In this document: positions 1-64,000 of the stretch, piece by piece
How positions within the stretch are numbered: position 1 is the first letter of the stretch
Layout: each line of letters starts with the position of its first letter
Origin: Protoeuglena noctilucae
Lineage: Eukaryota
Assembly (NCBI GenBank): GCA_958009085.1
Contig: OY253680.1
Coordinates: 1-64,000, forward strand
Reading direction: 5' to 3'
DNA length: 64,000 nucleotides
Program-made: the position numbers and the translations under genes
The notes under the pieces: model-generated
Databases searched by the model: none
What the model was told of the DNA's origin: nothing
Seen by the model: only the letters and a program-made list of their open reading frames with translations

Positions 1-203
1 ACCCTAACCCTAACCCTAACCCTAACCCTAACCCTAACCCTAACCCTAACCCTAACCCTAACCCTAACCCTAACCCTAACCCTAACCCTAACCCTAACCC
101 TAACCCTACCCTAACCCTAACCCTAACCCTAACCCTAACCCTAACCCTAACCCTAAACCTAACCCTAACCCTAACCCTAACCTAACCCTTACCTACCCTA
201 ACC
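1..203. repeat. Telomeric repeat array (CCCTAA)n = TTAGGG on the minus strand
   Basis: Direct tandem CCCTAA from base 1, with variant units (CCCTA, ACCTAA, CCTAA, CCTTA) accumulating toward the internal junction at ~100-203. Confidence 0.99.
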
Positions 204-1728
204 CGATACAGTACGGGCCGGGGCACGCACAAACGGGAAGAGCCGGCACCATGGCCCGCCCTCGATGAAGTCCGCCTTATTGGCGGCTGCCGTGGCCATT
301 TTCGTTGCCTTCGCACGACGCCGCTGTAGGGAAGCCTAACCTTCCTATCGGGTTGGATTGAGCCTCTGTCGGACCAGGGATTACCCGCCCCAGTCGCGAC
401 TGAAGCACGGCAGGCGTCCCACTTCTTGGCTCTCCCACAGCTTTCCCATCGTCATCTGGGTCTAACCTCGCCCTCTGACCGTGCCTCCGCCTAAACCATC
501 GGCTTGCCAATTGTATGCAGATTGCATGCAGAGGAGTTTCTTCGCCCCATGTATGCAATGCGTGGCGCGGGTGGGGCTCGGTTGACCAGGCCTGAACCTT
601 CGCGGCACTCTTTACCCGTAGGGTGATGACCTGGCTCAACGTTTGGAGCTGGCTGCCCGGCAGCCGCCAGTAATTGATTCGCAGAGCATCCACTTGATTT
701 TTGTGACTTGGTTCACAGGCGCTTGCAGCCATTGATGTCATGTCGGACCCTTCCAGCACCCTTTTCAACCCCCACCGTAGTGCAGAGCGCGCGAGATATC
801 AGTTTGTCGCCTAGGCAAGCTGTTGTTAGCGATGCAGGCCTGATTGAAGTAATCCGGATGACCTAGGCGATGAAAGGCCTCCCCGATTGTCCCGCTGAGT
901 CTCAACAATCTTGGGACGGCAGGCGTCGGGTCAGGCGGCCGTCAAAAAGCAACGAATCCCGTCCGTCTGACAACGACCTGCTTGAAACGGCCCTTGTCCT
1001 CCCAGCACCTTCGCGGTCTGCCATCCTCCACTTTGACATCGCGATTACGGTTCCCTGCGTCGGAGACCGCTTTTGCGTCGTGCTCGCGGGAACGCTGCAA
1101 GCCGTACGAGCGCGCCTTGAACCTCGATCCTCGGTGGTAAAGAGCTCTTTGGGCCGCGAGACGGTCGGGCTTTAGCGGCTAGCGGCAAGGGGGGCCCTCA
1201 TCGCCCTCTTGGCGGGGGTGCCGAAGGCGAGTCGGGACCTGCGGGCGTGCGAGCGTGGCCATCCTCCTTCCTTGGAACAGATGTTCGGCGTGGGACCGGC
1301 TCCCGGCACCGTGGCCTCCTCTCCCGCTGCCCTCTCCAACATGCCCGTTTGACAGTGGCCGGGCCGGGTGCAGGGGTTTCGCCGCGGGGCCGATTCATCG
1401 GGGATATCCTCTGGGTTCCCGCGCGATGCGCACCCGGCTCCCTCGCCCCGCGAGTTCGTCAAGGCCAGCGTTTGGCGCTCTTCGCTCGCGTGCCCGTTCC
1501 GGGCCGTTCCGGCGCCTCCCGTTTCCCTGGGCGCATCTGACCGCTATGACGCATTCCTAAAGTGCGCGCCACGGGACTGTTTTCGCGCGAGAGTGGCCCC
1601 GGGCCCGCCTCTCCCGCGGCGCACCTGTCCATCGCCCGTCAGGTCGCGCGGCGCCGTGCCGTCGCGCCCGCCCCGCGCCGTCGCCGTTTTCTGACGATCC
1701 TCGTTCCACCTGCGCAGCCGACTGGGCC

Positions 1729-4233
1729 ATGGCGGACGAGGGGACGTCGATGGCACAGGCCAGCACCAGTCAACCCAAGGAGGGTCAGCCGGGGACCGCG
1801 GAGGAGCTCGTGGATCTCCCAGATCTTCGTTTCGACGGCAAGTTTGCGGACTTCGACCGCAGCAACAACCGGCAGGCGAGTGCTTCCGCGGGGGGGCGTG
1901 GTTGTGAACCGGTGGCCTGTCCCCGCACCGCGCTGCGCCGGCGCCCTCGCGACCGCCCTGCCCGACGCGGGCAATCAGAATTCACCCCGTCGCCGCTTCC
2001 CCATCCGCGATTGGCCGCCCGCCGCAGGTGATCAGCTCGTGGGCAGGGTCGGGGCAGCACCGCATCGTGCGGACGTTCCACTCAGACCGGGTCGTCGGGA
2101 ACGGCTCTTTCGGAGTCGTGTTTATGGCAACGGTGAGCCGCAGCCGCGGCGGGGGCTCCCGCGCGTCTCTGCGCGAGCGGCCGGGTCGCCCGGCGCTTGC
2201 GCGCTGTTTTCTCCGCGCGACGCCCGCCCCGCGCCCCGCCGCAGTGCCTCGAGACGGGCCAGAAGGTGGCGATTAAGAAGGTGCTGCAGGACCGCCGCTT
2301 CAAGAACCGCGAGCTCGACATCATGCGCATGGTCTCCCATCCCAACATCGTCCGCCTCCTCCACTGCTTCTTCACCTACGACCGGCGAGTGCTGAATATC
2401 ATGCGCGTTGGTAGTTTGCTTGATGAGAAGATATGCCATCCACGCACCGCCACTCCACTCTCCACTCTCCACTCCACTCCGCGGGAGCAAGATGTCTCTC
2501 GACCGTTTCAGCTTTGCCAAGAAAGCAACCCCTTCTGCTCCCCTCGCCTCCCTCGCAGGGACGACATGTATTTGAACCTGGTGCTCGAGTACGTGCCCGA
2601 CACGGTGTACCGCCTGTCCAAGCAGTACGCCAAGCGCGGCCAGCGCATGCCTGCCGAGGAGGTCCGCATGTACGTGTACCAGATATGCCGGGCGCTGCAC
2701 AGCATCCACCAGCAGGGCATCTGCCACCGCGACATCAAGCCCCAGAACCTCCTGGTGGACTCCGAGTCGCATGACCTCAAGCTCTGCGACTTCGGGTCCG
2801 CCAAGCAGCTGCGGCGGGGCGAGCCCAACATCTCGTACATCTGCTCGCGCTACTACCGCGCCCCCGAGCTCATCTTCGGCGCCACCGACTACACCACCAA
2901 GATCGACATGTGGAGCGTGGGGTGCGTCATGGCCGAGCTCTTCCTGGGGATGCCCCTGGTGAGATGATGGGCGGGGAGTGGGTGTGATTGGGGGAGTGGG
3001 AGAGTGGGGGAGTGAGGGAGTGGGTGACTGGGGTTGACGGGGTGACTGAGTGGGTGACTGGTTGTTAAGATGCCGGCTGTGGGTCAAGCGCAGTGTCGCA
3101 TCCCCGCCTGCGTTGGGCACCCGCACAGTCGCCCACATCAACACCCTCACCGTCACCCCCACCCTCACCCTCACCGCCACCCTCGCCCTCATCCACACCC
3201 TCACCCTCACTGCCACCCCCACTGCCACCCTCACCCACACCCCCACCCACCCCCTCACACTCCCCCCCTTCACCACCCCCCCCAGTTCCCCGGGGAGTCC
3301 GGCGTCGACCAGCTGGTGGAGATCATCAAGGTGCTGGGCACCCCGACGCGCGAGGAGATCCGCGCCATGAACCCCAACTACACCGAGTTCAAGTTCCCCC
3401 AGATCAAGGCGCACCCCTGGTCCCGGGTGTTCTCCAAGACCGTGCCCCAGGAAGCCATCGACCTCCTCAGCTGCTTCCTCCAGTACGACCCCACCAAGCG
3501 CATCTCGGGTGAGATGGGGGGGGGGGGGGGGGGGTTGGGTTACACAGCAAGCGCATCTTGGGTGAGAGATGCAAGAGGTGTTGATGAGGTGCAGATACGG
3601 TGTTGTGTGGGTGACACGGGTAGTATGAGCGCATGTTGGGTGAGAGAGGGGGTGGTGGTGGGGATAACACAGCAGGCGCATCTCGGGTGAGGGGATGGGG
3701 TGGGGGTGTGACATGGGTAATATAAGCATCTTGGGTGAGGGGGGGCGGGGCGGGGGTCGGGGTGGGGGTAACACACCAACTGTCACCAATACCATTCACT
3801 GCGTTCTTAACATCCCTCCCCCCTCACCCCCCCGCAGCGATCGAGGCCATGGCTCACCCCTTCTTCGACCCGCTTCGCAAGTCGGGGGGCTCCCTCAACG
3901 GCCTCCACTTCTGCAACTGGGTCGCGGGGGAGCTGGACGGGGTGGACGCAGCGCTGGTGGAGAAGCTGCAGCCGGCCAAGGTGACACATGCACTGCCGGG
4001 GGTGGGGTGGGGTGGGGTGGGGGGCTGCGATGTGTGGGGACGATCGATCAGTGCTGACGTGGGTGGGGTGGGGGGATGCGATGGGTGGGGACGATCGATC
4101 AGTGCTGACGGGGGTAGGCCGGCCGGGTCCACGCACCATGGCGTGTGACCTCGCGTCAACATTACATCCACATCACATCCATGCATCCCCCTCACTCACT
4201 CTCTCCGCTCCGCCTCCGTCCCCGCAGTCGTGA
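1729..4233 (+). CDS. GSK3: Shaggy/glycogen synthase kinase 3 (7 exons)
   Basis: Exons ~1729-1875, 2028-2132, 2245-2384, 2559-2958, 3286-3508, 3838-3980, 4228-4233 splice in frame. Motifs [65 protein letters not shown]. Introns 1 and 3 have GC donors. Confidence 0.97.
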
Positions 4234-5122
4234 ACTGGGTGCATGGGCACGCCCACTGCATCAATGTGCGGCTGTCATGCCCCAACACAGCGCTGTTAGC
4301 ACCGGCCCGCCCCGCCCCACTCACTGCTGCGGTTGCGGGCGGGTGCGGGCATTGTCCGGCTCTCTTTTGGTCCCACGGAGCGACACATGCATCCGCCAAG
4401 CACCCGTGCTTGCATGGTGGGCATGGACATACGAGGGCTTGCTTGGAAGTGACGTCACAAGGGCCGGCGTGGGTCAAGGTCGATACGAACGAGGTCTCTC
4501 CTCTCAAACGAGGTCTCTCCTTAGCCAGCCAAAGCAGGGCATGGGCCGTGGTAAGCCACCCTCCTCGATGCCCCCTGTCGCGGCCCTGCATGCGGCTCTG
4601 TGTGTGGCTCTGTGTGCCCTGCGGCCTGCCAGCGTGGCGCCCGCGATCCCGCCTCTGCCCCTGTCCTTTGCCTTTGCCTCTGCTCTGCCCCTGCACATCG
4701 CATGCACATGCCCCACCCCCGCCGGCCATGGTATGTTGGGGTGTGCGGGGTGCGTGGGGTGCGCAGCGCGGTGGGTGCGTTCGAATCCCAATCCCAGCAT
4801 TTGTCCCTTTTTGAAGGTCAGCCGTTTAAGCCAAGCTGGCCACGTGACCGGGACGCCAGTCACACTGCTGACAGGGTCCCCAGACTGAACCCAAAGTGTT
4901 CCATTTCACCATCCGTCCCTTCACCAGCAGCATCATTCAAACTCCCGATCTATGTCAATGCAATGCACTGTGCAACGAAAGCAGCAAGTGCCGACCTACT
5001 CAACGTGACGCCCAACATCGCACAAACCACCGCCCCTCTCTTTGTCATCACACAGCCACCCCCCCAGTCCCTCCCTCCCACATCGCCACCACAGCAGCGC
5101 GCCCCCCGTGCCACAAACCCCA

Positions 5123-8100
5123 TCACGCCACCGACCGCGCCTCGTGCTTGAGTGCCTTCTCCGTGGCTTCTTCCACAATCGCCTTGAGCATGCGCTTGGC
5201 CTGCTTGACCGCATCCGCAGACGGGCCCTCAATATACAAATACAGCTTGCGGTCGCCCTCGGGTATCTTGGCGCCGGGCTTGTAGTAGTTGCCTCTGACC
5301 ATGATGGAGCACTGGGTGGCCTCGGTGATGTCGCGGAGGTTCTCGCGGTGCGTGACCTTGTGGCTGAGGGGGGGGGAGGGGGGGGTAAGGGGTGAGTCCA
5401 AAACAATCCCTTACAACACATCCCCTCACCGTGCCTGCTGCGCTCACTCATCCCCCCAACACATGCCATCCACACCTCCCCAACCCCATCCACACTCACC
5501 GCGCGTTCTGCACAAAGTCGTTGATCTCCAGCTCCGCACTGAGGGCCGTCCACTCGTTGACGCTCCGGGGCTGGGAGGCGGCCATGGCCGACGCCTCCAG
5601 TGTCTGGTTGAGGCGGTCGATGACGCTGGCAGCGGCGAGCCGGGAGTCCAGGGATGAGCCGCCAGAGAGGGCGGCGGCGATGGCGGCGGCCTGGGGGAGG
5701 GGGGGGTTGGGGTTGGGGTGGGGTGATTGTTGGGAGCAGCGGCGATGGCGGCGGTGCAAACGGGGAATGAAAAATGGAGTACATAGAAAAATAAACCCAT
5801 TCCATACAAGATGTAAACCCCCAGTCACTTATCCCCCTCCCCTCACCTGCGCGGCTGCCCGTGACGCCTCGAGTGACGCCTCCGGCACCCTCGCACTAGC
5901 ACCCCCACTCGCACCGCCACTTGCACCCGCACCACTCGCACCGCCACCCGCACCGCTCTCCTCCCCAGCTGCGCGGTCGAAGCGACTGCGCCGGGGCTGC
6001 CCACTGACAACCCCACTGGTACCCACACCCGCACTTGTACCCGCACCCGCACCCGCACCCGCACCCACCCCCGCTTGCACCGGGCGCGTCATGCCCGGCC
6101 TGCCCACCACGGGCGGCGGGGGCGGCATGGACGCCGCGTCTGCGCTCGCCGTCTGCGCTGCTCCCGTCGTGATGCCAGTCGTGGTGGGCTTGCCAAATGC
6201 CTCGAGGTCGTCGTCGTCGTCTGCGGTGTCGCGCTTGGTGGTGGGGGCGTCTGCAGGGGGAGGGGGGAGGGGAGGGGTGAGTGGGGGGGATCGGGTAGGG
6301 TTAGTTTGGCATGTGTGAGAGGGGAGTGGAATGGGGGGAGGGAAGGGCACGATTGGAAGGGGGAGGTACATGAAGTGGTGTGTGCGAATGCGCCAACACA
6401 AACACGCACACTGCTAACAATCCATCGCAACCACGCCCATGACCCTCCATTCAACCACTCCCGGCCCCTCACCCACCCCCACTCCCCCACACCCCCCCCT
6501 CACCCCGCCCCCCCCCCCACCACCCACCATCCTCCAACCCCCACCCAAACTCACCCACGTCCACCAGCCCGTGCTTCTGCACCTCCGCGGCCCTCTCCGC
6601 CTTCCTCTCGCTCTCCTCCTGGTCGTCGAATTTGAATCCCGACCCACCATACCCCGACCCGTGCTTGGTCGCCCTTCCTTCCTTCACCGCCGTTTTGAAC
6701 TCGTCTGCCAGCTTGAGCAGGTCTTCCGGCACCGGCGGCCCCGCGTCTTTGAGCGCTTTGACGAGGTCCGGCGCGTACTGCGACTCGTCGGGTGCGATGA
6801 AGGTGATGGCCGTGCCCTGGTTGCCCGCGCGCCCGGTGCGCCCCACCCTGTGCACGTAATCCTCCAGGTGATTGGGCACATCGTAGTTGACCACCAACAC
6901 CAGGTCCGCGATGTCGAGACCGCGGGCGGCGAGGGAGGTGGCGATGAGCACGTTGCACACGCCGGAGCGGAAGTCCGCCACGGTCGACCCGCGGTCCGCC
7001 TGGTCCTTCCCCCCATGCAGGGACAGGCAGGGGTATCCCAGCTGCAGCAGTTCCCGGAACAGGTGGTCGCAGGCGTCCTGTTTCTGCACGAACACCAGCA
7101 CCTTGCCGCGGTCGTACCACTCGCCAAGGATCTCCAGCAAGCGCAACAGGCGGTCCTGCTGGGGCCGCACTTCCACGATCTGCTGGATCGATGCGTTGAC
7201 CACCGCGCGGCCGCCCACGAGAATCTCCACGGGATCTGCCAGCAGCTGCCTGGCCAGGTGCTCGACTTGGCGGGGGAAGGTGGCGGAAAAGAGCACGGTC
7301 TGTCGGTCCGGCCGGACCTGCTCCACCAGCCGCGTCACTTGCGGCTCGAACCCCATGTCGAACAGTCGATCCGCCTCGTCGATGACCAGCATGGTCACCC
7401 GCCACAGATTGGTGATGCGCCCGTTGCCAGTGACCAAGATGTCGATCATGCGTCCGGGCGTGCAAGCCACCATCTCCGTCCCGCGTTTGAGGTCCGCGAT
7501 CTGCGCGCCCACCCCGCTGCCGCCGTACACCGCCACGCACCCCAGCCCCACCACCCGCCCGAACCGCCGGCACTCGCGCGCGATCTGCGCCACCAGCTCA
7601 CGCGTGGGTGCCAGCACCAGCCCCACCGGCCCGTCGCCGTCCCGCAGCGGCGGCTGGTCCTTGATGTGCCTAAGCATCGGCAGGACGTATGCCAGCGTCT
7701 TGCCGGAGCCAGTCTTGGCGATGCCGATGCAGTCGCGGCCGCTCATGATGGCCGGGAGTGCCTGGGCTTGGATGGGGAGAGGGGCTGCGAACCCGGCCTT
7801 GCGCAGTGCGTCTTGCAGTCGCTGGGACAGCCCCGCCTGGTTCCAGGATGTGATGGGGGCGGGGACGTCCCGGCCGCGCACGCGGATGCCGTCCATCGTG
7901 CGGCGCAGGTGCTGCACGCCGTCCTGGGTTGAGAGGGGAGGGGGTGAGAGGTGGTGAGAAGTGAGAGATGAGAGAGGGGGAGTGAGTGGGGTGAGGACAG
8001 AGGGCAGAGGGGAGAAGTGACACCCCTTGCATACGACATCTCAATAACCCAGTGCAGCAGCGCACTATGGCAATGCTAACACCCACCATCCCTGTCCATG

Positions 8101-10561
8101 CCACCAACCCCATCCCACACACAACACCGCCCCACTCCACCACTCATCTCACATGTACCCCACCCCATCCCCTCACCTAGCTCATGTTGGCCAACACCAT
8201 CACTTGCACATCACATCCACACACACCCACATTCCACCTCTCACCTTGCTCATGTTGGCCACCTCGGGGGGCGGGATGTAGAAGTTGCGTCGGAAAGGGG
8301 GGAACGTGTCCGGCCTCATCTGCAATAGATCCGCCAGCTTGTCCCCTTTTGTCAGCTTCCCCACTCGCAGTGCCTCTGCCCACGCGGCGTCGTCATCGAG
8401 GATGTTGTCGGGGGATGGGCCAGCTGTGTCGGTGGCGGAGGGAGCCTCACCTTCTGTGGGGGGAGAGGGGGGGGGTGGGGGAGTGGTGAGGGTGGGGTTG
8501 GGAGGTGGGGGTTGGGGTGGTAGTGGGGGTAGAGGTACTGGGCTGAGAGGCGGATTGATTCTCGGCCATGCATCAATCCCACAAGAGATCATCACTTGCA
8601 ATACTATCCTCGCACACATCCATCGACCAGCACCCATCACCCGACGCATGGCACGACACCCCACGCACCGCACCCCCTCTCCACATCCCCTCACCTGACT
8701 CGCTCCCTGCCCACGGGTCCTCTCTCAAACTCAGCACCTCCCCCCTGCGACCCACCACCGCATCCCGCACCGCCCCATTCCCCGCCACACCACCACCACC
8801 GCCCTTCCCCGCCCCCGCCCCCGCTGTCCCCACCTCTCCCGTCCCCCCACCCCCCTCCGCCCCATCCCCACCCAACTCCTCCAACCCCAGACTTTCCAAG
8901 GATATCCCCGGCGATGCGGGAGTGGCTGGCTTGACGGTAGGAGTGGTGGCTGCCTGGCCCCCTTGCAGTGCGGGTGCGGGGGTGGGGGGCGCGCCAGTGT
9001 GTGAGGGAGAGGGGGGGCCGGTGACGTCAGCCCTCCCCACATCTGCGGGGAAAGGCAAAAGGGAAGGAGGTGTTAAAGTGTTATATAATAGTAGTGGTGA
9101 TGACGCTTGGAGCATAGGGAGAGGGAAGGGATGCTTGGGTGTTGGACAATAAAGCTGAGTGGCAAGGTGTAACAGATGTGATCTGCTAACATATCCCTCA
9201 CCGATCCTGTCTGCCCCGATCTCCGCCATGAATGCGTCCAGGTCGTCCTCCTCCTCGACCCCCAGGCCCAGCCCCAGGTCATCGTCCACAGCCGCCACCC
9301 CAGGGGCCGCGTCGTCGTCATCGCCCGACTCTGCAGGAGAGGGGTGACGGGGGAGAGTAGTGAGAGTGGGATTCGAGTGGAATCAAGCACTGCGGTTCAT
9401 GGTACGCGCAATGTTACAATCGGCAACAATACAGAGCAATGCTTCCGTTCGACGCCAACGGACGCGACACCCGAGCAACCCATCCCACTCACCCATGCCC
9501 ACACATGCAGTCACCCCATGCCCATTCCCTCTATCCCCACTCACCCATGTCAATGTCGTCGTCCCATTTCATCGCCGCCCGCCGCCTCCGCCCCGCACCC
9601 CGGCCGCTCCCCGCCCCCGCATCCCCCGCCCCCTCCCCCGCATTACCAGCAGCAGCAGCAGTGCTCGTTCCCGCCGCATCCGCCGCACCACTCCCCCTGT
9701 CTTTCTCCCTATCACCCCCACCCCCTTGTTCGCGTGCCGTGCCCCTTCCATCCCCACGGTCGCCCCCATTGGCCTCTCTACCGCGACTGCCGTCGGCACC
9801 CCTACCATCACGCGCCCTGTCCCTCTCCCTATCCCTCTCCCTTTCCCGATCCCTGTCCCTCTCCCTATCCCTATCTCTCTCCCTTTCCCTTTCCCTTTCT
9901 CGGTGGTCGCCCCGGCTGCTGTCACGGTCGCCCTCCCTATCCCTGTCCCGCTCTTTGCCACGATCCCTATCTCGTTCCCGATCCTTCTCCCTATCCCTGC
10001 CACGATCTCGATCCCGATCTCTGTCCCTATCCCTATCCCTGTCACGCCCCCTCTCGCGCTCCCGGCTGCGACTGCGGTCCCGCCCTGAGCCGCGCGCCGC
10101 GGGCCTGGGGCTGCCGCGCCGGTCACGATCTGCGCGGAGGAAGTAAAAGAAGTTTTGCACACGATGGGCGGGGAGCGTGCGAAGGGGGGCAAGTGCAGGC
10201 GCTGAGCATCGCGCTGCACACCTCGCGGCTTGGAGGAGGAAGGAGAAGGAGACTCGGACCGCGAGCTCTTGCGGTCGCGGAGACCCGGGGCATCCGCGGA
10301 GGGACGCCTGCGGGGGAGAGGGCGCGCGGGCGGTGAGCGGTGCGCGGCTGTGCTGCGGCGCCCGGCCACGCGCGGAGGGACGGCCCGCGGCGCGCGCCGA
10401 GGCCGGTCGCTGAGCCAGCGGGGGTCAGAGAAGGAACAGCATTACCAATGCTATCGATCAGAGAAGCTGCTGCGGCGGCATGTCCACGAGCGGCGCGGCG
10501 CGCGGCGCGCAAAGCAGGCGTACCTGGGCTCCAGTCCCGCTACCGGTTCCCGGCTCCCCAT
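5123..10561 (-). CDS. DDX46: DEAD-box RNA helicase DDX46/Prp5 (RD/RS-rich N-terminus, helicase core, C-terminal KH-like domain)
   Basis: RD-repeat exon ~9548-10130, DDLDAFM motif, FRRNFY. Core exon ~6556-7926 has AKTGSGKT, PTREL, DEAD, SAT, HRVGRTGRAG, GYGGSGFKF. C-terminal ELEINDF...RGNYY...LYLYIEG. Start inferred from the in-frame exon 10561-10524. Confidence 0.93.
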
Positions 10562-11484
10562 GTCGCCCCCGTCGACCAGCTCCTATCCAGATCCAAACGT
10601 GGGCAGCGGGGCATCCACGTCTGCGTGCCCAGCGCGCGTTCTCGATCCCCGGCCGTGGGCCCGGGACGCAAGAGGGGAGCGGGCGGACCGAGGGTCCGTT
10701 CTTGTCCTGGCACAGCGGCTGACCGCCCCGCGACGCGATGCCTCCTGCCAGCAAACTTCGGAAACGAGCGGCTCCCGGCCCAGTTACCTGCGGCTCCCGC
10801 GGGTGCGAGGCACCAGGGTGGGAACCAGCCTCGGAGCGAGCCGGGAGGCCGGGCGACGGGGCGCCGCGGCACGGGATGCGAGAATCGGTATCCTAGTGGC
10901 GCACGCAATGCAGACACGGCCCACAGCCGCGATCGACGCCGGGAAAAGGAAATGCGCCTCGGCGCGGGTCAACCAGGCCGCTCGCGCACCAAACTACGCG
11001 ACTTCTCTTGCAGATGAGGGCGGGCAGCAGGCAAGAGCGCGATGGCGGGGCAGCGGCAGGGTGCGGGGCCCCAGTTTGAGCGATGTGTCGGACAAGGGCA
11101 CGCCCCGGTTCTCGTTTCGAGACCCCTTGCGCCATTCCCGACCGCCATGAGCGTCTTGCGCGGTCGGAGTAGCTGCGCGAGTGTCGGACGTAGCCGCCGG
11201 CTGGCCGAGGACCCCTCCAGTGGCCGCAAACCGGGAGCGACACGCGGACTGCCTGGAGTGCCCTCCTCGGGATCGCCTGCTCGGGCAAGCAGGTGCCGGA
11301 TGGCGGACGGATGTCTCCCATGCAGCCTGGGCAAGCCGGGTCGCCGGCCGTGCCGGCCTCGGCGCGCCTCGGGTTCCCTTTATCCAGAGCAGCCAGGCGT
11401 TCCTGGGAACCCTTTCCCGCGCTCCCCGCGCTGCCTGCGCACGCGCACGATCCGCGTCCGTTCCGTTCGTTTCACCCGCAGGTC

Positions 11485-14400
11485 ATGAGGCAGTTCCCGG
11501 CCGTCCTGGGCTGCGGGGCGGCGCCCCCGGTCCTGGTGTGTTCGTGCGCAAGACTCCGCCCCGCGCTCGCCCCCGCGCGCACCCGGCGCCCCGCCCCCGA
11601 CTCCGCGCTCTCCGATATCATCCGCAGGCCCGCCGGGCGCGCGCCCTCCCCCCGCTGGCCCGCGCGGCCCCTCCCTCGCTGCTGCGCAACGTGGCGACGC
11701 GTGCCGAGGGCGACAACGGCGCAGCGCAGGCGAAGGGGAAGGGCAAGGGCAAGAACAAGGGCGAGGAGGAGCCCCCTTCCGCGTACCGCGACACGGTGAT
11801 CCTGCCCGACACGCCCTTCAGCATGCGCGCCAACAGCAAGACCCGTGAGCCCGAGCTGCAGGCCTACTGGGCAGAGCGCCGCATCTACGAGCGCCTGCTG
11901 GCCCGCAACGAGAGCGGCGGGTCGTTCGTGCTGCACGACGGCCCCCCGTATGCCAACGGCGACCTCCACGTCGGCCACGCCCTTAACAAGGTGCTGAAGG
12001 ATGTGGTGCTGAAGTACCACCTCATATCTGGCAGGCAGGCGCGGTTCGTGCCCGGGTGGGACTGCCACGGCCTGCCGATCGAGCTGAAGGTGCTGCAGAC
12101 GCTGTCAGAATCGGAGCGGGCGGGTCTGACCCCGCTGGGATTGCGCGCCCGGGCGGCGGCCTTCGCCAAAGAAGCCGTGGATCGCCAGATGGCCGGTTTC
12201 AAGCGGTACGGCGTGTGGGGCGACTGGGACCAGCCGTACCTGACTCTTCAACCGGAATACGAGGCGGCGCAGATCGGCGTGTTTGCCGCCATGGCGACCA
12301 ACGGGCACATCTATCGGGGCAAGAAGCCCGTCCACTGGTCTCCCTCCTCGCGAACGGCGCTGGCCGAGGCAGAGCTGGAGTACCCAGAGGGGCACACCTC
12401 GCCCTCCATCTACGGTGAGGGGCGGTGGGGGGTGGGGGGGGTGTGGGTGTGTGGGGTGGGTGTGGGTGGATGTGGGGGTGTGGATGTGTGCGGTGTTGGG
12501 GGTTTGTGTGGGATAGATGGATGGATGGGCGTTGAATGGGGTGTGTTTGAGTGTGTTTCGCTTACCACCCGCATCCCATCCCCTTCCCTCTATGCCCCCA
12601 GTGTCGATGCCAGCAACTGACGTTTCCGACAAGGTCCCGTCCGACCTGCGCACTGCGATGGTCTCTGAGGGTGCGTCCTTCATGGTCTGGACCACCACCC
12701 CCTGGACTATTCCGGCCAATCTGGCCGTGGCTGTCAACGACCGCCTCGACTACGCGGTGTGCCGCGTGACGGCGGTGGAGGGGAGCAAGGCGGTCGCGCC
12801 CGAGGGGTGAGATGTGCATATTGCATGGCATAGCATAGTTGAGAATGGTTGATGAGGGGAGCGAGAGTAGCGTGGCATGGAATGGGTGGTGGTGGCGATG
12901 AGTGCGCGGAGCGTGGTGGTGGCGACGGTAGGCACAGACTGTCTTACCATCCCATCCCCCCCAGTCTCGTGATCATCGCCAAGGACCTCGTCGACTCCCT
13001 CTGCGCCAAATTTGGATGGAAGGCGGACATCGTGGGTGTGGCGACGGGCGCGATGCTCGAGGGAAGCACGTATAAGCACCCCCTGTATGATCGCACGTCG
13101 CCTGTGGTGGTCGGCGGGGATTACATCACGACGGAGTCGGGGACGGGGCTGGTGCATACGGCGCCAGGGCACGGGCAGGAGGACTACCAGGTGAGAGAGG
13201 GGGTGGTGGGGTGATGGGTGATTAGGGGTTGTGTTTTATGGGGTGGGGGTGGTAGTAGTGAGGGGGGATAGTGGGTGGGCAGGAGGACTACTAGGTGAGG
13301 GATGGGGGTGGGTGATGGGGTAATGGGTGTTGGGTGGTGATGGGTTGGGTGGTAGTGGGGGTGGTGGTAGGGGTGGTGCTGCGAAGGTGCGTGGGGGTTA
13401 GTGAGAGTGGGAACACGGTGCATCCAAACCCCATCAGTCTTCATTTATCTTATCTTTTGTGGTTATGTTGACACGTCCCTCACTGCATCACCCCATCGCA
13501 GGTGGGCATGCGTTACAACCTGGGCCTGCTCTCCCCCGTCGATGAGGCGGGTCGCTTCACGGCGGAGGCGGGGGCGAGGTTCGAGGGGATGGCGGTGCAG
13601 GAGGAGGGGAACAGGGCAGTGACGGAAGCATTGCAAGAGGTGAGGGGGCATGCAATGCTAGTTATTGATATAACTGAGAGTGCATTGGACGACTAGAGAT
13701 GCAGGAGCGCTACCCCCACAACCACCATTCATCACTCATCACCCCTCTCTCCCCTCCCCCTCGCAGTGCGGCTGCCTCGTCATGCAGGAGCGCTACCAGC
13801 ACAAGTACCCCTACGACTGGCGCACCAAGAAGCCCACCATCTTCCGCACGACCGAGCAGTGGTTCGCGTCCGTCGAGGGATTCCGGAACGCAGCTTTGGA
13901 TGCAGCCAAAGCAGTGGAGTTCGTGCCCAGCGCGGGGGCGAATCGGCTGATGGCGATGGTGGAGGGGCGGTCGGACTGGTGCATCAGCAGGCAGAGGAAG
14001 GTGAATGGGGATGAATGGGTGGGAATTGGGGATGGTTGTGATGAGTTGCGTGTGATGATGAGGATTAGTAGTCGTGTTGGATATGATGAGAGGGAGTGGT
14101 GCATCAGCAGCAGTTCTGTTGTTAGCGTTACATGTCACCCGTCAACATTCAAAAACCCCCTCACCCGTCAACATTCAAAAACCCCCCCTTCTCCCCCCCC
14201 CCCCCCCAACAGTGGGGCGTCCCCATCCCCGTCTTCTACCACCGCCAGACTGGCGAGCCGCTCATGACGCCAGAAACGATGGGGCACGTCCAGAAAGTGG
14301 TGGCGGAGAGGGGGTCCGATGCCTGGTGGGAGATGGGCGAGGCGGAGCTGCTGCCGGAGGTGAGGGGTGGGGGTATAAAATTTGAATTTAATGAGTGATA

Positions 14401-17197
14401 AGTGATAGGGATGGGGTGTGTGATGAGAGGGGGTTGGATGCGTGCCCTTCTCTGTCCCATCGCCGACAATCGCCAAGGGGAGACACCAAATAGCACATGT
14501 GTATCACCCTCACTTACTCACCCTCACCCACTCACCCAATCCCCACCCCCCCCACCCCCCCAGTCCCACCGCCACTTAGCAGCCGACTACCGCAAGGGCG
14601 AGGACACGATGGACGTGTGGTTCGACTCCGGCTCATCCTGGGCGGGGGTGCTGTCCGCCAGAGACAATCTGACATTCCCCGCCGATCTCTATTTGGAGGG
14701 ATCGGACCAACACAGGGGGTGGTTCCAATCATCGCTACTCACGGCGGTGGCGGCGATGGGGCAGGCCCCCTATCGTGCTGTGGTGACGCACGGGTTCGTT
14801 CTGGATGAGAAGGGGATGAAGATGTCAAAGTCGCTGGGGAACACGGTGGATCCGCGGGCGGTGATTGAGGGGGGCAGGGACGAGAAGAAAGAGCCGGCGT
14901 ACGGGGCGGACGTGCTGCGGTGAGGATGGAAGGGGGAAGAGTGCTGTGGATTGGACGACCGACGTGATGACTGAGATTGACATTCCACATTAACTAATAA
15001 CATAAGATACCAACTCATTCAAATACCACCCTTTCCACCCCCAGCCTGTGGGTCTCGTCGGTGGACTACACCAGCGACGTGATGATTGGCCCGGGCATCC
15101 TGCGGCAGGTGTTTGACGTGTACCGCAAAGTGCGCACCACCGTGCGGTTCCTGCTGGGCACGATCAGGCGAGGGATGGGGGGTGGGCGAGGTTGTTGCCA
15201 TCGATATATATGGATAGTATTGGTATGCTACTCATAAAGCGTAGTACTGGTGATGACCATGACGCCACTCTTCCACCCCCAGTGACTTCGACCCCCTCGT
15301 CCACTCCGCTCCCCTCTCCGACATTGCATACACACCAACACTATTAAGTAGTGATAGCTAATAATAACAATAAGCACATAACCACTCCCCCACCCATTCC
15401 CACCCCGCAGTGACTTCGACCCCCTCGTCCACTCCGTGCCCCTCCACTCCCTCCCCCCCCTGGACCGCCACGCCCTGGCGCTCCACTGGCGTTTCATGCG
15501 GCGTGCCAGAGACGCCTATTCGTCGTATCAGTTCGTCAAAGTGTACCAGGGACTGCAATCGTGGTGCAGTGCGGACCTGAGTAACTTCTATCTCGATGTG
15601 GTGAAGGATCGGCTGTACCTGGAGGGGAGGGACGCTGTGGGGAGGAGGGCCTGCCAGACGACGCTGGTGAGTGGGGGGGGGGGTTGAGGGGTGGGGGTTG
15701 GTGGAGGTGATGTGGGGGGAATGGTGATGTGGGGGTGGCATGGGTGGTGGTGGGGGTTGTAGTGGGGGTGGTAGAGAGGGTGGGAGTGGGGCTAAGGGTG
15801 GTGATATAAGTGGTAGTGGGGTTGGTAGTAGGGGTGGTAGTGGGGGTGGGGGTAAGGGTAGCAACGCTGCTGTGTGACTCTGCCATCAGTCGCCACTCAT
15901 CCCTCCCCCCCTCTCCACTCCTCCAGTACCACATCACGCGCGGCCTGCTGTCTGCCGTGGCGCCCATCCTGCCCCACCTGGCCGAGGACGCCTGGCAGAG
16001 CATGGGGCTGGCCAGGGGGGAGGTGAGGGGCAGTGGGATGGGTGATGATGATGAGAGAGGTCGTGTCCGGTGTCACGGCATGTCGCACATTGCAGAGCGT
16101 GTGATGTTCACCCCACATCCATCAAGCTCTCTTGTAATACACAGACACGTAGATATACCCAACTTATCCCCACCCCTCCCCACCCCCTAGGAGGACCCCG
16201 ACTCGGTGTTTCTGGCGGGGTGGCCAGCCGAGCCAGAAACGCCCGAGAGTGCGCCAGAATCCGGCATCGCCGATCTCGACGTGGCGTTCGTGGCGGTTCG
16301 CGGAGTGAGGGACGTGGCTAACAGGGCATTGGAGCAAGCGCGGAGGGACAAGGTGGTGGGGTCATCACTCGACGCGCAGGCGAGGGGTGGTGGTGTTGTT
16401 GGATGGGATGAGATAAAGTGAGTGCGACGAGCTGGTGGGGGCTTACTGACAGTACTGGCTGGCTCATTGTCAACAATCTAATCTATCAACAGCCCCAGCT
16501 CCCTTCCACGCCCCCTCCTGTCCCCCTCACACATCGTCATTCACAACACTGCCACTCCCAGTCCATTCAAACCAACTTTACACCTCACCCTCACATCCAT
16601 CCTTCTTCTCCCTCACAGCTCTCTGTGTTTTTCGAGGACCCCAATGCCCGCGCCATTCACAACGTTAGACATTCCCACTCTATTTAAACCATTTCAACAA
16701 CCCAACACCCTCACATCACCTCCCCCCTCGCAGCTCTCGGTGTTAGTCGAGGACCCCCCCTCCCGCGCCATTCTGGCGTCGGCGCTGCCAGAGTCGCTGG
16801 ACGGCGTGGGGGGCAGCCTGCGCAAGGTCTGCATCGTGTCCCAGGCGGCACTGGTGGACGCGATTCCCACTCAAATGGCGTTTGTGGAGGAGGGGCAGGT
16901 GGAGGGGCTGGGGAGGGTGGTGGTGGGGGTGGGGAGGGCTGAGGGGGCCAAGTGCGAGAGGTGCTGGGTGTATGACGTCAAGGTAAGGGGTGGCGGTGGG
17001 GTGCAGCTGGTGTTGTGTATGCGCAGCTCGTGTCTTGAACTATCACCGTCCCAAGCATTGATACAGAACTGTCCTTCCCTCTCTCTACCCCTCAGGTGGG
17101 TTCCTTCTCTGACCACCCCACGCTGTGCCCACGCTGCCATGGGGTGGTGACGAGGGGGCTGGTCAAGGATAAGGTCGCAGCGACGAACGCGGCGTGA
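11485..17197 (+). CDS. ileS: Organellar (bacterial-type) isoleucyl-tRNA synthetase
   Basis: [73 protein letters not shown] and C-terminal CERCW...CPRC zinc finger. The Ala/Arg/Pro-rich N-terminus ending VATRA resembles a transit peptide. About 13 exons; start codon inferred. Confidence 0.96.
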
Positions 17198-18320
17198 AGT
17201 GGTGGGGGTAGTGGGGTTGATGGGGTTGGTGGGGGGTGTTGGGGGATGGTGGTGTGGGGTAGCGGGGGTGCGAGTGCGGGTGGGGAGGTGGTGTTGGTGG
17301 TGATGTGAGTGGGATGGGGGTGGTAGCGGTGGTGGCGGAGTGCGGGGTGTTGCGCCGCATGTGGCGCGTGCCTGCTATGGTGTTGAAGCGAGTGCAGCGA
17401 GTGGGGAGCGTGCAGCCATAGACATGCGTGCCGTGAGCCATAAACAGACTCTCATTTGCACAGACGAGACGCCACATCATTAAGATTCCCTTCACAGCAG
17501 CATATGGCCCATGACGGGCCATATGGGCTTTTAGACGGCCCATATGAAACGCATCGCAATCATGACAACCACAGTGAAAACAACAGCAACCGGGCTTGTT
17601 TGGCCTATTGACTGCTCCGGCGTCGTCCCGCCTCTCCTATTGCGGACCTAGCGTGCACGTGTATAAGCCATGCCATACCAACCATCGCATCCCAAAGCGA
17701 GCTGGGCTATGGGTGGGACTATGGATGGGGCTTCCTGAGCGGCACTTTTAGAGAGAGGAAAGGGCCTGAGGCGGACTGCTTTCGTGAATAGCGGGGCGCG
17801 ATTGGGTGGCGCGGGCAGGGTCACGGGAACGGACGGCGAGGGGGGTGAAACCACGAAGGGCGAAAGGGGTGCGAGCGGGGGGCTGTGTCGATGGGGCTGT
17901 CGAGGGGTTGTTGTGAGGGGTTGTCGAGGGATCGTTGTTGTGAGGGATTGTTGTTGAGGGATTGGTGTGGGGACAGAGACGGGAGGGGGGGTGTCTGAAA
18001 TCGCTGGGTTGGGACCAGAGGGGGGGAAGAGCCATCACAGCCCGGTTGGGAGGGGCTGGGGCGGGGCATGGGGGCGGGGGCGTGGCTCATGCCGATGCGC
18101 GTGTGCCGCACATCGCATCACAGCACGTCGCCACGCACGCACATCGCATCACAGCCCACCGCCACGCACGCGCATCATGCTGCGCAACCGTCACGCCATC
18201 GCAACCCCCCCCCCCCCCCATGCGCATGCACGCTGTGCAATCGTCACGCCCCCCCCTCCATGAGCCTCCTCGCCACAGCACGCAGCCACAGCCCATTGCA
18301 ACGCACGCATGTCATGCCCA

Positions 18321-21300
18321 TCACGCCCCCCCCTCCATGAGCCTCCTGGCCACCACGGCGCTGCCATTGCCGGGGCCGTTGCGGATCTTCAGATCCTGGA
18401 TCTCCGCCTCCAGGTCACCTGGGGAGAGGGGAGTGGGGGGGAGTGGGGGTGTGTTTGGGGGTGTGGGTTGTGAATGTGTTTGGGGGGGGGGGTGGGTGGG
18501 AGCGCCGCTGTTGCTGTTCTGCCATTGTCGCTGTCACTGCCGCTGTTGCTATCCACCATGCTGTCCCTCCCACCACTCACCCACGTCGTCTGGCTTCTTG
18601 CGTGCGAATGCCCCCTTGATGCGAGACATCAGGCCGCCCTTCTTGCGGGGCTCCTCGGAGATGGGGGGCTGGGGGGGGGGAGGATGAGATGTTGTTGATT
18701 GTTGTTACAGTGAGGGGTAGAGAGGGGCTGGGTGGGAAGTCACTTGTGTCGTTACATCACTGCCGCTGCCGATGCGCACCCCCGCAACAATAACACAACA
18801 GACACCACCATCACCACCACCCCATCTCTCCACATCTACCCCCACAACCACCCCCCACAGCCAACTCCCACCTGCGTGGTGACCGCCGCCAGCCTGGACG
18901 TCCTGGCCGGCGCGTCCATGGCCGCCACGCCCGCGTTGCCCACCGAGAAGGACCCCGGGCGGAGCATGGCGCCCACCTGGCGCACGGCGGCGGGGATCAC
19001 GGGGGCCGCCTGGGGGGGGGGGTGGTATGGGAGGTGGTATGGGTGGCAGTGGGGGTGATGGTGGTGGTATGGGTGGCAGTTGGAGTGGCAGTGAACACAA
19101 TGGTGCAATCATCTGCGTGTTTATTCATATCCACCCCCAAACCTGTACCCCTACTTATCTCCAACCCACCCACTTAACACTCACCGCATGGGTCGTCTGC
19201 GTGGCGGACCCCTCGTCGCGGTTGACAGCCGTGGAGAAGGACTGAGGGCGGGATGGCATGGCCTGGGGGGCGGTGACGGAGGTGACGCGGCCGGGGTTGG
19301 CCTTCCTGGGAGTGAGGGGGGGGGGGGGTGGGAGGGGTGGGCGTCAGCGAGGGGTGGTGGTGTGGTGAGGGTGGGGGTGAGGGTGTTGTGGTGGTGTGAG
19401 GGGGGGAGGTGAGGGTAGTGAGAGTACAGAGCTCGCTCCGCACACCCATTCACAACCCCCACCGCGCGCCACCCCACCAGTGCGCCACCCCACTCCACCC
19501 TCCCCATCCAATGTAAACACCAACCTCCCCATCCCCCCCCACCTGTGCGCCATGTCCTGCTGCGCGAGCATCTCCGGCGTGAAGGAGAGATTCGATCTCT
19601 CGACCCCCGCGGGCTCAGGCACATCAGCCGGAGCAGCAGCGGTGGCGGTCGGGTGCACGCGGGCCCAGTCGGCCGCGTCCGCGTTCGCCGCGATCCACGG
19701 GTGCGCCAGCAGCCACTCCATGTCGGGCCTCTTGGCGGCGGACTTGGTGAGCACCCGCGTCATGAAGTCGACCGCGGCCGAGGACAGCCAGGGTGGGTAC
19801 TTGGGCTGCTGCGTCATGATGGCCTGCGACACCTGCTGCCGGTTCTGGCCGCGGAAGGGCGGGCGGCCCGTTAAGAGCTCGTAGGCGAGAACGCCTGGGG
19901 GTGGAAGTGCGGGAGGGGGTGGGTGAGAGAGAGTGGGGTGAGAGAGGGTGCTAACATCACAGTGCGCGCGAGATGCGGGCAGCGGTGCCATTCATCCGAC
20001 CCAATTCCATCTGATCGCTCATTATATTTCGCTCACCCGTGGCCCAGCAGTCGACGTTGGCGGTGTAGGTGGCCACGGGGTCGTCCTTGAAGTCCTCGGG
20101 GCGGTCCTTGGTGTGGCAGAGCAGGATCTCTGCGGGCCGAGGAGTCGAGAGAGGGACGCGAGGTGTTTTATTATCGATAATTAACATCGATATATGTATT
20201 ATAAGATACAACGCCGGTGCACAGGCTCCGGAATGGGCCTCCCAAACTGCCGTGTTGTCGTAAGTAACTCCGCTGCGCTGTGCAGTCGCAGCCTCACCGG
20301 GCGCCATGAAGTCGAGCGTCCCGACGCGCGTGACGGGCCGCTCGTCGTGGAAGGAGATCGCGAGGCCGAAGTCCCCCAGCTTGGGCACGCCCGTCCGCGT
20401 AATAAAGATGTTCTCGGGCTTGAGGTCGCTGCGGGGATCGGGAGCCGCCGATCGCGCGCGCGATTGGTGGAAAATGCAACAAAGATACCCATTCCTCAAA
20501 AATGCCCCCGCAGCGGACGCCGGTGAGCAACTTATGACCCAAATGCAAACAGCAGCGACAAAAGCGTCCCCGCTGCACTCGCCGGTGGATGATGCCGTTG
20601 TCGTGGAGGTACTTGAGGGCCTCCATGACGGGCAGCATGATCTGCACGACGTCCTTCTCGGTCAACTGGCCCTTCTTGTTCCGCAGCGTGACGAAGAGGT
20701 CGCCCTTGGCCGCCAGCTCCTGGACCAGGTAGTACGCGCTCGCGTCCTCGAACGCGGCGTAGAGATCGATCACGTTCGGATGCACCTGGAGACGTGGAGG
20801 AGCGCGCGGTCGGCGCGGCGAAACGCGCGGAGGGGCGGAGCACGCACATCCCCGCCCTCCTCACCAGCGCCGCGTGCATGGCGACCTCTCGGCGAACTTG
20901 GAAGTCATTCAGCTTGGACAAACGGCTCTTCTTGTACGCCTTGATGGCCACGGGCGTGCGCGTCGTCTTGCAGAAGGCATGGCACACGATGGACGCGTAG
21001 CCCTCTCCCAAGTTCTTCCACATCTGCGCGAGAGGGGCGTCGGGGAACGGAGATTCCTACCGGCCACGAACACTCGCAGCGACGGGCCGCGGGAGGCAGG
21101 GGAGGGCCGCGCGCGGGCGCACCTGAAAATCATCGATGCTCCACTGCCCGTCCGCGTGGCTGGCCTTGATATCTTCCGGGCAACAGGCTGCGAGCGAAAC
21201 GACACCAAAGGTCAGCGCCGAGGGGCGGCGAGAGGATCCCCGCTCGGGCCCCTCAGAGACCGCGGGGCCTTTGCGTGCGCCAAACGCCTGGGCCCCACGA

Positions 21301-21528
21301 GTCTGCGCGGATGGGGGGCGCCTCGGCCCACAGACGCGGCGCGAGTCCATCGGAACGCTTCTAATCTCCGATATAAGGCCGCGACGGAGCCCTGCGGCCC
21401 CCCCGCGGCTCACCTGTCACCACCAGAAGGCGCGAGCGGTGCGTGTCGAAAAACCCCGCCGGCGCCGCCTCAATCGGGGGAAACTCCTGCTGTTCGCGGG
21501 GCTTGAATCCCCTTTCCCTCCGCAGCAT
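18321..21528 (-). CDS. Aurora-like Ser/Thr kinase (CALK-like)
   Basis: WSIDDFQ, LGEGYAS, VAIKAY, QVRREV, HPNVIDLYAAFED, HRDLKPENI, DFG, GTLDFMAPE, VDCWATGVLAYELLTGRPPF, HPW, plus a low-complexity C-terminal tail ending TGA at 18321-18323. First exon 21528-21414 splices in frame. Confidence 0.88.
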
Positions 21529-21888
21529 GGCCTCCTCCTCCCGCCGCGCTTTCCGCGATGCGGTACACCAATGCCCCCGCGGTCACGCCGTGGACCCAGC
21601 TCCCAGCGCGCTCCACGGCCCGCACACAGCCAGCGCGTGAAACGCCTTTCGGAACTACCCCACGCTACCCTTGGAATTCCGTGCTAGCCCAGTTGGGCTC
21701 GGGCGTTCAAGAAAGCGGGCGAACGCTGCGTTTGGCACACGTCACGGCGGGCAGCCGGGCCCAAATCGCTACAGACTGCAAAAAACCGAAAAACGAGCTC
21801 ACATAGCCGAGGCGTGAACCCCCCGGTCGGGCGAAAAGATCTCCGCCGGGTTCTACCCCGATGTGGCATACCCACTGCCAGCGACAAC

Positions 21889-24179
21889 CTATCGCGGCCC
21901 GTCCCCCACCAGCTCCCCGAGGATCGGCGCGGCCGCGGCCGCCACGCTCCCGGGGTCGTCGGGCGCCGAGGAGCGGCCGGGCGCGTCCCCCGACCCCCCC
22001 GCCTGCGCGCCGTCCGCCAGCAGCGGCATGGACGCGACTTTCCCACTCTGGGAAGGTCCGAGCGCTCCCCGGAGGCCGGGAGCGGAGGCGATGCGGCGGA
22101 CGGCGATCGCTGCGAGCTCCCGCGTGGAGGGGACATGGCGTATGGACCCGTCCTCGACGCCCGCGTTGCCCAGCACGAAATCCAACACGTTGAGGTACTT
22201 GGCGCGGAAGACGTCGCGGTGGCGCCCGCAGTGGCCGGAGTAGCACTGCAGGATGGCCCCGGCCGCGAGCGCGAAGGCGACCACGTCGGCGCGCGTACGC
22301 AAAACCCATCGCGGGATGGCGCCGATGCGATCGAGGACGAGCGCGAGGGACTCGGATGCGCGCGCCACGGCGTAGATGGTCAGCTCCATGCGTCGCGATG
22401 GCTTCTCGAGCAGAAGGGACAGGCCGGCGACCCACGCGGACCCGGCGATGCCTGGGGGCAAGCGAGGGAGGCAACAGGGTGGGGGGGGGGGGGGGGGGGG
22501 GGGGGGTAGCAACACAGACAGCACAGCAAGGGGTGGCAGCACAGATACAGCACAGCATGTAGGTGGCAAGACGTGTCGGGGGCGAGAGAGCCAGGGGTGG
22601 CAACGCACCGCGACAGGATGCTCCTCCACTCACCTGGCCCCGAGATGCCGGCCACCCGCCACCCCGCGCACCCCCCCGCCCACGCGAGCCCGAACAGCGC
22701 CCCCATGAACGCCGCCGACCGCACGGCCCCCAGCAGCGCCTTGCTGAGGACCGACTTCGCGTGCGAGAGGTTGAAGAGCTTGGTGCGGTGCACGAGCACG
22801 GCCGGGACGAGGTACACGGGGAGGTAGACGGGGAGTGCGCGCGCGAACGCCCCCGGCACCTCTGCCACGGCATGAGCGAGGCAGTGGTGGCGGGGGCAGG
22901 GCGCAGACCCGGGTCCGAGGAAGTCGCAGGGCAGGCGGACGGGCGTGGGGGCGTGGGGGGTGTCGCGGAGGGCGCGGAGGGGGCCGCGGTAGGGGCGGCG
23001 GGAGCGGGCGTTGCGGTTACATAGCTCCTGAATGCCGTCCAGCACCCACATGGGCTTGCCACTCTGCGGGAACGAGAGGAATGGGGCATTGTGTACGGAT
23101 ACATATAGTGAACATATAGTGAACCGTGGATCAATACCAACAAGGTGACATGGGCGCCCCGCCCTTGCATGGCCAAAGACACGTGCGTCACGGTGCGTCA
23201 TGGCTCGCATTCCCATCGTCGCACGCCCATCACCTGTCGCGCCAGGAAGTGGACGTAGCTGCGCGGGAGCGTGTCCGGCATGACGAAGAAGGAGTAGAGG
23301 ACCTGGGCGACGGCGGCGCTGAAGGCGACCACGTCCGAGTGCGGGAGGCGGGAGGGGGAGAGGAGGGCACGCAACCAGGCGGGGCTGCTGGCCTTGTTGC
23401 CGACGCGCAACTGGGAAGGGGCGGAGGGGTGGATGGGACGAGATGGGGTGGGGAAGTGGGGCGGTGCATGGCGCTGCGACAAGCGTGGCAAGTCATCAGG
23501 AGCATGGGATGTGATGGCGAAGACAGCGTGAGGATGCCATGGCAACACTGGCGATGCGGTGTGCAGCGAGGCGTGGCGGCTCACCATGAGCGCGGCGGCG
23601 CGGACGAGAAGGTAGGTGGCGAGGCTGCTGTGGGGGCGGGGGCCGGCGATGAGCAGCGAGGGACCCGCGCACAATCCCGCTGCAAAGGCGCGCCAGGGCG
23701 CGGAGGCGTCGCGACCCACGAAATGCGCGATGGCTTCGTCGGCGCCAACCGCCACGCCGCCAAACGTGCCCAGGAAAGCGCCGAAGCGAAGCGAGTCGCG
23801 GGCCATGGAGGAGAGGAGGCCCTGCGGAGAGGCCGCATAATTGCAATGAACACCCGACAAGTAACAGCGTCATTATGAAATCGGACTTTCGGCAGACCCA
23901 GGAGTTAGAGACGTTGCAGCTGCTCACCGCGGTCAGCTTGGACGCGCGCGCCCGCACGAGGGACAGCGCGAGAGAGAGAATATTGAGCCCGCCGCGGATC
24001 CCCAGCCCGACGAGGAATCCGCGGACGATGGCGTCGAAAAGACGCTGCAGGACGCGGCGCAGGCCCTCCGGCACGCTCTGGAGGATCCACGACAACGCGC
24101 CATCGATGCCGCGGCCGCTGGTGGAAGCCTCGGTCGAATCCGACGTCCCCGCGATCGAACGATCCTTCCCACCGTCCAT
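21889..24179 (-). CDS. TMEM135-like (Tim17-superfamily) membrane protein
   Basis: Hydrophobic segments LRFGAFLGTFGG, AFAAGLCAGPSLL, LPRSYVHFL, PC...HC, F.RALPVYLPVYLVP, LLLEKPSRRMELTIY. This pattern is typical of the TMEM135 family (recalled, not searched). 5 exons. Confidence 0.8.
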
Positions 24180-24472
24180 GCTTTTGCCGATGCGCACCCG
24201 TGACGAGGACGCAGTCCCCCGCTCGCGTCCCTGCGGCCCGCCCAGCCCGCAGAAAGCCTCGTTACGCGGAAGCGGTCACTGAGTAATGCACGAGAGAGCC
24301 GCGGATCAAAAGGGCATCGTGGCTGCGGTGAAACTGCCTGGCAATTTCACTGGCACGGAGGTCTGGGAGCGAGCGCAGCGGAAGCAAGAGCGGCGTGTGA
24401 CCTCTCGCATCACTTCAGCGACATCAAGCAAATCGCAGAGTTGCTCGCTGGTGGCACGGAAGGGCTCGCGCG

Positions 24473-25326
24473 ATGGGATTTGCGGTGTTTGGGTTTGGCT
24501 CCATCATCTTCCGTCCCAACTTCGAGTACACGCGTCGCTTCGACGGCTACGTCCGCGACTGGGTCCGCGTCTTCTGGCAGGGCTCCACAGGCACGCGCAG
24601 GCTGCCGCTGAGGCGCTGGCTGTCGCTGTTGGCTGAGCATCCGCCCGTGAGCCCCACCGGCGTCGTTATAGAGCACACCTCGTCGCATCTGTGCCATTGC
24701 AGATCACCGGGGCGTGCCCGGCGCCCCCGGCCGTACGGCAACGCTCGCTTCGTCCCCCGGTGGCGTCTGCTGGGGCACGTGCTTCGTTGTGGAAGCCTCC
24801 GCGGAGCGCGAGGCGGAGATCCTCGCCGAGCTCGAGTGGCGCGAGAAGCAGTATGACCGACGCGAGTATCTGGACGTGTACGTGCCCGGGCAGGACGAGC
24901 CTGCGTGGCGGGGGGCGCTGACCTACATCGCGACGTGAGTGGGGGCCCCGGCAGGCGCTGTGCGCGATATGAGCGCCACCGATTCTTTACATTCCCTCAT
25001 CGCTCGTCAGGGATTCGCCGAGAAACGTGAACTATCTGGGCCCCGCCCCGCTCGGGGCGATTGCCGCGCAAATCGCGCGCAGCGTGGGCCCCTCCGGCCC
25101 CAACTGGGAGTACCTTCTTCGCCTGGTGTCGTACTTACGCGAGATGGGTCTCACGAAGGCAGACGACGAGCACTGTTTCGCTCTGGAGGAGTTGGTGGTG
25201 GCGGAGATGCGGGCGCTGGGCATGACAGCGGCGCTCGAGACCATCGCAGCGGGGATGGTAGCGGCGGCGGCGACGGCGCGGGCGCTGCCGGAGTCGACGG
25301 ACGGCGGTGGGGAGGCGGCAGCGTGA
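24473..25326 (+). CDS. ChaC-family glutathione-specific gamma-glutamylcyclotransferase
   Basis: VFGFGSIIF, RVFWQGSTDHRG (split by GC-AG intron 24591-24702), PGRTATL, LEWREKQY, NYLGPAP, IARSVGPSGPNWEYL. Confidence 0.93.
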
Positions 25327-25436
25327 TGGGGTGTGTTAATTCTCTTGATGCGAACGTTTGATTGAATGCGCCGGCATGCATGCTAGGTCAACTCGCCAGC
25401 TAAGATCGAGCTACCAACGCAACAATAGCTCTGGGC

Positions 25437-25560
25437 AGCCCCTCATCCCTCTCCTTGCCCCTCGCTGTGCCTTGTGTGCAAGTCGCCCCTCACACCAATC
25501 TCCACGTCCCCACGCTCCCTCGCAGCTGCCCTGCCAATGCAACGCTTTCTCCCCCATGCG
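25437..25560. repeat. Diverged direct duplicate of the EamA gene 3' end (28224-28360)
   Basis: ctcatccct...gcccctcgctgtgcc.tg.gtgcaagtc...cccctcacacc.atctccacgtccccacgctccctc.cagctgcc is shared with 28228-28331, with substitutions and one ~15-bp indel. Confidence 0.88.
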
Positions 25561-25649
25561 CCTCACCCACTCCCGCATCCCACCCGCTCACACCCCTCTG
25601 CCTGAATTTCGCCAGCCCCCTACTTCTCCCCCATATACTCGTGACCGGC

Positions 25650-27578
25650 TTAGGACTCACCAAAACCCTCCTCATCTTCGTCGTCTGCCACAGGGTCCCC
25701 GCCTGCCTCGTTCGCCACCTTGGTCTGCTCCACGGCTGCGCAATCAGGCGGAGTGTTTTACTTTTCTCAATAATCCCTGGAAATTACGCAAATTCAGCCT
25801 TAACAGCCCTTGTAACGATATATTATTTCACCTTAGTACTGCTAACAACATTAACATGAATGATATGTTAAATGAACTCACCTCCAGGACTTGTAGAAAA
25901 TTCTCTTTCACAATAAAAAACAATGTCTTTAAAATGCTTCAGATCGTATTTCGCACGCAGTGAGTCGTAGGCCATCCTCATGTTGCTTGCAATCTGCACA
26001 GCTTTCTCTGCAGAAAAAAAGGTACATTACATTATTGGTTGCAGAAGTCAGCCAGGGAAGAGACGCCAACTGTATTTATTGACCTCATCTTACCTCTAAT
26101 CTTCTCGTGCACCCAACAGGCCGGCCACAGCGCATCCGACTCCTCGCACTGTGTCCCGGGCGGGGGAAAGAAGGCAGTGGCCTCGAGTGGGTCGTGGTCG
26201 AACGCTACCTTGGCATCTCGCTGGTCGACTTCATTTGAAAACCTGAAAAGCTTGACGTCGGACAGCTCCACGTGCCTGTTGCCTTCCTTGGGGCACACAG
26301 TGCACACGAAATCGATGATCTCCTCGCGGTCAGCTTTGTAGTGCGGGATGTTGACCCTGCACCAGCTGAAGTCGTGGCGATAAATCGAGGAGAAGTCCTC
26401 TGGAGAAAAGTTAGCATTGCAGCCCATCACGACGGGCATCTGGTACTTGTCCGACAAGGTCGCCAGCCGCGTGCACGCTCCAGACCACAGCCTGCGGGCC
26501 CAAGGACATCGACATAGTAGATAATTTTTTAAAGTGTGTTGCAATTAATAGTAAAATAAAATTTATATATTGGTACCAACATAAGTGAATTATAAGATCA
26601 CTCACCTGTACCTTTGGGGATCAGCCAAACTGTTGTTGGCAGCGTGATAATTGACAGCGATAAAAGTCCAGGACGGGTCTTGTTTGCTCTTGCACTCGAC
26701 GACGAGCATCCTTGCCCCTGTGTCTTGCGTACCAGTCAGGGTCGAAATGTTTTCGCACAGACCTGCCCTTGTCCACCGTCTCTTGCACTTTAAATTGATG
26801 CTTGTTCACCATGTCCTGAACTACTTGGAAATCGTCCGTAATGGCCTTTGCTGCTACTGAAAAAAAGATTAAGGAAGTAATTGTAAAATCTGCTAAACAT
26901 TCAAATTATGATGTAACATACATAAGAGGTATTGATAGCTGCATGAAAGGTTCATCAACAATATATATGTTCTTTATCCCATCGCAGCTTTACTCACTCT
27001 GTGCATCCTCCTTTGCAGTCAACTCGACCAACTCTGATTCGAACCTCTCTGTCTGCACCAACATCCAGAGCTGTTTGGACTGAGTCTTTTTGCCGTCCTC
27101 ACTCAGGGCAAGCAACTTATACTCTTTAGGCAGACATTTTTCCATTGTATCCGCGGCTGAGACCTCCTGCAGCATGACAATGTCGGCGTCTCTCTGATTG
27201 ATTGCCTCCCATACCAAGTCGCGCCGGCCACTGGGTTTAGAAGGCTCGCGACCTCGTCCTGGAGGGACGCTGCCACTTGGCGTAAAATTCGTGAGCCTTG
27301 AGTTGATACTTGCAGCGGGTGTCAGGGGCGTGTTTGGGATGTCTCTGCTTGTTGCGTCTCCGTGCTCTTTTTCTTTCCCCTCGGGGCGCTTCCCGTGTTG
27401 ACGTTCATGGACAAAATCCGCCCGGTACGATATTTATCTGGATTAGTGGCATCCTGCGACCAACGTTCGCGCGGAGGTTGAGAAAGAGGCTCGCACATAT
27501 GTAAAAGACTGTCATGACCATCACCTGCGGCGCCCTTGGGGGCCCGCTCCCGCCGCCTTCGTCGCTCGCGGAAGCCAT
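25650..27578 (-). pseudogene. EEP (exonuclease/endonuclease/phosphatase) domain gene with two frame disruptions, within an AT-richer island
   Basis: Exons ~27578-27525, 27453-26998, 26856-26606, 26491-26094, 26007-25882, 25735-25650 with GT-AG introns in compatible phases. EEP motifs occur in order: RILSMNVN, DIVMLQE, FIAVNYH, PVVMGCNAN (GDxN equivalent), IIDFV, FDHDP. The frame changes once in exon 2 and once in exon 3. Confidence 0.75.
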
Positions 27579-28228
27579 GTCTTGGAATCGTTAGCTGTCC
27601 TCCGGGGCGACGGTGAGATAAGAGCGCAGTGACAGGTCAATGGTCCCACATGGTGGCCCTTGCGCTCGCGCGGTCAAGTATTGCTTACTACGTGGCCCAC
27701 CCCACAGCAATGGCTACAAAACTTCTCTAGGGAGGGCTACGGTTACACAGAAGAGGGGAGGGAGGACAAGGAGAGCGGTGTCATTTAAGCGTCGCGCATC
27801 TCCCCTACGGCCGCTCACCGGACCTCCCAATATCTTCTTCTTGAGTACCGGCCAACGATTTTAGATGAGATGCCCACGATGCTGTGTGTTAATCTTGTTT
27901 TCAGAGATTTATGAGCAAAGATAATGTTTGCCACCTGCTTTCAGTTGCTATGAGGTAAAAATATTCTCCGATTGACACAAAGACTGCGCAGCTTCAGCAT
28001 AGGGGAACCCACCAAGCAGAGGGCAAAACATGGGGCAGGGGCAATTGCCTGCCACGTAGTGCAAATTGTCGCACACGGGACTTCCTCTGTAATATTTGGA
28101 GGGCACCACAGCAGCAAAAGCAGGAGAACATGCTGAGGCTGAGGATGAGCAGCATACGGCAATGTTCAATATCGCCCCTACACAGTAGCTGCGGATATCT
28201 GAACCTGCCTATACAATTGTAAAGCCTC

Positions 28229-30538
28229 TCATCCCTCCCGTCGCCCCTCGCTGTGCCGTGCGTGCAAGTCCGCCCCATCCCTGTTCCCCCTCACACCCAT
28301 CTCCACGTCCCCACGCTCCCTCACAGCTGCCACTGCCGGTGCATAGCTCTGCCCCACCCCACCACTCCCCTCCCGCACTCCCCCACCCTCCCTCTTCTCA
28401 GCCCCACCCGCGTCCCCCTCAATCCCGTCATTCGCACTCGCATGCCCGTTCTCCGCACCATTCTTAGCTTCCCCGATTGTAGGCTTGGCGTCCTTGCCTG
28501 GCGTACCCCTCGCATTCACCGTCACCGCCCCCACCACGATCGCCAGTGCCCCTGTGACTCCCATGGCCGTCAGTGGCTCGCCCAATATGAGAGTGCCATA
28601 GACGAAGGCAGCCACCACTTGGATGGTGTTAATGGCGGCGCCCTCGCCCGCGGGAATGAGCTGGAAGCCTCGCGTCAGCGCCACCTGAGGGGGTGGCAGT
28701 GGGGGTGAGGGTAGCAGTGAGGGTGGTGGTAGTGGTGGTGATGCTGGTAGAAGCCATGATGCGCGAGTGGGAGTGGAGAGGGTGGTGCATAACGCATGCA
28801 CCGCACAGGTAATGCAGCAGAAACAGCCGCGCCCCTCTCCCCATCCATCCATCCACTATCTCCCCATCTCCCCATGCACCACCCCACTGCGTAGAATCTG
28901 CATGCCCCCCTCAACTCACCTGTCCAACACACCACTCCATGCATGCATGCACCACGACCCCTCACCTGCCCCCAGAACGACCCCGCCGTGACGCCCAGCA
29001 GGCACGCCATCTCCCCGGCATTGGGCCACACGGCCGGCTTGGGCACGCCGATCGCGACGAACGGCACCGACGCAAGAAGCGACGAGAAGTGGAACCAGAA
29101 CGCGATGGTGTTGGCGTTCTCTTTGCCACGGAGGAATCGCAGCATGACGAACACGGCGCCGGACGCGAGGGCTGCCAGGAGGGCCCATAACACGCCCGCG
29201 GTGTGGGAGGGGGAGGGGGGGGCGCCGCCGAACAGGAAGGCGGGCTGGGGGGGGTGGAGGGGGAGGGGGTGAACGGGTGAGGGGTGAGAGTGAACGGGTC
29301 GAAGGGTGAGCAAAGTAACTTTAGTAACAGACAAGTGGTTGATGGGTGGACATGCTGCTTCGCCCATCACCCGTGCGTCAACCACGCTCGACACGAGTGG
29401 TACCCCTCTCGCGTGTTCATCACTCACCCTTGACACGAGTGGTACCCCTCTCGCGTGTTCATCACTCACCCTTGACACGAGTGGTACCCCTCTCGCGTGT
29501 TCATCACTCACCCTTGACACGAGTGGTACCCCTCTCGCGTGTTCATCACTCACCCTTGACACGAGTGCTACGCCCAGCAGGCACAGCCCCATTCCCGCCC
29601 AGAGATTCCACGTTGGCGTCTCTCCCAGGATGAGCCAGGACACGAGGGCCACCACCACGGGGTTCCTGGGGAGTGATGAGGAGTGGGTGATGCGATGTGG
29701 GACGGGTGATGCGGTGTGGGTGATGCGGAGAGCAGACATGGAGATGCCACCATTCATCGTTACAAACACACCCGATCGTGTGTCGCGACTCACATGAAGA
29801 AGATGCTCGAGACGTCCCCCAAGGGCAGCAGCGTGAGGGCGAGGTAGAAGGCGGTCATGGAAACCATGCCCATGAATCCACGCCCGGCCAGGAAAAGGGC
29901 ACTGCTGCGCTTGCCGGTGATGGAGTGGCCCCCGCGACGGATGACCTGGGCAGGTGGATGGCATGCTGCAATGTGCGATGCGACGTGCTGTGCGACGTGC
30001 ATGCCCTGTGCCGCTGCGCTTCCTCGCTCACCCATATGGACAGCGCGCAATTGATGACGGATCGGAACGCCACAATCTCGAAGGTCTGCACGCGACTCGC
30101 GACCTTAACCAGGAGCTGGGCGGTGGCAAAGGAAAGGGAAGCGTTGACGATGAGCAGTCGGCCGTTGTTCATGACCGTGTCCGCCACGCGCGAGGCCAAG
30201 GCGCGGATCTCTGCGAGAAGAGGCACTGTTTCGATCGGTCGGCCGCAGACCTCGCTGGCCCATATATACACTGTACTTTTGCTCAGAAGAGGGGCGGCTA
30301 CATTGCTCACGAGAGAGCCATGAGGACGACGTCTCTCCGCCCGAATGCTGCTCGATCCTCTCCGGAGATTCGTCCCCTACCAGCAAATGCGCTTCCTCTG
30401 CGAGGGAGACCGACGGCGGGCCGCAGGTAGGACGGTTTAGTAAGCCCTACGCCTCGCCAGGCCGCGGGCGGTCCGCAGCCGTTGATACTCACCCTCTGAG
30501 CGCTCACTGCGCTCGTCATCAGCTCTGTCTCTCGCCAT
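28229..30538 (-). CDS. EamA/DMT-superfamily transporter (SLC35G-like)
   Basis: FEIVAFRS, LAGRGFMG...FYLALTLLPLGDVSSIFFMNP, LILGE, RPAFLFG, GQVALTRGFQL, QVVAAFVYGTLILGE, i.e. two EamA repeats. About 7 exons; start inferred from the in-frame exon 30538-30493. Confidence 0.9.
29390..29567. repeat. Perfect 42-bp tandem repeat (4 copies + partial) spanning the exon/donor junction of an EamA intron
   Basis: Unit gacacgagtggtacccctctcgcgtgttcatcactcaccctt. On the minus strand each unit contains AGG|GTGAGT. Confidence 0.97.
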
Positions 30539-31036
30539 GACGGCCGGGTTCTTGCCCCGAGGCGCTCTCGCGGCAAATGGCGGGTGAAGCGATGCGGCGA
30601 GCAACGGCCCCGCGCTCGCAGCTCCCCTCCGAGGGTTGGGGGCACCGAGCGGCCTTTTTTGAGGATAAAAATCTTCTACTGATGCCGCTCCGTGTCTCGA
30701 ACAGCGCGTTGTGGAGCTGCAGGCCCGCAACAGCACGGGCCATGAAACTAGGCTGCCCTGGAGCGCCGTGGGGCCCACGTCTGAGACAAGGGGTAGTTGG
30801 TACGCTCAGAGTTGGGCGAAGATGCTGACAACCGCTGTGCATCGCCCGGACGCTTGTTTGACGCTGCGCCCCACGCGCCAGACATTGGAACAGCCAGAAG
30901 GGCTCACCCTGGCTTCGTTCGCCGTAGTCGTCCCACAAACACGATCACTTGCATGCCACTATTCAGCGAGGTACTAAGCGCACGGCCCGTGGAACTTCAG
31001 GCCAGAGGAAGTGCGCAAAGTTGCCGCGGCATTGAG

Positions 31037-34000
31037 ATGGGCGATGCACAGGGGGATGCGCTGGCCAACCTGCCCGACTGGGCCAAGAACTGGAAGCCTG
31101 CGAAGTTTGGTGCCGGGGTCCGGGTAAGCGGGACCCCGCCCAGGCCTCGAATGGCAGCTGCACCACGGTTCGCCCATCCACTGCTCGCGTCTGTCCTTGC
31201 AGAACCCTTTCGCTGGAGTAGGGAGGGTGGGGAATGGGTCAAGCGGCGGTTTTGCGGGGGCACAGCCGAGGTTCGGCTTTGGCGCGGCGCCGGGTGGCGT
31301 GTCGGCCTTGGGTGTGGTGTTCCGAGGCCCCGGCGTCGCCGGCAGTGGGATTTCGCGCTCTCCTGCGCCACCTGCTGCACCGTTTAGGGTAGGAGGCAAC
31401 TGGTATGGATTCCGCCCGGCGACGGAGTTCACGGCGAAGGTGCGGTGCGTGCCGAGGTGTGTGCATGGGTTTCAGGCCATCCGCAGCCCGACCGATGCAT
31501 ATCGGTGGCCCCTGCAGTACGAGGAGGGCGACGCGCTTGGAGCGGGTGCTTTTGGTCGCGTGTTTGTGGCACGAGAGCGTGCGACGGGCGCCACGTTCGC
31601 TGCCAAGGTCATCCCCAAGACGTGGCCCGCGGAGGCGACCGTGGACGGCCCGCCGTCGGCTTCGCAGCTCATGCGATACAACAAAAGCATATATTTGGAG
31701 GTCGACGCTCTCAGGCGAGGATCGAGGCTGTCCCAAGTCCGCTGCGCGGTGCTGCTGCGCGCTGATGACACTTGCGGCTTTCTTTCGAAGCGCAGGCGCC
31801 TGCGCGGGGCTCTGAACGTCGTGTATATGGAAGAGGTATACGAGAACGAGGATTCGGTGTATTTGATAACGGAGCTCTGTCACGGCGGGCCTATCTGGGC
31901 CCCCGACGACCCCCGGACGTTTGGGGAGGCGCAGGTGGCCCGGTACATGCGGGACGTGCTGCAAGTGCTGGCGCAGGTGATGCTTTGGGCAATCATGTAA
32001 TTACTGGAGATGTATATGCGTCATGCGGGGCAGGCTACCCGATGAAACCAGCCACACACCTGCGCAACGCTCGCTTGCCGCCATGGCGACACTCCTCAGC
32101 TATGCCCCCCGCCATCCCCGCAGTGCCACGCCAAGCACCTTTTGCACCGGGACGTCAAGCCGGGCAACTTCCTCCTCGCCACTAAGCATCCCCGTGCGCC
32201 ACTCAAAGCCATCGACCTCGGCTTGGCCGCCCCCTTCACGCCCGGACAGCCCCGGGAGGACTTGGGACTGGACGGCACGCCTTACTACCTGGCCCCGGAG
32301 GTGCTGCGATCGGAGACGTGGCCGAAGGTGAGAGAGTGTGTGTTTCTACCTATGCACCCATTACCCTTACCCTACCCTCACCCCACACCCCCATCCCTCA
32401 CCCCCCCCCCCCCCAGTCCGACGTCTGGCAAGCGGGAGTCATGGCATATCAACTGCTGACCGGCTCCCTTCCCTTCTCCGACCACGGCCCCCGGGGGTCC
32501 CGATCCATCGCCGCCCTCCTCCACAACATTCTGAACGACGACATCGATGCCAAGATTCGATCCCTTACCTCCCTGGGCCTTTCCGAAGACGCTCGTGACT
32601 TTGTGCATTCCCTGCTCAGTCGGGATCTGGGAAAGAGGCCCACCGCCGTCGAGGCCCTCGGTCACCCGTTTCTGACACTGGCAGACGGGGGCGAGGGTGC
32701 GGGTGCGGGAGGGGAGAGGGGTGGGGAGAGGGGCGGGCGTGTGTTGGGACCGGAGGTGGTGGCTCGCATTCAGAGGTTCTGCCAGGCACCCGCATTCAAA
32801 CGATCAGGTGAGGGTGGGGGTGCAGTGAGGGTGCAGGTGTCGGTTGTGGGAGTGAGGGTGTGGGTACACATGACTGTGACTGTCCCTACCACAGCTGTTG
32901 CCTCATCACCAACCTGTGCTCAACCTCGCCACACCTGTGCTTCATCCCAACCAGGTCACACCTGTGCTTGCTAACACCCCCCCCGCAGTGCTGGTGCGCG
33001 TGGCCCGTGAGATGATGGGCATGGGAGGCGTCAACCCCGACACAGGAGTCGATCGAAGGCCCATAGATCCTGCAGATGGCGACGGCGGGGGTGGGAGCGT
33101 GGCGGGGAGCGCGGGTGCAGGTGCAGGTGTGGGTGTGGGTGTGGGTGTCATGGGCGCCAATCGTATGCGCAGGGCAAGCATCGAGAGCGGGAGTGAAATT
33201 GTGGGGAGGGGCGTGGGGTTGGGAGTGTCGCGAGCTAGCATGGACAGCGGTGGGGGTGTGGGGTCCGCAGGGTGGGTGGGGTCACCGTGGGGTACGCATG
33301 TTAGGGTGGGACGGGGGGTGGCGATGGGGCAAAGGGGGTTGGGTGCAGTGGGCAGGGAGTCGTGGGACGGTGCGAAGGGTGGGGCGGGTGCGGGTGGGTC
33401 GGCGGGGGTACGGGAGGGGCGGCGGCGGAGTGTGGAGGATGTGAGGAGTAAGGGTGGGGTGGGGAGTGCGGCGGGGAGCGGTGGGCGGGCGGGGGATGTG
33501 GGGAGCGGGGCGGGGCTGGCGTGGGGCGGGTCGGGTATCGGGAGCTTGCGTGGGAGTCGCAACGATGCGTTTGATGCGATGGGTGAAGGGGCGGTGGGGT
33601 TTGGGGAGGCGGGGGTGCGGTCTGGGGCGGGCAGCGAGGGTGCGGGGGAGAGCGGGGGTGCTCGGGAGGGTTTGGGTTTGAATGGGGGAGACGCGCCTTC
33701 GTTGTTGCGTGGGGTGCGTGCGTTGTTTGACGAGTTGGATATGGACGCCGATGGCACGGTGACGCTGAGGGAGCTGCGGAGGGGGCTGAAGAGGCACAGG
33801 TGAGGAGTGGTGGTGGGTGGGGTGGGTGCGGTGGGTGGGTGGGGTGAATGGGTGGAAATGCAGGTGTGCACGGGTGCAAGGGCAATACAATACACATTGA
33901 ATTGAGCAAACATGGACGTTGCCAATCTCCTTCCTCCCCTTTCTTGCCCAGTCTCTTCCTTACTCGCGATGAGGCCCGCCACATGCTGGAGGCTCTGGAT

Positions 34001-35951
34001 GTGGACAGCGATGGCCGCGTGTCGATGGCCGCATTCGTGGCGTCAGTCATCGACTGGCGCGCCGTGGAGGGGACCGCGGAGTGGATGAGGGCGGCCAGGA
34101 AGGTGTTTCAGGCAAGATTGGGGATATCTGTATTGGTATTGGTGTTGGTGTTGGCATTGGTACTGGTATTGGTATCAGTGCACGAGACGGGCACTGCATT
34201 GGTCATTAAGCACTGGAAGATGTTACAGGCATGTGTCCCTTTCTCTCTTTTCCCTCACTCAGGGCATGGACACCGACTGCGGCTCTCTACACCTCTCCAC
34301 CATCTCTTCATCACACTCACTCCATCACCCATATCGCATCCTCTCCTCTCTCACCCAGGGCATGGACACGGACAACTGCGGCTCCCTAGGCCTGTCGAGC
34401 ATCCTGTCGACCCTGCAGGTAAGCCTGCCACCCGACGAAGTGCGCAGTGCGGTGGCGGAGGCATTGATGGAGGCGGGGGTGGTGGATCACGTCGATTGGT
34501 ACGAGAAGCCGACGGTGGATGAGTCGATAAGGGCGGGGAGGGCATTTGCCAAGGGGGGGAGGTGAGGGAGCTCATGTCATGCTTTGTTCTATTATGTAAT
34601 TTTTCATCTCTCATCTAATCTGTCTCATTCATGTCTCTTCCTCCACGCATTTCTCAGCCACACCACGCTCGCTACCCCCAGTACCGTTCCTCACCCAATA
34701 CCCCACCCCACCCCTCCTTACCCCCGCAGACCTCGTGAAATGCTCGAAACCATCCCTGAGCGCCGCCCAGGCACCGACCAAGACCCCACCACCACCGCAC
34801 CCACCCCCACCGCCACCCCCGCCACCCCCGCCCCCACCACCACTAACAACCTCGCCTCCACCCCCCCCTCTCGCCCCGTCCCCTCCGACACCGCCTCCGC
34901 ATCGTCTGCTTCCATCGACAACCCCGGTGGCCCGTCGTTGCGAGACGCGGGGCAGTACGCTGCTCTCGCGTTTGATCCACGCCGCACCCTTGCCCCCGGC
35001 CTGGGCCGCGTGAGCCGCCAGCGCATGGACTTTTCTCAGTTCATGTCGCTGCTCAGGTCGGGACCCGCAGACGACGCCGCTCTGCTGGCCTACCCCGGGC
35101 GCTACGCCGTTTCTGGCGGCGTGTCTGACGGGGCATTGTCAGACGAGGCCTCGCACTCGCAGCCGGCGTCAAGGGACTCGACGATGCACGGCGCCTGGGG
35201 CGGCACGGCGCACGGGGGAGTGGGGAAGTCGGGGCACGGGGCTGGGGGTGCGTTTGGGGAGCTGCTGAGGGCGGCGGCGGGAGCGAGGGGTGCGGTGGCT
35301 CCTGTGGGGTCGTTGGGAGGGTCCCTGCATCGCAGTTCCGCGGTGGGGGGCTCGTTGCGAGGTGAGGGGTCGATGCGGGGTGGGGGGGCGCTGGCGGCAA
35401 TCAGGGCGGGGGGGTTGGGGAGGGAGGGGTCGTGGGGGGTGGGGCGGGGGGCGTGGATGGGGGAGAGGGAGGGGGAGGGGAGTGCAAGGGTAGAGGAGGA
35501 GAGAGGGGGCGGAGAGGGTCGTGATGGTGGGGGTGCGGAGGGGGGTGATGGTGGGGGTGAGAGGGCGAGGGAGGGGGCGGGGAGTCGGGTGCAAAGGCGG
35601 TCAGGGCGTGTGCACATTGCTGGGGGTGGAGGGATGGGTGGGGGTGGGGGTGGAAGTGCGAGTGGGGGTGTGGTTGGGGCAGTGAGTGGGGGAGGGGCTG
35701 GGGTGCGGTCTGCAGTTGAGGTGGAAGCGCGGAGCAGGGGCGGCATTGGGGCGCGTGTGGCGCGTGAGGGTGCGATGCGGGTGGCGGGAGGGCCAGCGAA
35801 GGTGGCATGGGCGGGAGAGGGGAGGGGTGGAGGGGTGACGGTGGAGGGTGATGCGGGAGAGGGGCAGGACATGGACGGCGGCGAAGAGGTGCACGGGGGC
35901 AAAATGTACAGGCATCAGGGCGATGGTGACGGCGGTGGCGGTCAAGCGTAG
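31037..35951 (+). CDS. Calcium-dependent protein kinase-like (kinase + degenerate EF-hands, with large Gly-rich insertions)
   Basis: LGAGAFGRV, AAKVIPK, HRDVKPGNFL, IDLGLA, GTPYYLAPE, SDVWQAGV, EALGHPFL, junction VARIQRF...FKR. EF-like loops DMDADGTVTLRE, DVDSDGRVS, DTDNCGSLG and a late MDFSQFMSLL. Confidence 0.87.
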
Positions 35952-36005
35952 AGCAGTTGAGGCGTGGTGCGGCTTGAAAGGGGCACGACACACTGTATGC
36001 CGTGC

Positions 36006-36010
36006 TGTAA
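36006..36010 (+). promoter_or_regulatory. Candidate chlorophyte poly(A) signal TGTAA
   Basis: TGTAA lies 55 nt after the CDPK stop. The same gctgtaatg context occurs at 49085 after the ABC1K stop. UGUAA is the established poly(A) signal in many chlorophytes. Confidence 0.4.
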
Positions 36011-36089
36011 TGTGATGGCCATCGACCGTCGCAAATCAGCCTGTATGACTTAAATATGTTATTCAAAAGCCAGTTCAGCTAAGCTGATG

Positions 36090-37515
36090 TCAATAGTAAG
36101 ATTCGTAGTCAGGGCCGTCCATGCCAGCACCGTCCCGCATCGGTCGCCGCGGTCGGTCCCCCTCCCACTCCCCACCCCTGACGCGCCCCCGCGCTTCCCT
36201 CTCCGCCTTCCGCCGGCTGTATTCCCTCGCGAGCCCCGCCACGTTGCCGCTGGTGTACTGAGACCCGCGGCCCTCCATCTCCCGCACCCGCCTTGCCACG
36301 CGCGCCCTCAGCTCCTCCGTCTGCGCGAAGATAGAGACGAGAGGAGTGAGGTGATAACCAGAGAACGGGGATAATAAAGGAATTGAAGTAATCTGGATGG
36401 CTCAGGGTTTGCATGGAAGCTGAAATGCAGAGACACTCTCCTCTGCAGCGCGGGTTGCGATGCAGCTGAAATTTAGAGACGCTCCCCAGAGCAGTGTGTC
36501 TCTCCGCTGCAGGCACGCCACTCGCCTTGGCTCGCAGGTAGTCCTCCTTGGCAGCTCTCGCGTCCTCAATGCGCCGGTCAGCCTCGAGAAACGCAGCGCG
36601 GCCCGCCCAGGGGTCCGGGCCCAGCCCAGCGCGGGCCGACCGACTCTGCCGCTCCTCCTGCGGCCAAGCAGACCGGAGAGACGCGTTAAAATAGAGCAAA
36701 TAAACAAGCCTGGCAGGGTCATCGTCGCTGCCGAGTCGGGAGCTGCTGCAGCGGGCAGGACAAAGGCCGGTACAGCTGGGCCCGCTCGCCTTCTCCGCCT
36801 CTTGCTCCCACCGCGCCCATTCGCGCGCCTCCTCTTCTGGAGTTCGCGGTGCCCCCGTTCGCCAGCGTGGGCGGTCCTCGAGCGCAGGGATGTTGGCGAG
36901 CACGGTGCGCCACACTGGCCGGGCCACGGCCGTCACCGCGCGGTACAGCGCGTCCCCAAAGCCACCGCGATACCTTTGGTAAGGTACATTTGACCAATCG
37001 GACTCGTCCCGCGGGTCGAAACCACGCGGGCCGGGCCGCGCCCGCTCGTCTGCCCGGGCAGCTAGGGCGCGCTGCGGGGCTTGGGGTTCCCACGAGCGAG
37101 AGCTGGATGCGCCATAGCCATCCTGTGAGTTAGTGCAAGCTGAAGCGTTACATGCCGACGAGACGCTGCGGCACCGAGCCGGCTGCATTAACAGGGACCC
37201 TCCTCACCGGCTCGACGTTTTCCGGGTACCTCTGCGCCCGTGATTCCCGGTTTTCCAGCCAGTCGTCTTCCTTGTCCTGCCAGGCATCGTCCCACCGGCG
37301 CGCACCGGGAGGAGCTCGTCCTCGAGGCGGGGCCAGTCGCCTGCGGGCTTCCGAGCAGCCTCTACTCCCGCCGGCCTCGCGCAGCGCAGAGGCCGCGAGT
37401 CAGCCCGGCGATGTAGACATCCACTGCGTCACTGTCACTGCGGCGGCTCTGTTCACCTGACCGGGCCGCCGCCGCACAGCGAGGGAGGCCCGACTCGCGC
37501 GTGCACGCCCGCCAT
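36090..37515 (-). CDS. Hypothetical Arg/Glu/Trp-rich protein (orphan)
   Basis: Five exons splice in frame (ATG 37515; GC donors at 36789 and 36525), giving a continuous ORF ending GPDYESYY*. No recognised domain. Confidence 0.6.
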
Positions 37516-37799
37516 GGTCGCTGTGCGTTCTTTTTCAGAGCAGGGTCAAAGAGCCTAAAGAACAAAGGTTCCACGACAAGCTGGAGGGTCCGGAGGAACG
37601 GGAAGTGGTTGCTAAAGTGCGCTCGGCAGTCGCTCTGTCCTCTCAGAGCGGAGAGGAGAGAAACGAAAGCACTGGCTACACGCCGAGAGGTGAAAAGTGG
37701 ATAAATGGTCCCCCAAAAAGAACAACTGATCGGAAAATGGCCCCGCACGCGGGCAACTTGAACTGGCTGCGCCGCCGAACTGACAGAAGGTTGGGTGGG

Positions 37800-39247
37800 T
37801 CATGGCAAGAGCGGGTTCGTCAGCGTGAGCTTCGTCCTGCGCCGGAGAGGGTTATTCTCCGGCTTCTGAGTGTCCTGCAAGGGCAGCAGGGGCGCACGTC
37901 ACCCCTGCGCACTCTCGCCCCTCCCCTCACACCAACACTCATGGTCATGCAGCGTCCCCTTGATGCCTCACCTCGTCCTTGAATGCGCGGTACAGGGCGG
38001 TCTGAATGGCCCGGCCCCTTGCGTCTGCATTCTCTTGCTCCTGCACCTGCCTCATCCGCTGCAGGTGGGTCAGGGGGGTGGGTCGGTGACAGGACGACAC
38101 AGGTGCCGAGACAAGGAGTCATGTGTTGTGGGCACGACCGTACCGTGTGCATGTCGACTCACGCGCACTTGCATGTCACGTGCTACAATCACATTCTACA
38201 CAGCCTACGTTGAAACACGAAACGGTCCGCAGCCCTCGCCTTGCTCCGCTGCTCTTCCGACTCTTCAGGCATGGCGGCTGCTGCCCGCTCCAACGCCGCA
38301 GACCCCAGCCCCGGTCGCGAGGGAGCGCGCCCCGCACTCCCCGCTTCGCCGGCGTTCGCAGGCTCCAGAGCACCTGCGGTTAGAAATAACAACACCTGAG
38401 CTCAGAGAGCACCGACAAACCCACTCAAAGTTACCACGCCGGTGCTGCAAACGCCCAGCCTCACAGAGCCCCACATGGCAGGCTGCCATGCACGCACCGG
38501 GCCCCAGCTGTGCGACGATGAGGCGTTTCTGCTCTTCCCGCAGCTGCCAGTACCCCTTGTCGCCCCCCGCCGCGCCCGGCTCCACCGCTCGCACCGCGCC
38601 GCGCACCCCCAACCCCCGCCTCCCGGCATTGGCCAGAGGGGCGAGCGGCACGGCAATGCCCGCCCCACGCAGCCCCAGGCCCTGCCCCTCGGACCACCCA
38701 GCTTGCTTCAGCAGCCGGAATCCCACGTTGTCATTCGACAGCGCGTACGCCACGTCGCGTGCAGTGCCGGAGCTGGAGCTGGCCTCGATTGCAGATGCGA
38801 GGGCGCGTGCCGGAGGCGGCTTCACGAGCACAGCGCCGCCCATCTCCTGCCATCCCGCCTGGCGCAGGTCCCTGCCTCCCGTCGCGGCGTCGAACCCCGC
38901 GGCGGGATCTACCAGCGCCGCGCGGCGCATCCCGGCGTAGACGGGCGCCGGGGACGAGCGTGGAGGGGCGCTCGCCGGACGCGGGGCATCGCCCCTGTCG
39001 CCCTGGGCACCCGCGCCGCTGGGTCCAGGTTCCTGCACGGACCCATCTCCTTGGCGGAAGAAGCTGTAGACCGCGGCGAGGTCCCTGCATCGGAGAGAAC
39101 GAGCGTCGTTGAAGAGCACCGCGTGACAGCTCTCGCTCGTCTCACCGCGACACCAGAGGGACTCCTCGATGGTGCCTCGTGCATATTGAAGTGCGGGGAT
39201 GGAGCGAGGCTGGGCATAAGCGACGCATTAGGTGCGCACCTGGACAT
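37800..39247 (-). CDS. G-patch domain protein
   Basis: G-patch LSNDNVGFRLLKQAGWSEGQGLGLRGAGIAVPL...RRGLG. 5 exons splice in frame to ...NNPLRRRTKLTLTNPLLP*. Confidence 0.82.
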
Positions 39248-39587
39248 CAAGCCCCCAGCGCGTCACGTCCGAGGACTTCCATCGACGCAGGCACCGCCAC
39301 GTCACGCAGATTTCACCCAATGTGACGGCCGAAGTCTCACGCGCCGAGGTGAGCTGGACAGGCAACGCCAGGTGAGGCAAGTGCCCTCCGTCAGTGACCA
39401 GCGTGCCAATCGCAGTGATCGCGATGGCGTGCTGTTATGGAGCCGACACGCACGTTCGTGTCCTCCGCAACCTCAGCAAGATCGCCGACAGCCCTGCCGG
39501 GGACTCGGGGCACGCGTGTGTCGGGTCTCGCGTTTGTGCGGGCCCGGCGGGGTCGGACCCCGTCGCGCCGGGCCCGAGGTGTGCAGA

Positions 39588-41147
39588 ATGTCGACAGCTA
39601 GCCTTCCGTTGGAGAAGCTGGGGCTGGCGCCAGAGACCACGGCCCTCCTCCGCAGCAAGTGAGGCCTGCGTGCCGTCCGTGCTTGCCCTAGCAAGCGAGC
39701 GTGGCGCTCACACCGCGCCTCGCGCCCCGCAGGTCGATCGACTCGGTCGGAAAGCTCATGCTGCTGACGGACTTTGAGGCCATGGAGACGCTGGGGCTGA
39801 GCATGGAGGCGGTGCTGGACCTCAAGGGAGTTGCGGGACGCAGGCGCGGAGCTCTGCGCGCGTCCGGCCCCGCGCGCTCCCATCTCTCGCGCATCTATTT
39901 TGATAACTGATTCATTCCCGCGCCGCAGGCTCTGCCCGAGTCCGCTCACTGCGCTGCAGCTGCTGGGCCGCGGTGTCGCCTCCCGTGCGCTCCCCACCGG
40001 GCTGCCGAATTTGGACCGAGCCCTGCGCGGCGGACTGCCCGCGGGGACCGTGACGGAGGTCGTGGGCCCTCCTGGGATGGGCAAGACCCAGCTCTGCCTG
40101 CAAGTTACGCTCCTCGCCTGCATGCCGCCGTGAGTCGACACGGGCAATGCCAAAGGGCCAGCCGAAGCACATTGTTCCCACAAGGAACAGTGATGATATA
40201 TGTGCAATCGATACAGGCCCGTATTGAGACTTACCTTACAAGACTTACCCGCATCCCCGGTGCTGCAGGGAGAAGGGCGGCATGGGTCGCAAGGCCTTGT
40301 ATTTGGACACGGAGCGAAAGTTTTCTGCATCGCGGTTCGCGGAGATCGGCGACCGTCGCTTCCCGCAGCACTACGGGTCGGGAGAGGGGCGGGCGAGCTG
40401 CCTCAGAGAGGTGGGGGATGCGATGTGCCGACAGCTTGTTCCTGACTGCTTGGGACGCGAGGAATCCGCACTCATGATGCGCCTCTCTGTTGTAGTGCAG
40501 GTGGGCACGCGGGTCCTCGTCGATGCTGTGGCGTACTCAGCAGACTTGACACGCAAGTTGCGATCCTTGACCGAGCGTGTCATCGATGATGGGATCGGCC
40601 TAATCGTCGTGGACTCGATTGCAGCGCACGCTAGGTGCGGCCGCGGGCACCCGCGAATGCCGGCGTCACCTCTCAGGGTAGCAAAGCACGTTCCTTAGCC
40701 ATCACGACGGGTCCCCTCACGCACCCCTCTCTCCCTCACAGGGCTGACTTTGGGTCGCGGGACGTGGCAGCGCGGCAGGCGGTGCTCGCGGAGCAGGCCG
40801 CGCTGCTCAAGAAAGTCGCAGAGAGCTTCTCCATCACAGTGCTCGTGACGAATCAAGTCACGGGGGCGTTTGGGGTGGCGCCGGTGGCGGGGGGCCCGGC
40901 GGCCGCCGCCCAAGCGCCGGGGGGGCGCGTGGTGGCAGCTCTGGGCCCTCTGTGGGCGCACGCCGTCAACACACGCGTGGCGATGCTGGGCAGGAACCAG
41001 CGAAAGTGGCTTGAGGTGGCTAAGAGCCCCTCGTGCCCCAACGTGGCCGGTGAGGTGCACGGGGCCGCGGGCGGTGCGCCTGTGGGCCCGGATGCACTCG
41101 ATGACGAATCTGTGGGTGTGTTTCTGGCGCAGTGCCTTACGTGGTGA
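39588..41147 (+). CDS. RAD51B: RAD51 paralog, RAD51B-like
   Basis: TGLPNLDRALRGGLPAGTVTEVVGPPGMGKTQ (Walker A), YLDTERKFSASR, LIVVDSIAA (Walker B), VLVTNQV, AALGPLWAHAVNTR, KSP. The best recalled match is RAD51B. Confidence 0.8.
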
Positions 41148-41593
41148 CGGCGGCGGGGGTTCAGGAGGACCCGGGGGCATCTCCCCAGGCGGTGCCCCAG
41201 GGCAGCGTGCTGGACTTGCCACTGGACGACGCCACGATTGCGGGGAACCTCCAAGGCTCCGTTGATTGACGCGGGGGGGTGGTGGATGTGGGGGTCAGGT
41301 CAGCCAGATGGCTGACACGCTACTGGCGCCAGTTGATGCCGGGTTTCGACGAGAGGCGGGCAAGATTGACCACTCTTGTCACTTGCTTGTTTGCTTGAGC
41401 TCATTCTCTACTCGCATCCGGGAGTGGGAGCGCCTCTGATTCGCGGCGGAGACCCACTGCAGCGACGCTGCGTAGCCAACCGGACACTCTCGTCGCGTGC
41501 AGCCTCTGGCGCGCGTTTCCTGCACTGACAGCAGTTTTAGTCGGTTGAAATTGGGCCGCGCACACCGCGGGCGGGGTCGGGGACGGCGGAGAG

Positions 41594-42317
41594 ATGGCGG
41601 ACGAGGCCACTGTGGTGAAGGAGCCGATGGATCTCATCCGGCTGAGCCTCGATGAGCGTGTTTACGTGAAGATTAGGGGCGAAAGGGAGCTGCGGGGGAG
41701 GATGCACGTGAGGGCCGCCCGCTGCGAAGCCGGGAGAGCAGGCCGGCTTGCATTGCTTTTCTCGGGGCATTGCAGCGGCTTTTGGAGGCCCGCAGAAAGC
41801 CAGCCTCATACGTAGTGTTTCAGAGATGCATCGACCGCTCGTCCTGGGCCTGAGAGTTTGCGAGGACTTCTCAGCGCGCCCATGTTGCCCAACTTTGGCC
41901 GTCTGTTCCGCAGGCGTACGATCAGCACCTCAATATAATCCTCGGGGAAGTGGAGGAGGTTGTGACCACCACAGAGGTGGACACCGAGACGTTTGAGGAG
42001 ATCGTCAAGACGGAAAAGAGGTGCGTGCCTTGTGTCGGCTTTTGACGCGCGTACGTATGCAGGGTGGGCCATCCCAGAGGAACTGGGCAAATGCTTGTTT
42101 CTTCTGTAGCTGTGTTGGGTGCATCTTTGGGATCGGGCCTTCAATGGCTCTGAATGCCTGCCGTGGGTTGCAACAGGGGAGCGGGCTGGGCCGATTTGTT
42201 GACAATTCGCAGCGAGGCCATTGTTCCATCCATCTTGACCCTCGCAGGACCATGGATTTCCTCTTCGTGCGTGGGGACATGGTGGTCTTGGTGTCGCCGA
42301 CCCTGCGCTCAACCTAG
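41594..42317 (+). CDS. LSM3: U6 snRNA-associated Sm-like protein LSm3 (3 exons)
   Basis: [44 protein letters not shown]...|[17 protein letters not shown]. Confidence 0.96.
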
Positions 42318-43227
42318 GACGCACTGGGGCCGTGTGGGGATGAAGCGCAGCGCTCGGGGTGTGGGAGCCGAACACTTAGAGCTCAATGGCACGTAGGTCC
42401 GCGTGCAACCGGCTTGAATCGTCGTGTCAGATTTCTCGTTTCGCCTCTCCTCGCGGATCCTCGTCAGCAGCGGATCGATGGGCACCGCCGTCATCGAGGA
42501 GGATGTTGTGAGAGCCCCGCGCGTGATGGCAGGCGCAGCGTTCGCCCAGCCCGGGGTCACCGCGCCCCAGCGGGCCGCCTCGAGGCAGGCGATTACGGAA
42601 GTTCCCTCTTCAGGGCGACGGAGAGGTCTCACGAAGCGCCATGCGGTTAAGACGGTGGCCGCGGCGGGCACGAATGACCGAGGGCGAGTCTCGGATCCCC
42701 CGGCCGGGCCCGAGGAGGGCACCCAGTGGAAGAAGTCGAACGAGTGGTTCTTCACGGAGCGCGGGATTAAGCAGTGGGTGCGTGCAGCGCGCCATCGAGC
42801 GCAGGGCCTCGCCCTGAACGCGGCACGTAGACGAGGCCCTTTCCTGATGGCTGGCGAGCGCGATGGGCGAGCCATTCGCTCTCATTTGATGGCATGGCCG
42901 CGGATTGGATCGATGGTGGGCCGGCGGGGGCGGGGATCGCCCTGGTTGGCCTGGCGCGGCGCCCGACCCGTACACCAGGAGGCTCTTTAGGGCCCCCGCA
43001 GCGCCGCGGATGCGCAGTGCTGGCTCGTCGGCCTGCCATTTTTTGTGATAATACGTTGGCAATAGCTGGGATGAGCTGTCGTCTCAGCGGGCGCCGGCCC
43101 GGGCGGCCGTGGCATCGCCAAATCCACGCGTCCCGTCGCGCCCCTCCCGCGGCGCGACCTCGCCCCCGCCGCCGCGGCCCGTGGTCCAGCGACGTCTCCA
43201 GCTCCATCGTCGCCGCAGGTCAAGGCG

Positions 43228-46200
43228 ATGGAGCTCGACAACCTCACGCCGGACATGCCGCACCTGATTGCCGACATGGGCATCCACTACGACCCCGCAA
43301 AGCTGGCCGCCGAGCTCAAGAAGAGGCCTACAGGTGCGATGAGGGATATTCTATTCGCACGTCCCGACACTGCGGTCTCCGGACCTCCCCGCTTGTACTG
43401 GGGCGGAGCTGCAGCGTCGGTCCATCCATCACGCCTCCCGGCTCTCCCCGCTCCGCAGACGTCTCGGCCCGCGCCGTCTTCGTGGCGTCGCGCTTAGGCG
43501 GTTTCATCGCCTCGCTGCTGCGCGACGTCGCCACGGGATCGATCGAGCGCAACATGCGCGAGCGTGCGCGCGAGCTCCGCGCCACCCTGGCCGAGCTCGG
43601 GCCCAGCTTCATCAAGATCGGCCAGGCCCTCTCCTCCCGCCCCGACCTCGTGCCGCGGGTACGTGCCTCGGGCCGGCCCTCGCACTGTCTGCCTGCGCAT
43701 CTTCACTCACCCCCGCATCGCACCCTCGCATCTCGCATCCGTGCCCCATCACACCGCACCCATTACACCCATCACCCATTCACCCCCCGCAGGTCTACTT
43801 GGAGGAACTGAGCGAGCTGCAGGACCGCCTGCCGCCCTTCAGCTCCACGATTGCCCGCGAGGTCATTCGTGAGGAGCTGGGCGCAGACCCCGAGACGCTA
43901 TTCGCGGAGCTGTCACCCGAGCCCGTCGCGGCCGCGTCGCTGGGGCAGGTGTACCGCGGCCGTCTGCGCACGGGGGAGGCGGTGGCGGTGAAGGTGCAGC
44001 GGCCGGGCATCGGGGAGAGCATCGCGGTGGACATGCTGCTGCTGCGGAGGCTCATGCAGGTCGTCGACTCGACGCTCACGCCGCAGGTGAGAGGGGTGGG
44101 GGTGGGGTGGGGTTACTGGGGTGGGGTAATACAGTTCGGCAGATCAGGGCAGGAGTTAAGAGGCAGGGAGGTTAGACTCTCTCGCTCTCGCCCTCTCTCT
44201 GTGTGCCTGGGGCCAGTCATTGTGAGTGCACGCACGCGTCCCCACCCACCCACTCACCGCACCCGCACCCTCACCACCGCAGCTGGGCATCGCGCAGCCG
44301 CTGACCCCCCTGGTGGATGAGTTCGCCGATAAGCTGTTCAAGGAGATGGACTACGTCATGGAGGGACGCAACTGCGAGAGGTTCCGGGAACTCTACTGCA
44401 CGCCGGCCTTACCCAGGTGAGGGGTGTGACTTGTCACTGGCAGGGGTGGGTGGGTTGCTTATAGGGTAAACCACGTCATTGAGGTGGTTAAAGAGTAAAA
44501 GGGATTGCGGGTATGGTTTTGTATCGAAAGCACTGCATTGGAAGCACTGTGATGAATCAGCCCCACCACAACCCCATCACCACCCTTCCCCCCCACGCCC
44601 CATGCTGCAGGGTGGGTACCCCCTCCATTTACTGGGACTTCACGAGTCGCCGTGTGTTGACGATGGAGTGGATTGAGGGGGTGAAATTGACGGACAAGGA
44701 GGGCATGCGGCGGCTGGGGCTGAGCGTGGTGGACTTCGTGGATGTGGGCATCGAGTGCACGCTGCGGTGAGGGGATCGGGAGTTTGAATGGTGGTAATCG
44801 AGTGTCGCCATGTGTTTTTGATGCAATGATGGCACGTGGGTGAAAGAACACACACAGCCATGTCTCTCATTACTCAATCACTCTCATATGCCCCTGCCAC
44901 TACCCCCTAGCCCCCCAGTCACCCCGTCGCCCCTCCCCCCCCTCCCCCCCAGTCAACTCCTGGAAGCCGGTTACTTCCACGCCGACCCCCACCCCGGCAA
45001 CCTCTTAGCCACCCGCGACGGGCGGCTGGTGTATCTGGATTTCGGCATGATGTCCGAAGCGCCCGAGAGGGCGAGGTATGCCCTCATCGCGCACGTCGTG
45101 CACCTGGTCAACCGGTGAGAGTGGGGGTGGGGGAGGTAGAGTGCGTGTGCGGTACAGGCCCTAACTAATCACGACCCACCACCCAATCTCCATCGCCCTT
45201 CTCAATCCTTCCACAGCGACTACGTGGCCACGACCCAGGACTGCTAGCATCAATAACAAACAAGAACAATGACTCACTCACCCCCCCATTCCCTTCCGCC
45301 CCCTTCAGCGACTACATGGCCATGACCCAGGACTACTACGCGTTGGACTTCATCGAGCCGGGCGTGGACACGACCCCCATCGCCCCCGCGCTGGCTGCCT
45401 TCTTTGACGACGTGCTGCAGGACTCGGTGTCCAAACTCAACTTCAAGGCCATCGTGGATGGGCTGGGGGACGTGCTGTTCCAGTTCCCATTCAAGGTGAG
45501 ATGGGTAGATGATACACAGTGGGGTGGGGTGGGATGTGGTGTTGAGTGAGCGATGTGCTGTGGAAAGACATGCACTGGTATGCTGTGCTCTTGCTTAGAC
45601 AGGTATGCTTGCTACGCCCTCCTCCTGTCGCCGTCATACGATCACTCATTCGCTCCATCGTCACTCTCCATCAACCCCAGGTCCCTGCTTACTACGCCCT
45701 CATCCTGCGCTCCCTCACGGTGCTGGAGGGCCTGGCGCTGTCGGCCGACCCCGACTACAAGCTCCTCGCCAAGGCGTACCCCTACATGGCCAAGAGGCTG
45801 CTCACCGATCCCAACCCGCAGCTGAGGTGAGAGATAGGGATGGTGACAGTGATGGTGATAGTGACAGTGATGGTGACAGTGATAGTGACAGTGATAGTGA
45901 TAGTGTGTGTGCATACCCCTACATGGCCAAGAGGCTGCTCACCGATCCCAACCCGCAGCTGAGGTGAGAGATGGTGGTAGTGGTGGTGGTGAGGGTAGCA
46001 GTGATGCATTCCCATACTTAGTACTTTGCATGCATGCCTAAGAAGCTACTCACCATTCGCCCCCACCCCTTCCCATCCCTGCTCTCTCCCCCATTCCAAC
46101 TCTCTTCCCCATTCCTTCTCATTTCCATTCCTAATCTCTCCCCCATTCCTGCACTCACCATCCCCCCTTCCCCCCCCTCCCCTCCCCCCCAGGCGCAGCC

Positions 46201-48969
46201 TAGAGGACATGCTGGTCAAGGACGGCAGCTTCCGGTGGTCGCGATTGGAGAACCTTTTGAAGGAGGGGGCCAAGTCATCCGACTACGACGCGGAGCAGCT
46301 GTGGCTGCTGGCGGAGTGGGTGCTGGGGGACCGGAAGAACGGAGTGCGGTGAGGGGGGTGGGGGCGATGGGGTGTTAACTAGGACGAGTGCGGATGTTGG
46401 GTGTAAGTAGTGACTTTGCATATAATGGACGCAGTCACAGTGCTAACTCACCTCCACACCCACCCCTCTCCACCACCTCACATCCCCACCCCACACAACC
46501 GCACCTCACCCATCCCCCCCCCCCCCACCCCCCCCAGCAAGCCCCTGGTCCGCGAGGCCATCAAAATCCTCGACGCCTACATCGCCGACGCCTGGCGGCA
46601 GCAGGCGGCGGCCACCTACGGCGCAGCACTGGCCGAGCGACTGCTGCCACGACAACCCCACGAGCGCGCTGATCGCGACCGCGCCCAATTGCTCATCGAC
46701 ACCCTCACCGCTCGCCTCGCGTCGCCACCCCCCCGCGGCTCGGGTCCCATGGGCACCCTGACCCCCGCCGAAGCCGCCTCGTTTCTGACGGAGACGCGCG
46801 AACGTGCTATGGCCACGTTCCCTCGACTGGACCGCGTGCTGAGGTCCCCCGGGGCCGTGGAGGCGATCAATGAGTTGTCGACGGGGCTGGCATCGAGGGG
46901 GGCGGCGCGGTTCGTCAAGCTTCTGATGCAGGGGATGGACCCGGCCGTGCAAGAGCGGATGGCGCAGGGGGTGGGGGTGGGGGCGGCGGGTGAGGATGAG
47001 TGACGATGATCAGTTATTAGAACACATGAGGTTGTTATCTGTATGTATGTCTCTATCTGTGGTAGATGTAGATGTTGACTGTGACAGTGGTGTGGGTGCA
47101 AGAGAGGGTGGCTGCAGGGGGTGGGGGTGGGGGCGGCGGGTGAGGAAAGGAGGAGAGGGGGGAGTTGAGGATGATGTCTCTGTGGTAGATATTTATCTGA
47201 GATTGGTATAGATGTGGACTGTCACAGTGGTGTGGGTGCAAGAGAGGGTGGCTGCAGGGGGTGGGGGTGGGGGCGGTGGGTGAGAGGGAGAGGAGGGGGG
47301 GTTGAGGATATCTGTATGTATACGTGACAGACAAAGATGTTGACTGTCGTGGTGTGGGTGTTGCGGTTTGATAGTCTGCCTCACGCCCACATCAAGCACT
47401 CACCGATATAACCCCACTCCTCTTTGGCACCCCCAGGCGGCCCCTTCAGCCCCGCCACCTCATCCCCGGGCATGTGGACACCCCCACAAGGCACCAACCC
47501 CTTCTCATCACCCAACCTCTTCACGTCTAACCCCTTCACATCGCCCATGCATTGGGCCAACCCCGGCAACACCAACGCCAACACTGCTGCGCAATCCCAC
47601 TCCCCCTTCTCGTGGCTGGGAGGGGCGGGGTTTGCGGAGGGGGGGTGTGGGGGCGAGGGCGTGCGGGAGTGGTGGAGGGGGGCGGGGGACATGAGTGGGA
47701 AGTCAAACAGTCAGGTGGGTGGATGGCGACTGTGTTGTGAGAATGTGTTGTGCTCGTGAGTATTGGATACTGATACTGATACAGTTTCTTATATGTAGAT
47801 ATGTGTGGCGCCGACGGAAGCACGTTTTGCGCACCGCAGGGCAGCCCTTCTGGCGCCGGCCGAAACGCCAGGACCGGCGATGCCAGTGCCAGTGCCAGTG
47901 CCAGTGCAAGCAGCAGCACTGCTGGTAACACCACAAGCAACAACAGCACCAACACCTGTAGCGGTGCTGGTACCAGCAACAGCAATGCCAGCAGCCACGC
48001 CAGCAATGGATGGGGCTTTTTCGAATCTCCTGCCCCCCATCCCTGGTCCCCTTGGGCCGGCAGGCCCAACTACGGGGCGCCTGGGACGATGGGGGAGGCG
48101 GGGCCACTGACGCAGGCACTGGTGAGGTTGACATTGGTTGCTAGTGGTTGCTAGTGGTTGCTATTTGATGCGTTGATGTTAGGGTGACGTTCACGGATAT
48201 TTATATTGATAGCGATAGTGACGCTGGCTACTGCATGATACACTTTATTTCTGATAATTGATCATCAACATCAATAACAATATCAATGTCAATATCAATC
48301 ACCAACGACACTCCCCTTTCCTCTCCCCAGGGCCTGGCGGCGTTCGGTGCGAGTGCGGCGGCTGAGGCTGCCCAGGCAGCGAGTGCGGCACTGCAGTCAC
48401 TGGCAATGGCAGCAGAGGGCGTGGAGATGGGCAGACAGGGGGGTGTGGGTGGTGTGGGTGACGTCGGTGGTGGGGCGGTGGGGGTGGGGGTGGCAGATGC
48501 GGGGAAAGCGAGCGCAGCTGCTGGGGTGGTTAATGGGGCTGCAGGGGTGGGAGCGAAGGGTGTGGCGGGTGCGGTTGCGGTGGGGGCGGCTGCAGAGGTG
48601 TCGCGCGTTCCAAACAACCAGCATGATACGAAGAGTAGTGCTGGCGTCAGTACCACCACTACTAGTACTACTGTAACTGTTACTGACAAGATCGACTCTT
48701 CTGTCGTCGAGAGTAATAGTAGTGGGCCAGGGCAGGGGCAGGAGAGGAGGCGCAGGGGTGGTGCGGTGGGGGGCAAGGGATCAAAGCGGGCGTGGGTGCG
48801 GAGGCGGGGCGGGGGTGGGGCGAAGAGGGGCGGTGGGGGTGGCAGTGCAAGTGGTGGGGAGGTGGGGGTGAAGAGGGGCGGGGGGGGTGGCAATGGGGGT
48901 GGCGGTGTGGGTGGCGGTGCGGGGCTGAAGAGGGGTGGTGGGGAGGAGGGGGTGGGTGGGGATGCGTGA
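43228..48969 (+). CDS. ABC1/UbiB atypical kinase (plastid ABC1K-like) with a low-complexity C-terminal extension; N-terminus unresolved
   Basis: [99 protein letters not shown] donor at 46989 joins further in-frame exons (47436-47713, ~47840-48121, 48331-48969), which are less certain. Confidence 0.9.
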
Positions 48970-49343
48970 GGGTGGAGTGGGGTTGTTTGCGAGGGTGAGG
49001 TGGCTGGTGGGTGGCGTGTGGGGCAGTGAGCAATGCCTGTCGCATGCGCGTATCACTCAGTAATATTCCTCACACCTGCGATGCTGTAATGATGCTTTCG
49101 CTGCCCGCCTATCATTGAAGCATGAGCAAAGCATTGCTTCGCACAATCTTCAACTGCCACCGCACCACGCACGGTTACGCAATGGAGTCACAGTAGGTAC
49201 TATCGTTAACGCAAACACTCAATTCCCTCTTTCACACGGCCATCCTGGTCATACTGGGTCCCTTGGACAGCCGCCCCTACAGTCACCCCCTTTCCTTTCC
49301 CTTTCTATTGATGCGGTTACTTTCACACACTTCAGTAACTCAT

Positions 49344-51793
49344 TCAAACAGCCATCCTGGTCATGCTGGCCCCCTTGGACGGCCCCCTCGTGACTGCCGC
49401 CCCCGCACCCCCTCTGCCCTTCCCTGGCTCAGATCGCATCGCAGCCTCCTTCGCTGCCCTCTCCTCCGCAAAACGCAGCTGGCGGTCCTGCTCCCTGCGA
49501 GGCAGGTGGGGGAGAGATGAGAGAAGGATTGCTTTCGTTACTATCACTACTCAAATCACTGCTCCCGGCGAGGTAGATGCGAAAGAGACGAGGGAATGAT
49601 TGAAATCGTTACAAGTACTCTGCATCAGCCCATCCAAATCCATCCCCATTCATCCACATCCACAGCGCTAAGACCATCCACAATCATCAACATTCAATCC
49701 CTCGCCTGTACTGTTCCCTCTTGGCCTGCATGAGCCCATCCAGCACGCTCTCTCGGTACGCGTCCGTCGCCTCGATCCCCGCCACGCGCTTGGCCGCCAG
49801 AATCTGCTCCTTCTTGTCAGAAACGGCCTCCTCGGGGTCGGGGAAGGTCTGGGGAGAAGGGGGGGGGACAATATGGGTGAGGGGGTGAGGGTAGTGGGTG
49901 GGGTATGTGGCGTGAGGGCGGTGGGCGAGTGTGGTAGGAGCGGCTCAGTGTTTGAAAGGTTATACAAAATACTTACTTACAATGCACTTCCCACCCAACA
50001 TCTAACAACCACTCATCCCCCATTCCCCACTCGCCTGCCCCACGTGCACCTCCCACGCCTTGATGACGTCCTTCGGGTCACCCCCCGCACCCCCCGGCGG
50101 AGCCCGGATCTTCTCGAAGCTGTCGCAGCCCGCCGGGATGAACAGCAGAGAGGCGGGGTCGGTGCGGAGCCCCTGCAGCAGCTTGCCGCTGCCCACCAGG
50201 GGGGGGTCGTAGAAGGCAAGGAAGTCGCACAGCGTGCGCACCAGGTCCTGCTGTTGCAGGTACAGCTGGCTGCGGGGGAGGGAGCGACGGGATGGAGAGG
50301 GTGATGATACTATTGATCTGATCGAGTTCTGTCGCCAGCCCTACCGTCTTTTCCTATTTCACCACCCCGCCCATCCCCATCGCTCCCCTGCCCCACCCCA
50401 CGATCACCCTCCCCAGTCGCCTGCTACCATGCTACCATCCCACCCAACCCCACACCCCCCAACCCTTCCCCTCGCCTGCTGGCATCGCTGCCCTTCCCCA
50501 TGGCCCCCAGATAGGCCAGCGTGGCTCCGTGGTAGTGGCACACGTATCGCAGAGCGTTCCCCAGCACCGCCCACATGTCAGACTCGTTCGGGGACCCCGC
50601 GATCTGGCGTTTCAGGACGTCGTGCTTGGTGCCGATCACTGCCACCTTTGGGGAAGGGGAGGGCGAGAGAGGAGGTGAGGAATGTGTGAGAGATGCTGTC
50701 AAGTGCGGGTGGCGAGAGCAGGGGTGTGAGAGATGCGAATGGAAGTGCAAACGCATTGGGGGCCCTTACTGGTACTGGTACTGGTACTGCAACCCCCTGC
50801 ATCTTCCTGCTGCCATGTACAGTTACTCAACAGTCAACACTCGCCTGCACCCCCAGGAAGTTGACGTTGGATGCGTCGGGGTTCTGCTTCCGCTGGGCGT
50901 CGAAGAACTTGTTCTTGGCCCTCTGACGCAGCTGCTGGGGGAGCCTGGGGGCGATTCAGAGGCAGGGAATCGTGATGCCATGCACACCCTGCCACCGTCA
51001 CCGCTCATATGTGCCCCATATAGACATCCATATCATACACACACTCACACGCACCCAAACATCCATGCCACCGTCCCCCCTCAGTCACTCACTTGTGCCC
51101 CTGCTCCTCAAGCTGCCGGTACACGACGTCGAGGCGGTCGCGCACCATCTGCAGCCGCTGCACCAGCGACGGCACGGCCTCCCGCGGCTTGCTGAGGTCC
51201 ACCGTGATGATCACGGCGCCGGTCGCGAGCTGCTTCGCCGGGAGCATCACGCGCGACGCCAGCTGCGCCACCACTTCGTCCGTGCCCGACAGCTCCCACA
51301 GGTGCGCCACGTCCTGCTTGTCCAGGTTCGCTGCGCGCAGGAATGAAATTTAAATAGGTTCGCCGCGCAGGGTGCGCCGGGAGACCTGCGAGAGGGCGCA
51401 GTGCGGAGACCGCAGAGTGCGCGCACCGGCAGTCTGCCCCGTGCGGAAGCCGTACTGCGCCGCGAAGCCGGGACCAGCCTCAAAGTCCTTACTAAGCATG
51501 ATGCGGTTCAGGATGGTCGATTTGCCCGACTTGGGCGGGCCGAGGATGTAGGTCGAGGACCTGCGAGCGTCACGGCGTGCGTCCCGCGGCTCGGAGCGTG
51601 CCGGCTTCGGGAGAAACGCAACGTCAACAGCTCCGTTGAGTCTCCGCAATGACCCCACCGACACAGCGCTCGCTCACTCTCGGCTCTTGGCGTTGCGCTC
51701 CGTCTCCTTCGCCGTCTCAATGGCCTTAGACCACAGCGTGCCCTCGCGCCGGATGGCGGGCACGAATGCCGGACGCGGCTTCGTCGCAGACAT
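49344..51793 (-). CDS. DYNC2LI1: Cytoplasmic dynein-2 light intermediate chain (retrograde IFT)
   Basis: N-terminal TLWSKA, P-loop GPPKSGKS, VAHLWELSG, IITVDLSKP, VIGTKHD, LRYVCHYHGATL, FIPAGCDSFEKI. 9 exons, four with GC donors. Confidence 0.85.
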
Positions 51794-52568
51794 GATGATG
51801 AACCGGTCTCAGCTGCTAAGGCCGAAGGCGGACCGCGGGCGGGGCGCCCAAGGCGCGGCCATGCCAAGGGGCCCCGTGGCGCAGCGGAGGTGCGGAGTCC
51901 CCGTCAGCGAAGCAAGAGACTTAGTTTCGACAAACACGAAGCCACAGCTCGGAGCGTTGGCCAGATACCGCTGTTGACGGGGCCAAACCAGTGCGTTCCT
52001 TGGTTCACGTCTCGTCTTTGTGCTCAAACACGCCAGCGATGACAGCGCGGGGGATGCGACCAGGTCACGGCGCCTGTGCGTGTGCTTCTGTCGCGACGCC
52101 AGGGCGTCGTGCCGGCCCATCAGCTGACCCGACGTGGAGTGCCAGTACACGGACATCTGGCGCCAAGTTTTCGCGCTTCACACGGACCCGCGTGGACCTC
52201 GCGCGTGTCAAATCGCACGAGCTGTCGATAAACGAGCTGCAGCGAGAGCATCAGTCCCTAAGGCCACTTCCAGGAGCGTCAAAACCATCGACCCAGCAGG
52301 TGGGAGTCCGCCCTCGCTCGCGCAACTCCATTGCAGGTTTGTTCGTCACATCTATGTCCGCTGAGCGTGGCCTTTGCCCGTTCCCGGCTCCTGCGCGCGC
52401 GTCGGGGGGGTCGGAAAGAGCCGTGCTTTTCGGCGGCCGGGGCCGCCCCAACGGTCGCCGATTGGAACTTCTCGGCCAGTCAGCGTGTTATAACGTCAAC
52501 AATGATTGCATTAGGAATGACGAGACTTCCCTTCGCGCCCTCCCAGAGCCGCGCCAGGTGGAGTCACG

Positions 52569-54195
52569 ATGGCGGTCCATCTCACCGCGCGCCTCGCGGA
52601 ATTTCCGGGCGTGTACCCGGAGTTCAAGGTGAAGGAAGATCGCGCAGTCGATGCGCTCCCACAGCGCGTCTCCCGCTCCCGCGCAGTCGCGCAGTGGCTG
52701 GTCTGCCACGGCGTGCCAGCTGGCACGCCCCCGTGCGGCCGCGTTAGGACCCAAAAGCGCCATCGCGCTCACCCGCACCATTTCTTCCCTCCCGCAGGAT
52801 GACTTAAAGGCCACGCGCCGGCCCAACGCGACGTCCCTGCCCCTCGGCGCCGCGAGCACCGCCCACCGCGGCTCGCCCGTCTCCCTCCCCGTCGTCGGCG
52901 ACAGCCGCTGCCCCAACCGCACCTCCCGGCCGTCCGCCGGCCACGCGGGGGACCTCCTCCCGTCCCCCGCGGACGCTACCCCCCGCCGCACCGGCACGCT
53001 TCGCGCGATGGCGGCGGGCAACCGCGTCGCGAGGGGCATTTCCGCGACTGAGTCCTCCTCTGCCGCCCGCGGCCCCTCGGCGTCCCCCGCGACCCCCATC
53101 GCGGACAAGTACGCGGCCATGAAGCAGGTCTTCGAGCGGCCCGAGTCCGCCACGCCCACTCGGCCCTCCCCCGCCAAGTTCTCCTCTTCTCCCGGTGAGC
53201 GCGCGGGGTGGGTGCTGTGTTGTGTTGTGTTGTGTTGGATGAGGTTGACGAGCTGCATGCATTCATTCAGCGCACGTGCGTGTACGTGTGCAGTATCATA
53301 AGTGTTACTGTAATTGTACCACCACTGATGACCGCGTTCACTTCACCCACCCTCCCTTCCTTGCAGGCCTGTTAGACGACCGCCGGCACCGCAACCCCTT
53401 CTCGCCCTCCCCCACCCGCGGCCCTTCCTTCGTCGTCGCCGGCGCCGACGCCGCCCCCGCGCCCCTCCGCCCCCACGCCGCCTCGAGCAGCCCCTCCCCC
53501 GTGCCACCCGCCACCCGCACCCTCCGCGCCGGCAGCCCCGACCGCCTCGGCTTCGGCCTCAAGCGCGACGCCCGCGCGCGCCCGTCCGCCGTCTACGAAT
53601 CCCCTGACTCCGCCGCTGCCGTGTTGGAGGCTCGCACGGGGTCCTTCCGCACGCGGGTGCCCAGCAAGCGCGCGTCGGCCGTGTCGACATCCGAACCCGA
53701 TACTGGGTTTAACCTCGGTGTAGGAAACGGCATGGGTCTGAATGTGGCGGGTAGCACCGTGTCCGGCGCGTTGTCGATCCAGGTCGGCTCCGGCCACGGG
53801 AAGGAGCAGAGCCGCAAGCAATGGTGGGTTGATCAGGCCGCGGCTCAGGCGGGCATTCCTTTAACTGAGGATCCCGCGGAGGCGTCGGGGCGGCACCGAG
53901 CCACGGATCCGGTGTACCGGGAGGGGCGGGGTGCGGGGGCGGGGGCGGGTGGGGTGGAGGTGGATGCGGGTCACAAGGCGGTGAAGGCGGGGTCGTCTCC
54001 TGTGCTCAAGCCGATCGCCAAGGCGTCGTTCCGGGGCATGCGGCCGTCCAAGCGCGGCGGGTGAGGGTCTGGGGGTGCGGGTGGGAGTGTGGGTGTGGGG
54101 GTGCGGGTGACATGTTGTGGTGTCTCATGGGCAGTCGGTGGATACCAACGCCTCACTCTCCGCCTCTCGCCACTTCCCGCAGGGAGCCATCGTGA
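52569..54195 (+). CDS. Hypothetical Ser/Pro/Arg-rich protein (orphan)
   Basis: Exons ~52569-52700, 52798-53194, 53368-54060, 54183-54195 are phase-compatible with canonical acceptors. No recognised domain. Confidence 0.55.
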
Positions 54196-54732
54196 GACAG
54201 ACGGGAACGTGCAAAGAGCTTCCCTGCAGCTTTGAAGGGAAAGGGAAGCTCACGGCTCTTCACAGTGCGCCCGCTTCCATGCCACGTTTCTTGCGTTCCT
54301 AAGCACTACTCACAGGGTCCTCGTGCTTTGCATGCTGCAGTGTCAGCATGCCATGCTTCCCACCCACCCAGCGCCCTCTCCAGCGCCTTGTCCTATCGCC
54401 GCGCGGCTGCACGATCGCCCAAGCGCGGCCACGTTTGGGCGAAACCACAAAGTGCCCAAGACCAATTTCGTCGCTCGCCGTCTCCCGCCCCATCGCTGTT
54501 TCTGACGCGAGGAGTGGTGTGGGTTTGCCTGCCATGCGCTGCCTCAGCCGTGTTTCCATGCTTGCTGAGCAAGGCTGGATAACAGATAGTGGGGCAAGTG
54601 ATTGAAATGTGATCCATTCAAACGCTAATCGCATTGCTAGTCGCAACACCCCTCACACATCTGACCCCCCCTGCTGTGCGTAATGACATCCTGCCTAGTT
54701 CTCTTGGCCCTGTGGGCGCACATTACATCCCA

Positions 54733-57700
54733 TCACGCCGCCTTCTTCCTGGCGAATATGTTGACGGTGGTCCTCTGCTCGGGCGGCGGCACCTCTGCCA
54801 CGCGCTTGCGGCCCAGCACCGACCCGCACTTGCCCGACACATTGGCGCGGTCCTGGGGTGTGAAAGCGACGTTGAGGGTGTGAATCTAAGCAATAGCACT
54901 TTCTTATCACTGTCCCAGCCCATACACCAATGCAAACGCAAGCTTCGCCCCTCACCTGCCCCAGCACACTCCCACCCCTCGCTTCCTTCGCTGGGACCGA
55001 CGATCGCTTTGGGGCGTCCCCCACGCGGCCATCCTCTGGCACCTGAGGATAATGGGTAGCATATGGTAGACGTAGTATTTAATGTATATAACGTCCTACT
55101 TTGTTCCCCTTCATCTCCCACACCCACACCACCACCACACCCGTTCCGCCACCCACCCCTCCCCTCACCTCCTCTCCCTCCTCCTCCCCCTCCACACCCC
55201 CACCCCTCCCATCCACCTCCACCCCCCCCGCACGCCCCTGCACCCCCACTGCACCCCCCACTGTACCTCCTGCCCCCACCGCCACCCCCACCCCACCCAT
55301 CGCCATTCCCCCAGCCACCCCCACCGCCTGCGCCATCAACGCCTCCTCCTCCGCTTGCTGTCTCTCGTGCTCTGCCTGACACCGCAGTTCCAGCAGGGCC
55401 TGCACCCGCTGAGTCAGGGCCCCGTTGCGCTTGGCGGCCACCAGGCGAACGGCGCCCTCCAACTGCAAGAGTGGAGAAGGTTGGGGGTTGGGTGAGTGAT
55501 GGAGAGTGGATGAGTGAGTGTTGAGGGAGAGAGAGTGAGTGAGTGGAGATGGGGCAATGGGCGGCCACCAGGCGCACGGCGCCCTCCAACTGAGGAAGGA
55601 GCATGAGTGAGTGACAGCAGTGTCCAACCATCATTCATTTCATCCACTACCCCCTCACCATGTCGATGGTTATCAAATGTGCTGCCAGGTCGTATGCCTT
55701 CAGGAAGTCGTCCTCGCGCAGAGCCTCGTTCATCTCACGCAGGGACTGGGAAGGGGGGAGGGGGAATATAGAATAATGAGCGGTAGAAGAGGGAATATAG
55801 GAAAAGAGCGGGTTTGCGGTTGGTGATCTTTGCATCCACCGCCATCCATCAGCGATTATCATTTATCTCAATGTATATCTAATACATATTATTGCCGCAA
55901 TTAAACCCATATATACACCCATACACCCTCACCAGCGCGTCGATGGCCTTCTCCTCCCTCCCCAGCGCCTCGATCGCTGCCCCCTCCCCCACCGCAGCTG
56001 CAGCTCTCGCTTGGGGCAGCAGCAGCGACCGACGCACGCGCTCCTCCTCCATCTGCCACCCGGTCGACTGCAGCACGGGGACCTGCGGGGGGAGTAGAAA
56101 GGCATATCATATTTAGTAATTATGATGGTTATAAATATTATAATACAAATTTTATACTATTAAAATATTAATATTAGGTATCGTTACCATTACTACTGCA
56201 AGTATTATAGCGTAACATAGTTATAGTTATAAATCAGTAATATTATCATTATAGTTAATATACACATCCACCTCCCCCTCCTCACCTTATTTGCGAACCT
56301 CTGCTGCACCGGCCGCGGGTGCGGCTGCGGGTGCTCCCCTTTCCTCGTCACGACGCAGTGGGTCTGGTGGACAGACATGCCCACCATGAAGAAGTCCTCC
56401 TGGTCGTTCTTGCGATAGTCACTGGCGTTAAAGACGGGGACCCACTGGGGAGGGGAGGGGGTGGGGGTGGTGAGGGTGAGGTGTGAGGGGGTGAGTGGGT
56501 GGGGAGTGAGGGGGTAGCAGTGGGGGTGGCAGTGAAGGTATGGGGGGTGGGAATGGGAAGGGAGGTGAGCGGGTGGAGCGATGCAATAAAAACAACTTCA
56601 CAACCTCCCATCCACACATCCCGACCCCCCACTCGCCTGCCCCCCCCAGTCCTCGGCCCTCACGCGCCCCACCCCCGCAGAGTCATACACAGCCCAGCAA
56701 ACCCATTCAATTCAAGCACAGCACATTCAAATCCAACACAGTACATTCAAATCTAACACAGTACGTTCAAACCCCCATCACTCGCCTGGCCCCCCCAGTC
56801 CTCGGCCCTCACGCGCCCCACCCCGGTAGAGTCATAGATCGCCAGCAGACCCTCCTCGGTGAACCCCGCCCACTGCAGTGTCGCTTTGGGGCTCAGGGGC
56901 ACAGGGCCGGAGGAGACCAGCTGACGCGTGCCCACGTCCCAAGACTGGGGGGGTCGGATGGGATGGGGTGTGATGGTGTTATTTACTATTGTCATGGTTT
57001 TAACAGTGGTACGTACCACTCGTGTGAGTGGCGCGACTGGTTGTTTGCGGTGAGTGCAATTATATGTGTTGCCAGTCTCACCATGTAAGAGAGGGCGTGG
57101 TCGCCGTCCGGAGAGGGGGGGCCTGCAGATGGGGAAGAAGAGCGTTTTGTTCATGCATATGAGCGAGAAACGAGGATTGATTGTATCAATCGCACTTGAC
57201 AACCCTCACACCCCACCCAACCACCCTCTCACCTGCCCTGTAGATGGCAGCCAGGCTCTCCCCGCTCCCCACCAGCGCCACGGGGTCGCCCGGCAGCGCC
57301 AGCACCGCCGCCTGCACCCCGCCCAGCGTCACGACACGCACGTTCCTACGCACCGTGGCGGCCGCCAGAAACCCGGTCCCGGCCGCCACGCACGCCGCGG
57401 CCTCTCCCTCGGGAAGCGGCAGGGCCCACTCGTGCCTCCCGCGGGCCCACGAGTCGAAAGACAGAAACGCAATACTGTCAACTGACGCGTCGCCAGCATC
57501 GCGGCCGTCTTTCGCTCCTCGCGCCGTGATCAGCGCCACGCCGTCTTGGGACAGAGCCGCCGCGAATGCACCGGCGAAGTCGTTGTGGTTGATGGGCCGG
57601 GCGCGCGCCATGGTGTCGTGCATGTGAGCGTCGATGGTCTGGTACGCGCCGCTGTCTAAGCAAGCCACGTAGCCTGACGGGGTGTATGCCAGGAAACGGC

Positions 57701-60322
57701 GGCGGGAGGTGGGGTGGAAGGGGGTGGAGCCCGGGTGCACGACGGGGTGGGGGGGAGGGAGGCGGGCGGTGGGGCGGGGGCGGAGGCCCTTGGAGCGGTG
57801 GCGGCGCTGGGGGTGGGGGAGAGAGGGTGGGTGAGGTGGGGGTGAGTGGGTTTGAGGGAATGGTGGGTGATACGCGGCGAGTTGCACAACTGTCGAGTAC
57901 TGTAACGCTTGTGGACGCTGCACCATGCCACAACCCCCACCGCACCCTTGCAGTCACCACCCCAACAACCCCTCTCCTAACACCCACCTTCCCCCTCTTC
58001 CCCAGCTCCTCATCCTCCTCAATGAAGTCATTCATCGACTCATCGTCCGAAGTTGCCTCGTCTGCCCCCTGCCCCTCCCCCTCCCCCGCATCCTCAGCTG
58101 CCCCGTCTTGCACAGCCGCGGTGCGGGCGGACATGATGGAGAGGTCGGAGGGGGACGCCATGCCCTGAAGTGAATGAGACGGGATAAGATGAATGGTGAA
58201 AAGATGATTATTTGAAAATGATGAAAGGAGAGATGGTGGGGTTGGAGGGGGGAGAGGACAGGGCGGTCAGTTGCCACCCCCCCCTGCCAGTACACCCGTC
58301 AGGCAGTCCCTCGAAACCTCACCTCTGGCACCGCCCCCTGCCAGACACGCGTCAGTCCCTGGGCGTCGACGGCGGCCAATGCGTTGCCCTCCGGGGCCCA
58401 CGCCAGGGCCCAGGGCGCCTCGTCCAGTTTCGAAAACGCGACCTCCTTTTGGGATGCGGCCTGAGGGGAGGTGAGACAAAGGAGTGGGATTGGAGAACAG
58501 CAGAGAGAGAGATGCCTTGAGATGTGTTATGGGGAGTGGTCGAGATGAGAGACATCGACGGACGGGGCAAAGAGCGGGGGGTGCACCACCATCACCTCTA
58601 GACTATTCTATTGTTGCGCCATTGTACTACCACCACGCCTCGCACCCCCACACACAGCCATCAACCCCAATGATGACAACACACATACGCACCTCGAACA
58701 CCGCCACACCGCCCTTGCGGTCCGCGGCGGCCACGTAGAGTCCGTTGGGGGAGGGGGCCACGATTTGAATGGGGCCCTTGAGAGAGGGGGACGTCAGGGG
58801 AGACAGGTCCGACCATGACAGGCGCTGGGGGTGGGAGGGAGAGGGGTTGAGATTGATGGGAGAGGTGGGCAGGCGGTGTGGCGAGTCCTGTGAGCATCAG
58901 TCTCTCTCTCTCTCTCCATCTTTCTCCCTCATCTCACCGCGCCCCGCATGCACTCATCTCCCATCCATGCTCAACCAATCATGTCTCATATGCTCTCACC
59001 TCCAATGCCTGCACGTCCCCCTCCACCCCAGGCACCAGCAAGTGGCATCCCCCGTCCGGGTGCCACGCGACACGGCACGCCGTGCCAGAAGCGGGGTTGC
59101 TCTTGGGCTGCGGGTGCGCGGGCGATGAGCGATAAGCGATGAGCATCGAGGGTGGAGTATGGGTATCTAAGGTAGAGTTAGAGCAACGGGGTTGCTCTTG
59201 GGCTGCAAGTGGGCAGGAGATGAGCGAGTGAGGGTATAGAAAGAACCCTTCTACAACCCGCATCATCTCACATCAGCTGCCACCCCCACATCCGCTCTTA
59301 ACCCCACCAGCTCCCATCAACACCCGCCACCCGCCATCCGCCACTCCGCTCACCGCGGCCCTCCGCCTGTGCCACACTTGCTTCCCCGTCGCCACGTCCC
59401 ACACCGCCACGGCCCCGTCCTGACCCGCCACTGCCAGAAACTGACCCTCGGGGTCGTAGGAAACGGACGCCTGAAACGCCGGGGCCGGCAGCGTCGTCAG
59501 GTGGCGCGCCTCATAGGCACCCTCGCTCTCGGCACCCTCGGCGGCCACCAGGCGCATCACGCTGCGGGGGATGAGGGGGTGGGAATGGGGGTGCAGGTGT
59601 GGAGTGGAGTGGCGTGCGTGGGCGGGTGAGGTGGTGGGAAGGTGGTGGCTATTGTGGCTGCTGTGTTGGGTCTCTGCTGTGGCATGTGCGGCTGCTGTAA
59701 CAGACGTAGCACCACCGTCTATCACGTATCATCTATGGCCCTCACCGCACGCCCTCGTCGTCCCCGGCGATCGCCAGGAGCTCTCCGGACGGCGAGAAGG
59801 CCAGGGACCGCGCGGGGAGCTGGCACTTGGCGACGACGCAGCGGAGGTCGCCGGAGGGGCTGTAGAGGCGAACGTGGCAGTCGTCAAACGCGGCCGCAAA
59901 GAAGCGGTGCTGCGGGTCGCCCGCCAGGGCCAGGACCGCCGCGCCGGGGCCCGAGACGCGCGACATTTCGCTCGTCTTGGACATGTCGCGGATGCACATG
60001 TCGCCGTTCGCGCCGCCCGTGACGAGGCTGCGGGGAGCGCACGCGCACGGGGACCGTCGATGCTCGCGACCGCGTGATGCGTTTTTGACAGAGCGCAGCA
60101 GAGTGAGTGGATAGCTACAGAAGATAAGAATCGCCAGGCGCGCCCGGAGGGCCCGAGCGCGCCCGCCGGGCGATATCGGGCATTCGTAGCGAGATGGCGG
60201 GAGCGGGAAGCGCGTCACCGCAGAGGCGCGGGCTGGTCATCGGGCCCCTTCTCCCGAACGAAGCAGAGGTCCGCCACCCCCGCGGCGTGCTCGCCGGGCA
60301 GCTCGTCGCCGAACCCCGGCAT
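54733..60322 (-). CDS. WDHD1: CTF4/AND-1 (WD40 + SepB domain replisome factor)
   Basis: N-terminal WD40 repeats (LVTGGANGD, LAFSPSGELLAIAGDDEG, YDPEGQFLAVAGQDG, VAWHPDG), acidic linker, SepB signature HPGSTP...RRFLAY..G, WAGFTEEG, PQPHPRP, C-terminal NIFARKKAA*. About 15 exons. Confidence 0.87.
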
Positions 60323-60901
60323 CGCGCACTCCCAAGCACGCGCTGGCCCAACTCGACCCGGCGCTGGCTCAGCAGAGAAGGGCAGCGGACACCCAATACC
60401 CACTGCTTGCAAGTCGCACAGAGAGGTCGTCTAGGCGCCCAGTAGGTGCGTCAGGCGGGCTATCAAAACACACGCTGGGCTCAGGATGGGCCGATGGCTG
60501 GAGTCTAGCTCTGGTATGATGCAAAGTGATGCAGATAATGGGCGAATTGACGATTTCGCTCAAATCCTCTCGCATCTGGCACAGGGGTCAGCGATCCCGT
60601 CCGTCTGACTTCCCGCTCGTCGCCTGCGTTGCATGGGGTTCAATCCTCGCTGCCCTTATCATTAGAAGACGGCGCTGGGGTGGCCGGTTCGACCAACGGA
60701 GACGTCAGCTCGTCCGGACGGCCTGCCACCGTTTGAACCGTGCGTCTCTCCTGACGAACCCCGGCGACTCTGGGCCCTCCTTTCCCAGCCCGCGGAGGCG
60801 CAGATTGCTGCTTTGGATCCTTTGCCACAGCCAAGCGTTCGTTTGGAGTACTTGCGGGGCAACGGGCGTGCATCCGGTGGGCGACGCTTGTCGTGCGGCC
60901 C

Positions 60902-63900
60902 ATGGTGCTCCGAGAGCACTACCAGCGGAAGCACGATGTCGGCCGCGCCAAGTCCGCGCCACGGCGGCGGAAGTCCAAGCCGCGGCCGCCCTGGGACGTG
61001 AGCTCGCGCGCGCTGGCTCGCACTATGTTTCCTCTCCCCATCCCGCGCCGCGCGCCGAAGCTCCGCGCCCGCCCCTCGCGCCGCAGGACACCAACCAGGA
61101 TCTGAGCAAGCTGCGGCTGACTCCGGCCCAGCTGGAGGCGCGGCGGTCGCAGCGCGTCTCCCACAACCGCGTTGTCGTGACGGGTGCGCCCCCCGGCCGC
61201 CCCGCCTCACCGCCGCCCCTCCCGCGCATCCATTTTACTTCAACTTTCCCAACCTGCATCGCAGAGGAGATGCGCCGGCGTTACCAGGCGGGAGAGGACG
61301 AGGACGAGGACGACTATGCGGCCGGCATGGACGAGGAAGAAATGCGGCGTCACGTGACGCACGCGCTGCTGCGGGCCGCGGGGGAGCGCGCGCGAGGGGC
61401 CGCGGCGGACCCGGCGCCCGCCCCTGCGCCCAAGCGCACGGCTCTCGAGGTTTTGCGTGACTTGCGCGCCGACCGCCTGCACCCCGAGACAAGGGACTTT
61501 GAGGAGGAGGAGAGGGCGTTTCTGGCATCGCAGACGCGCAGCGCGAGGAGGTCCGCGTGAGGGGCTGCGGGGTTGTCGGGGTGGTTGGGGGCCCCGTGCA
61601 GCCACCCCACTCCTCTGCTTGCCGCCACCCCACCACCCACAACCCATCAACCCCACCCACCGCACCCATCTCCGCAGCTCCAACTCCCGCGTCGGATCCC
61701 GCGTCGCGAGTCGCCAGCGCATGGGCACGGGCGCATCGCTGGGGCGGTCGAGCCCCGGGGACGCGCCGCAGCGGTCCCTCAGCAAGGCGTCGCTGCCATC
61801 CGACACCCGGTGAGGATGTGGTGTATGCAATGTAAAGGTATGGATGTGATGTGAGGCTGTGTGCATGGATGCGATCGCATTGCAGCACATCCCTGCTGGT
61901 TTGCCTCACCTCCTGACCCTCCTTACTCTCAACCCCCAACAACCCTCCCTCCCCTCACCCTCCTCACACCCTTGCCACTCCCACAGGGCTCCCTCTCCCA
62001 CCCGCCGCATTCCCGCCATCGCCACCGCTGCCGCACGCGACGACGCCGGCCATGGCCCACGCCCCGCCTCCCCGCCCAAAGCCAGCGGGGCACCAGCTGC
62101 AGAATCACTTGATCTAAAACCAGGGCTGGGTCAGGTCACGCGAGCGGGCGTTGCAAACGCAGCTCGGGACGGCACAGCGGGGGCGCGGGCGGTGGGTGGT
62201 GAGGAGGAGCGGGAGGGCGGTGTAGGGGGCGGTGGATGGGGGGCCGGGGCGAGGGTACGGGCGCGGCCAGGGTCGCCCACCAGGCTGCCGCGTGTGTCTG
62301 AGGGTGCGGACGGGGCAGGGAGTGCGAGTGGGGTTGGGCACGGGGAGGTGGGGGCGGGGGCTGGGGTGTCTGTGGAAGGGGTTGAGGGTAGGGGTGGCTC
62401 TGGGCAGCGCGGGGGTGTGGGCGGAGTGGCGGGTGCAAGAGAGAGGAGCGGGGTGGTGGGGGATGGGTCTGGGTTGGAGGCACGGGGGCGAGCCCCAGAG
62501 GGCCGCCCGCCTGCACCAGCCTGGGACGAGAATGGGTTCGAATCCTGGGACAGGAATGAGTTCGAGTCCTTCCGGGACCACACCACGGCGGTGCTGACGG
62601 CCATGCAGCGGCAGCTGGGGCAGCTGCTGGCGGCAAAGGGGGCGGGTGTTACAAGCGGGGTGGGTGACAGGGGCGGGGCGGGTGGGACGGGGAGGGCGAC
62701 AGGGACAGATGGCGATGCGCATTGGTCGAGGCGGGTGGTGGCGGGGCCTGGGGGTGGGCTGGAGGAGGATCGGCGCCCTGCGTTGGCGAATGCGGGGGCG
62801 CACCCTGGCGGGGCGCGGTTCGTGAGGCGGGGAGTGGAGGCGGATGCGGGGGTGAGGGGCGCGTGGCAGGGTATGTGTGGGGCTGTGGTTGGTGTGGTTG
62901 TGGCAGAGGCAGCTGTGGTTGTGGGGGGCTGTTGTGGCTATCTTGCAATAAGCGTATCCTGCGCCCAGGTATCGCAGGAGGGTCCTCCCATCACGGCCTT
63001 CACTCCCTACGAGCGTCGGGTGCAGGCGGAGGGGTCGGGGCACAACATGGAGTCGACCCTGGTGAGTGAATGAGGAGAGATTGAGTGAGTGAGTGAATGA
63101 ATGAGTGAGTGAGTGAGTAAGGAATAGACCCTGGTGAGTGAATGAGTGGGTGATTGATGAGTCCAAACAGTCGTGAGTGCAAGGGGTAATCAGGTGAGAA
63201 CGCAAGTCACGAGGAGTCAACTTTAGTGAGTGAGGAGTGGTGAAGGAGTCGTTGTGTTGCACCATCTCACTTCGTTGCACACTCCTCACTGCAATGCACG
63301 CACCTCGCCTTGCACAGTCTCAAGTCGTCGCACGCCCTCGCCGCCTCGCAGAGAGCGTCCCTGGCGCCGCTGGCATCCGCATCCACTCCCCTGGGGACCT
63401 TTGAAGAGGTCTTTGGGCGGCCGGCGCGGTACGTCCCGCCACCGCGCCCCGCTTGGAGGGCGGGCGACGAGGGGAAGGAGGAGGAGGGGACGGCGGCAGC
63501 GGTGCGGCAGGGGCGCAGCAAGGTGCGTCTGAGGGTGTGTTGGGCAGCGCTGCTGACGGTGGCAGTGCACACCGCTCTGCCAGCGCTGTGCGTGTGCCAG
63601 CGATACAGCGCTCGACCTCTTTCACTCTTGTCACGCTCGTCCCTCGCGACAGCACTCGGCCCCCCCTCCCCATCCCCAAAGCCCATCCCGTGCATCACAG
63701 CAGCGACGCTCACCCTCTCACCCTCCCGCCCCCCTCTTCCCCCCCAGGCCCACCCCAGCAGTCGCAGTCACGGCAACGTGGGTGCCGAGGTGGACGAGGA
63801 GGCTGGCCTGCCCTCGTATGCCTCCATGCGACGTGCCACAGGGTACCGGGCCACGGGCCCCGACGTGGGCGTGCGCATCACGCACCGCGCTTACATCGGA

Positions 63901-64000
63901 GAGGGCGGTGGTGGTGGTGATGATGATGCGGGGCAGGGCGGTGCTATGCAGGGCGGTGAGGGAGGCAGCGGTCGCGTGCTGGACCCGGCGATGGCGGAGA
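60902..64000 (+). CDS. SPICE1-like (spindle and centriole-associated protein) N-terminus; runs off the window
   Basis: Spliced PWD|DTNQDLSKLRLTPAQLEARRSQRVSHN resembles the recalled SPICE1 N-terminal WDxTxxDLxxxRxTP motif. The remainder is low-complexity; 3' end not in the window. Confidence 0.6.

Follow-up and report, generated by a model that had tools for sequence, protein, structure and literature searches.

Exon edges copied into their own introns

Exon edges are confirmed to recur as copies within the introns that they border, about one intron in five (18/89) carrying such an echo by the strict test. The window analysed is a stretch of 64 kb from a GC-rich, intron-dense marine green alga, and all counts cover this window only. 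Its exon-intron map was made for this study with a self-written Viterbi gene finder, curation and RNA contigs; RNA contigs confirm 15 of the 89 introns, 78 were stable between two runs of the gene finder, and the rest were curated. The introns have a G-rich 5' half and a C-rich 3' half with a tail ending in CAG. Gene identities are supported by a Pkinase match on exon 2560-2958 (GSK3-like kinase), an EamA match (gene holding intron 29245-29553) and Mcl1_mid matches (Mcl1/Ctf4-like WD40 gene with intron 56445-56785). The unannotated 21.9 kb contain unmodelled genes (G-patch, Rad51-like, ChaC-like).

The first-pass annotation had listed 15 echoes, and in all 15 cases a direct copy is present where it had been placed; further echoes were found at 5674/5739, 8172/8240, 45606/45686, 58275/58329 and 49488/49559 (Table 1). 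With exonic 40-nt queries, matches in the own intron at a score of at least 14 were obtained for 9/89 donor edges and 10/89 acceptor edges, far above the match rates in non-cognate introns (0.0014 and 0.0010, respectively). The own intron ranked first for 11/89 donor and 13/89 acceptor queries, with 1.0 expected for each. Direct HSPs of at least 30 bits at offsets of 25-400 nt numbered 47, compared to 1.8 expected from their density at offsets above 2000 nt. Reverse-complement exon-edge queries yielded no inverted copies (0/89 and 0/89), and searches of the intron at the exon's opposite end gave no copies either (0/73 and 0/73). Distances from copy to copy range from 42 to 178 nt. The echoes are, as had been proposed, direct and strictly local duplications across junctions, with the extra copy in the intron.

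The alignment extends across the splice site in 14/18 strong echoes, the remaining 4/18 consisting of exon sequence only. In 14/14 of the former the splice dinucleotide is intact, and the view of the echoes as decoy splice sites that retain GT/GC or AG is upheld. The same is true for recurrent rounds and an age series, in that several introns show repeated duplication with variously decayed copies. Most loci have only two copies; arrays whose first unit crosses the junction also occur, and head-to-tail arrays are found at 29383-29575 (42 nt x 4.6), 46947-47380 (3 units) and 3491-3769 (~5 units). Reading the case at 63061 as a mere microsatellite was dropped, given the exon sequence that is copied along with it.

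Table 1. Exon-edge echoes in the window, and contigs of metagenome run X5 that contain echo pairs
Position	Strand	Feature	Intron (gene)	Offset (nt)	Identity	Details
3491..3769	+	GSK3-like array	3509-3837			~5 units, 47-80 nt; unit 1 crosses donor 3508/3509; every intronic unit repeats ...GCGCATCTYGGGTGAG; four decayed copies
5674..5754	-	acceptor-side exon-start echo	5691-6068 (DEAD-box, PRP5/DDX46-like)	65		16-19 nt copy of exon start 5674-5689; score 16.5 (S3), rank 1
8172..8261	-	donor echo	7924-8244	68	95%	8240-8261 (exon end + GGTGAG) copied at 8172-8193; TAG precedes the copy's GT
13173..13311	+	donor echo	13191-13501 (class I aaRS, IleRS-like)	104	91%	18 exon nt + GGTGAG...
13699..13804	+	acceptor-side echo	13640-13766	83 upstream		exon nt +16..+38
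13972..14114	+	donor-side echo	14001-14212			exon end before 14000/14001, copy near 14093; ~22 nt, 1 mismatch + 1 gap; score 15.5 (S5), rank 1
15273..15444	+	acceptor echo	15168-15410	127 upstream	93%	15273 vs 15400: CCACCCC(G)CAG + 34 exon nt
16535..16773	+	acceptor echo	16305-16733	115-120 upstream		~30 intron nt + 40 exon nt; unit alignment ~128 nt at 76%
29383..29575	-	EamA tandem array	29245-29553		97%	42-nt unit, ~4.6 units; high-coordinate unit crosses donor 29553/29554
34254..34418	+	acceptor echo	34112-34358 (kinase + EF-hand, CDPK-like)	96 upstream		CTCACYCAG + ~45 exon nt
45214..45338	+	acceptor echo	45115-45308 (ABC1 kinase)	92 upstream	91%	CAG + 30 exon nt
45606..45707	+	acceptor-side echo	45496-45680	80 upstream		exon nt +6..+27
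45777..46066	+	donor echo	45827-46192 (ABC1 kinase)	137 downstream	59/59 nt	45777-45835 = 45914-45972, 50 exon nt + GTGAGAGAT; copies separated by a 12-mer microsatellite; older decayed third copy ~46030-46066
46947..47380	+	3-unit tandem array	46990-47436 (ABC1 kinase; acceptor from reading frame only)		about 92-94%	units ~140-149 nt; unit 1 begins 43 nt within exon and crosses donor 46989/46990, units 2 and 3 intronic; identity is that of 46947-46994 to copies at 47096 and 47236
49488..49612	-	donor-end repeat	49495-49705 (RNA-confirmed GC-AG)	71	78%	49488/49559; only 7 exon nt inside blastn HSP; exon-edge query score 14.5, rank 1
55433..55592	-	acceptor echo	55463-55658 (Mcl1/Ctf4-like WD40)	127 upstream (sense)	97%	55433-55465 vs 55560-55592; CAG + 30 exon nt
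56624..56852	-	GC-donor echo	56445-56785 (Mcl1/Ctf4-like)	147-149 downstream (sense)	88-95%	51-67 exon nt + GCGAGTG; 56630-56687 vs 56779-56836, 95%; copies separated by a 20-mer x3.5 minisatellite
58275..58355	-	donor-side echo	58165-58322	53 into intron		~30 exon nt (-33..-3)
59092..59227	-	acceptor echo	59108-59353	95 upstream (sense)	88%	25 intron nt + CAG + 16 exon nt
63049..63162	+	donor echo	63062-63351 (predicted)	72 downstream		13 exon nt + GTGAGTGAATGAG; amid GAGT-type microsatellite
44922-45806		X5 contig				contains the 45606 pair
55288-56670		X5 contig				contains the 55433 pair
57810-62464		X5 contig				contains the 58275 and 59092 pairs

Intron length and placement of the duplications

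Introns with an echo are longer than those without (median 246.5 nt vs 169 nt, Mann-Whitney p=8e-6), and echoes were found in 8/14 introns of at least 250 nt vs 10/75 shorter ones. For the 18 introns with strong echoes, subtraction of one unit lowers the median from 299.5 nt to 171.5 nt. Their extra length is about one unit, in agreement with the intron growth that the first-pass annotation had suggested.

The bias towards junctions that it had also suggested was not supported. At the observed unit lengths, 66-89% of the permissible placements within genes span a junction with at least 12 exon nt. Of 27 events, 19 involved a junction, with 18.2 +/- 2.3 expected under uniform placement (P(>=19)=0.46); at higher score cut-offs, the counts were 13/19 with 13.4 expected and 11/16 with 11.6 expected. 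The junction share fits uniform placement, which, as far as mid-intron sequence goes, is the outcome that the first-pass annotation had named as speaking against its junction bias. A mechanism aimed at junctions, duplicating preferentially at exon-intron boundaries via splicing-coupled damage or via breaks where R-loops or G-quadruplexes border in the G-rich 5' halves of introns, is very unlikely in the face of these numbers. It could draw on the involvement of a junction in 19/31 local repeat events, and on the unannotated 21.9 kb of non-genic or unmodelled space, where 2 events were found and 17.2 expected. However, junction events are the easier ones to detect, one partner being under purifying selection, such that their true share is, if anything, lower. 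The deficit in the 21.9 kb could mark introns as special, but is not interpretable because the unmodelled genes, with their coding sequence, lie there. Within genes, no targeting of the duplications to junctions is evident; ordinary tandem duplication together with short introns predicts the pattern.

Splice-site use and independent assemblies

In 3/3 RNA runs, contigs connect 45826 with 46193, and the next exon ends at 46988(+1) in these contigs, which corresponds to the exon-proximal donor (46989). At the two youngest donor echoes the contigs show use of the exon-proximal donor; this RNA junction evidence comprises 15 of 38 joints listed, from contigs that lose rare isoforms, and minor use of decoys is possible. 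At the acceptor echoes, the reading frame suggests that the exon-proximal acceptor is used.

Five pairs (45214, 45606, 55433, 58275 and 59092) are found unchanged, with 0 differences, within single contigs of the independent metagenome run X5, the 45214 and the 55433 pair each with both copies in one contig. At the three youngest pairs, the contigs of this short-read assembly break off, and these pairs are therefore without independent bridging. These breaks, together with short G-rich motifs that are common to different introns at X5 cross-joints, could speak for assembly artefacts or for target-site duplications of a mobile intron family. Against this extremely unlikely origin stand the five intact pairs, RNA contigs that stop exactly at the first copies, and the near absence of similarity between introns: in a self-comparison at 44 bits or more, 3 far HSPs were obtained vs 19 near ones, and the window shows no family of elements with multiple copies. 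In introners, target-site duplications supply the splice sites. The echoes resemble them in that direct repeats flank the added intron sequence and one copy carries the used splice site, but the repeats measure 16-80 nt here rather than a few nt, and local DNA of low complexity makes up the added sequence. An origin from introner elements, which are transposon-generated introns according to the excerpt of PMC9860276 used here, was rejected for the window, where no dispersed family occurs.

Origin of the copies

The echoes are probably the remains of small direct DNA duplications, produced by the process that forms mini- and microsatellites, and persist as neutral debris; both the mutational mechanism and the neutrality of the copies we infer. 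The introns of the map are short, with a median of 181 nt, such that duplications of 50-150 nt which spare the coding sequence would usually have one end in an exon. Were the spliceosome to stay with the exon-proximal site, the second exon edge and its splice site would become intronic and the intron would grow by one unit. Later rounds, by slippage or unequal exchange between copies, could then yield arrays with their first unit across the junction, and the low-complexity intronic part of the unit would turn over fast by further slippage.

The intronic remainder of the unit, here termed spacer, is not alignable in 9/15 events, and its global identity does not rise above background, not even next to exon-derived parts that match at 95-100%; the echoes of highest identity (100%, 97%, 95%) all have globally unalignable spacers. 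Leftover spacer homology exceeds all position-matched controls in 6/15 events, among them the young pairs at 45777 and 55433. Whole-unit tandem structure is evident at 46947-47380, 29383-29575, 13173-13370 and 16535-16773, and spacers are often mini- or microsatellites themselves. In intron 55463-55658, a full 127-nt unit upstream of the echo would overrun the upstream exon. That the exon-derived part is the better kept one is the opposite of the order predicted by simple duplication and decay, and counts against the explanation preferred here.

The unalignable spacers, those of the three most identical echoes among them, and the lack of room in intron 55463-55658 would be accounted for if only the exon edge and splice site (20-80 nt) were copied and inserted ~50-150 nt away, by locally templated repair at a break in the intron (polymerase-theta-like insertion or slipped synthesis-dependent annealing). 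We regard this as unlikely, considering the six spacers that beat all controls and the clear whole-unit arrays. Templated repair often also gives inverted copies, which the reverse-complement queries did not find among the 89 introns, and mini- or microsatellite spacers can expand after a shorter tandem duplication.

In intron 46990-47436, the exon-derived parts of units 2 and 3 differ at 1/49 columns and the remainders at 23/76 aligned columns (Fisher p=4e-5), a contrast that simple neutral decay of equally old sequence fails to explain. It would fit exon-derived copies that are kept alike by gene conversion or selection and are partly functional, for instance as spare 5' splice sites, as U1-binding sites or as G-run splicing enhancers, as would the intact dinucleotide in all echoes reaching the splice site. 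This reading is nevertheless distinctly doubtful: at ~92% identity, 14/14 intact dinucleotides are expected by chance in about 1 of 10 cases, older echoes are plainly decayed, and slippage-prone spacers inflate the apparent divergence. Units 2 and 3 moreover have three differences from the exon copy in common, and the exon is therefore not converting them. More generally, it is rather improbable that exon-edge copies are not inert but stay alike, or are copied anew, separately from the remainder of the unit. Break-prone, G-rich segments might be repaired with a neighbouring copy as the source, or selection might favour auxiliary or spare splice signals; introns would then expand by copying centred on splice signals, not by plain slippage.

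Relation to known systems

In work from 2009 (PNAS 106:20818, cited in PMC4974935), Gao and Lynch are said to have found that eukaryotic genes commonly mutate by internal tandem duplication. Duplications of their type, likewise small and intragenic, can take in exon-intron boundaries or entire introns and survive, as here, when the transcript is not disrupted. The density of echoes in the window looks high, as judged without a like-for-like figure.

In the model of Rogers (1989), an intron arises when an exonic AGGT segment is duplicated in tandem, as in the potato RdRp case (excerpt of PMC4974935). As in this model, so far as the excerpt describes it, a tandem duplication provides a second splice signal and splicing leaves the coding sequence as it was; in contrast to it, existing introns are enlarged here and no new intron is made. 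Intron creation of this type, by which an intron would be made of duplicated exon sequence and end in a copy of the upstream exon's end, was rejected; the echoes lie mid-intron, and the introns keep their G-rich start and their C-rich tail ending in CAG.

The first-pass annotation had supposed that this kind of pattern was undescribed, but minisatellites with the first unit across an exon-intron boundary have been described for several human genes: F7 intron 7 (a 37-bp VNTR), interferon-inducible 6-16, CBS intron 13, LMNB2 and PDGF intron 4 (excerpt of PMC1557585). In the F7 type, the most upstream donor is spliced and is followed further into the intron by repeated pseudo-donors that are identical to it or nearly so (PMC1557585). 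Going by this excerpt, single human loci already show the anatomy, and only the density may be new here. The likeness extends to head-to-tail units of which the first holds the end of the exon with its authentic 5' splice site, and, for the two donors seen in RNA contigs (45826 and 46989), to the use of the exon-proximal donor; direct counterparts are the EamA 42-nt array and the 3-unit array of the ABC1 kinase gene. Unlike in the F7 type as excerpted, many introns are affected within one 64-kb stretch, mostly two copies are present rather than long arrays, units are larger and reach about 150-180 nt, and acceptor-side copies are as common as donor-side ones.

Exon-intron map

Exons and introns were mapped with a small Viterbi gene finder of our own, anchored on RNA contigs, and the exon boundaries rest on these contigs (15 introns), on the gene finder and on Pfam matches to single exons. 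In contigs from three metatranscriptome runs over 44001-64000, the 15 splice joints listed of 38 all resolve after a permitted shift, 11 as GT-AG and 4 as GC-AG; later runs of the gene finder recovered 13 of these 15 introns, but the same introns were in its training set. The curated set holds 89 introns of 79-447 nt (median 181 nt), 10 of them with GC donors; 78 came out the same with either of two parameter sets, and 15 are RNA-confirmed. The gene names of the first-pass annotation agree in kind with the single-exon Pfam matches, namely protein kinase, DEAD-box helicase, class I tRNA synthetase, EamA, kinase plus EF-hand, ABC1 and Mcl1/Ctf4. Though good, the map is imperfect, and its errors carry over into all counts; RNA cover is absent or very low across most of 54.7-63.3 kb, including the exon-edge copies in the Ctf4-like gene. 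Gaps left by the gene finder at 24180-28228 and 35444-43227 contain open reading frames with Pfam matches (see Table).

Positions 1-204 consist of 34.7 ACCCTA repeats, which read as the TTAGGG-type telomere repeat on the opposite strand and so place the start of the window at a chromosome end. It is gene-dense, with a GC content of ~64% that falls to 0.505 at 26-28 kb, and its genes carry many short introns. In a protein search with the DEAD-box helicase exon (456 aa), the highest match overall had 82% identity, and the top named relatives were the green algae Volvox, Micractinium and Chlorella (70-71%); marine metagenomes and metatranscriptomes contain near-identical DNA. The introns are strikingly polar, running from GGTGAG through a G/T-rich, microsatellite-like 5' half into a C-rich 3' half and CAG; in most of them, e.g. 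12415-12601, 13191-13501 and 46349-46537, the two halves are approximately complementary in composition. GC-AG introns are frequent (4/15 RNA-confirmed, 10/89 curated; 49495-50844 on the minus strand and elsewhere), and all four RNA-confirmed cases, with CAG/GCGAG at the exon/intron boundary, lie within one gene.

Table. Intronic tandem arrays, and reading frames in stretches unmodelled by the gene finder
Feature	Position	Strand	Repeat unit	Remark
EamA intron array			42 nt x 4.6, 97%	plain tandem array
ABC1K intron array	after 46947		three units, ~140-149 nt	plain tandem array
GSK3-like intron array			about five units	plain tandem array
Two IleRS-like introns			units alignable across 95-128 nt	
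ChaC-like ORF	24401-24853	+		Pfam match
G-patch ORF	38268-39227	-		Pfam match
Rad51-like ORFs	40228-41144	+		Pfam match

Exon-edge copies in the abutting introns

The first-pass annotation listed 15 junctions whose exon edge recurs within the abutting intron (an echo); for 15/15 a direct copy is present where it had been placed, and about five further echoes were found. The best pair is identical at 59/59 positions (45777 vs 45914); others reach 97%, 95% and 93%, and those in the GSK3-like intron have decayed heavily. Direct HSPs separated by 25-400 nt numbered 47 at 30 bits or more vs 1.8 expected from far offsets, and 21 at 38 bits or more vs 0.25.

Cognate and non-cognate introns were compared using the 40 exonic nt beside each junction only, so that the shared splice consensus could not help. 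As had been proposed, edges prefer their own intron, which ranks first among the 89 introns for 11/89 donor and 13/89 acceptor edges (1.0 expected each) and gives matches at a score of at least 14 for 9/89 and 10/89, with non-cognate rates of 0.0014 and 0.0010, respectively. Reverse-complement edge queries returned 0/89 and 0/89 matches in the own intron, and exon-edge queries 0/73 and 0/73 in the intron across the same exon; the copies are thus in direct orientation and stay within the abutting intron. The echo pattern is real and statistically solid.

In a metagenome assembly run (X5) from another study than the likely source runs, single contigs hold both copies, with 0 differences, of the pairs 45214/45306, 45606/45686, 55433/55560, 58275/58329 and 59092/59187. 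Each of the three youngest long repeats coincides with a break between X5 contigs, as is usual for k-mer assemblies, so that these three pairs lack independent bridging. The two copies of the echo at 45826, a donor in the ABC1K gene, are separated by a (GATGGTGACAGT)n-type array at 45836-45913; X5 word depth is 1126 in the bin containing it (45335-46001) vs ~15 elsewhere, so the motif is very abundant in the X5 sample.

Placement of local duplications

The proposed bias of duplications toward junctions found no support. For the expectation, every way of placing two adjacent copies without damage to the coding sequence was counted for each unit length. With introns this short, the share of permissible placements inside genes that put one copy across a junction (with at least 12 exon nt) rises from 66% at a unit length of 80 nt to 89% at 150 nt. 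The 31 repeat events of at least 30 bits comprise 19 junction, 8 intron-internal and 2 exon-exon events and 2 in unmodelled DNA; the 19/27 at junctions compare with 18.2 +/- 2.3 under uniform placement (P(>=19)=0.46), and stricter cut-offs gave 13/19 vs 13.4 and 11/16 vs 11.6 expected. The gene models behind two of the 19 (18244, 48467) are uncertain, and detection is tilted toward junction events since purifying selection holds one partner.

The 21.9 kb without gene models contain 2 events vs 17.2 expected. We rejected this depletion as a sign of intron specificity: Pfam finds missed genes there (G-patch, Rad51-like, ChaC-like), which makes the contrast unreadable in that sense. Most likely, the echoes arise from ordinary local duplication plus a selection filter in a short-intron genome. 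Junction echoes then follow geometrically from short introns, with no need for a special mechanism, which calls for caution in genome scans seeking such junction patterns.

Intron growth

The first-pass annotation had introns growing by duplication across a junction with the spare copy absorbed, and both the tandem arrays and a one-unit excess in length support this. Introns with an echo have a median of 246.5 nt vs 169 nt for those without (p=8e-6), and echoes occur in 8/14 introns of at least 250 nt vs 10/75 shorter ones. The 18 strong-echo introns have a median of 299.5 nt, which becomes 171.5 nt, an ordinary intron length, when one unit is subtracted. Length gain in this GC-rich alga with short introns is thereby stepwise, one small duplication per step. 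The Rogers model of intron creation was ruled out, as the copies enlarge existing introns, and so were introners, as the window holds no dispersed family.

Further local repeats include a 26-nt sequence present twice in exact tandem at 14135-14186, within the C-rich half of the same IleRS-like intron as the 14000 echo, and a 33-nt direct repeat (18244-18276/18321-18353, 97%, offset 77) at the predicted 3' end of a minus-strand kinase gene, which may reflect a duplication in the UTR or a last intron missing from the gene model. The ~50-nt direct repeat at 49227-49387 (84-85% identity, offset 112) lies in a stretch covered by an RNA contig without a gap (49137-49493) and is a duplication in a transcribed last exon or UTR.

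Uneven preservation within units

Within a unit, the exon-derived part is kept much better than the intronic remainder, the spacer. Compared with the stretch beyond the echo, spacers show background global identity in most events, including the three whose exon parts are most alike; by local score against position-matched controls, 6/15 spacers beat every control (including those of 45777 and 55433) and the other 9 do not. Many spacers consist of repeats in their turn, such as the 12-mer array at 45836-45913 and, at 56688-56778, a 20-mer x 3.5, and rapid slippage after a shorter duplication can explain much of the discrepancy. In intron 46990-47436, however, the second and third units of the array at 46947-47380, both intronic, differ in 1/49 columns of the exon-derived G-rich block vs 23/76 aligned columns elsewhere (~30%; p=4e-5). 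Conversion among copies, constraint on the exon-derived block or separate copying of the block may be involved, though we consider each less likely than plain slippage. The better-kept block is a small question, but the one here that is worth pursuing.

Comparison with known systems

One report (PMC1557585) describes the minisatellite in human F7 intron 7: the first 37-bp unit crosses the boundary of exon 7, the pseudo-donors further downstream are functional, yet splicing uses only the most upstream donor. It names 6-16, CBS, LMNB2 and PDGF as similar cases. The anatomy of the echoes is alike, as is splice choice at two loci. For the anatomy, the first-pass view of an undescribed pattern is not supported. 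Keyword searches of open-access text found no paper on a dense pattern of this sort in an alga, or genome-wide, which is weak evidence for the absence of an earlier description. Gao & Lynch (2009), as cited in PMC4974935, reportedly found internal gene duplications to be common in eukaryotes.

The density of echoes may be unusual (18/89 introns in the strict test). Local repeat events number 4.86 per 10 kb in the window vs 1.62 in distant marine relatives, a rough baseline. Against metagenome contigs, the ABC1K exon had no match and the DEAD-box exon matched 80 loci, which at 61-67% protein identity are too distant for intron comparison; the baseline was drawn from 24 of the 27 eligible ones (at least 15 kb, no N), which share an overlapping neighbourhood and do not form independent samples.

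Splice-site choice

Donor 45826 is joined to 46193 in all three RNA runs, and the perfect copy at 45914 is skipped. In two of these runs (X8, X11), contig pieces place the end of the next exon at 46988(+1), where the first of three donors of nearly identical sequence lies; the acceptor of the intron starting after 46989 is inferred at 47436 from the reading frame only. None of the 15 RNA joints listed of 38 starts at a copied site (decoy), and contigs hide rare isoforms. A loose end at 47139 in X11, which could have reflected splicing from the second donor copy, is uninformative, as its 10 letters match nowhere exactly in the window.

That the copies keep GT/GC or AG was borne out in 14/14 strong echoes that reach the splice site; at ~92% identity, this is not significantly above chance. 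The loci are natural experiments in splice-site choice, with identical donors 137-149 nt apart and, on the acceptor side, where choice is less understood than for donors, intact upstream decoys that each have their own pyrimidine tract; six intact decoy acceptors of this kind lie around 15273, 16610, 34254, 45214, 55592 and 59227. In the donor echoes 8172-8193 and 13277-13311, T replaces the base of the true edge at -3 (GCAAG>GCTAG, CCAG>CTAG), so that TAG directly precedes the decoy GT; with n=2, the shared change may be a coincidence.

Follow-up and report, generated by a model that had tools for sequence, protein, structure and literature searches.

The window analysed here is a stretch of 64,000 nt at the start of contig OY253680.1 of the GC-rich marine alga Protoeuglena noctilucae, in which a two-strand Viterbi gene finder predicted 96 GT-AG introns in 19 genes. 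These include genes for a GSK3-like kinase, a DEAD-box helicase, an IleRS, a protein kinase, a ChaC protein, an ABC1-kinase and a Ctf4/WDHD1-like protein. The predicted introns have a median length of 183 nt and cover 31% of the window. All introns discussed below are predictions of this gene finder, the inputs of which were limited to log-odds for codons and short matrices for the splice sites (donor -3..+6, acceptor -5..+1); the composition of intron interiors therefore played no role in the calls. A subset of 24 introns is bracketed by homology, with a Pfam or tblastn match on both flanking exons.

The longer introns begin G-rich and end C-rich. An intron was scored as polar when, with the splice signals trimmed, its first 50 nt contained more G than C and its last 50 nt more C than G, and as strongly polar when the skew exceeded 0.3 at the 5' end and lay below -0.3 at the 3' end. 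By this measure 64 of the 96 predicted introns are polar. The proportion is 50/63 for introns of at least 150 nt (41 strong, 3 reversed), 10/19 in the class of 100-149 nt and 4/14 below 100 nt. Among homology-bracketed introns it is 20/24, and 16/19 for those of at least 150 nt, 14 of which are strong and none reversed. The strong pattern is found in 1 of 410 length-matched sense-exon pieces and in 7 of 410 intergenic pieces. Scoring by strict halves lowers the count in the class of 150 nt and more to 41 of 63, because the switch point lies off the midpoint.

An annotation-free scan with 60-nt windows gave 31 G-to-C switches, 26 of them within predicted introns, and 15 C-to-G switches; shuffling of 20-nt blocks produced about 11 of each. 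A measure based on triplets, with at least three GGG in the first 40 nt and at least three CCC in the last 40 nt, picks out 22 of 90 introns when those from 80 nt upwards are counted, and 21 of 63 from 150 nt upwards. Tracts placed the wrong way round were absent: none of the 90 introns has three or more CCC in its first 40 nt, and none has three or more GGG in its last 40 nt. Tract strength differs between genes, and the pattern is missing from short introns and from a few genes (21889-26709, 31037-32811). The G-rich start and C-rich end of the longer introns is thus confirmed as a real observation. The earlier note on this DNA had described most long introns in these terms, and both the count of 50/63 and the skew profile along the introns agree with it.

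Along the intron, the G fraction drops from 0.45 to 0.10, that of C climbs from 0.15 to 0.55, and A and T stay flat (82 introns). The change is abrupt at the exon borders. At the donor junction the skew steps from +0.18 in the exon to +0.68 in the intron, and at the acceptor junction from -0.57 in the intron to -0.12 in the exon; the skew is strongest, at +0.68, in the 15 nt that follow the donor and, at -0.69, between -30 and -16 nt relative to the acceptor. The first 30 nt of introns contain 0.49-0.55 G and 0.07-0.13 C.

The two parts are not halves. The C part keeps to the 3' end of the intron and measures about 100 nt, with medians of 93, 109, 113 and 106 nt for introns of 120-180, 180-240, 240-340 and 340-800 nt, and its length hardly follows that of the intron (Spearman 0.12). 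The G part, by contrast, scales with intron length (Spearman 0.73, slope 0.92-0.98) and reaches 340 nt or more as introns lengthen. The bipartite structure proposed by the earlier note therefore holds as to two parts, and fails as to their being halves.

Both tracts consist of imperfect tandem repeats. The 5' tract starts at the GTGAG donor, is built of degenerate GGGTG or GGTGAG-like tandem units and takes up the available intron length; its commonest 5-mers are GGGGG, GGGTG and GGTGG, and those of the 3' part are CCCCC, CACCC and CCCTC. When the two parts are compared within composition classes, the 5-mer spectrum at the 5' side is correlated with the reverse-complemented spectrum of the 3' side, with rho 0.75-0.9 in the largest classes. 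Decoy donors occur in the G part at 2.5 per kb, compared with 0.2 per kb in exons, and are present in 26 of the 96 introns. At the 3' end a branch-like motif, CTCAC, peaks at 20-40 nt upstream of the 3' splice site, where 35 of the 85 copies within the final 150 nt lie; it is followed by a C-tract (C 0.6-0.7) and lastly by CAG. The last 20 nt or so contain 0.62-0.70 C, 0.06-0.08 G, 0.06-0.10 A and 0.16-0.21 T, and the median distance from the 3' splice site to the preceding AG is 54.5 nt. Upstream of the branch-like motif A and T are about equal, at roughly 0.2 each, so the C part is not a classical pyrimidine tract. Individual introns with and without the pattern are listed in the table.

Table. 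Predicted introns and intron parts, with G and C parts read on the strand of the gene
Feature	Position	Strand	G part	C part	Remarks
GSK3-like kinase intron, G-rich C-poor 5' part	2959..3095	+	137 nt, skew +0.73		degenerate GGGGAGTG units; tandem repeat 2973-3033
GSK3-like kinase intron, C-rich G-poor 3' part	3096..3285	+		190 nt, skew -0.77	CACCCT / CTCACC units; 3' end CCCCCCCAG; tandem repeat 3142-3268, period 6 and 18
DEAD-box helicase gene intron	6251..6554	-	6393-6554, skew +0.85	6251-6392, skew -0.82	
IleRS intron	12415..12613	+	12415-12555, 141 nt, skew +0.93	12556-12613, 58 nt	
IleRS intron	15667..15926	+	210 nt, skew +0.91	50 nt, skew -0.80	
Protein-kinase gene intron	19306..19542	-	111 nt, skew +0.74	126 nt, skew -0.91	tandem repeats 19349-19416
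Counter-example without polarity	23822..23927	-	none	skew -0.08	gene 21889-24179, mean 5' skew -0.08
Counter-example, ChaC gene intron	24647..24806	+	none		skew -0.09; borders less certain (GGAG acceptor)
ABC1-kinase intron	44087..44282	+	89 nt	107 nt	mixed centre
ABC1-kinase gene intron	46349..46537	+	80 nt	109 nt	
Ctf4/WDHD1-like gene intron	56445..56812	-	229 nt	139 nt	

Five introns had been named as examples by the earlier note. All five were recovered by the gene finder, and each runs from GT to AG, starting rich in G and poor in C and ending rich in C and poor in G. The ends of 2959-3285, 15667-15926 and 44087-44282 stand as cited; of the other two, the finder moved the end from 12601 to 12613 in one and from 46536 to 46537 in the other. 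In the IleRS intron ending at 12613, position 12601 is an alternative acceptor, both acceptors are in frame, and the exons on either side match IleRS homologues (P0006, P0004). The borders of the GSK3-like kinase intron are exact with respect to homologue P0122, residue 322 of which extends to 2958 and residue 323 of which begins at 3286. At 15667-15926 the Pfam profile Anticodon_1 runs to position 64 upstream of the intron and resumes at 65 downstream, and there is also a tblastn match; in this intron a long G part is joined to a short C part. The exons adjoining 44087-44282 match ABC1 profile positions 1-87 on the upstream side and 93-123 on the downstream side, and those adjoining 56445-56812 match Mcl1_mid positions 184-223 and 226-284. 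The pattern had been reported for both strands, and the minus-strand helicase gene intron does show the polarity when read on its own strand.

Long-range RNA stems between the two ends had been suggested to define these introns. Cross-half base pairs are indeed predicted: they make up 59% of the pairs in minimum free energy (MFE) folds of 61 introns, compared with 36% after whole-intron dinucleotide shuffling, and two example introns fold into predicted panhandles (z -2.8 and -4.1 against whole-intron shuffles). Half-wise shuffling of these introns yields as many cross-half pairs (45.4 vs 42.7). Nearly all of the predicted arm-to-arm pairing is due to composition. Comparison of folding energies with half-shuffled controls had been advised by the earlier note. 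The introns are only about 5% more stable than their half-wise dinucleotide shuffles (-86.3 vs -82.1 kcal/mol, 61 introns, p=2.4e-5, median z -0.86), an excess greater than the 1% seen in exons (p=0.003). The excess over whole-intron shuffles is likewise about 5% (-86.3 vs -82.2 kcal/mol). With only 10 shuffles per intron, z was below -2 in 15 of 61 introns. The five previously named examples reached z of -1.3 to -2.8 against part-wise shuffles; one of them, 46349-46537, has a panhandle fold with an MFE of -72.6 kcal/mol, at z -2.83 against whole-intron and -1.76 against part-wise shuffles.

An intron's own 3' arm is no better a partner than that of another intron (-43.6 vs -41.8 kcal/mol; residual from an additive model -1.8, p=0.18), and by RNAduplex exon ends pair at least as well as intron arms (-48.0 vs -43.6 kcal/mol). 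The skews of the G-tract and C-tract correlate across introns with rho 0.20, and with rho 0.09 once gene means are removed; across exons rho is 0.34. Double-positive GGG/CCC pairs number 22 across introns, where 17.1 are expected (p=0.046, n=90), and 22 across exons, where 16.1 are expected (p=0.007). When 3' ends were permuted within genes, 18.3 +/- 2.0 double-positive introns were obtained, so that the 22 observed are a borderline excess (P=0.052). Co-occurrence of the two tracts appears to be mainly a gene-level property. The distance between 5' and 3' splice sites is not shortened in the predicted folds (17 vs 13-14 steps). The suggestion that structure helps to select true over echo sites found no support in predicted accessibility, which was 0.36 for true donors and 0.28 for internal decoys (p=0.16, n=21). 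Since the C part is fixed at about 100 nt and the G part scales, most of the G in long introns is left without a partner. Pairing between the arms as a selected feature is weakly supported, and the other tests lean against it.

McCullough and Berget, who are cited in PMC4691745, are said to have worked on G triplets in short GC-rich vertebrate introns. As far as the available texts go, intronic splicing enhancers, some rich in G and some in C, and polypyrimidine tracts rich in C are described for such introns (Murray et al. 2008, PMC2481429; SON preprint 10.64898/2026.03.20.713095). The algal introns resemble them in being short and GC-rich, with G runs downstream of the donor and C-rich, U-poor sequence before the acceptor, and the additive, protein-read model of these vertebrate introns may apply by analogy. 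They differ in that the C module extends over some 100 nt and the G part lengthens with the intron. In addition, the available text of PMC2481429 places both motif types of LCAT intron 4 upstream of the polypyrimidine tract, whereas in the alga they are strictly sorted to opposite ends.

A similar layout is that of human GC-rich introns, which, in the accessible part of the source, carry G triplets immediately past the 5' splice site and C triplets immediately ahead of the 3' one (PMC4691745, 2016, Genome Res). Triplet placement is the same in the alga, and in both cases folds are slightly more stable than shuffles, at -86.3 vs -82.1 kcal/mol here and at -113.85 vs -111.47 kcal/mol in the excerpted data on (GGG)m-(CCC)n introns from humans (PMC4691745), where bridging between splice sites is offered as a suggestion only. 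By contrast, the algal tracts span the whole intron and are built of tandem repeats, while the human ones, in the portion available, concern 40 nt at each end. According to the same partial text, the human pattern occurs in 16% of structured introns, compared with 50/63 long introns here, and co-occurrence is 4-fold, compared with 1.3-fold in the alga, which is no more than across its exons. Teleost (AC)m-(GT)n introns, as far as that source describes them, carry AC repeats near the 5' splice site and GT repeats near the 3' one, depend on structure, and are about one third more stable than dinucleotide shuffles (PMC4691745). They share with the algal introns complementary simple repeats at opposite ends, which in the alga too would have grown by repeat expansion; the algal ends, however, are GGGGG/GGGTG/GGTGG and CCCCC/CACCC/CCCTC rather than AC/GT repeats, and their excess over whole-intron shuffles is about 5% instead of one third. 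Finally, selection against spurious AG and 3' signals shapes the polypyrimidine tract, according to the available text of Yildirim and Vogl (2023, PMC10946897). The algal introns likewise have little G and few AG ahead of the 3' splice site, but relative to what that text covers the G-poor zone is long (about 100 nt), extends far upstream of the branch-like motif, and has a C-poor mirror zone at the 5' end.

We lean towards reading the polarity mainly as a single-stranded splicing signal, with tracts grown by slippage. The G runs would act, by analogy, as G-triplet enhancers do within short GC-rich introns of vertebrates, and the C module would serve as a C-rich, U-poor polypyrimidine and branch region, its scarcity of G preventing premature AG and GT near the true 3' splice site. 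Jointly the tracts may distinguish intron from exon and 5' from 3' end in a genome whose exons are no less GC-rich than its introns. They could have been lengthened by replication slippage in micro- and minisatellites rich in G or C, the surviving repeat orientation being the only one that fits its position; if that orientation alone survives, k-mer spectra that are reverse complements between the two parts would follow. Pairing of G with C between the parts would then be an automatic by-product, or an auxiliary aid at most. This reading is favoured by the gradient, the sharp junction steps, the fixed 3' module, the branch-like CTCAC, the distance back to the preceding AG, the tandem-repeat build of the tracts and the absence of wrong-way tracts, as well as by the lack of partner specificity, the gene-level co-occurrence and a splice-site distance that is not shorter. 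The stability excess of about 5%, the 15/61 introns with z<-2, the z values of the five named examples against part-wise shuffles and the borderline within-gene excess (P=0.052) speak against it. Reverse-complement 5-mer spectra are also predicted by generic selection for pairing, the near equality of A and T upstream of the branch-like motif speaks against a classical tract, and a pure signal model gives no account of how decoy donors in the G part are ignored.

Generic bridging, in which a register-free panhandle of G arm and C arm joins the 5' splice site to the branch/3' region, seems unlikely as the main explanation. It would account for the high cross-half share of predicted pairs, the example panhandles, a stability excess beyond that of exons, the mutually reverse complementary spectra and the surplus of double-positive introns, and the available text of PMC4691745 offers a precedent. 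Yet half-wise shuffles yield the same number of cross-half pairs, the splice sites come no closer, a swapped partner serves as well as the own one, exon ends do at least equally well, co-occurrence is equally strong across exons, and most G in long introns is unpartnered. The excess is also small beside the one third reported for fish (PMC4691745, in the part available), and a stem-loop model failed when tested in a human intron, according to the available text of PMC2481429. That nearly every longer intron should be such a panhandle, and that panhandles rather than protein contacts across the intron should be the main means of matching 5' to 3' sites, appears quite improbable. It is also rather improbable that the polarity is mostly a neutral by-product of slippage-expanded G/C-rich satellites under negative selection only, C-rich AG-poor repeats being tolerated near the 3' splice site and G-rich ones elsewhere, and the opposite layout making cryptic acceptors or silencers. 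The imperfect tandem repeats, a G part that merely scales with intron length, the variation between genes including those lacking the pattern, the absence of both a sequence family and specific complementarity, and the count of 0/90 for wrong-way tracts would all fit. A lack of positive function is harder to reconcile with the sharp junction steps, the skew peaks close to the splice sites, the constant C module and the CTCAC peak at a set distance, and simple avoidance of cryptic sites with the density of decoy donors in the G part.

RNA G-quadruplexes, or co-transcriptional R-loops with a G-rich non-template strand, might be the functional element of the 5' part, with the C part a separate polypyrimidine signal. 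The leading 5' 5-mers and a canonical quadruplex motif in 17/75 5' halves, compared with 4/75 3' halves, suit this idea, but 58/75 5' halves lack the motif and the folds predict most G to be paired with C; we consider it very improbable. Hardly credible is an introner-type origin, in which a transposon family with terminal inverted repeats supplied the complementary ends. The introns are numerous and their ends complementary in composition, but the 122 HSPs between different introns are all short and of low complexity, 59 of them sharing one orientation and 63 running in opposite ones, and the best 25 of the 122 span 49-108 bp at 71-84% identity. A self-inverted HSP occurs in 5 of the 96 introns, and an inverse match to another intron in 49. 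Multi-copy similar introns with terminal inverted repeats were not found in the window, where the HSPs were of low complexity only.

The polarity of the algal introns thus seems to be an extreme form of the known splicing-signal pattern of short GC-rich human introns, with little sign of tailored pairing. It offers an extreme natural test case for whether layouts of G and C triplets act via proteins or via RNA pairing. If only composition and slippage are involved, it warns that folding can predict strong panhandles where structure has not been selected. If the panhandle reading were true, bridging would bring each 5' splice site, rather than one of the many decoy donors, together with the branch/3' region that belongs to it, and structure-assisted splicing, which the available sources show so far only for a subclass of fish introns, would be lineage-wide in a poorly sampled algal lineage. 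If the polarity is a signal that is read out, as we favour, it would show how introns can be recognised where exons and introns are equally GC-rich: the two ends would be marked by opposite homopolymer-like compositions, with the branch and acceptor signals held in a 3' module of constant length. The polarity might then also help to find genes in protist genomes rich in GC, since 26 predicted introns were located from the G-to-C switch alone.

Most long introns of this window are polar, being G-rich at the start and C-rich at the end. The earlier note had singled out five introns of this kind, and the pattern was borne out in every one of these intervals; a minus-strand case behaved likewise when read on its own strand. 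The skew profile that it suggested was also recovered: over the length of the 82 introns with 100 nt or more, the G fraction drops from 0.45 to 0.10 and that of C climbs from 0.15 to 0.55, with A and T flat at about 0.2. When polarity is defined as G>C in the first 50 nt and C>G in the last 50 nt, it is found in 64 of 96 introns overall. Amongst those of at least 150 nt it is found in 50 of 63 (strong in 41, reversed in 3), and amongst introns of this length bracketed by homology in 16 of 19, with none reversed. The strong pattern was seen in 1 of 410 pseudo-introns derived from exons and in 7 of 410 from intergenic DNA. An annotation-free scan detected 31 G-to-C switches, 26 of them inside called introns, and 15 C-to-G switches, compared with about 11 of each direction in block shuffles. 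The steps coincide with the junctions, skew jumping from +0.18 to +0.68 at donors and from -0.57 to -0.12 at acceptors. Polarity is absent from short introns and from a few genes (Table), and is a trait of genes or regions. These counts cover one 64-kb window and its 96 predicted introns.

Introns were called using a two-strand Viterbi gene finder, in a fixed-matrix joint version limited to GT-AG introns. Its score is built from codon log-odds and short splice matrices alone (donor -3 to +6, acceptor -5 to +1), and since introns and intergenic DNA have a single null model in common, interior G or C content has no influence on the calls. The 96 GT-AG introns fall in 19 genes and have a median length of 183 nt, with donor G/GTGAG and acceptor CAG. 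Two other versions of the finder were discarded: an earlier one as under-calling (46 introns, with many spanning kilobases), and a self-retraining one after a runaway to 215 introns. A tblastn search with homologues of IleRS reproduced ten exon blocks that adjoin one another in query coordinates, the borders of the GSK3 intron at 2959-3285 are exact when compared with the homologue P0122, and Pfam profile coordinates are continuous over junctions in ABC1, kinase, Anticodon_1 and Mcl1_mid. Both flanking exons have homology in the case of 24 introns, and the local models at 15182-15410 and 20786-20864 are open to doubt. In marine metatranscriptome runs, 0.33-0.46 of the words sampled from 2001-12000 were present, where the coding-exon fraction is 0.39; this is compatible with spliced transcripts and is not counted as evidence.

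Table. Coordinates of introns, repeats and other features in the window
Coordinates	Strand	Feature	Remarks
1-204		ACCCTA, ~34.7 copies	Telomere repeat of CCCTAA type with 94% matches; the window begins at a chromosome or contig end; first called gene starts ~1.5 kb beyond
2197-2964		Database protein P0121 (256 aa, 99% identical)	Unspliced ORF, kinase exon running into intron
2959-3285		Polar intron (earlier note)	G part 2959-3095 bears decoy donors
9815-10046		CCCTAT / CCCTNT hexamer arrays	Like degenerate telomere units; in divergent intergenic region of genes 5123-9572 (-) and 11485-17197 (+)
12415-12601		Polar intron (earlier note)	G part 12415-12555 bears decoy donors
12590-12613		In-frame acceptors spaced by 12 nt	CCCCAG at 12601 (chosen in earlier note), GCCAG at 12613 (chosen by model); homologue spacing slightly for 12613, not decisive
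15166-15411	+	37-nt micro-exon 15245-15281 inserted by model between two introns	IleRS homologues have no residues there; may be one intron with a non-GT donor, a type outside the model
15667-15926		Polar intron (earlier note)	
20785-20865	-	Adjoining kinase-domain segments 20585-20791 and 20796-21047	Different frames, Pfam coordinates contiguous (55/56); may reflect a frameshift in the assembly, a tiny intron or a modelling error
21889-26709; 31037-32811		Genes with introns lacking G-to-C polarity	Mean 5' skew ~0
29383-29571		42-nt unit, 4.5 copies, 97% identity	Nearly all inside intron 29245-29553 (-)
44087-44282		Polar intron (earlier note)	
46349-46536		Polar intron (earlier note)	
47070-49600		G-rich stretch without called gene	140-nt tandem duplication (47070-47338), several GGGTG-type arrays; may be UTR, missed gene or satellite
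56083-56285	-	Intron with strongly A/T-rich core	Short G-rich start, C-rich end; unusual for this genome

The window has a G+C content of 64%, falling to only 50% in the stretch at 26-28 kb, and is dense in genes and introns. Pfam matches on six-frame coding segments identified a GSK3-like kinase, two further kinases, a DEAD-box helicase (the called gene also matches a KH domain in a 3'-terminal segment), an organelle-type IleRS, ChaC, an EamA transporter, a G-patch protein, a Rad51-like protein, an ABC1 kinase and a Ctf4/WDHD1-like protein. There were no Rfam matches in the window. DNA nearly identical to it occurs in sequencing runs from a single organism. The closest named relatives of the GSK3-like kinase are from green algae and only 53-56% identical, and the Ctf4 exon query retrieved one relative alone, at 53% identity; thus, the alga belongs to a poorly sampled lineage. 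A metagenome search with IleRS exon 1 gave 80 loci, all at most 73% identical and none near the alga, and a full-length identical protein was not found in the IleRS and GSK3 searches. Public protein sets for this alga appear to derive from prokaryote-style gene calling.

The polar introns do not consist of two halves, as the earlier note had it. Instead, the changeover from G excess to C excess keeps much the same distance from the 3' end. The C-rich 3' portion (C part) has a median of 93 to 113 nt in all length classes from 120 to 800 nt and hardly follows intron length (Spearman 0.12), whereas the G-rich 5' portion (G part) takes up the variation in length (slope 0.92-0.98, Spearman 0.73). 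The homology-bracketed set shows the same trend more weakly, with a C-part median of 88 nt and Spearman coefficients of 0.35 for C and 0.67 for G. Among the 63 introns of 150 nt or longer, 35 of the 85 CTCAC occurrences in the final 150 nt form a peak 20-40 nt upstream of the 3' splice site, and CTGAC and CTAAC are nearly missing. CTCAC is followed by a tract with a C content of 0.62-0.70 and hardly any G or A; it fits the general form of a branch site, matches the donor core GTGAG exactly as its reverse complement, and is probably a branch-site motif. The tracts consist of units such as GGGGAGTG, GGTGGGGGTGGT, CACCCT and TCACCCTCACCCAC, repeated imperfectly in tandem. The presence of a young minisatellite inside one intron (Table) shows that introns here grow via tandem duplication. 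G parts also contain donor-like internal sites (decoy donors, scoring at least as high as the lower-quartile real donor), of which there are 48 in 26 of the 96 introns, or 2.5 per kb compared with 0.2 per kb in exons. This abundance is accounted for by none of the readings below.

The proposal that the two ends pair as RNA stems held in part. In thermodynamic predictions for naked RNA a panhandle does form, but relative to half-wise shuffles the native order of bases contributes only ~5% to the energy and no bridging beyond theirs. The energy excess over these controls is larger than that of exons (1%; Mann-Whitney p=0.003); cross-half pairs are not increased. Thus, given that half-wise shuffles match the native number of cross-half pairs, bipartite composition forces the panhandle in silico. 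A z-score below -2 against half-wise shuffles was obtained for 15 of 61 introns, with only 10 shuffles per intron across the whole set; the five introns of the earlier note gave z of -1.3 to -2.8 (40 shuffles), and two of them gave -2.8 and -4.1 against whole-intron shuffles. Predicted openness was not significantly higher in true donors than in the 37 internal decoys examined (0.36 vs 0.28; paired, n=21, p=0.16).

Table. Predicted folding of 61 introns and their shuffled controls
Measure	Native	Whole-intron dinucleotide shuffle	Half-wise shuffle
MFE (kcal/mol)	-86.3	-82.2	-82.1
Cross-half pairs	42.7	25.2	45.4
Graph distance, first to last nucleotide (steps)	17	13.1	13.7

We lean towards the view that the tracts are splicing signals read in the RNA. 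The splicing machinery and auxiliary proteins would read them along the transcript, slippage would expand them, and pairing of the G and C parts would arise as a by-product. This reading is somewhat probable, and several observations fit it: the sharp, junction-bound steps in skew, the fixed-size 3' module with its positioned branch-like motif and C-tract, the G part that merely fills the remaining intron length, and the complete absence of wrong-way tracts together with the lack of partner specificity. The last point bears on generic bridging by the G and C arms, as an auxiliary or main function, which we regard as unlikely. An intron's own arms form a duplex of -43.6 kcal/mol, compared with -41.8 when partners are swapped among 63 introns, -42.1 when arms are mononucleotide-shuffled, and -48.0 for an exon control (first vs last 70 nt). 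With 0.5 denoting no specificity, the rank of the own partner is 0.445-0.457 (p=0.13 and 0.23), and this partner is the best one in 1 of 63 introns; in an additive row-plus-column model the diagonal residual is -1.8 kcal/mol (p=0.18), and most of the small number of strong outliers are introns of atypical make-up. A control with the 3' arm reversed but not complemented was dropped because tandem repeats remain complementary when reversed. Co-occurrence of the tracts, the key evidence in fish introns, is as strong across exons as within introns. The correlation of skews amounts to 0.20 within introns and 0.34 across exons, and to 0.09 once gene means are removed; GGG/CCC tracts are present at both ends in 22 of 90 introns (17.1 expected; P=0.052 by within-gene permutation), and the count across exons is 22 (16.1 expected). 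Co-occurrence does not appear specific to introns here.

Generic bridging does fit the 5-mer spectra, in which, within composition classes, the 5' part correlates with the reverse-complemented 3' part (rho 0.75-0.9 for the largest of them), most of the largest classes having no correlation to the plain complement. Strand-symmetric satellite mutation with an orientation filter predicts the same result, however, so that generic pairing is not singled out. Neutral expansion plus avoidance is improbable to a slightly greater degree than bridging. Effects of G4 structures or R-loops, for which a canonical G4 motif is present in 17 of 75 5' halves, seem very doubtful. An origin as introners is hardly credible, as the introns form no repeat family and have no private inverted repeats.

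The polar introns may be compared with introns described elsewhere. Introns in humans that carry at least three GGG within their first 40 nt and at least three CCC within their last 40 nt constitute 16% of structured introns, four-fold above chance, with stability only marginally above shuffles, and for these bridging was also proposed (Lin et al. 2016, PMC4691745). In the (AC)m-(GT)n introns of teleosts the placement of repeats is opposite and the gain in stability far larger (PMC4691745). When C motifs in LCAT intron 4 were changed to G motifs, the predicted stem-loop was broken and splicing stayed intact (Murray et al. 2008, PMC2481429). Yildirim and Vogl (2023, PMC10946897) ascribe some of the composition of the tract to the avoidance of spurious AGs. 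Among the papers listed by searches of an open-access library, none reported such polarity in algae. In comparison with what these sources describe, the introns of this alga are more extreme and more orderly, and are distinguished by polarity of the whole intron, a C module of ~100 nt, a satellite make-up, and the fact that most long introns are affected.

Follow-up and report, generated by a model that had tools for sequence, protein, structure and literature searches.

The 64,000-nucleotide stretch of Protoeuglena noctilucae DNA analyzed here (contig OY253680.1; hereafter the window) contains an EEP gene placed between two host genes. One of these is an EamA transporter gene on the minus strand (28229..30311, Pfam EamA, the first exon continuing beyond 30311), which is spliced and expressed, as seen from five RNA joints among the matches listed (runs X9 and X10). 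The other, on the plus strand, is a convergent ChaC-like gene (24428..25431, Pfam ChaC) represented by RNA contigs. The last codons of EamA, its stop codon (28229-28231) and 6 bases beyond the stop make up copy X of a direct repeat (28223..28403, minus strand). Copy X' (25437..25602, minus strand), a diverged version of the same gene end, is located downstream of the EEP stop and adjoins the end of the ChaC transcript, whose RNA contig terminates at 25431, 6 bases from X'. The two copies were alike at 136 of 163 aligned bases (score 159.5, compared to a maximum of 39 in 100 shuffles), as expected from the claim of an earlier note that the EamA stop region has a diverged direct copy, and the alignment of 25437-25602 with 28223-28403 makes the repeat slightly longer than that note gave. 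Extension of the repeat past 25602, to approximately 25716 or 25750, was rejected, since its score was reached in 152 of 300 shuffles and by 381 of 3000 pieces of real genome sequence. With that extension non-significant, the idea that the last EEP exon was recruited from EamA also failed, and we retained the in-frame relation between X' and this exon alone.

The inserted segment (25603..28222, minus strand; 2620 bp, GC 0.499) comprises the EEP gene together with about 640 bp preceding its ATG and a short stretch on its 3' side. The GC content of 25561-28222 was 0.502, compared to 0.645 in the remainder of the window and at least 0.575 in every other window piece of equal length, and no other 2-kb stretch in 664 kb of the chromosome has a GC as low as that found within the island (0.494). 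Four of the five EEP introns had a GC of 0.30-0.41 (the first, 0.53), while seven neighboring host introns ranged from 0.56 to 0.67. The description of an AT-richer island was confirmed, while the case for "foreign-looking" is weaker than that note put it, since AT-rich introns also occur in host genes of the chromosome, including one that its motifs mark as encoding valyl-tRNA synthetase. The island is genuine and no assembly error: contig 4 of run X5, from a wild metagenome, was identical over 24300-28194, with no other letters and no gaps. No joint spanning the island was seen among the matches listed, which came from contigs of 4 of the 23 runs (X9 and X10 belong to one study, as do X5 and X7). 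The island DNA is single-copy in the assembly. The longest ORF overlapping it is 204 aa. As the earlier note had stated, there were no reverse transcriptase (RT), transposase, or helicase families (Pfam, five island ORFs scanned) and no terminal inverted repeat above shuffles.

The window EEP gene has six exons and five introns on the minus strand. Exon 1 (27525..27578) begins at a predicted ATG at 27578 and was assigned from sequence, without RNA cover. Exon 2 (26998..27453) encodes the first-strand motif ILSMN and the motif MLQEV in separate frames, with the frame change located between about 27395 and 27325; a -1 slippery heptamer was noticed by eye near this position. Exon 3 (26606..26856) carries RMLVVEC and VNYHA; between about 26800 and 26715 the frame changes again, unless a weak 53-base intron lies there. 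To match the paralogues, one frame change, or a weak non-consensus intron, is required in each of these two exons. Exon 4 (26094..26491) directly follows a phase-2 intron found family-wide and contains the motifs GCNAN, IDF, and DHDP, the first of which is the GDxN motif with the catalytic D replaced by N (GCDAN in four paralogues). Exon 5 (25882..26007), judged by eye to be unlike the C-terminal domains of the paralogues, has a donor supported by an RNA joint, and exon 6 (25648..25735) provides an acidic tail and the stop. The joint, 25735/25882, was read in one spliced RNA contig (run X9, depth 2.67, 28 letters on the short side) and displaced the splice site proposed at a T-rich AG near 25777; besides it, the matches listed included two unspliced island contigs from X9 at a depth of 3-4, a thin RNA cover whose gaps carry no evidential weight. 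The six exons of the earlier model hold, with corrections to its last-intron site, the frames of exons 2 and 3, and the reading of the GDxN motif. The two frame changes and the N in place of the catalytic D give the window copy the appearance of a decayed gene.

The EEP assignment, for which the Pfam match of the window gene was sub-threshold (E 0.01), was addressed with a profile that included the paralogues. For the N-terminal half, all 12 PDB matches at E values up to 10 were EEP proteins, the best being TDP2 (E 0.003) and the closest neighbors TDP2 and CCR4, which points to the EEP fold proposed earlier; the C-half profile and P0014 gave no PDB match. Atlas feature matches to EEP clusters, at 0.92-0.93, serve as a lead only, and two fold predictions had pLDDT values (38.6 and 30.8) too low for use. 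The EEP motif order N - QE - H/Y - GxDxN - D - DH was found in the family, with all catalytic motifs present in the C19, C13b, and C11 copies and altered ones in the other three (D to N in the window, no QE and SH in C14, AH in C5). All six paralogues have the strand motif N/S-Y-H-G/A, compared to VYAP or VYMP in each of three resident LINE APEs; we take N/S-Y-H-G to be the His type and YxP the LINE APE (Tyr) type. Judged from these profiles and motifs, the family seems assignable to the EEP superfamily and too divergent for placing within it. Its members are probably nucleic-acid phosphodiesterases, perhaps with a defensive role.

The window gene is one of six single-copy paralogues in the genome, which share 25-40% protein identity. 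One intron acceptor is common to all six, and the phase-2 donor was found by script in five and is given for the sixth by the spliced product P0015. This common acceptor and donor indicate that the genes moved as DNA and not as mRNA. A seventh candidate, at C17:573 kb, had no profile match and was dropped, as was metagenome locus L087, a chance word match on an AT-rich contig without EEP motifs. The X - gene - X' bracket recurs at three of the six loci, and the inserts include upstream DNA as well as conserved introns; this recurrence is new relative to the earlier note, whose claim that an old insertion duplicated a long stretch of its target gains support from the two brackets seen among the five other paralogues. 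In addition to the window bracket, these are C13b (C13:922-927 kb, 272 of 304 bases alike) and C19 (88 of 117 alike, surrounding a 13.2-kb insert), all three far above 100 shuffles. The brackets measure approximately 165, 305, and 120 bp, with DNA identities of 75-89%, and in each case the source is the end or 3' flank of a co-oriented upstream host gene; the three host loci are EamA, F-box-ankyrin, and ankyrin. No bracket was found in about 18 kb at each of C14, C11, and C5, covered further downstream than upstream. A match at L026 (score 38.5; shuffle maximum 35.5) was short and GC-rich and was left uncounted.

Taken together, nuclease-like genes appear to have been inserted as DNA, each insertion duplicating an unusually long stretch of its target. 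The possibility that no insertion took place, and that an EEP gene and its host neighbor were duplicated in tandem, after which deletions left the host gene, the EEP gene, and a scrap of host gene end, would fit the in-frame relation of the last EEP exon with X' and the short C-terminus of the window copy, as a fusing deletion would give. We regard it as highly improbable, as two clean deletions would be required at each of three loci and neither the window nor the surroundings of the youngest bracket showed traces of a second EEP copy.

A profile search of 1.84 billion representatives returned six proteins, five of which were the genome's own copies, so that the horizontal acquisition suggested in the earlier note is unsupported. 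The sole outside homologue was P0006 (E 2e-7). Word-index searches, which are weak evidence, gave no match outside the genome, and none of 34 candidate stretches matched viral contigs, nor did PHROGs yield a match below E 0.04, both weak tests for so divergent a family. Repeated capture, at breaks, of chromosome fragments that came from another eukaryote or from its virus is nonetheless worth weighing, since the coding GC of 0.52-0.56 lies below that of 360 of 361 long GC-rich ORFs (a rough reference) and the C13b junction holds three CCCTAAA units, the sole exact copy in the assembly. The telomere unit of this genome is CCCTAA, and healing by host telomerase at that junction was rejected for this reason; no CCCTAAA-type repeat was present at the window junction. 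However, GC3 (0.61-0.75) overlaps the host range, the GT/GC-AG intron ends are ordinary, host genes have AT-rich introns too, and the searches made revealed no donor and, apart from P0006, no homologue, which together make this origin improbable.

The bracketed paralogues might instead mobilize themselves, the EEP protein making two offset nicks in a host gene 3' end, into which its gene moves as DNA, by cut and paste or via a circle; host enzymes would do the joining, and neither RT nor a classical transposase would be needed. The brackets at three of six loci, the nuclease-type fold with intact catalytic motifs in C13b and C19, and the SAP domain, a DNA-binding domain, at the C-terminus of another paralogue are in line with this, as is the ascription of the long target duplications of Dualen LINEs to APE and RLE nucleases in the available text of PMC9977147. 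It is, however, rather unlikely given the His-type strand where resident LINE APEs have VYAP/VYMP, TDP2 and CCR4 as closest PDB neighbors, the altered motifs in half of the copies, and the lack of recent or near-identical dispersed copies in the genome. Furthermore, the three inserts have no termini, inverted repeats, or target motif in common. The earlier proposal of a mobile element family was not borne out either, as the DNA is single-copy and the paralogues have neither common ends nor nucleotide similarity. In its broadest form, the same idea would place these genes in a class of eukaryotic mobile DNA not yet described, made up of genes that contain introns and encode an EEP nuclease as their only enzyme, a reading we consider unlikely. 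Such elements would integrate as DNA after nicking a host gene near its 3' end at two positions separated by 120-320 bp; because the duplication restores the host gene end and supplies a terminator, terminal repeats, RT, and transposase would be unneeded, and large cargo, such as the 13-kb DUF3638 fusion, could be carried.

The account we favor, to which we give an even chance, is that host break repair made long-duplication DNA insertions that were tolerated at gene ends, with EEP as a passenger. Two breaks offset by 120-320 bp, or a replication template switch of equivalent effect, would have opened a host gene 3' end; a DNA piece carrying a whole intron-containing EEP gene would have been joined into the opening and the offset stretch copied by fill-in. 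Inserts at gene ends would survive because the stop codon of the host gene is retained and the incoming gene finds a 3' end already in place. The EEP genes would then be a small, fast-evolving, domain-shuffling family relocated by host repair, each relocation leaving no donor copy, and the window copy would have decayed after insertion. The paralogues' 25-40% protein identity, set against the DNA identity of the brackets, speaks against a copy-and-paste burst, and their divergence long predates their duplications. The cargo also differs between inserts, with DUF3638/DUF3645 in C19 (where a sub-threshold DEAD match lies inside DUF3638) and SAP on another paralogue. A complex duplication without EEP at C13:79.5-81.5 kb, in which the 3' end and flank of a GC-rich gene piece recur as copies nearby, indicates that the host is able to make such duplications. 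Against host repair, no donor region turned up, the passenger itself has a nuclease fold and keeps all catalytic motifs in the other two bracketed copies, and the bracket is concentrated on the EEP family: it surrounds two of the five later paralogues, and a background survey covering about 3% of the genome (664 kb of the same chromosome) showed no other gene-end bracket among 15 further spaced repeats. None of six other AT-rich clusters was bracketed (p 0.18 against three of six EEP loci, alone not significant).

Target duplications of at least 100 bp are described for a few LINEs in the available text of PMC9977147; here, long duplications flank intron-containing genes without RT, each copying the 3' end or 3' flank of a host gene. 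If host repair is responsible, they constitute a readable, scannable signature of whole-gene relocation in compact genomes; if the EEP protein drives the process, they mark a mobile element of a new kind, whose integrating nuclease makes long overhangs. The intact motifs in two bracketed paralogues make the choice directly testable.

The same text of PMC9977147 gives a median duplication of 900 bp for the Dualen (RandI) LINEs of Chlamydomonas, cites a 126-bp duplication for the rotifer rDNA LINE R9, and reports variable target duplications for Replitrons. Like Dualen, the inserts are flanked by a direct host-DNA copy of at least 100 bp and variable length and encode an EEP-fold protein; unlike Dualen, they have no RT, RNase H, or RLE, retain introns and upstream DNA, have a His-type strand, and exist as single, long-diverged copies. 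The duplication lengths fall in the range of R9, a site-specific retrotransposon, whereas the three target genes here are unrelated and the lengths differ. APE-type LINEs (Dualen, R9, L1) share the long, variable duplication (three of six loci here) and differ in having RT and a YxP strand and in the kept introns and absent 3' tail of the family. That the inserts derive from a long-duplication LINE such as Dualen, as its remnants or as cargo that it moved, would be in line with these reported duplications and with the APE-RT LINEs resident in the genome; this is very unlikely, since the inserts retain introns and upstream DNA without RT or poly(A) tail, none of 10 resident LINE copies had a long host duplication (shared words of >15 bases were the element's own tail), and the family aligned weakly to resident LINE APEs (hhalign probability 2.6-31.6). 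With Replitrons, the inserts share DNA-level movement in algae and variable-length duplications, while the HUH Rep, helicase, conserved termini, and multi-copy family of Replitrons, Helitrons, and Helentrons are absent. In the literature surveyed, part of it available as extracts, we found no description of a stand-alone EEP element with long duplications. Cut-and-paste DNA transposons differ through their inverted repeats (none in the three bracketed inserts) and transposase family. The TDP2/CCR4/ExoIII branch of EEP proteins has the motifs N, QE, H, GxDxN, D, and DH in the same order, whereas the present family is lineage-restricted, with varied C-terminal domains and motifs altered in three of six copies. 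Finally, templated insertion at breaks and replication template switching are host-made insertions of distant DNA. We know of no case in which they repeatedly placed one gene family at host gene 3' ends; in the flanking duplication and the absence of element ends, the EEP inserts resemble them.

The window (C13:1-64000) lies at a telomeric chromosome end (CCCTAA repeats), in an assembly of 26.3 Mb and 27 contigs, and its sequence is present in marine metagenomes and metatranscriptomes; the source organism is probably an alga. The AT-richer island proposed in the earlier note was borne out, with a GC content of 0.502 in 25561-28222 compared to 0.645 in the remainder of the window, and the lowest 2-kb GC value across 664 kb of contig C13 falls inside it. 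On either side of the island lie a ChaC-like gene (+ strand) and an EamA gene (- strand), for both of which RNA contigs show splicing. Over 24300-28194 a metagenome contig matches the window with zero differences, and both the island and the frame breaks in it are therefore real. The ChaC transcript contig (RNA run X10) stops 6 bases short of the end of the duplicated copy (25431-25437), and an EamA intron contains, at 29398-29574, four tandem 42-bp units, open in frame and a multiple of three in length, which are spliced out in RNA. The foreign look of the island is weaker than the earlier note had it, since six other AT-rich clusters proved to be intron-rich host genes, and the AT-richness of introns is thus by itself no sign of foreign DNA; searches for flanking repeats at these clusters gave low-complexity matches only. 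The valyl-tRNA synthetase gene at C13:174.7-177.9 kb has AT-rich simple-repeat introns and near-duplicated exons.

The end of EamA (28223-28403) recurs at 25437-25602 with 136/163 bases alike and a score of 159.5, against a shuffle maximum of 39, confirming the duplicated gene end suggested around the island. Extension of the repeat past these stretches was not significant. An origin of the island by tandem duplication with loss is highly improbable and the least probable of the explanations weighed here.

The EEP gene, as read from the sequence, has six exons running from 27578 to 25648 on the - strand, and its last intron is confirmed by one shallow RNA contig, which puts the acceptor at 25735. 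The EEP motifs occur in the expected order, and a profile of the N-terminal half, built from five sequences, gave 12 PDB matches at E up to 10, all of them EEP proteins. The scores were weak (Pfam EEP match, E 0.01; best PDB match, TDP2, E 0.003). ILSMN and MLQEV lie in separate frames, a second frame change occurs in exon 3, and the catalytic GxDxN reads GCNAN. Both frame changes, which the RNA contigs do not reach, could be bridged by weak non-consensus introns. Our reading is that the window copy is decayed, although transcription of its 3' part continues.

Searching the genome at the protein level identified five paralogues, on C14, C19, C13 (924 kb; hereafter C13b), C11, and C5; the family size of six is a lower bound because these searches scored best candidates only. 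Family members have 25-40% protein identity and a common intron after the N/S-Y-H-G strand (its C11 donor taken from the spliced product P0015), and each paralogue has AT-rich patches, with a coding GC of 0.52-0.56. The C-termini vary: by eye, C14, C13b, and C11 have a domain in common, which was not detected by search, the C5 paralogue ends in a SAP domain, and the C19 paralogue, judging from splice sites, may be fused to a very long DUF3638/DUF3645 reading frame. When 1.84 billion representatives were searched with a profile, 6 proteins matched, of which 5 are the copies in this genome or differ from them by no more than a residue; the sixth, P0006 (E 2e-7; motif GGDMN), comes from a short contig and matches none of the six family members. 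The second exon of the C11 paralogue contains an in-frame stop (L012:5455-5480), yet public protein collections include products spliced from the exons downstream of it. A long AT-only tandem array (L011:4300-4460; 12% GC in 300 bp) lies within one intron of the C13b paralogue.

Brackets were also found at two of the five paralogous loci, supporting the idea of an old insertion with a long target duplication. At C13b, a 305-323 bp repeat (272/304 alike) surrounds a 3.9-kb insert and copies the DNA that follows an F-box-ankyrin gene on its 3' side, from 52 bases past the stop, and at C19 a repeat of ~120 bp (88/117 alike), copied from the stop region of an upstream gene that is ankyrin-like by eye, surrounds 13.2 kb. 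No bracket was found at the C14, C11, and C5 loci. Each of the three bracketed inserts follows a host gene of the same orientation, and the placement at gene ends would most simply reflect a survival filter. No common ends, inverted repeats, or target motif were found among the three inserts. The C13b insert junction (L011:6796-6838; C13 ~926.6 kb) opens with a GTGAC...GTCAC hairpin of short length, after which come three CCCTAAA units; this is their sole exact copy in the assembly, and CCCTAAA, although a type of telomere unit, is not that of the host.

As a control, direct repeats of at least 70 bp spaced 0.8-20 kb apart were sought in 664 kb of C13, giving 16, one being the window locus. 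Twelve of the other 15 were read; of the remaining three, two have the G-rich partner of pairs among the twelve, and the third falls in a coiled-coil region that was covered. Eleven of the twelve were low-complexity or internal protein repeats. The twelfth (C13:79551-81519) is a GC-rich single-copy gene piece, possibly resembling the C-terminal half of Rad17, preceded by two short copies in swapped order, of its 3' end (88%) and of the flank downstream of it (74%); it has no EEP and does not lie at the 3' end of an upstream gene. The host therefore makes such duplications, which counts against an element driven by its EEP protein, a possible but doubtful reading; insertion made by the host, the leading explanation, is about as likely as not. 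Zero simple brackets in 664 kb set a genome-wide bound of ~119, from which a hand estimate with 5-kb segments puts at least two of five paralogues bracketed by chance at ~0.5%. The association of bracket and EEP family is therefore real, whatever its cause.

Whoever cut, the island is very probably an insertion with a long duplication. The inserts retain introns and upstream DNA and thus moved as DNA. Two offset nicks followed by fill-in would leave a direct target copy on each side; a replication template switch would yield the same picture. The brackets (75-89% alike) are much younger than the paralogue split, so that every insert derives from a separate source that had diverged long before, the donor not being left behind. 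On these grounds, a fast-evolving family whose members are relocated fits better than a replicating element. Repeated horizontal capture is decidedly unlikely. Involvement of LINEs is very improbable, as no long host duplication was found at 10 resident APE-RT LINE copies, and their APEs have a Tyr-type strand. An 8.8-kb APE-RT-RNase H LINE family (C15, C17, C6, and C20; L092-L099) has copies 96-99% identical with a CAT-repeat tail, often nested within their own fragments, and four of the six read lie directly downstream of tRNA-like genes recognized by eye. An 8.8-kb LINE splits an AT-richer (40-55% GC) Polinton-like element on C19 (~118-146 kb; L105, L106, L102), which, described from its outer parts, has an rve integrase, a helicase-like and an ATPase-like ORF, and matching ends.

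In the part of the literature covered, no description of such an insertion was found, and a new class of mobile element is unlikely. The island belongs to none of the LINEs, TIR transposons, Helitrons, or Replitrons, but it works like the long-duplication insertions of the LINEs Dualen and R9, for which PMC9977147 gives duplications with a median of 900 bp, ascribed to offset nicks and fill-in, and cites one of 126 bp, respectively.
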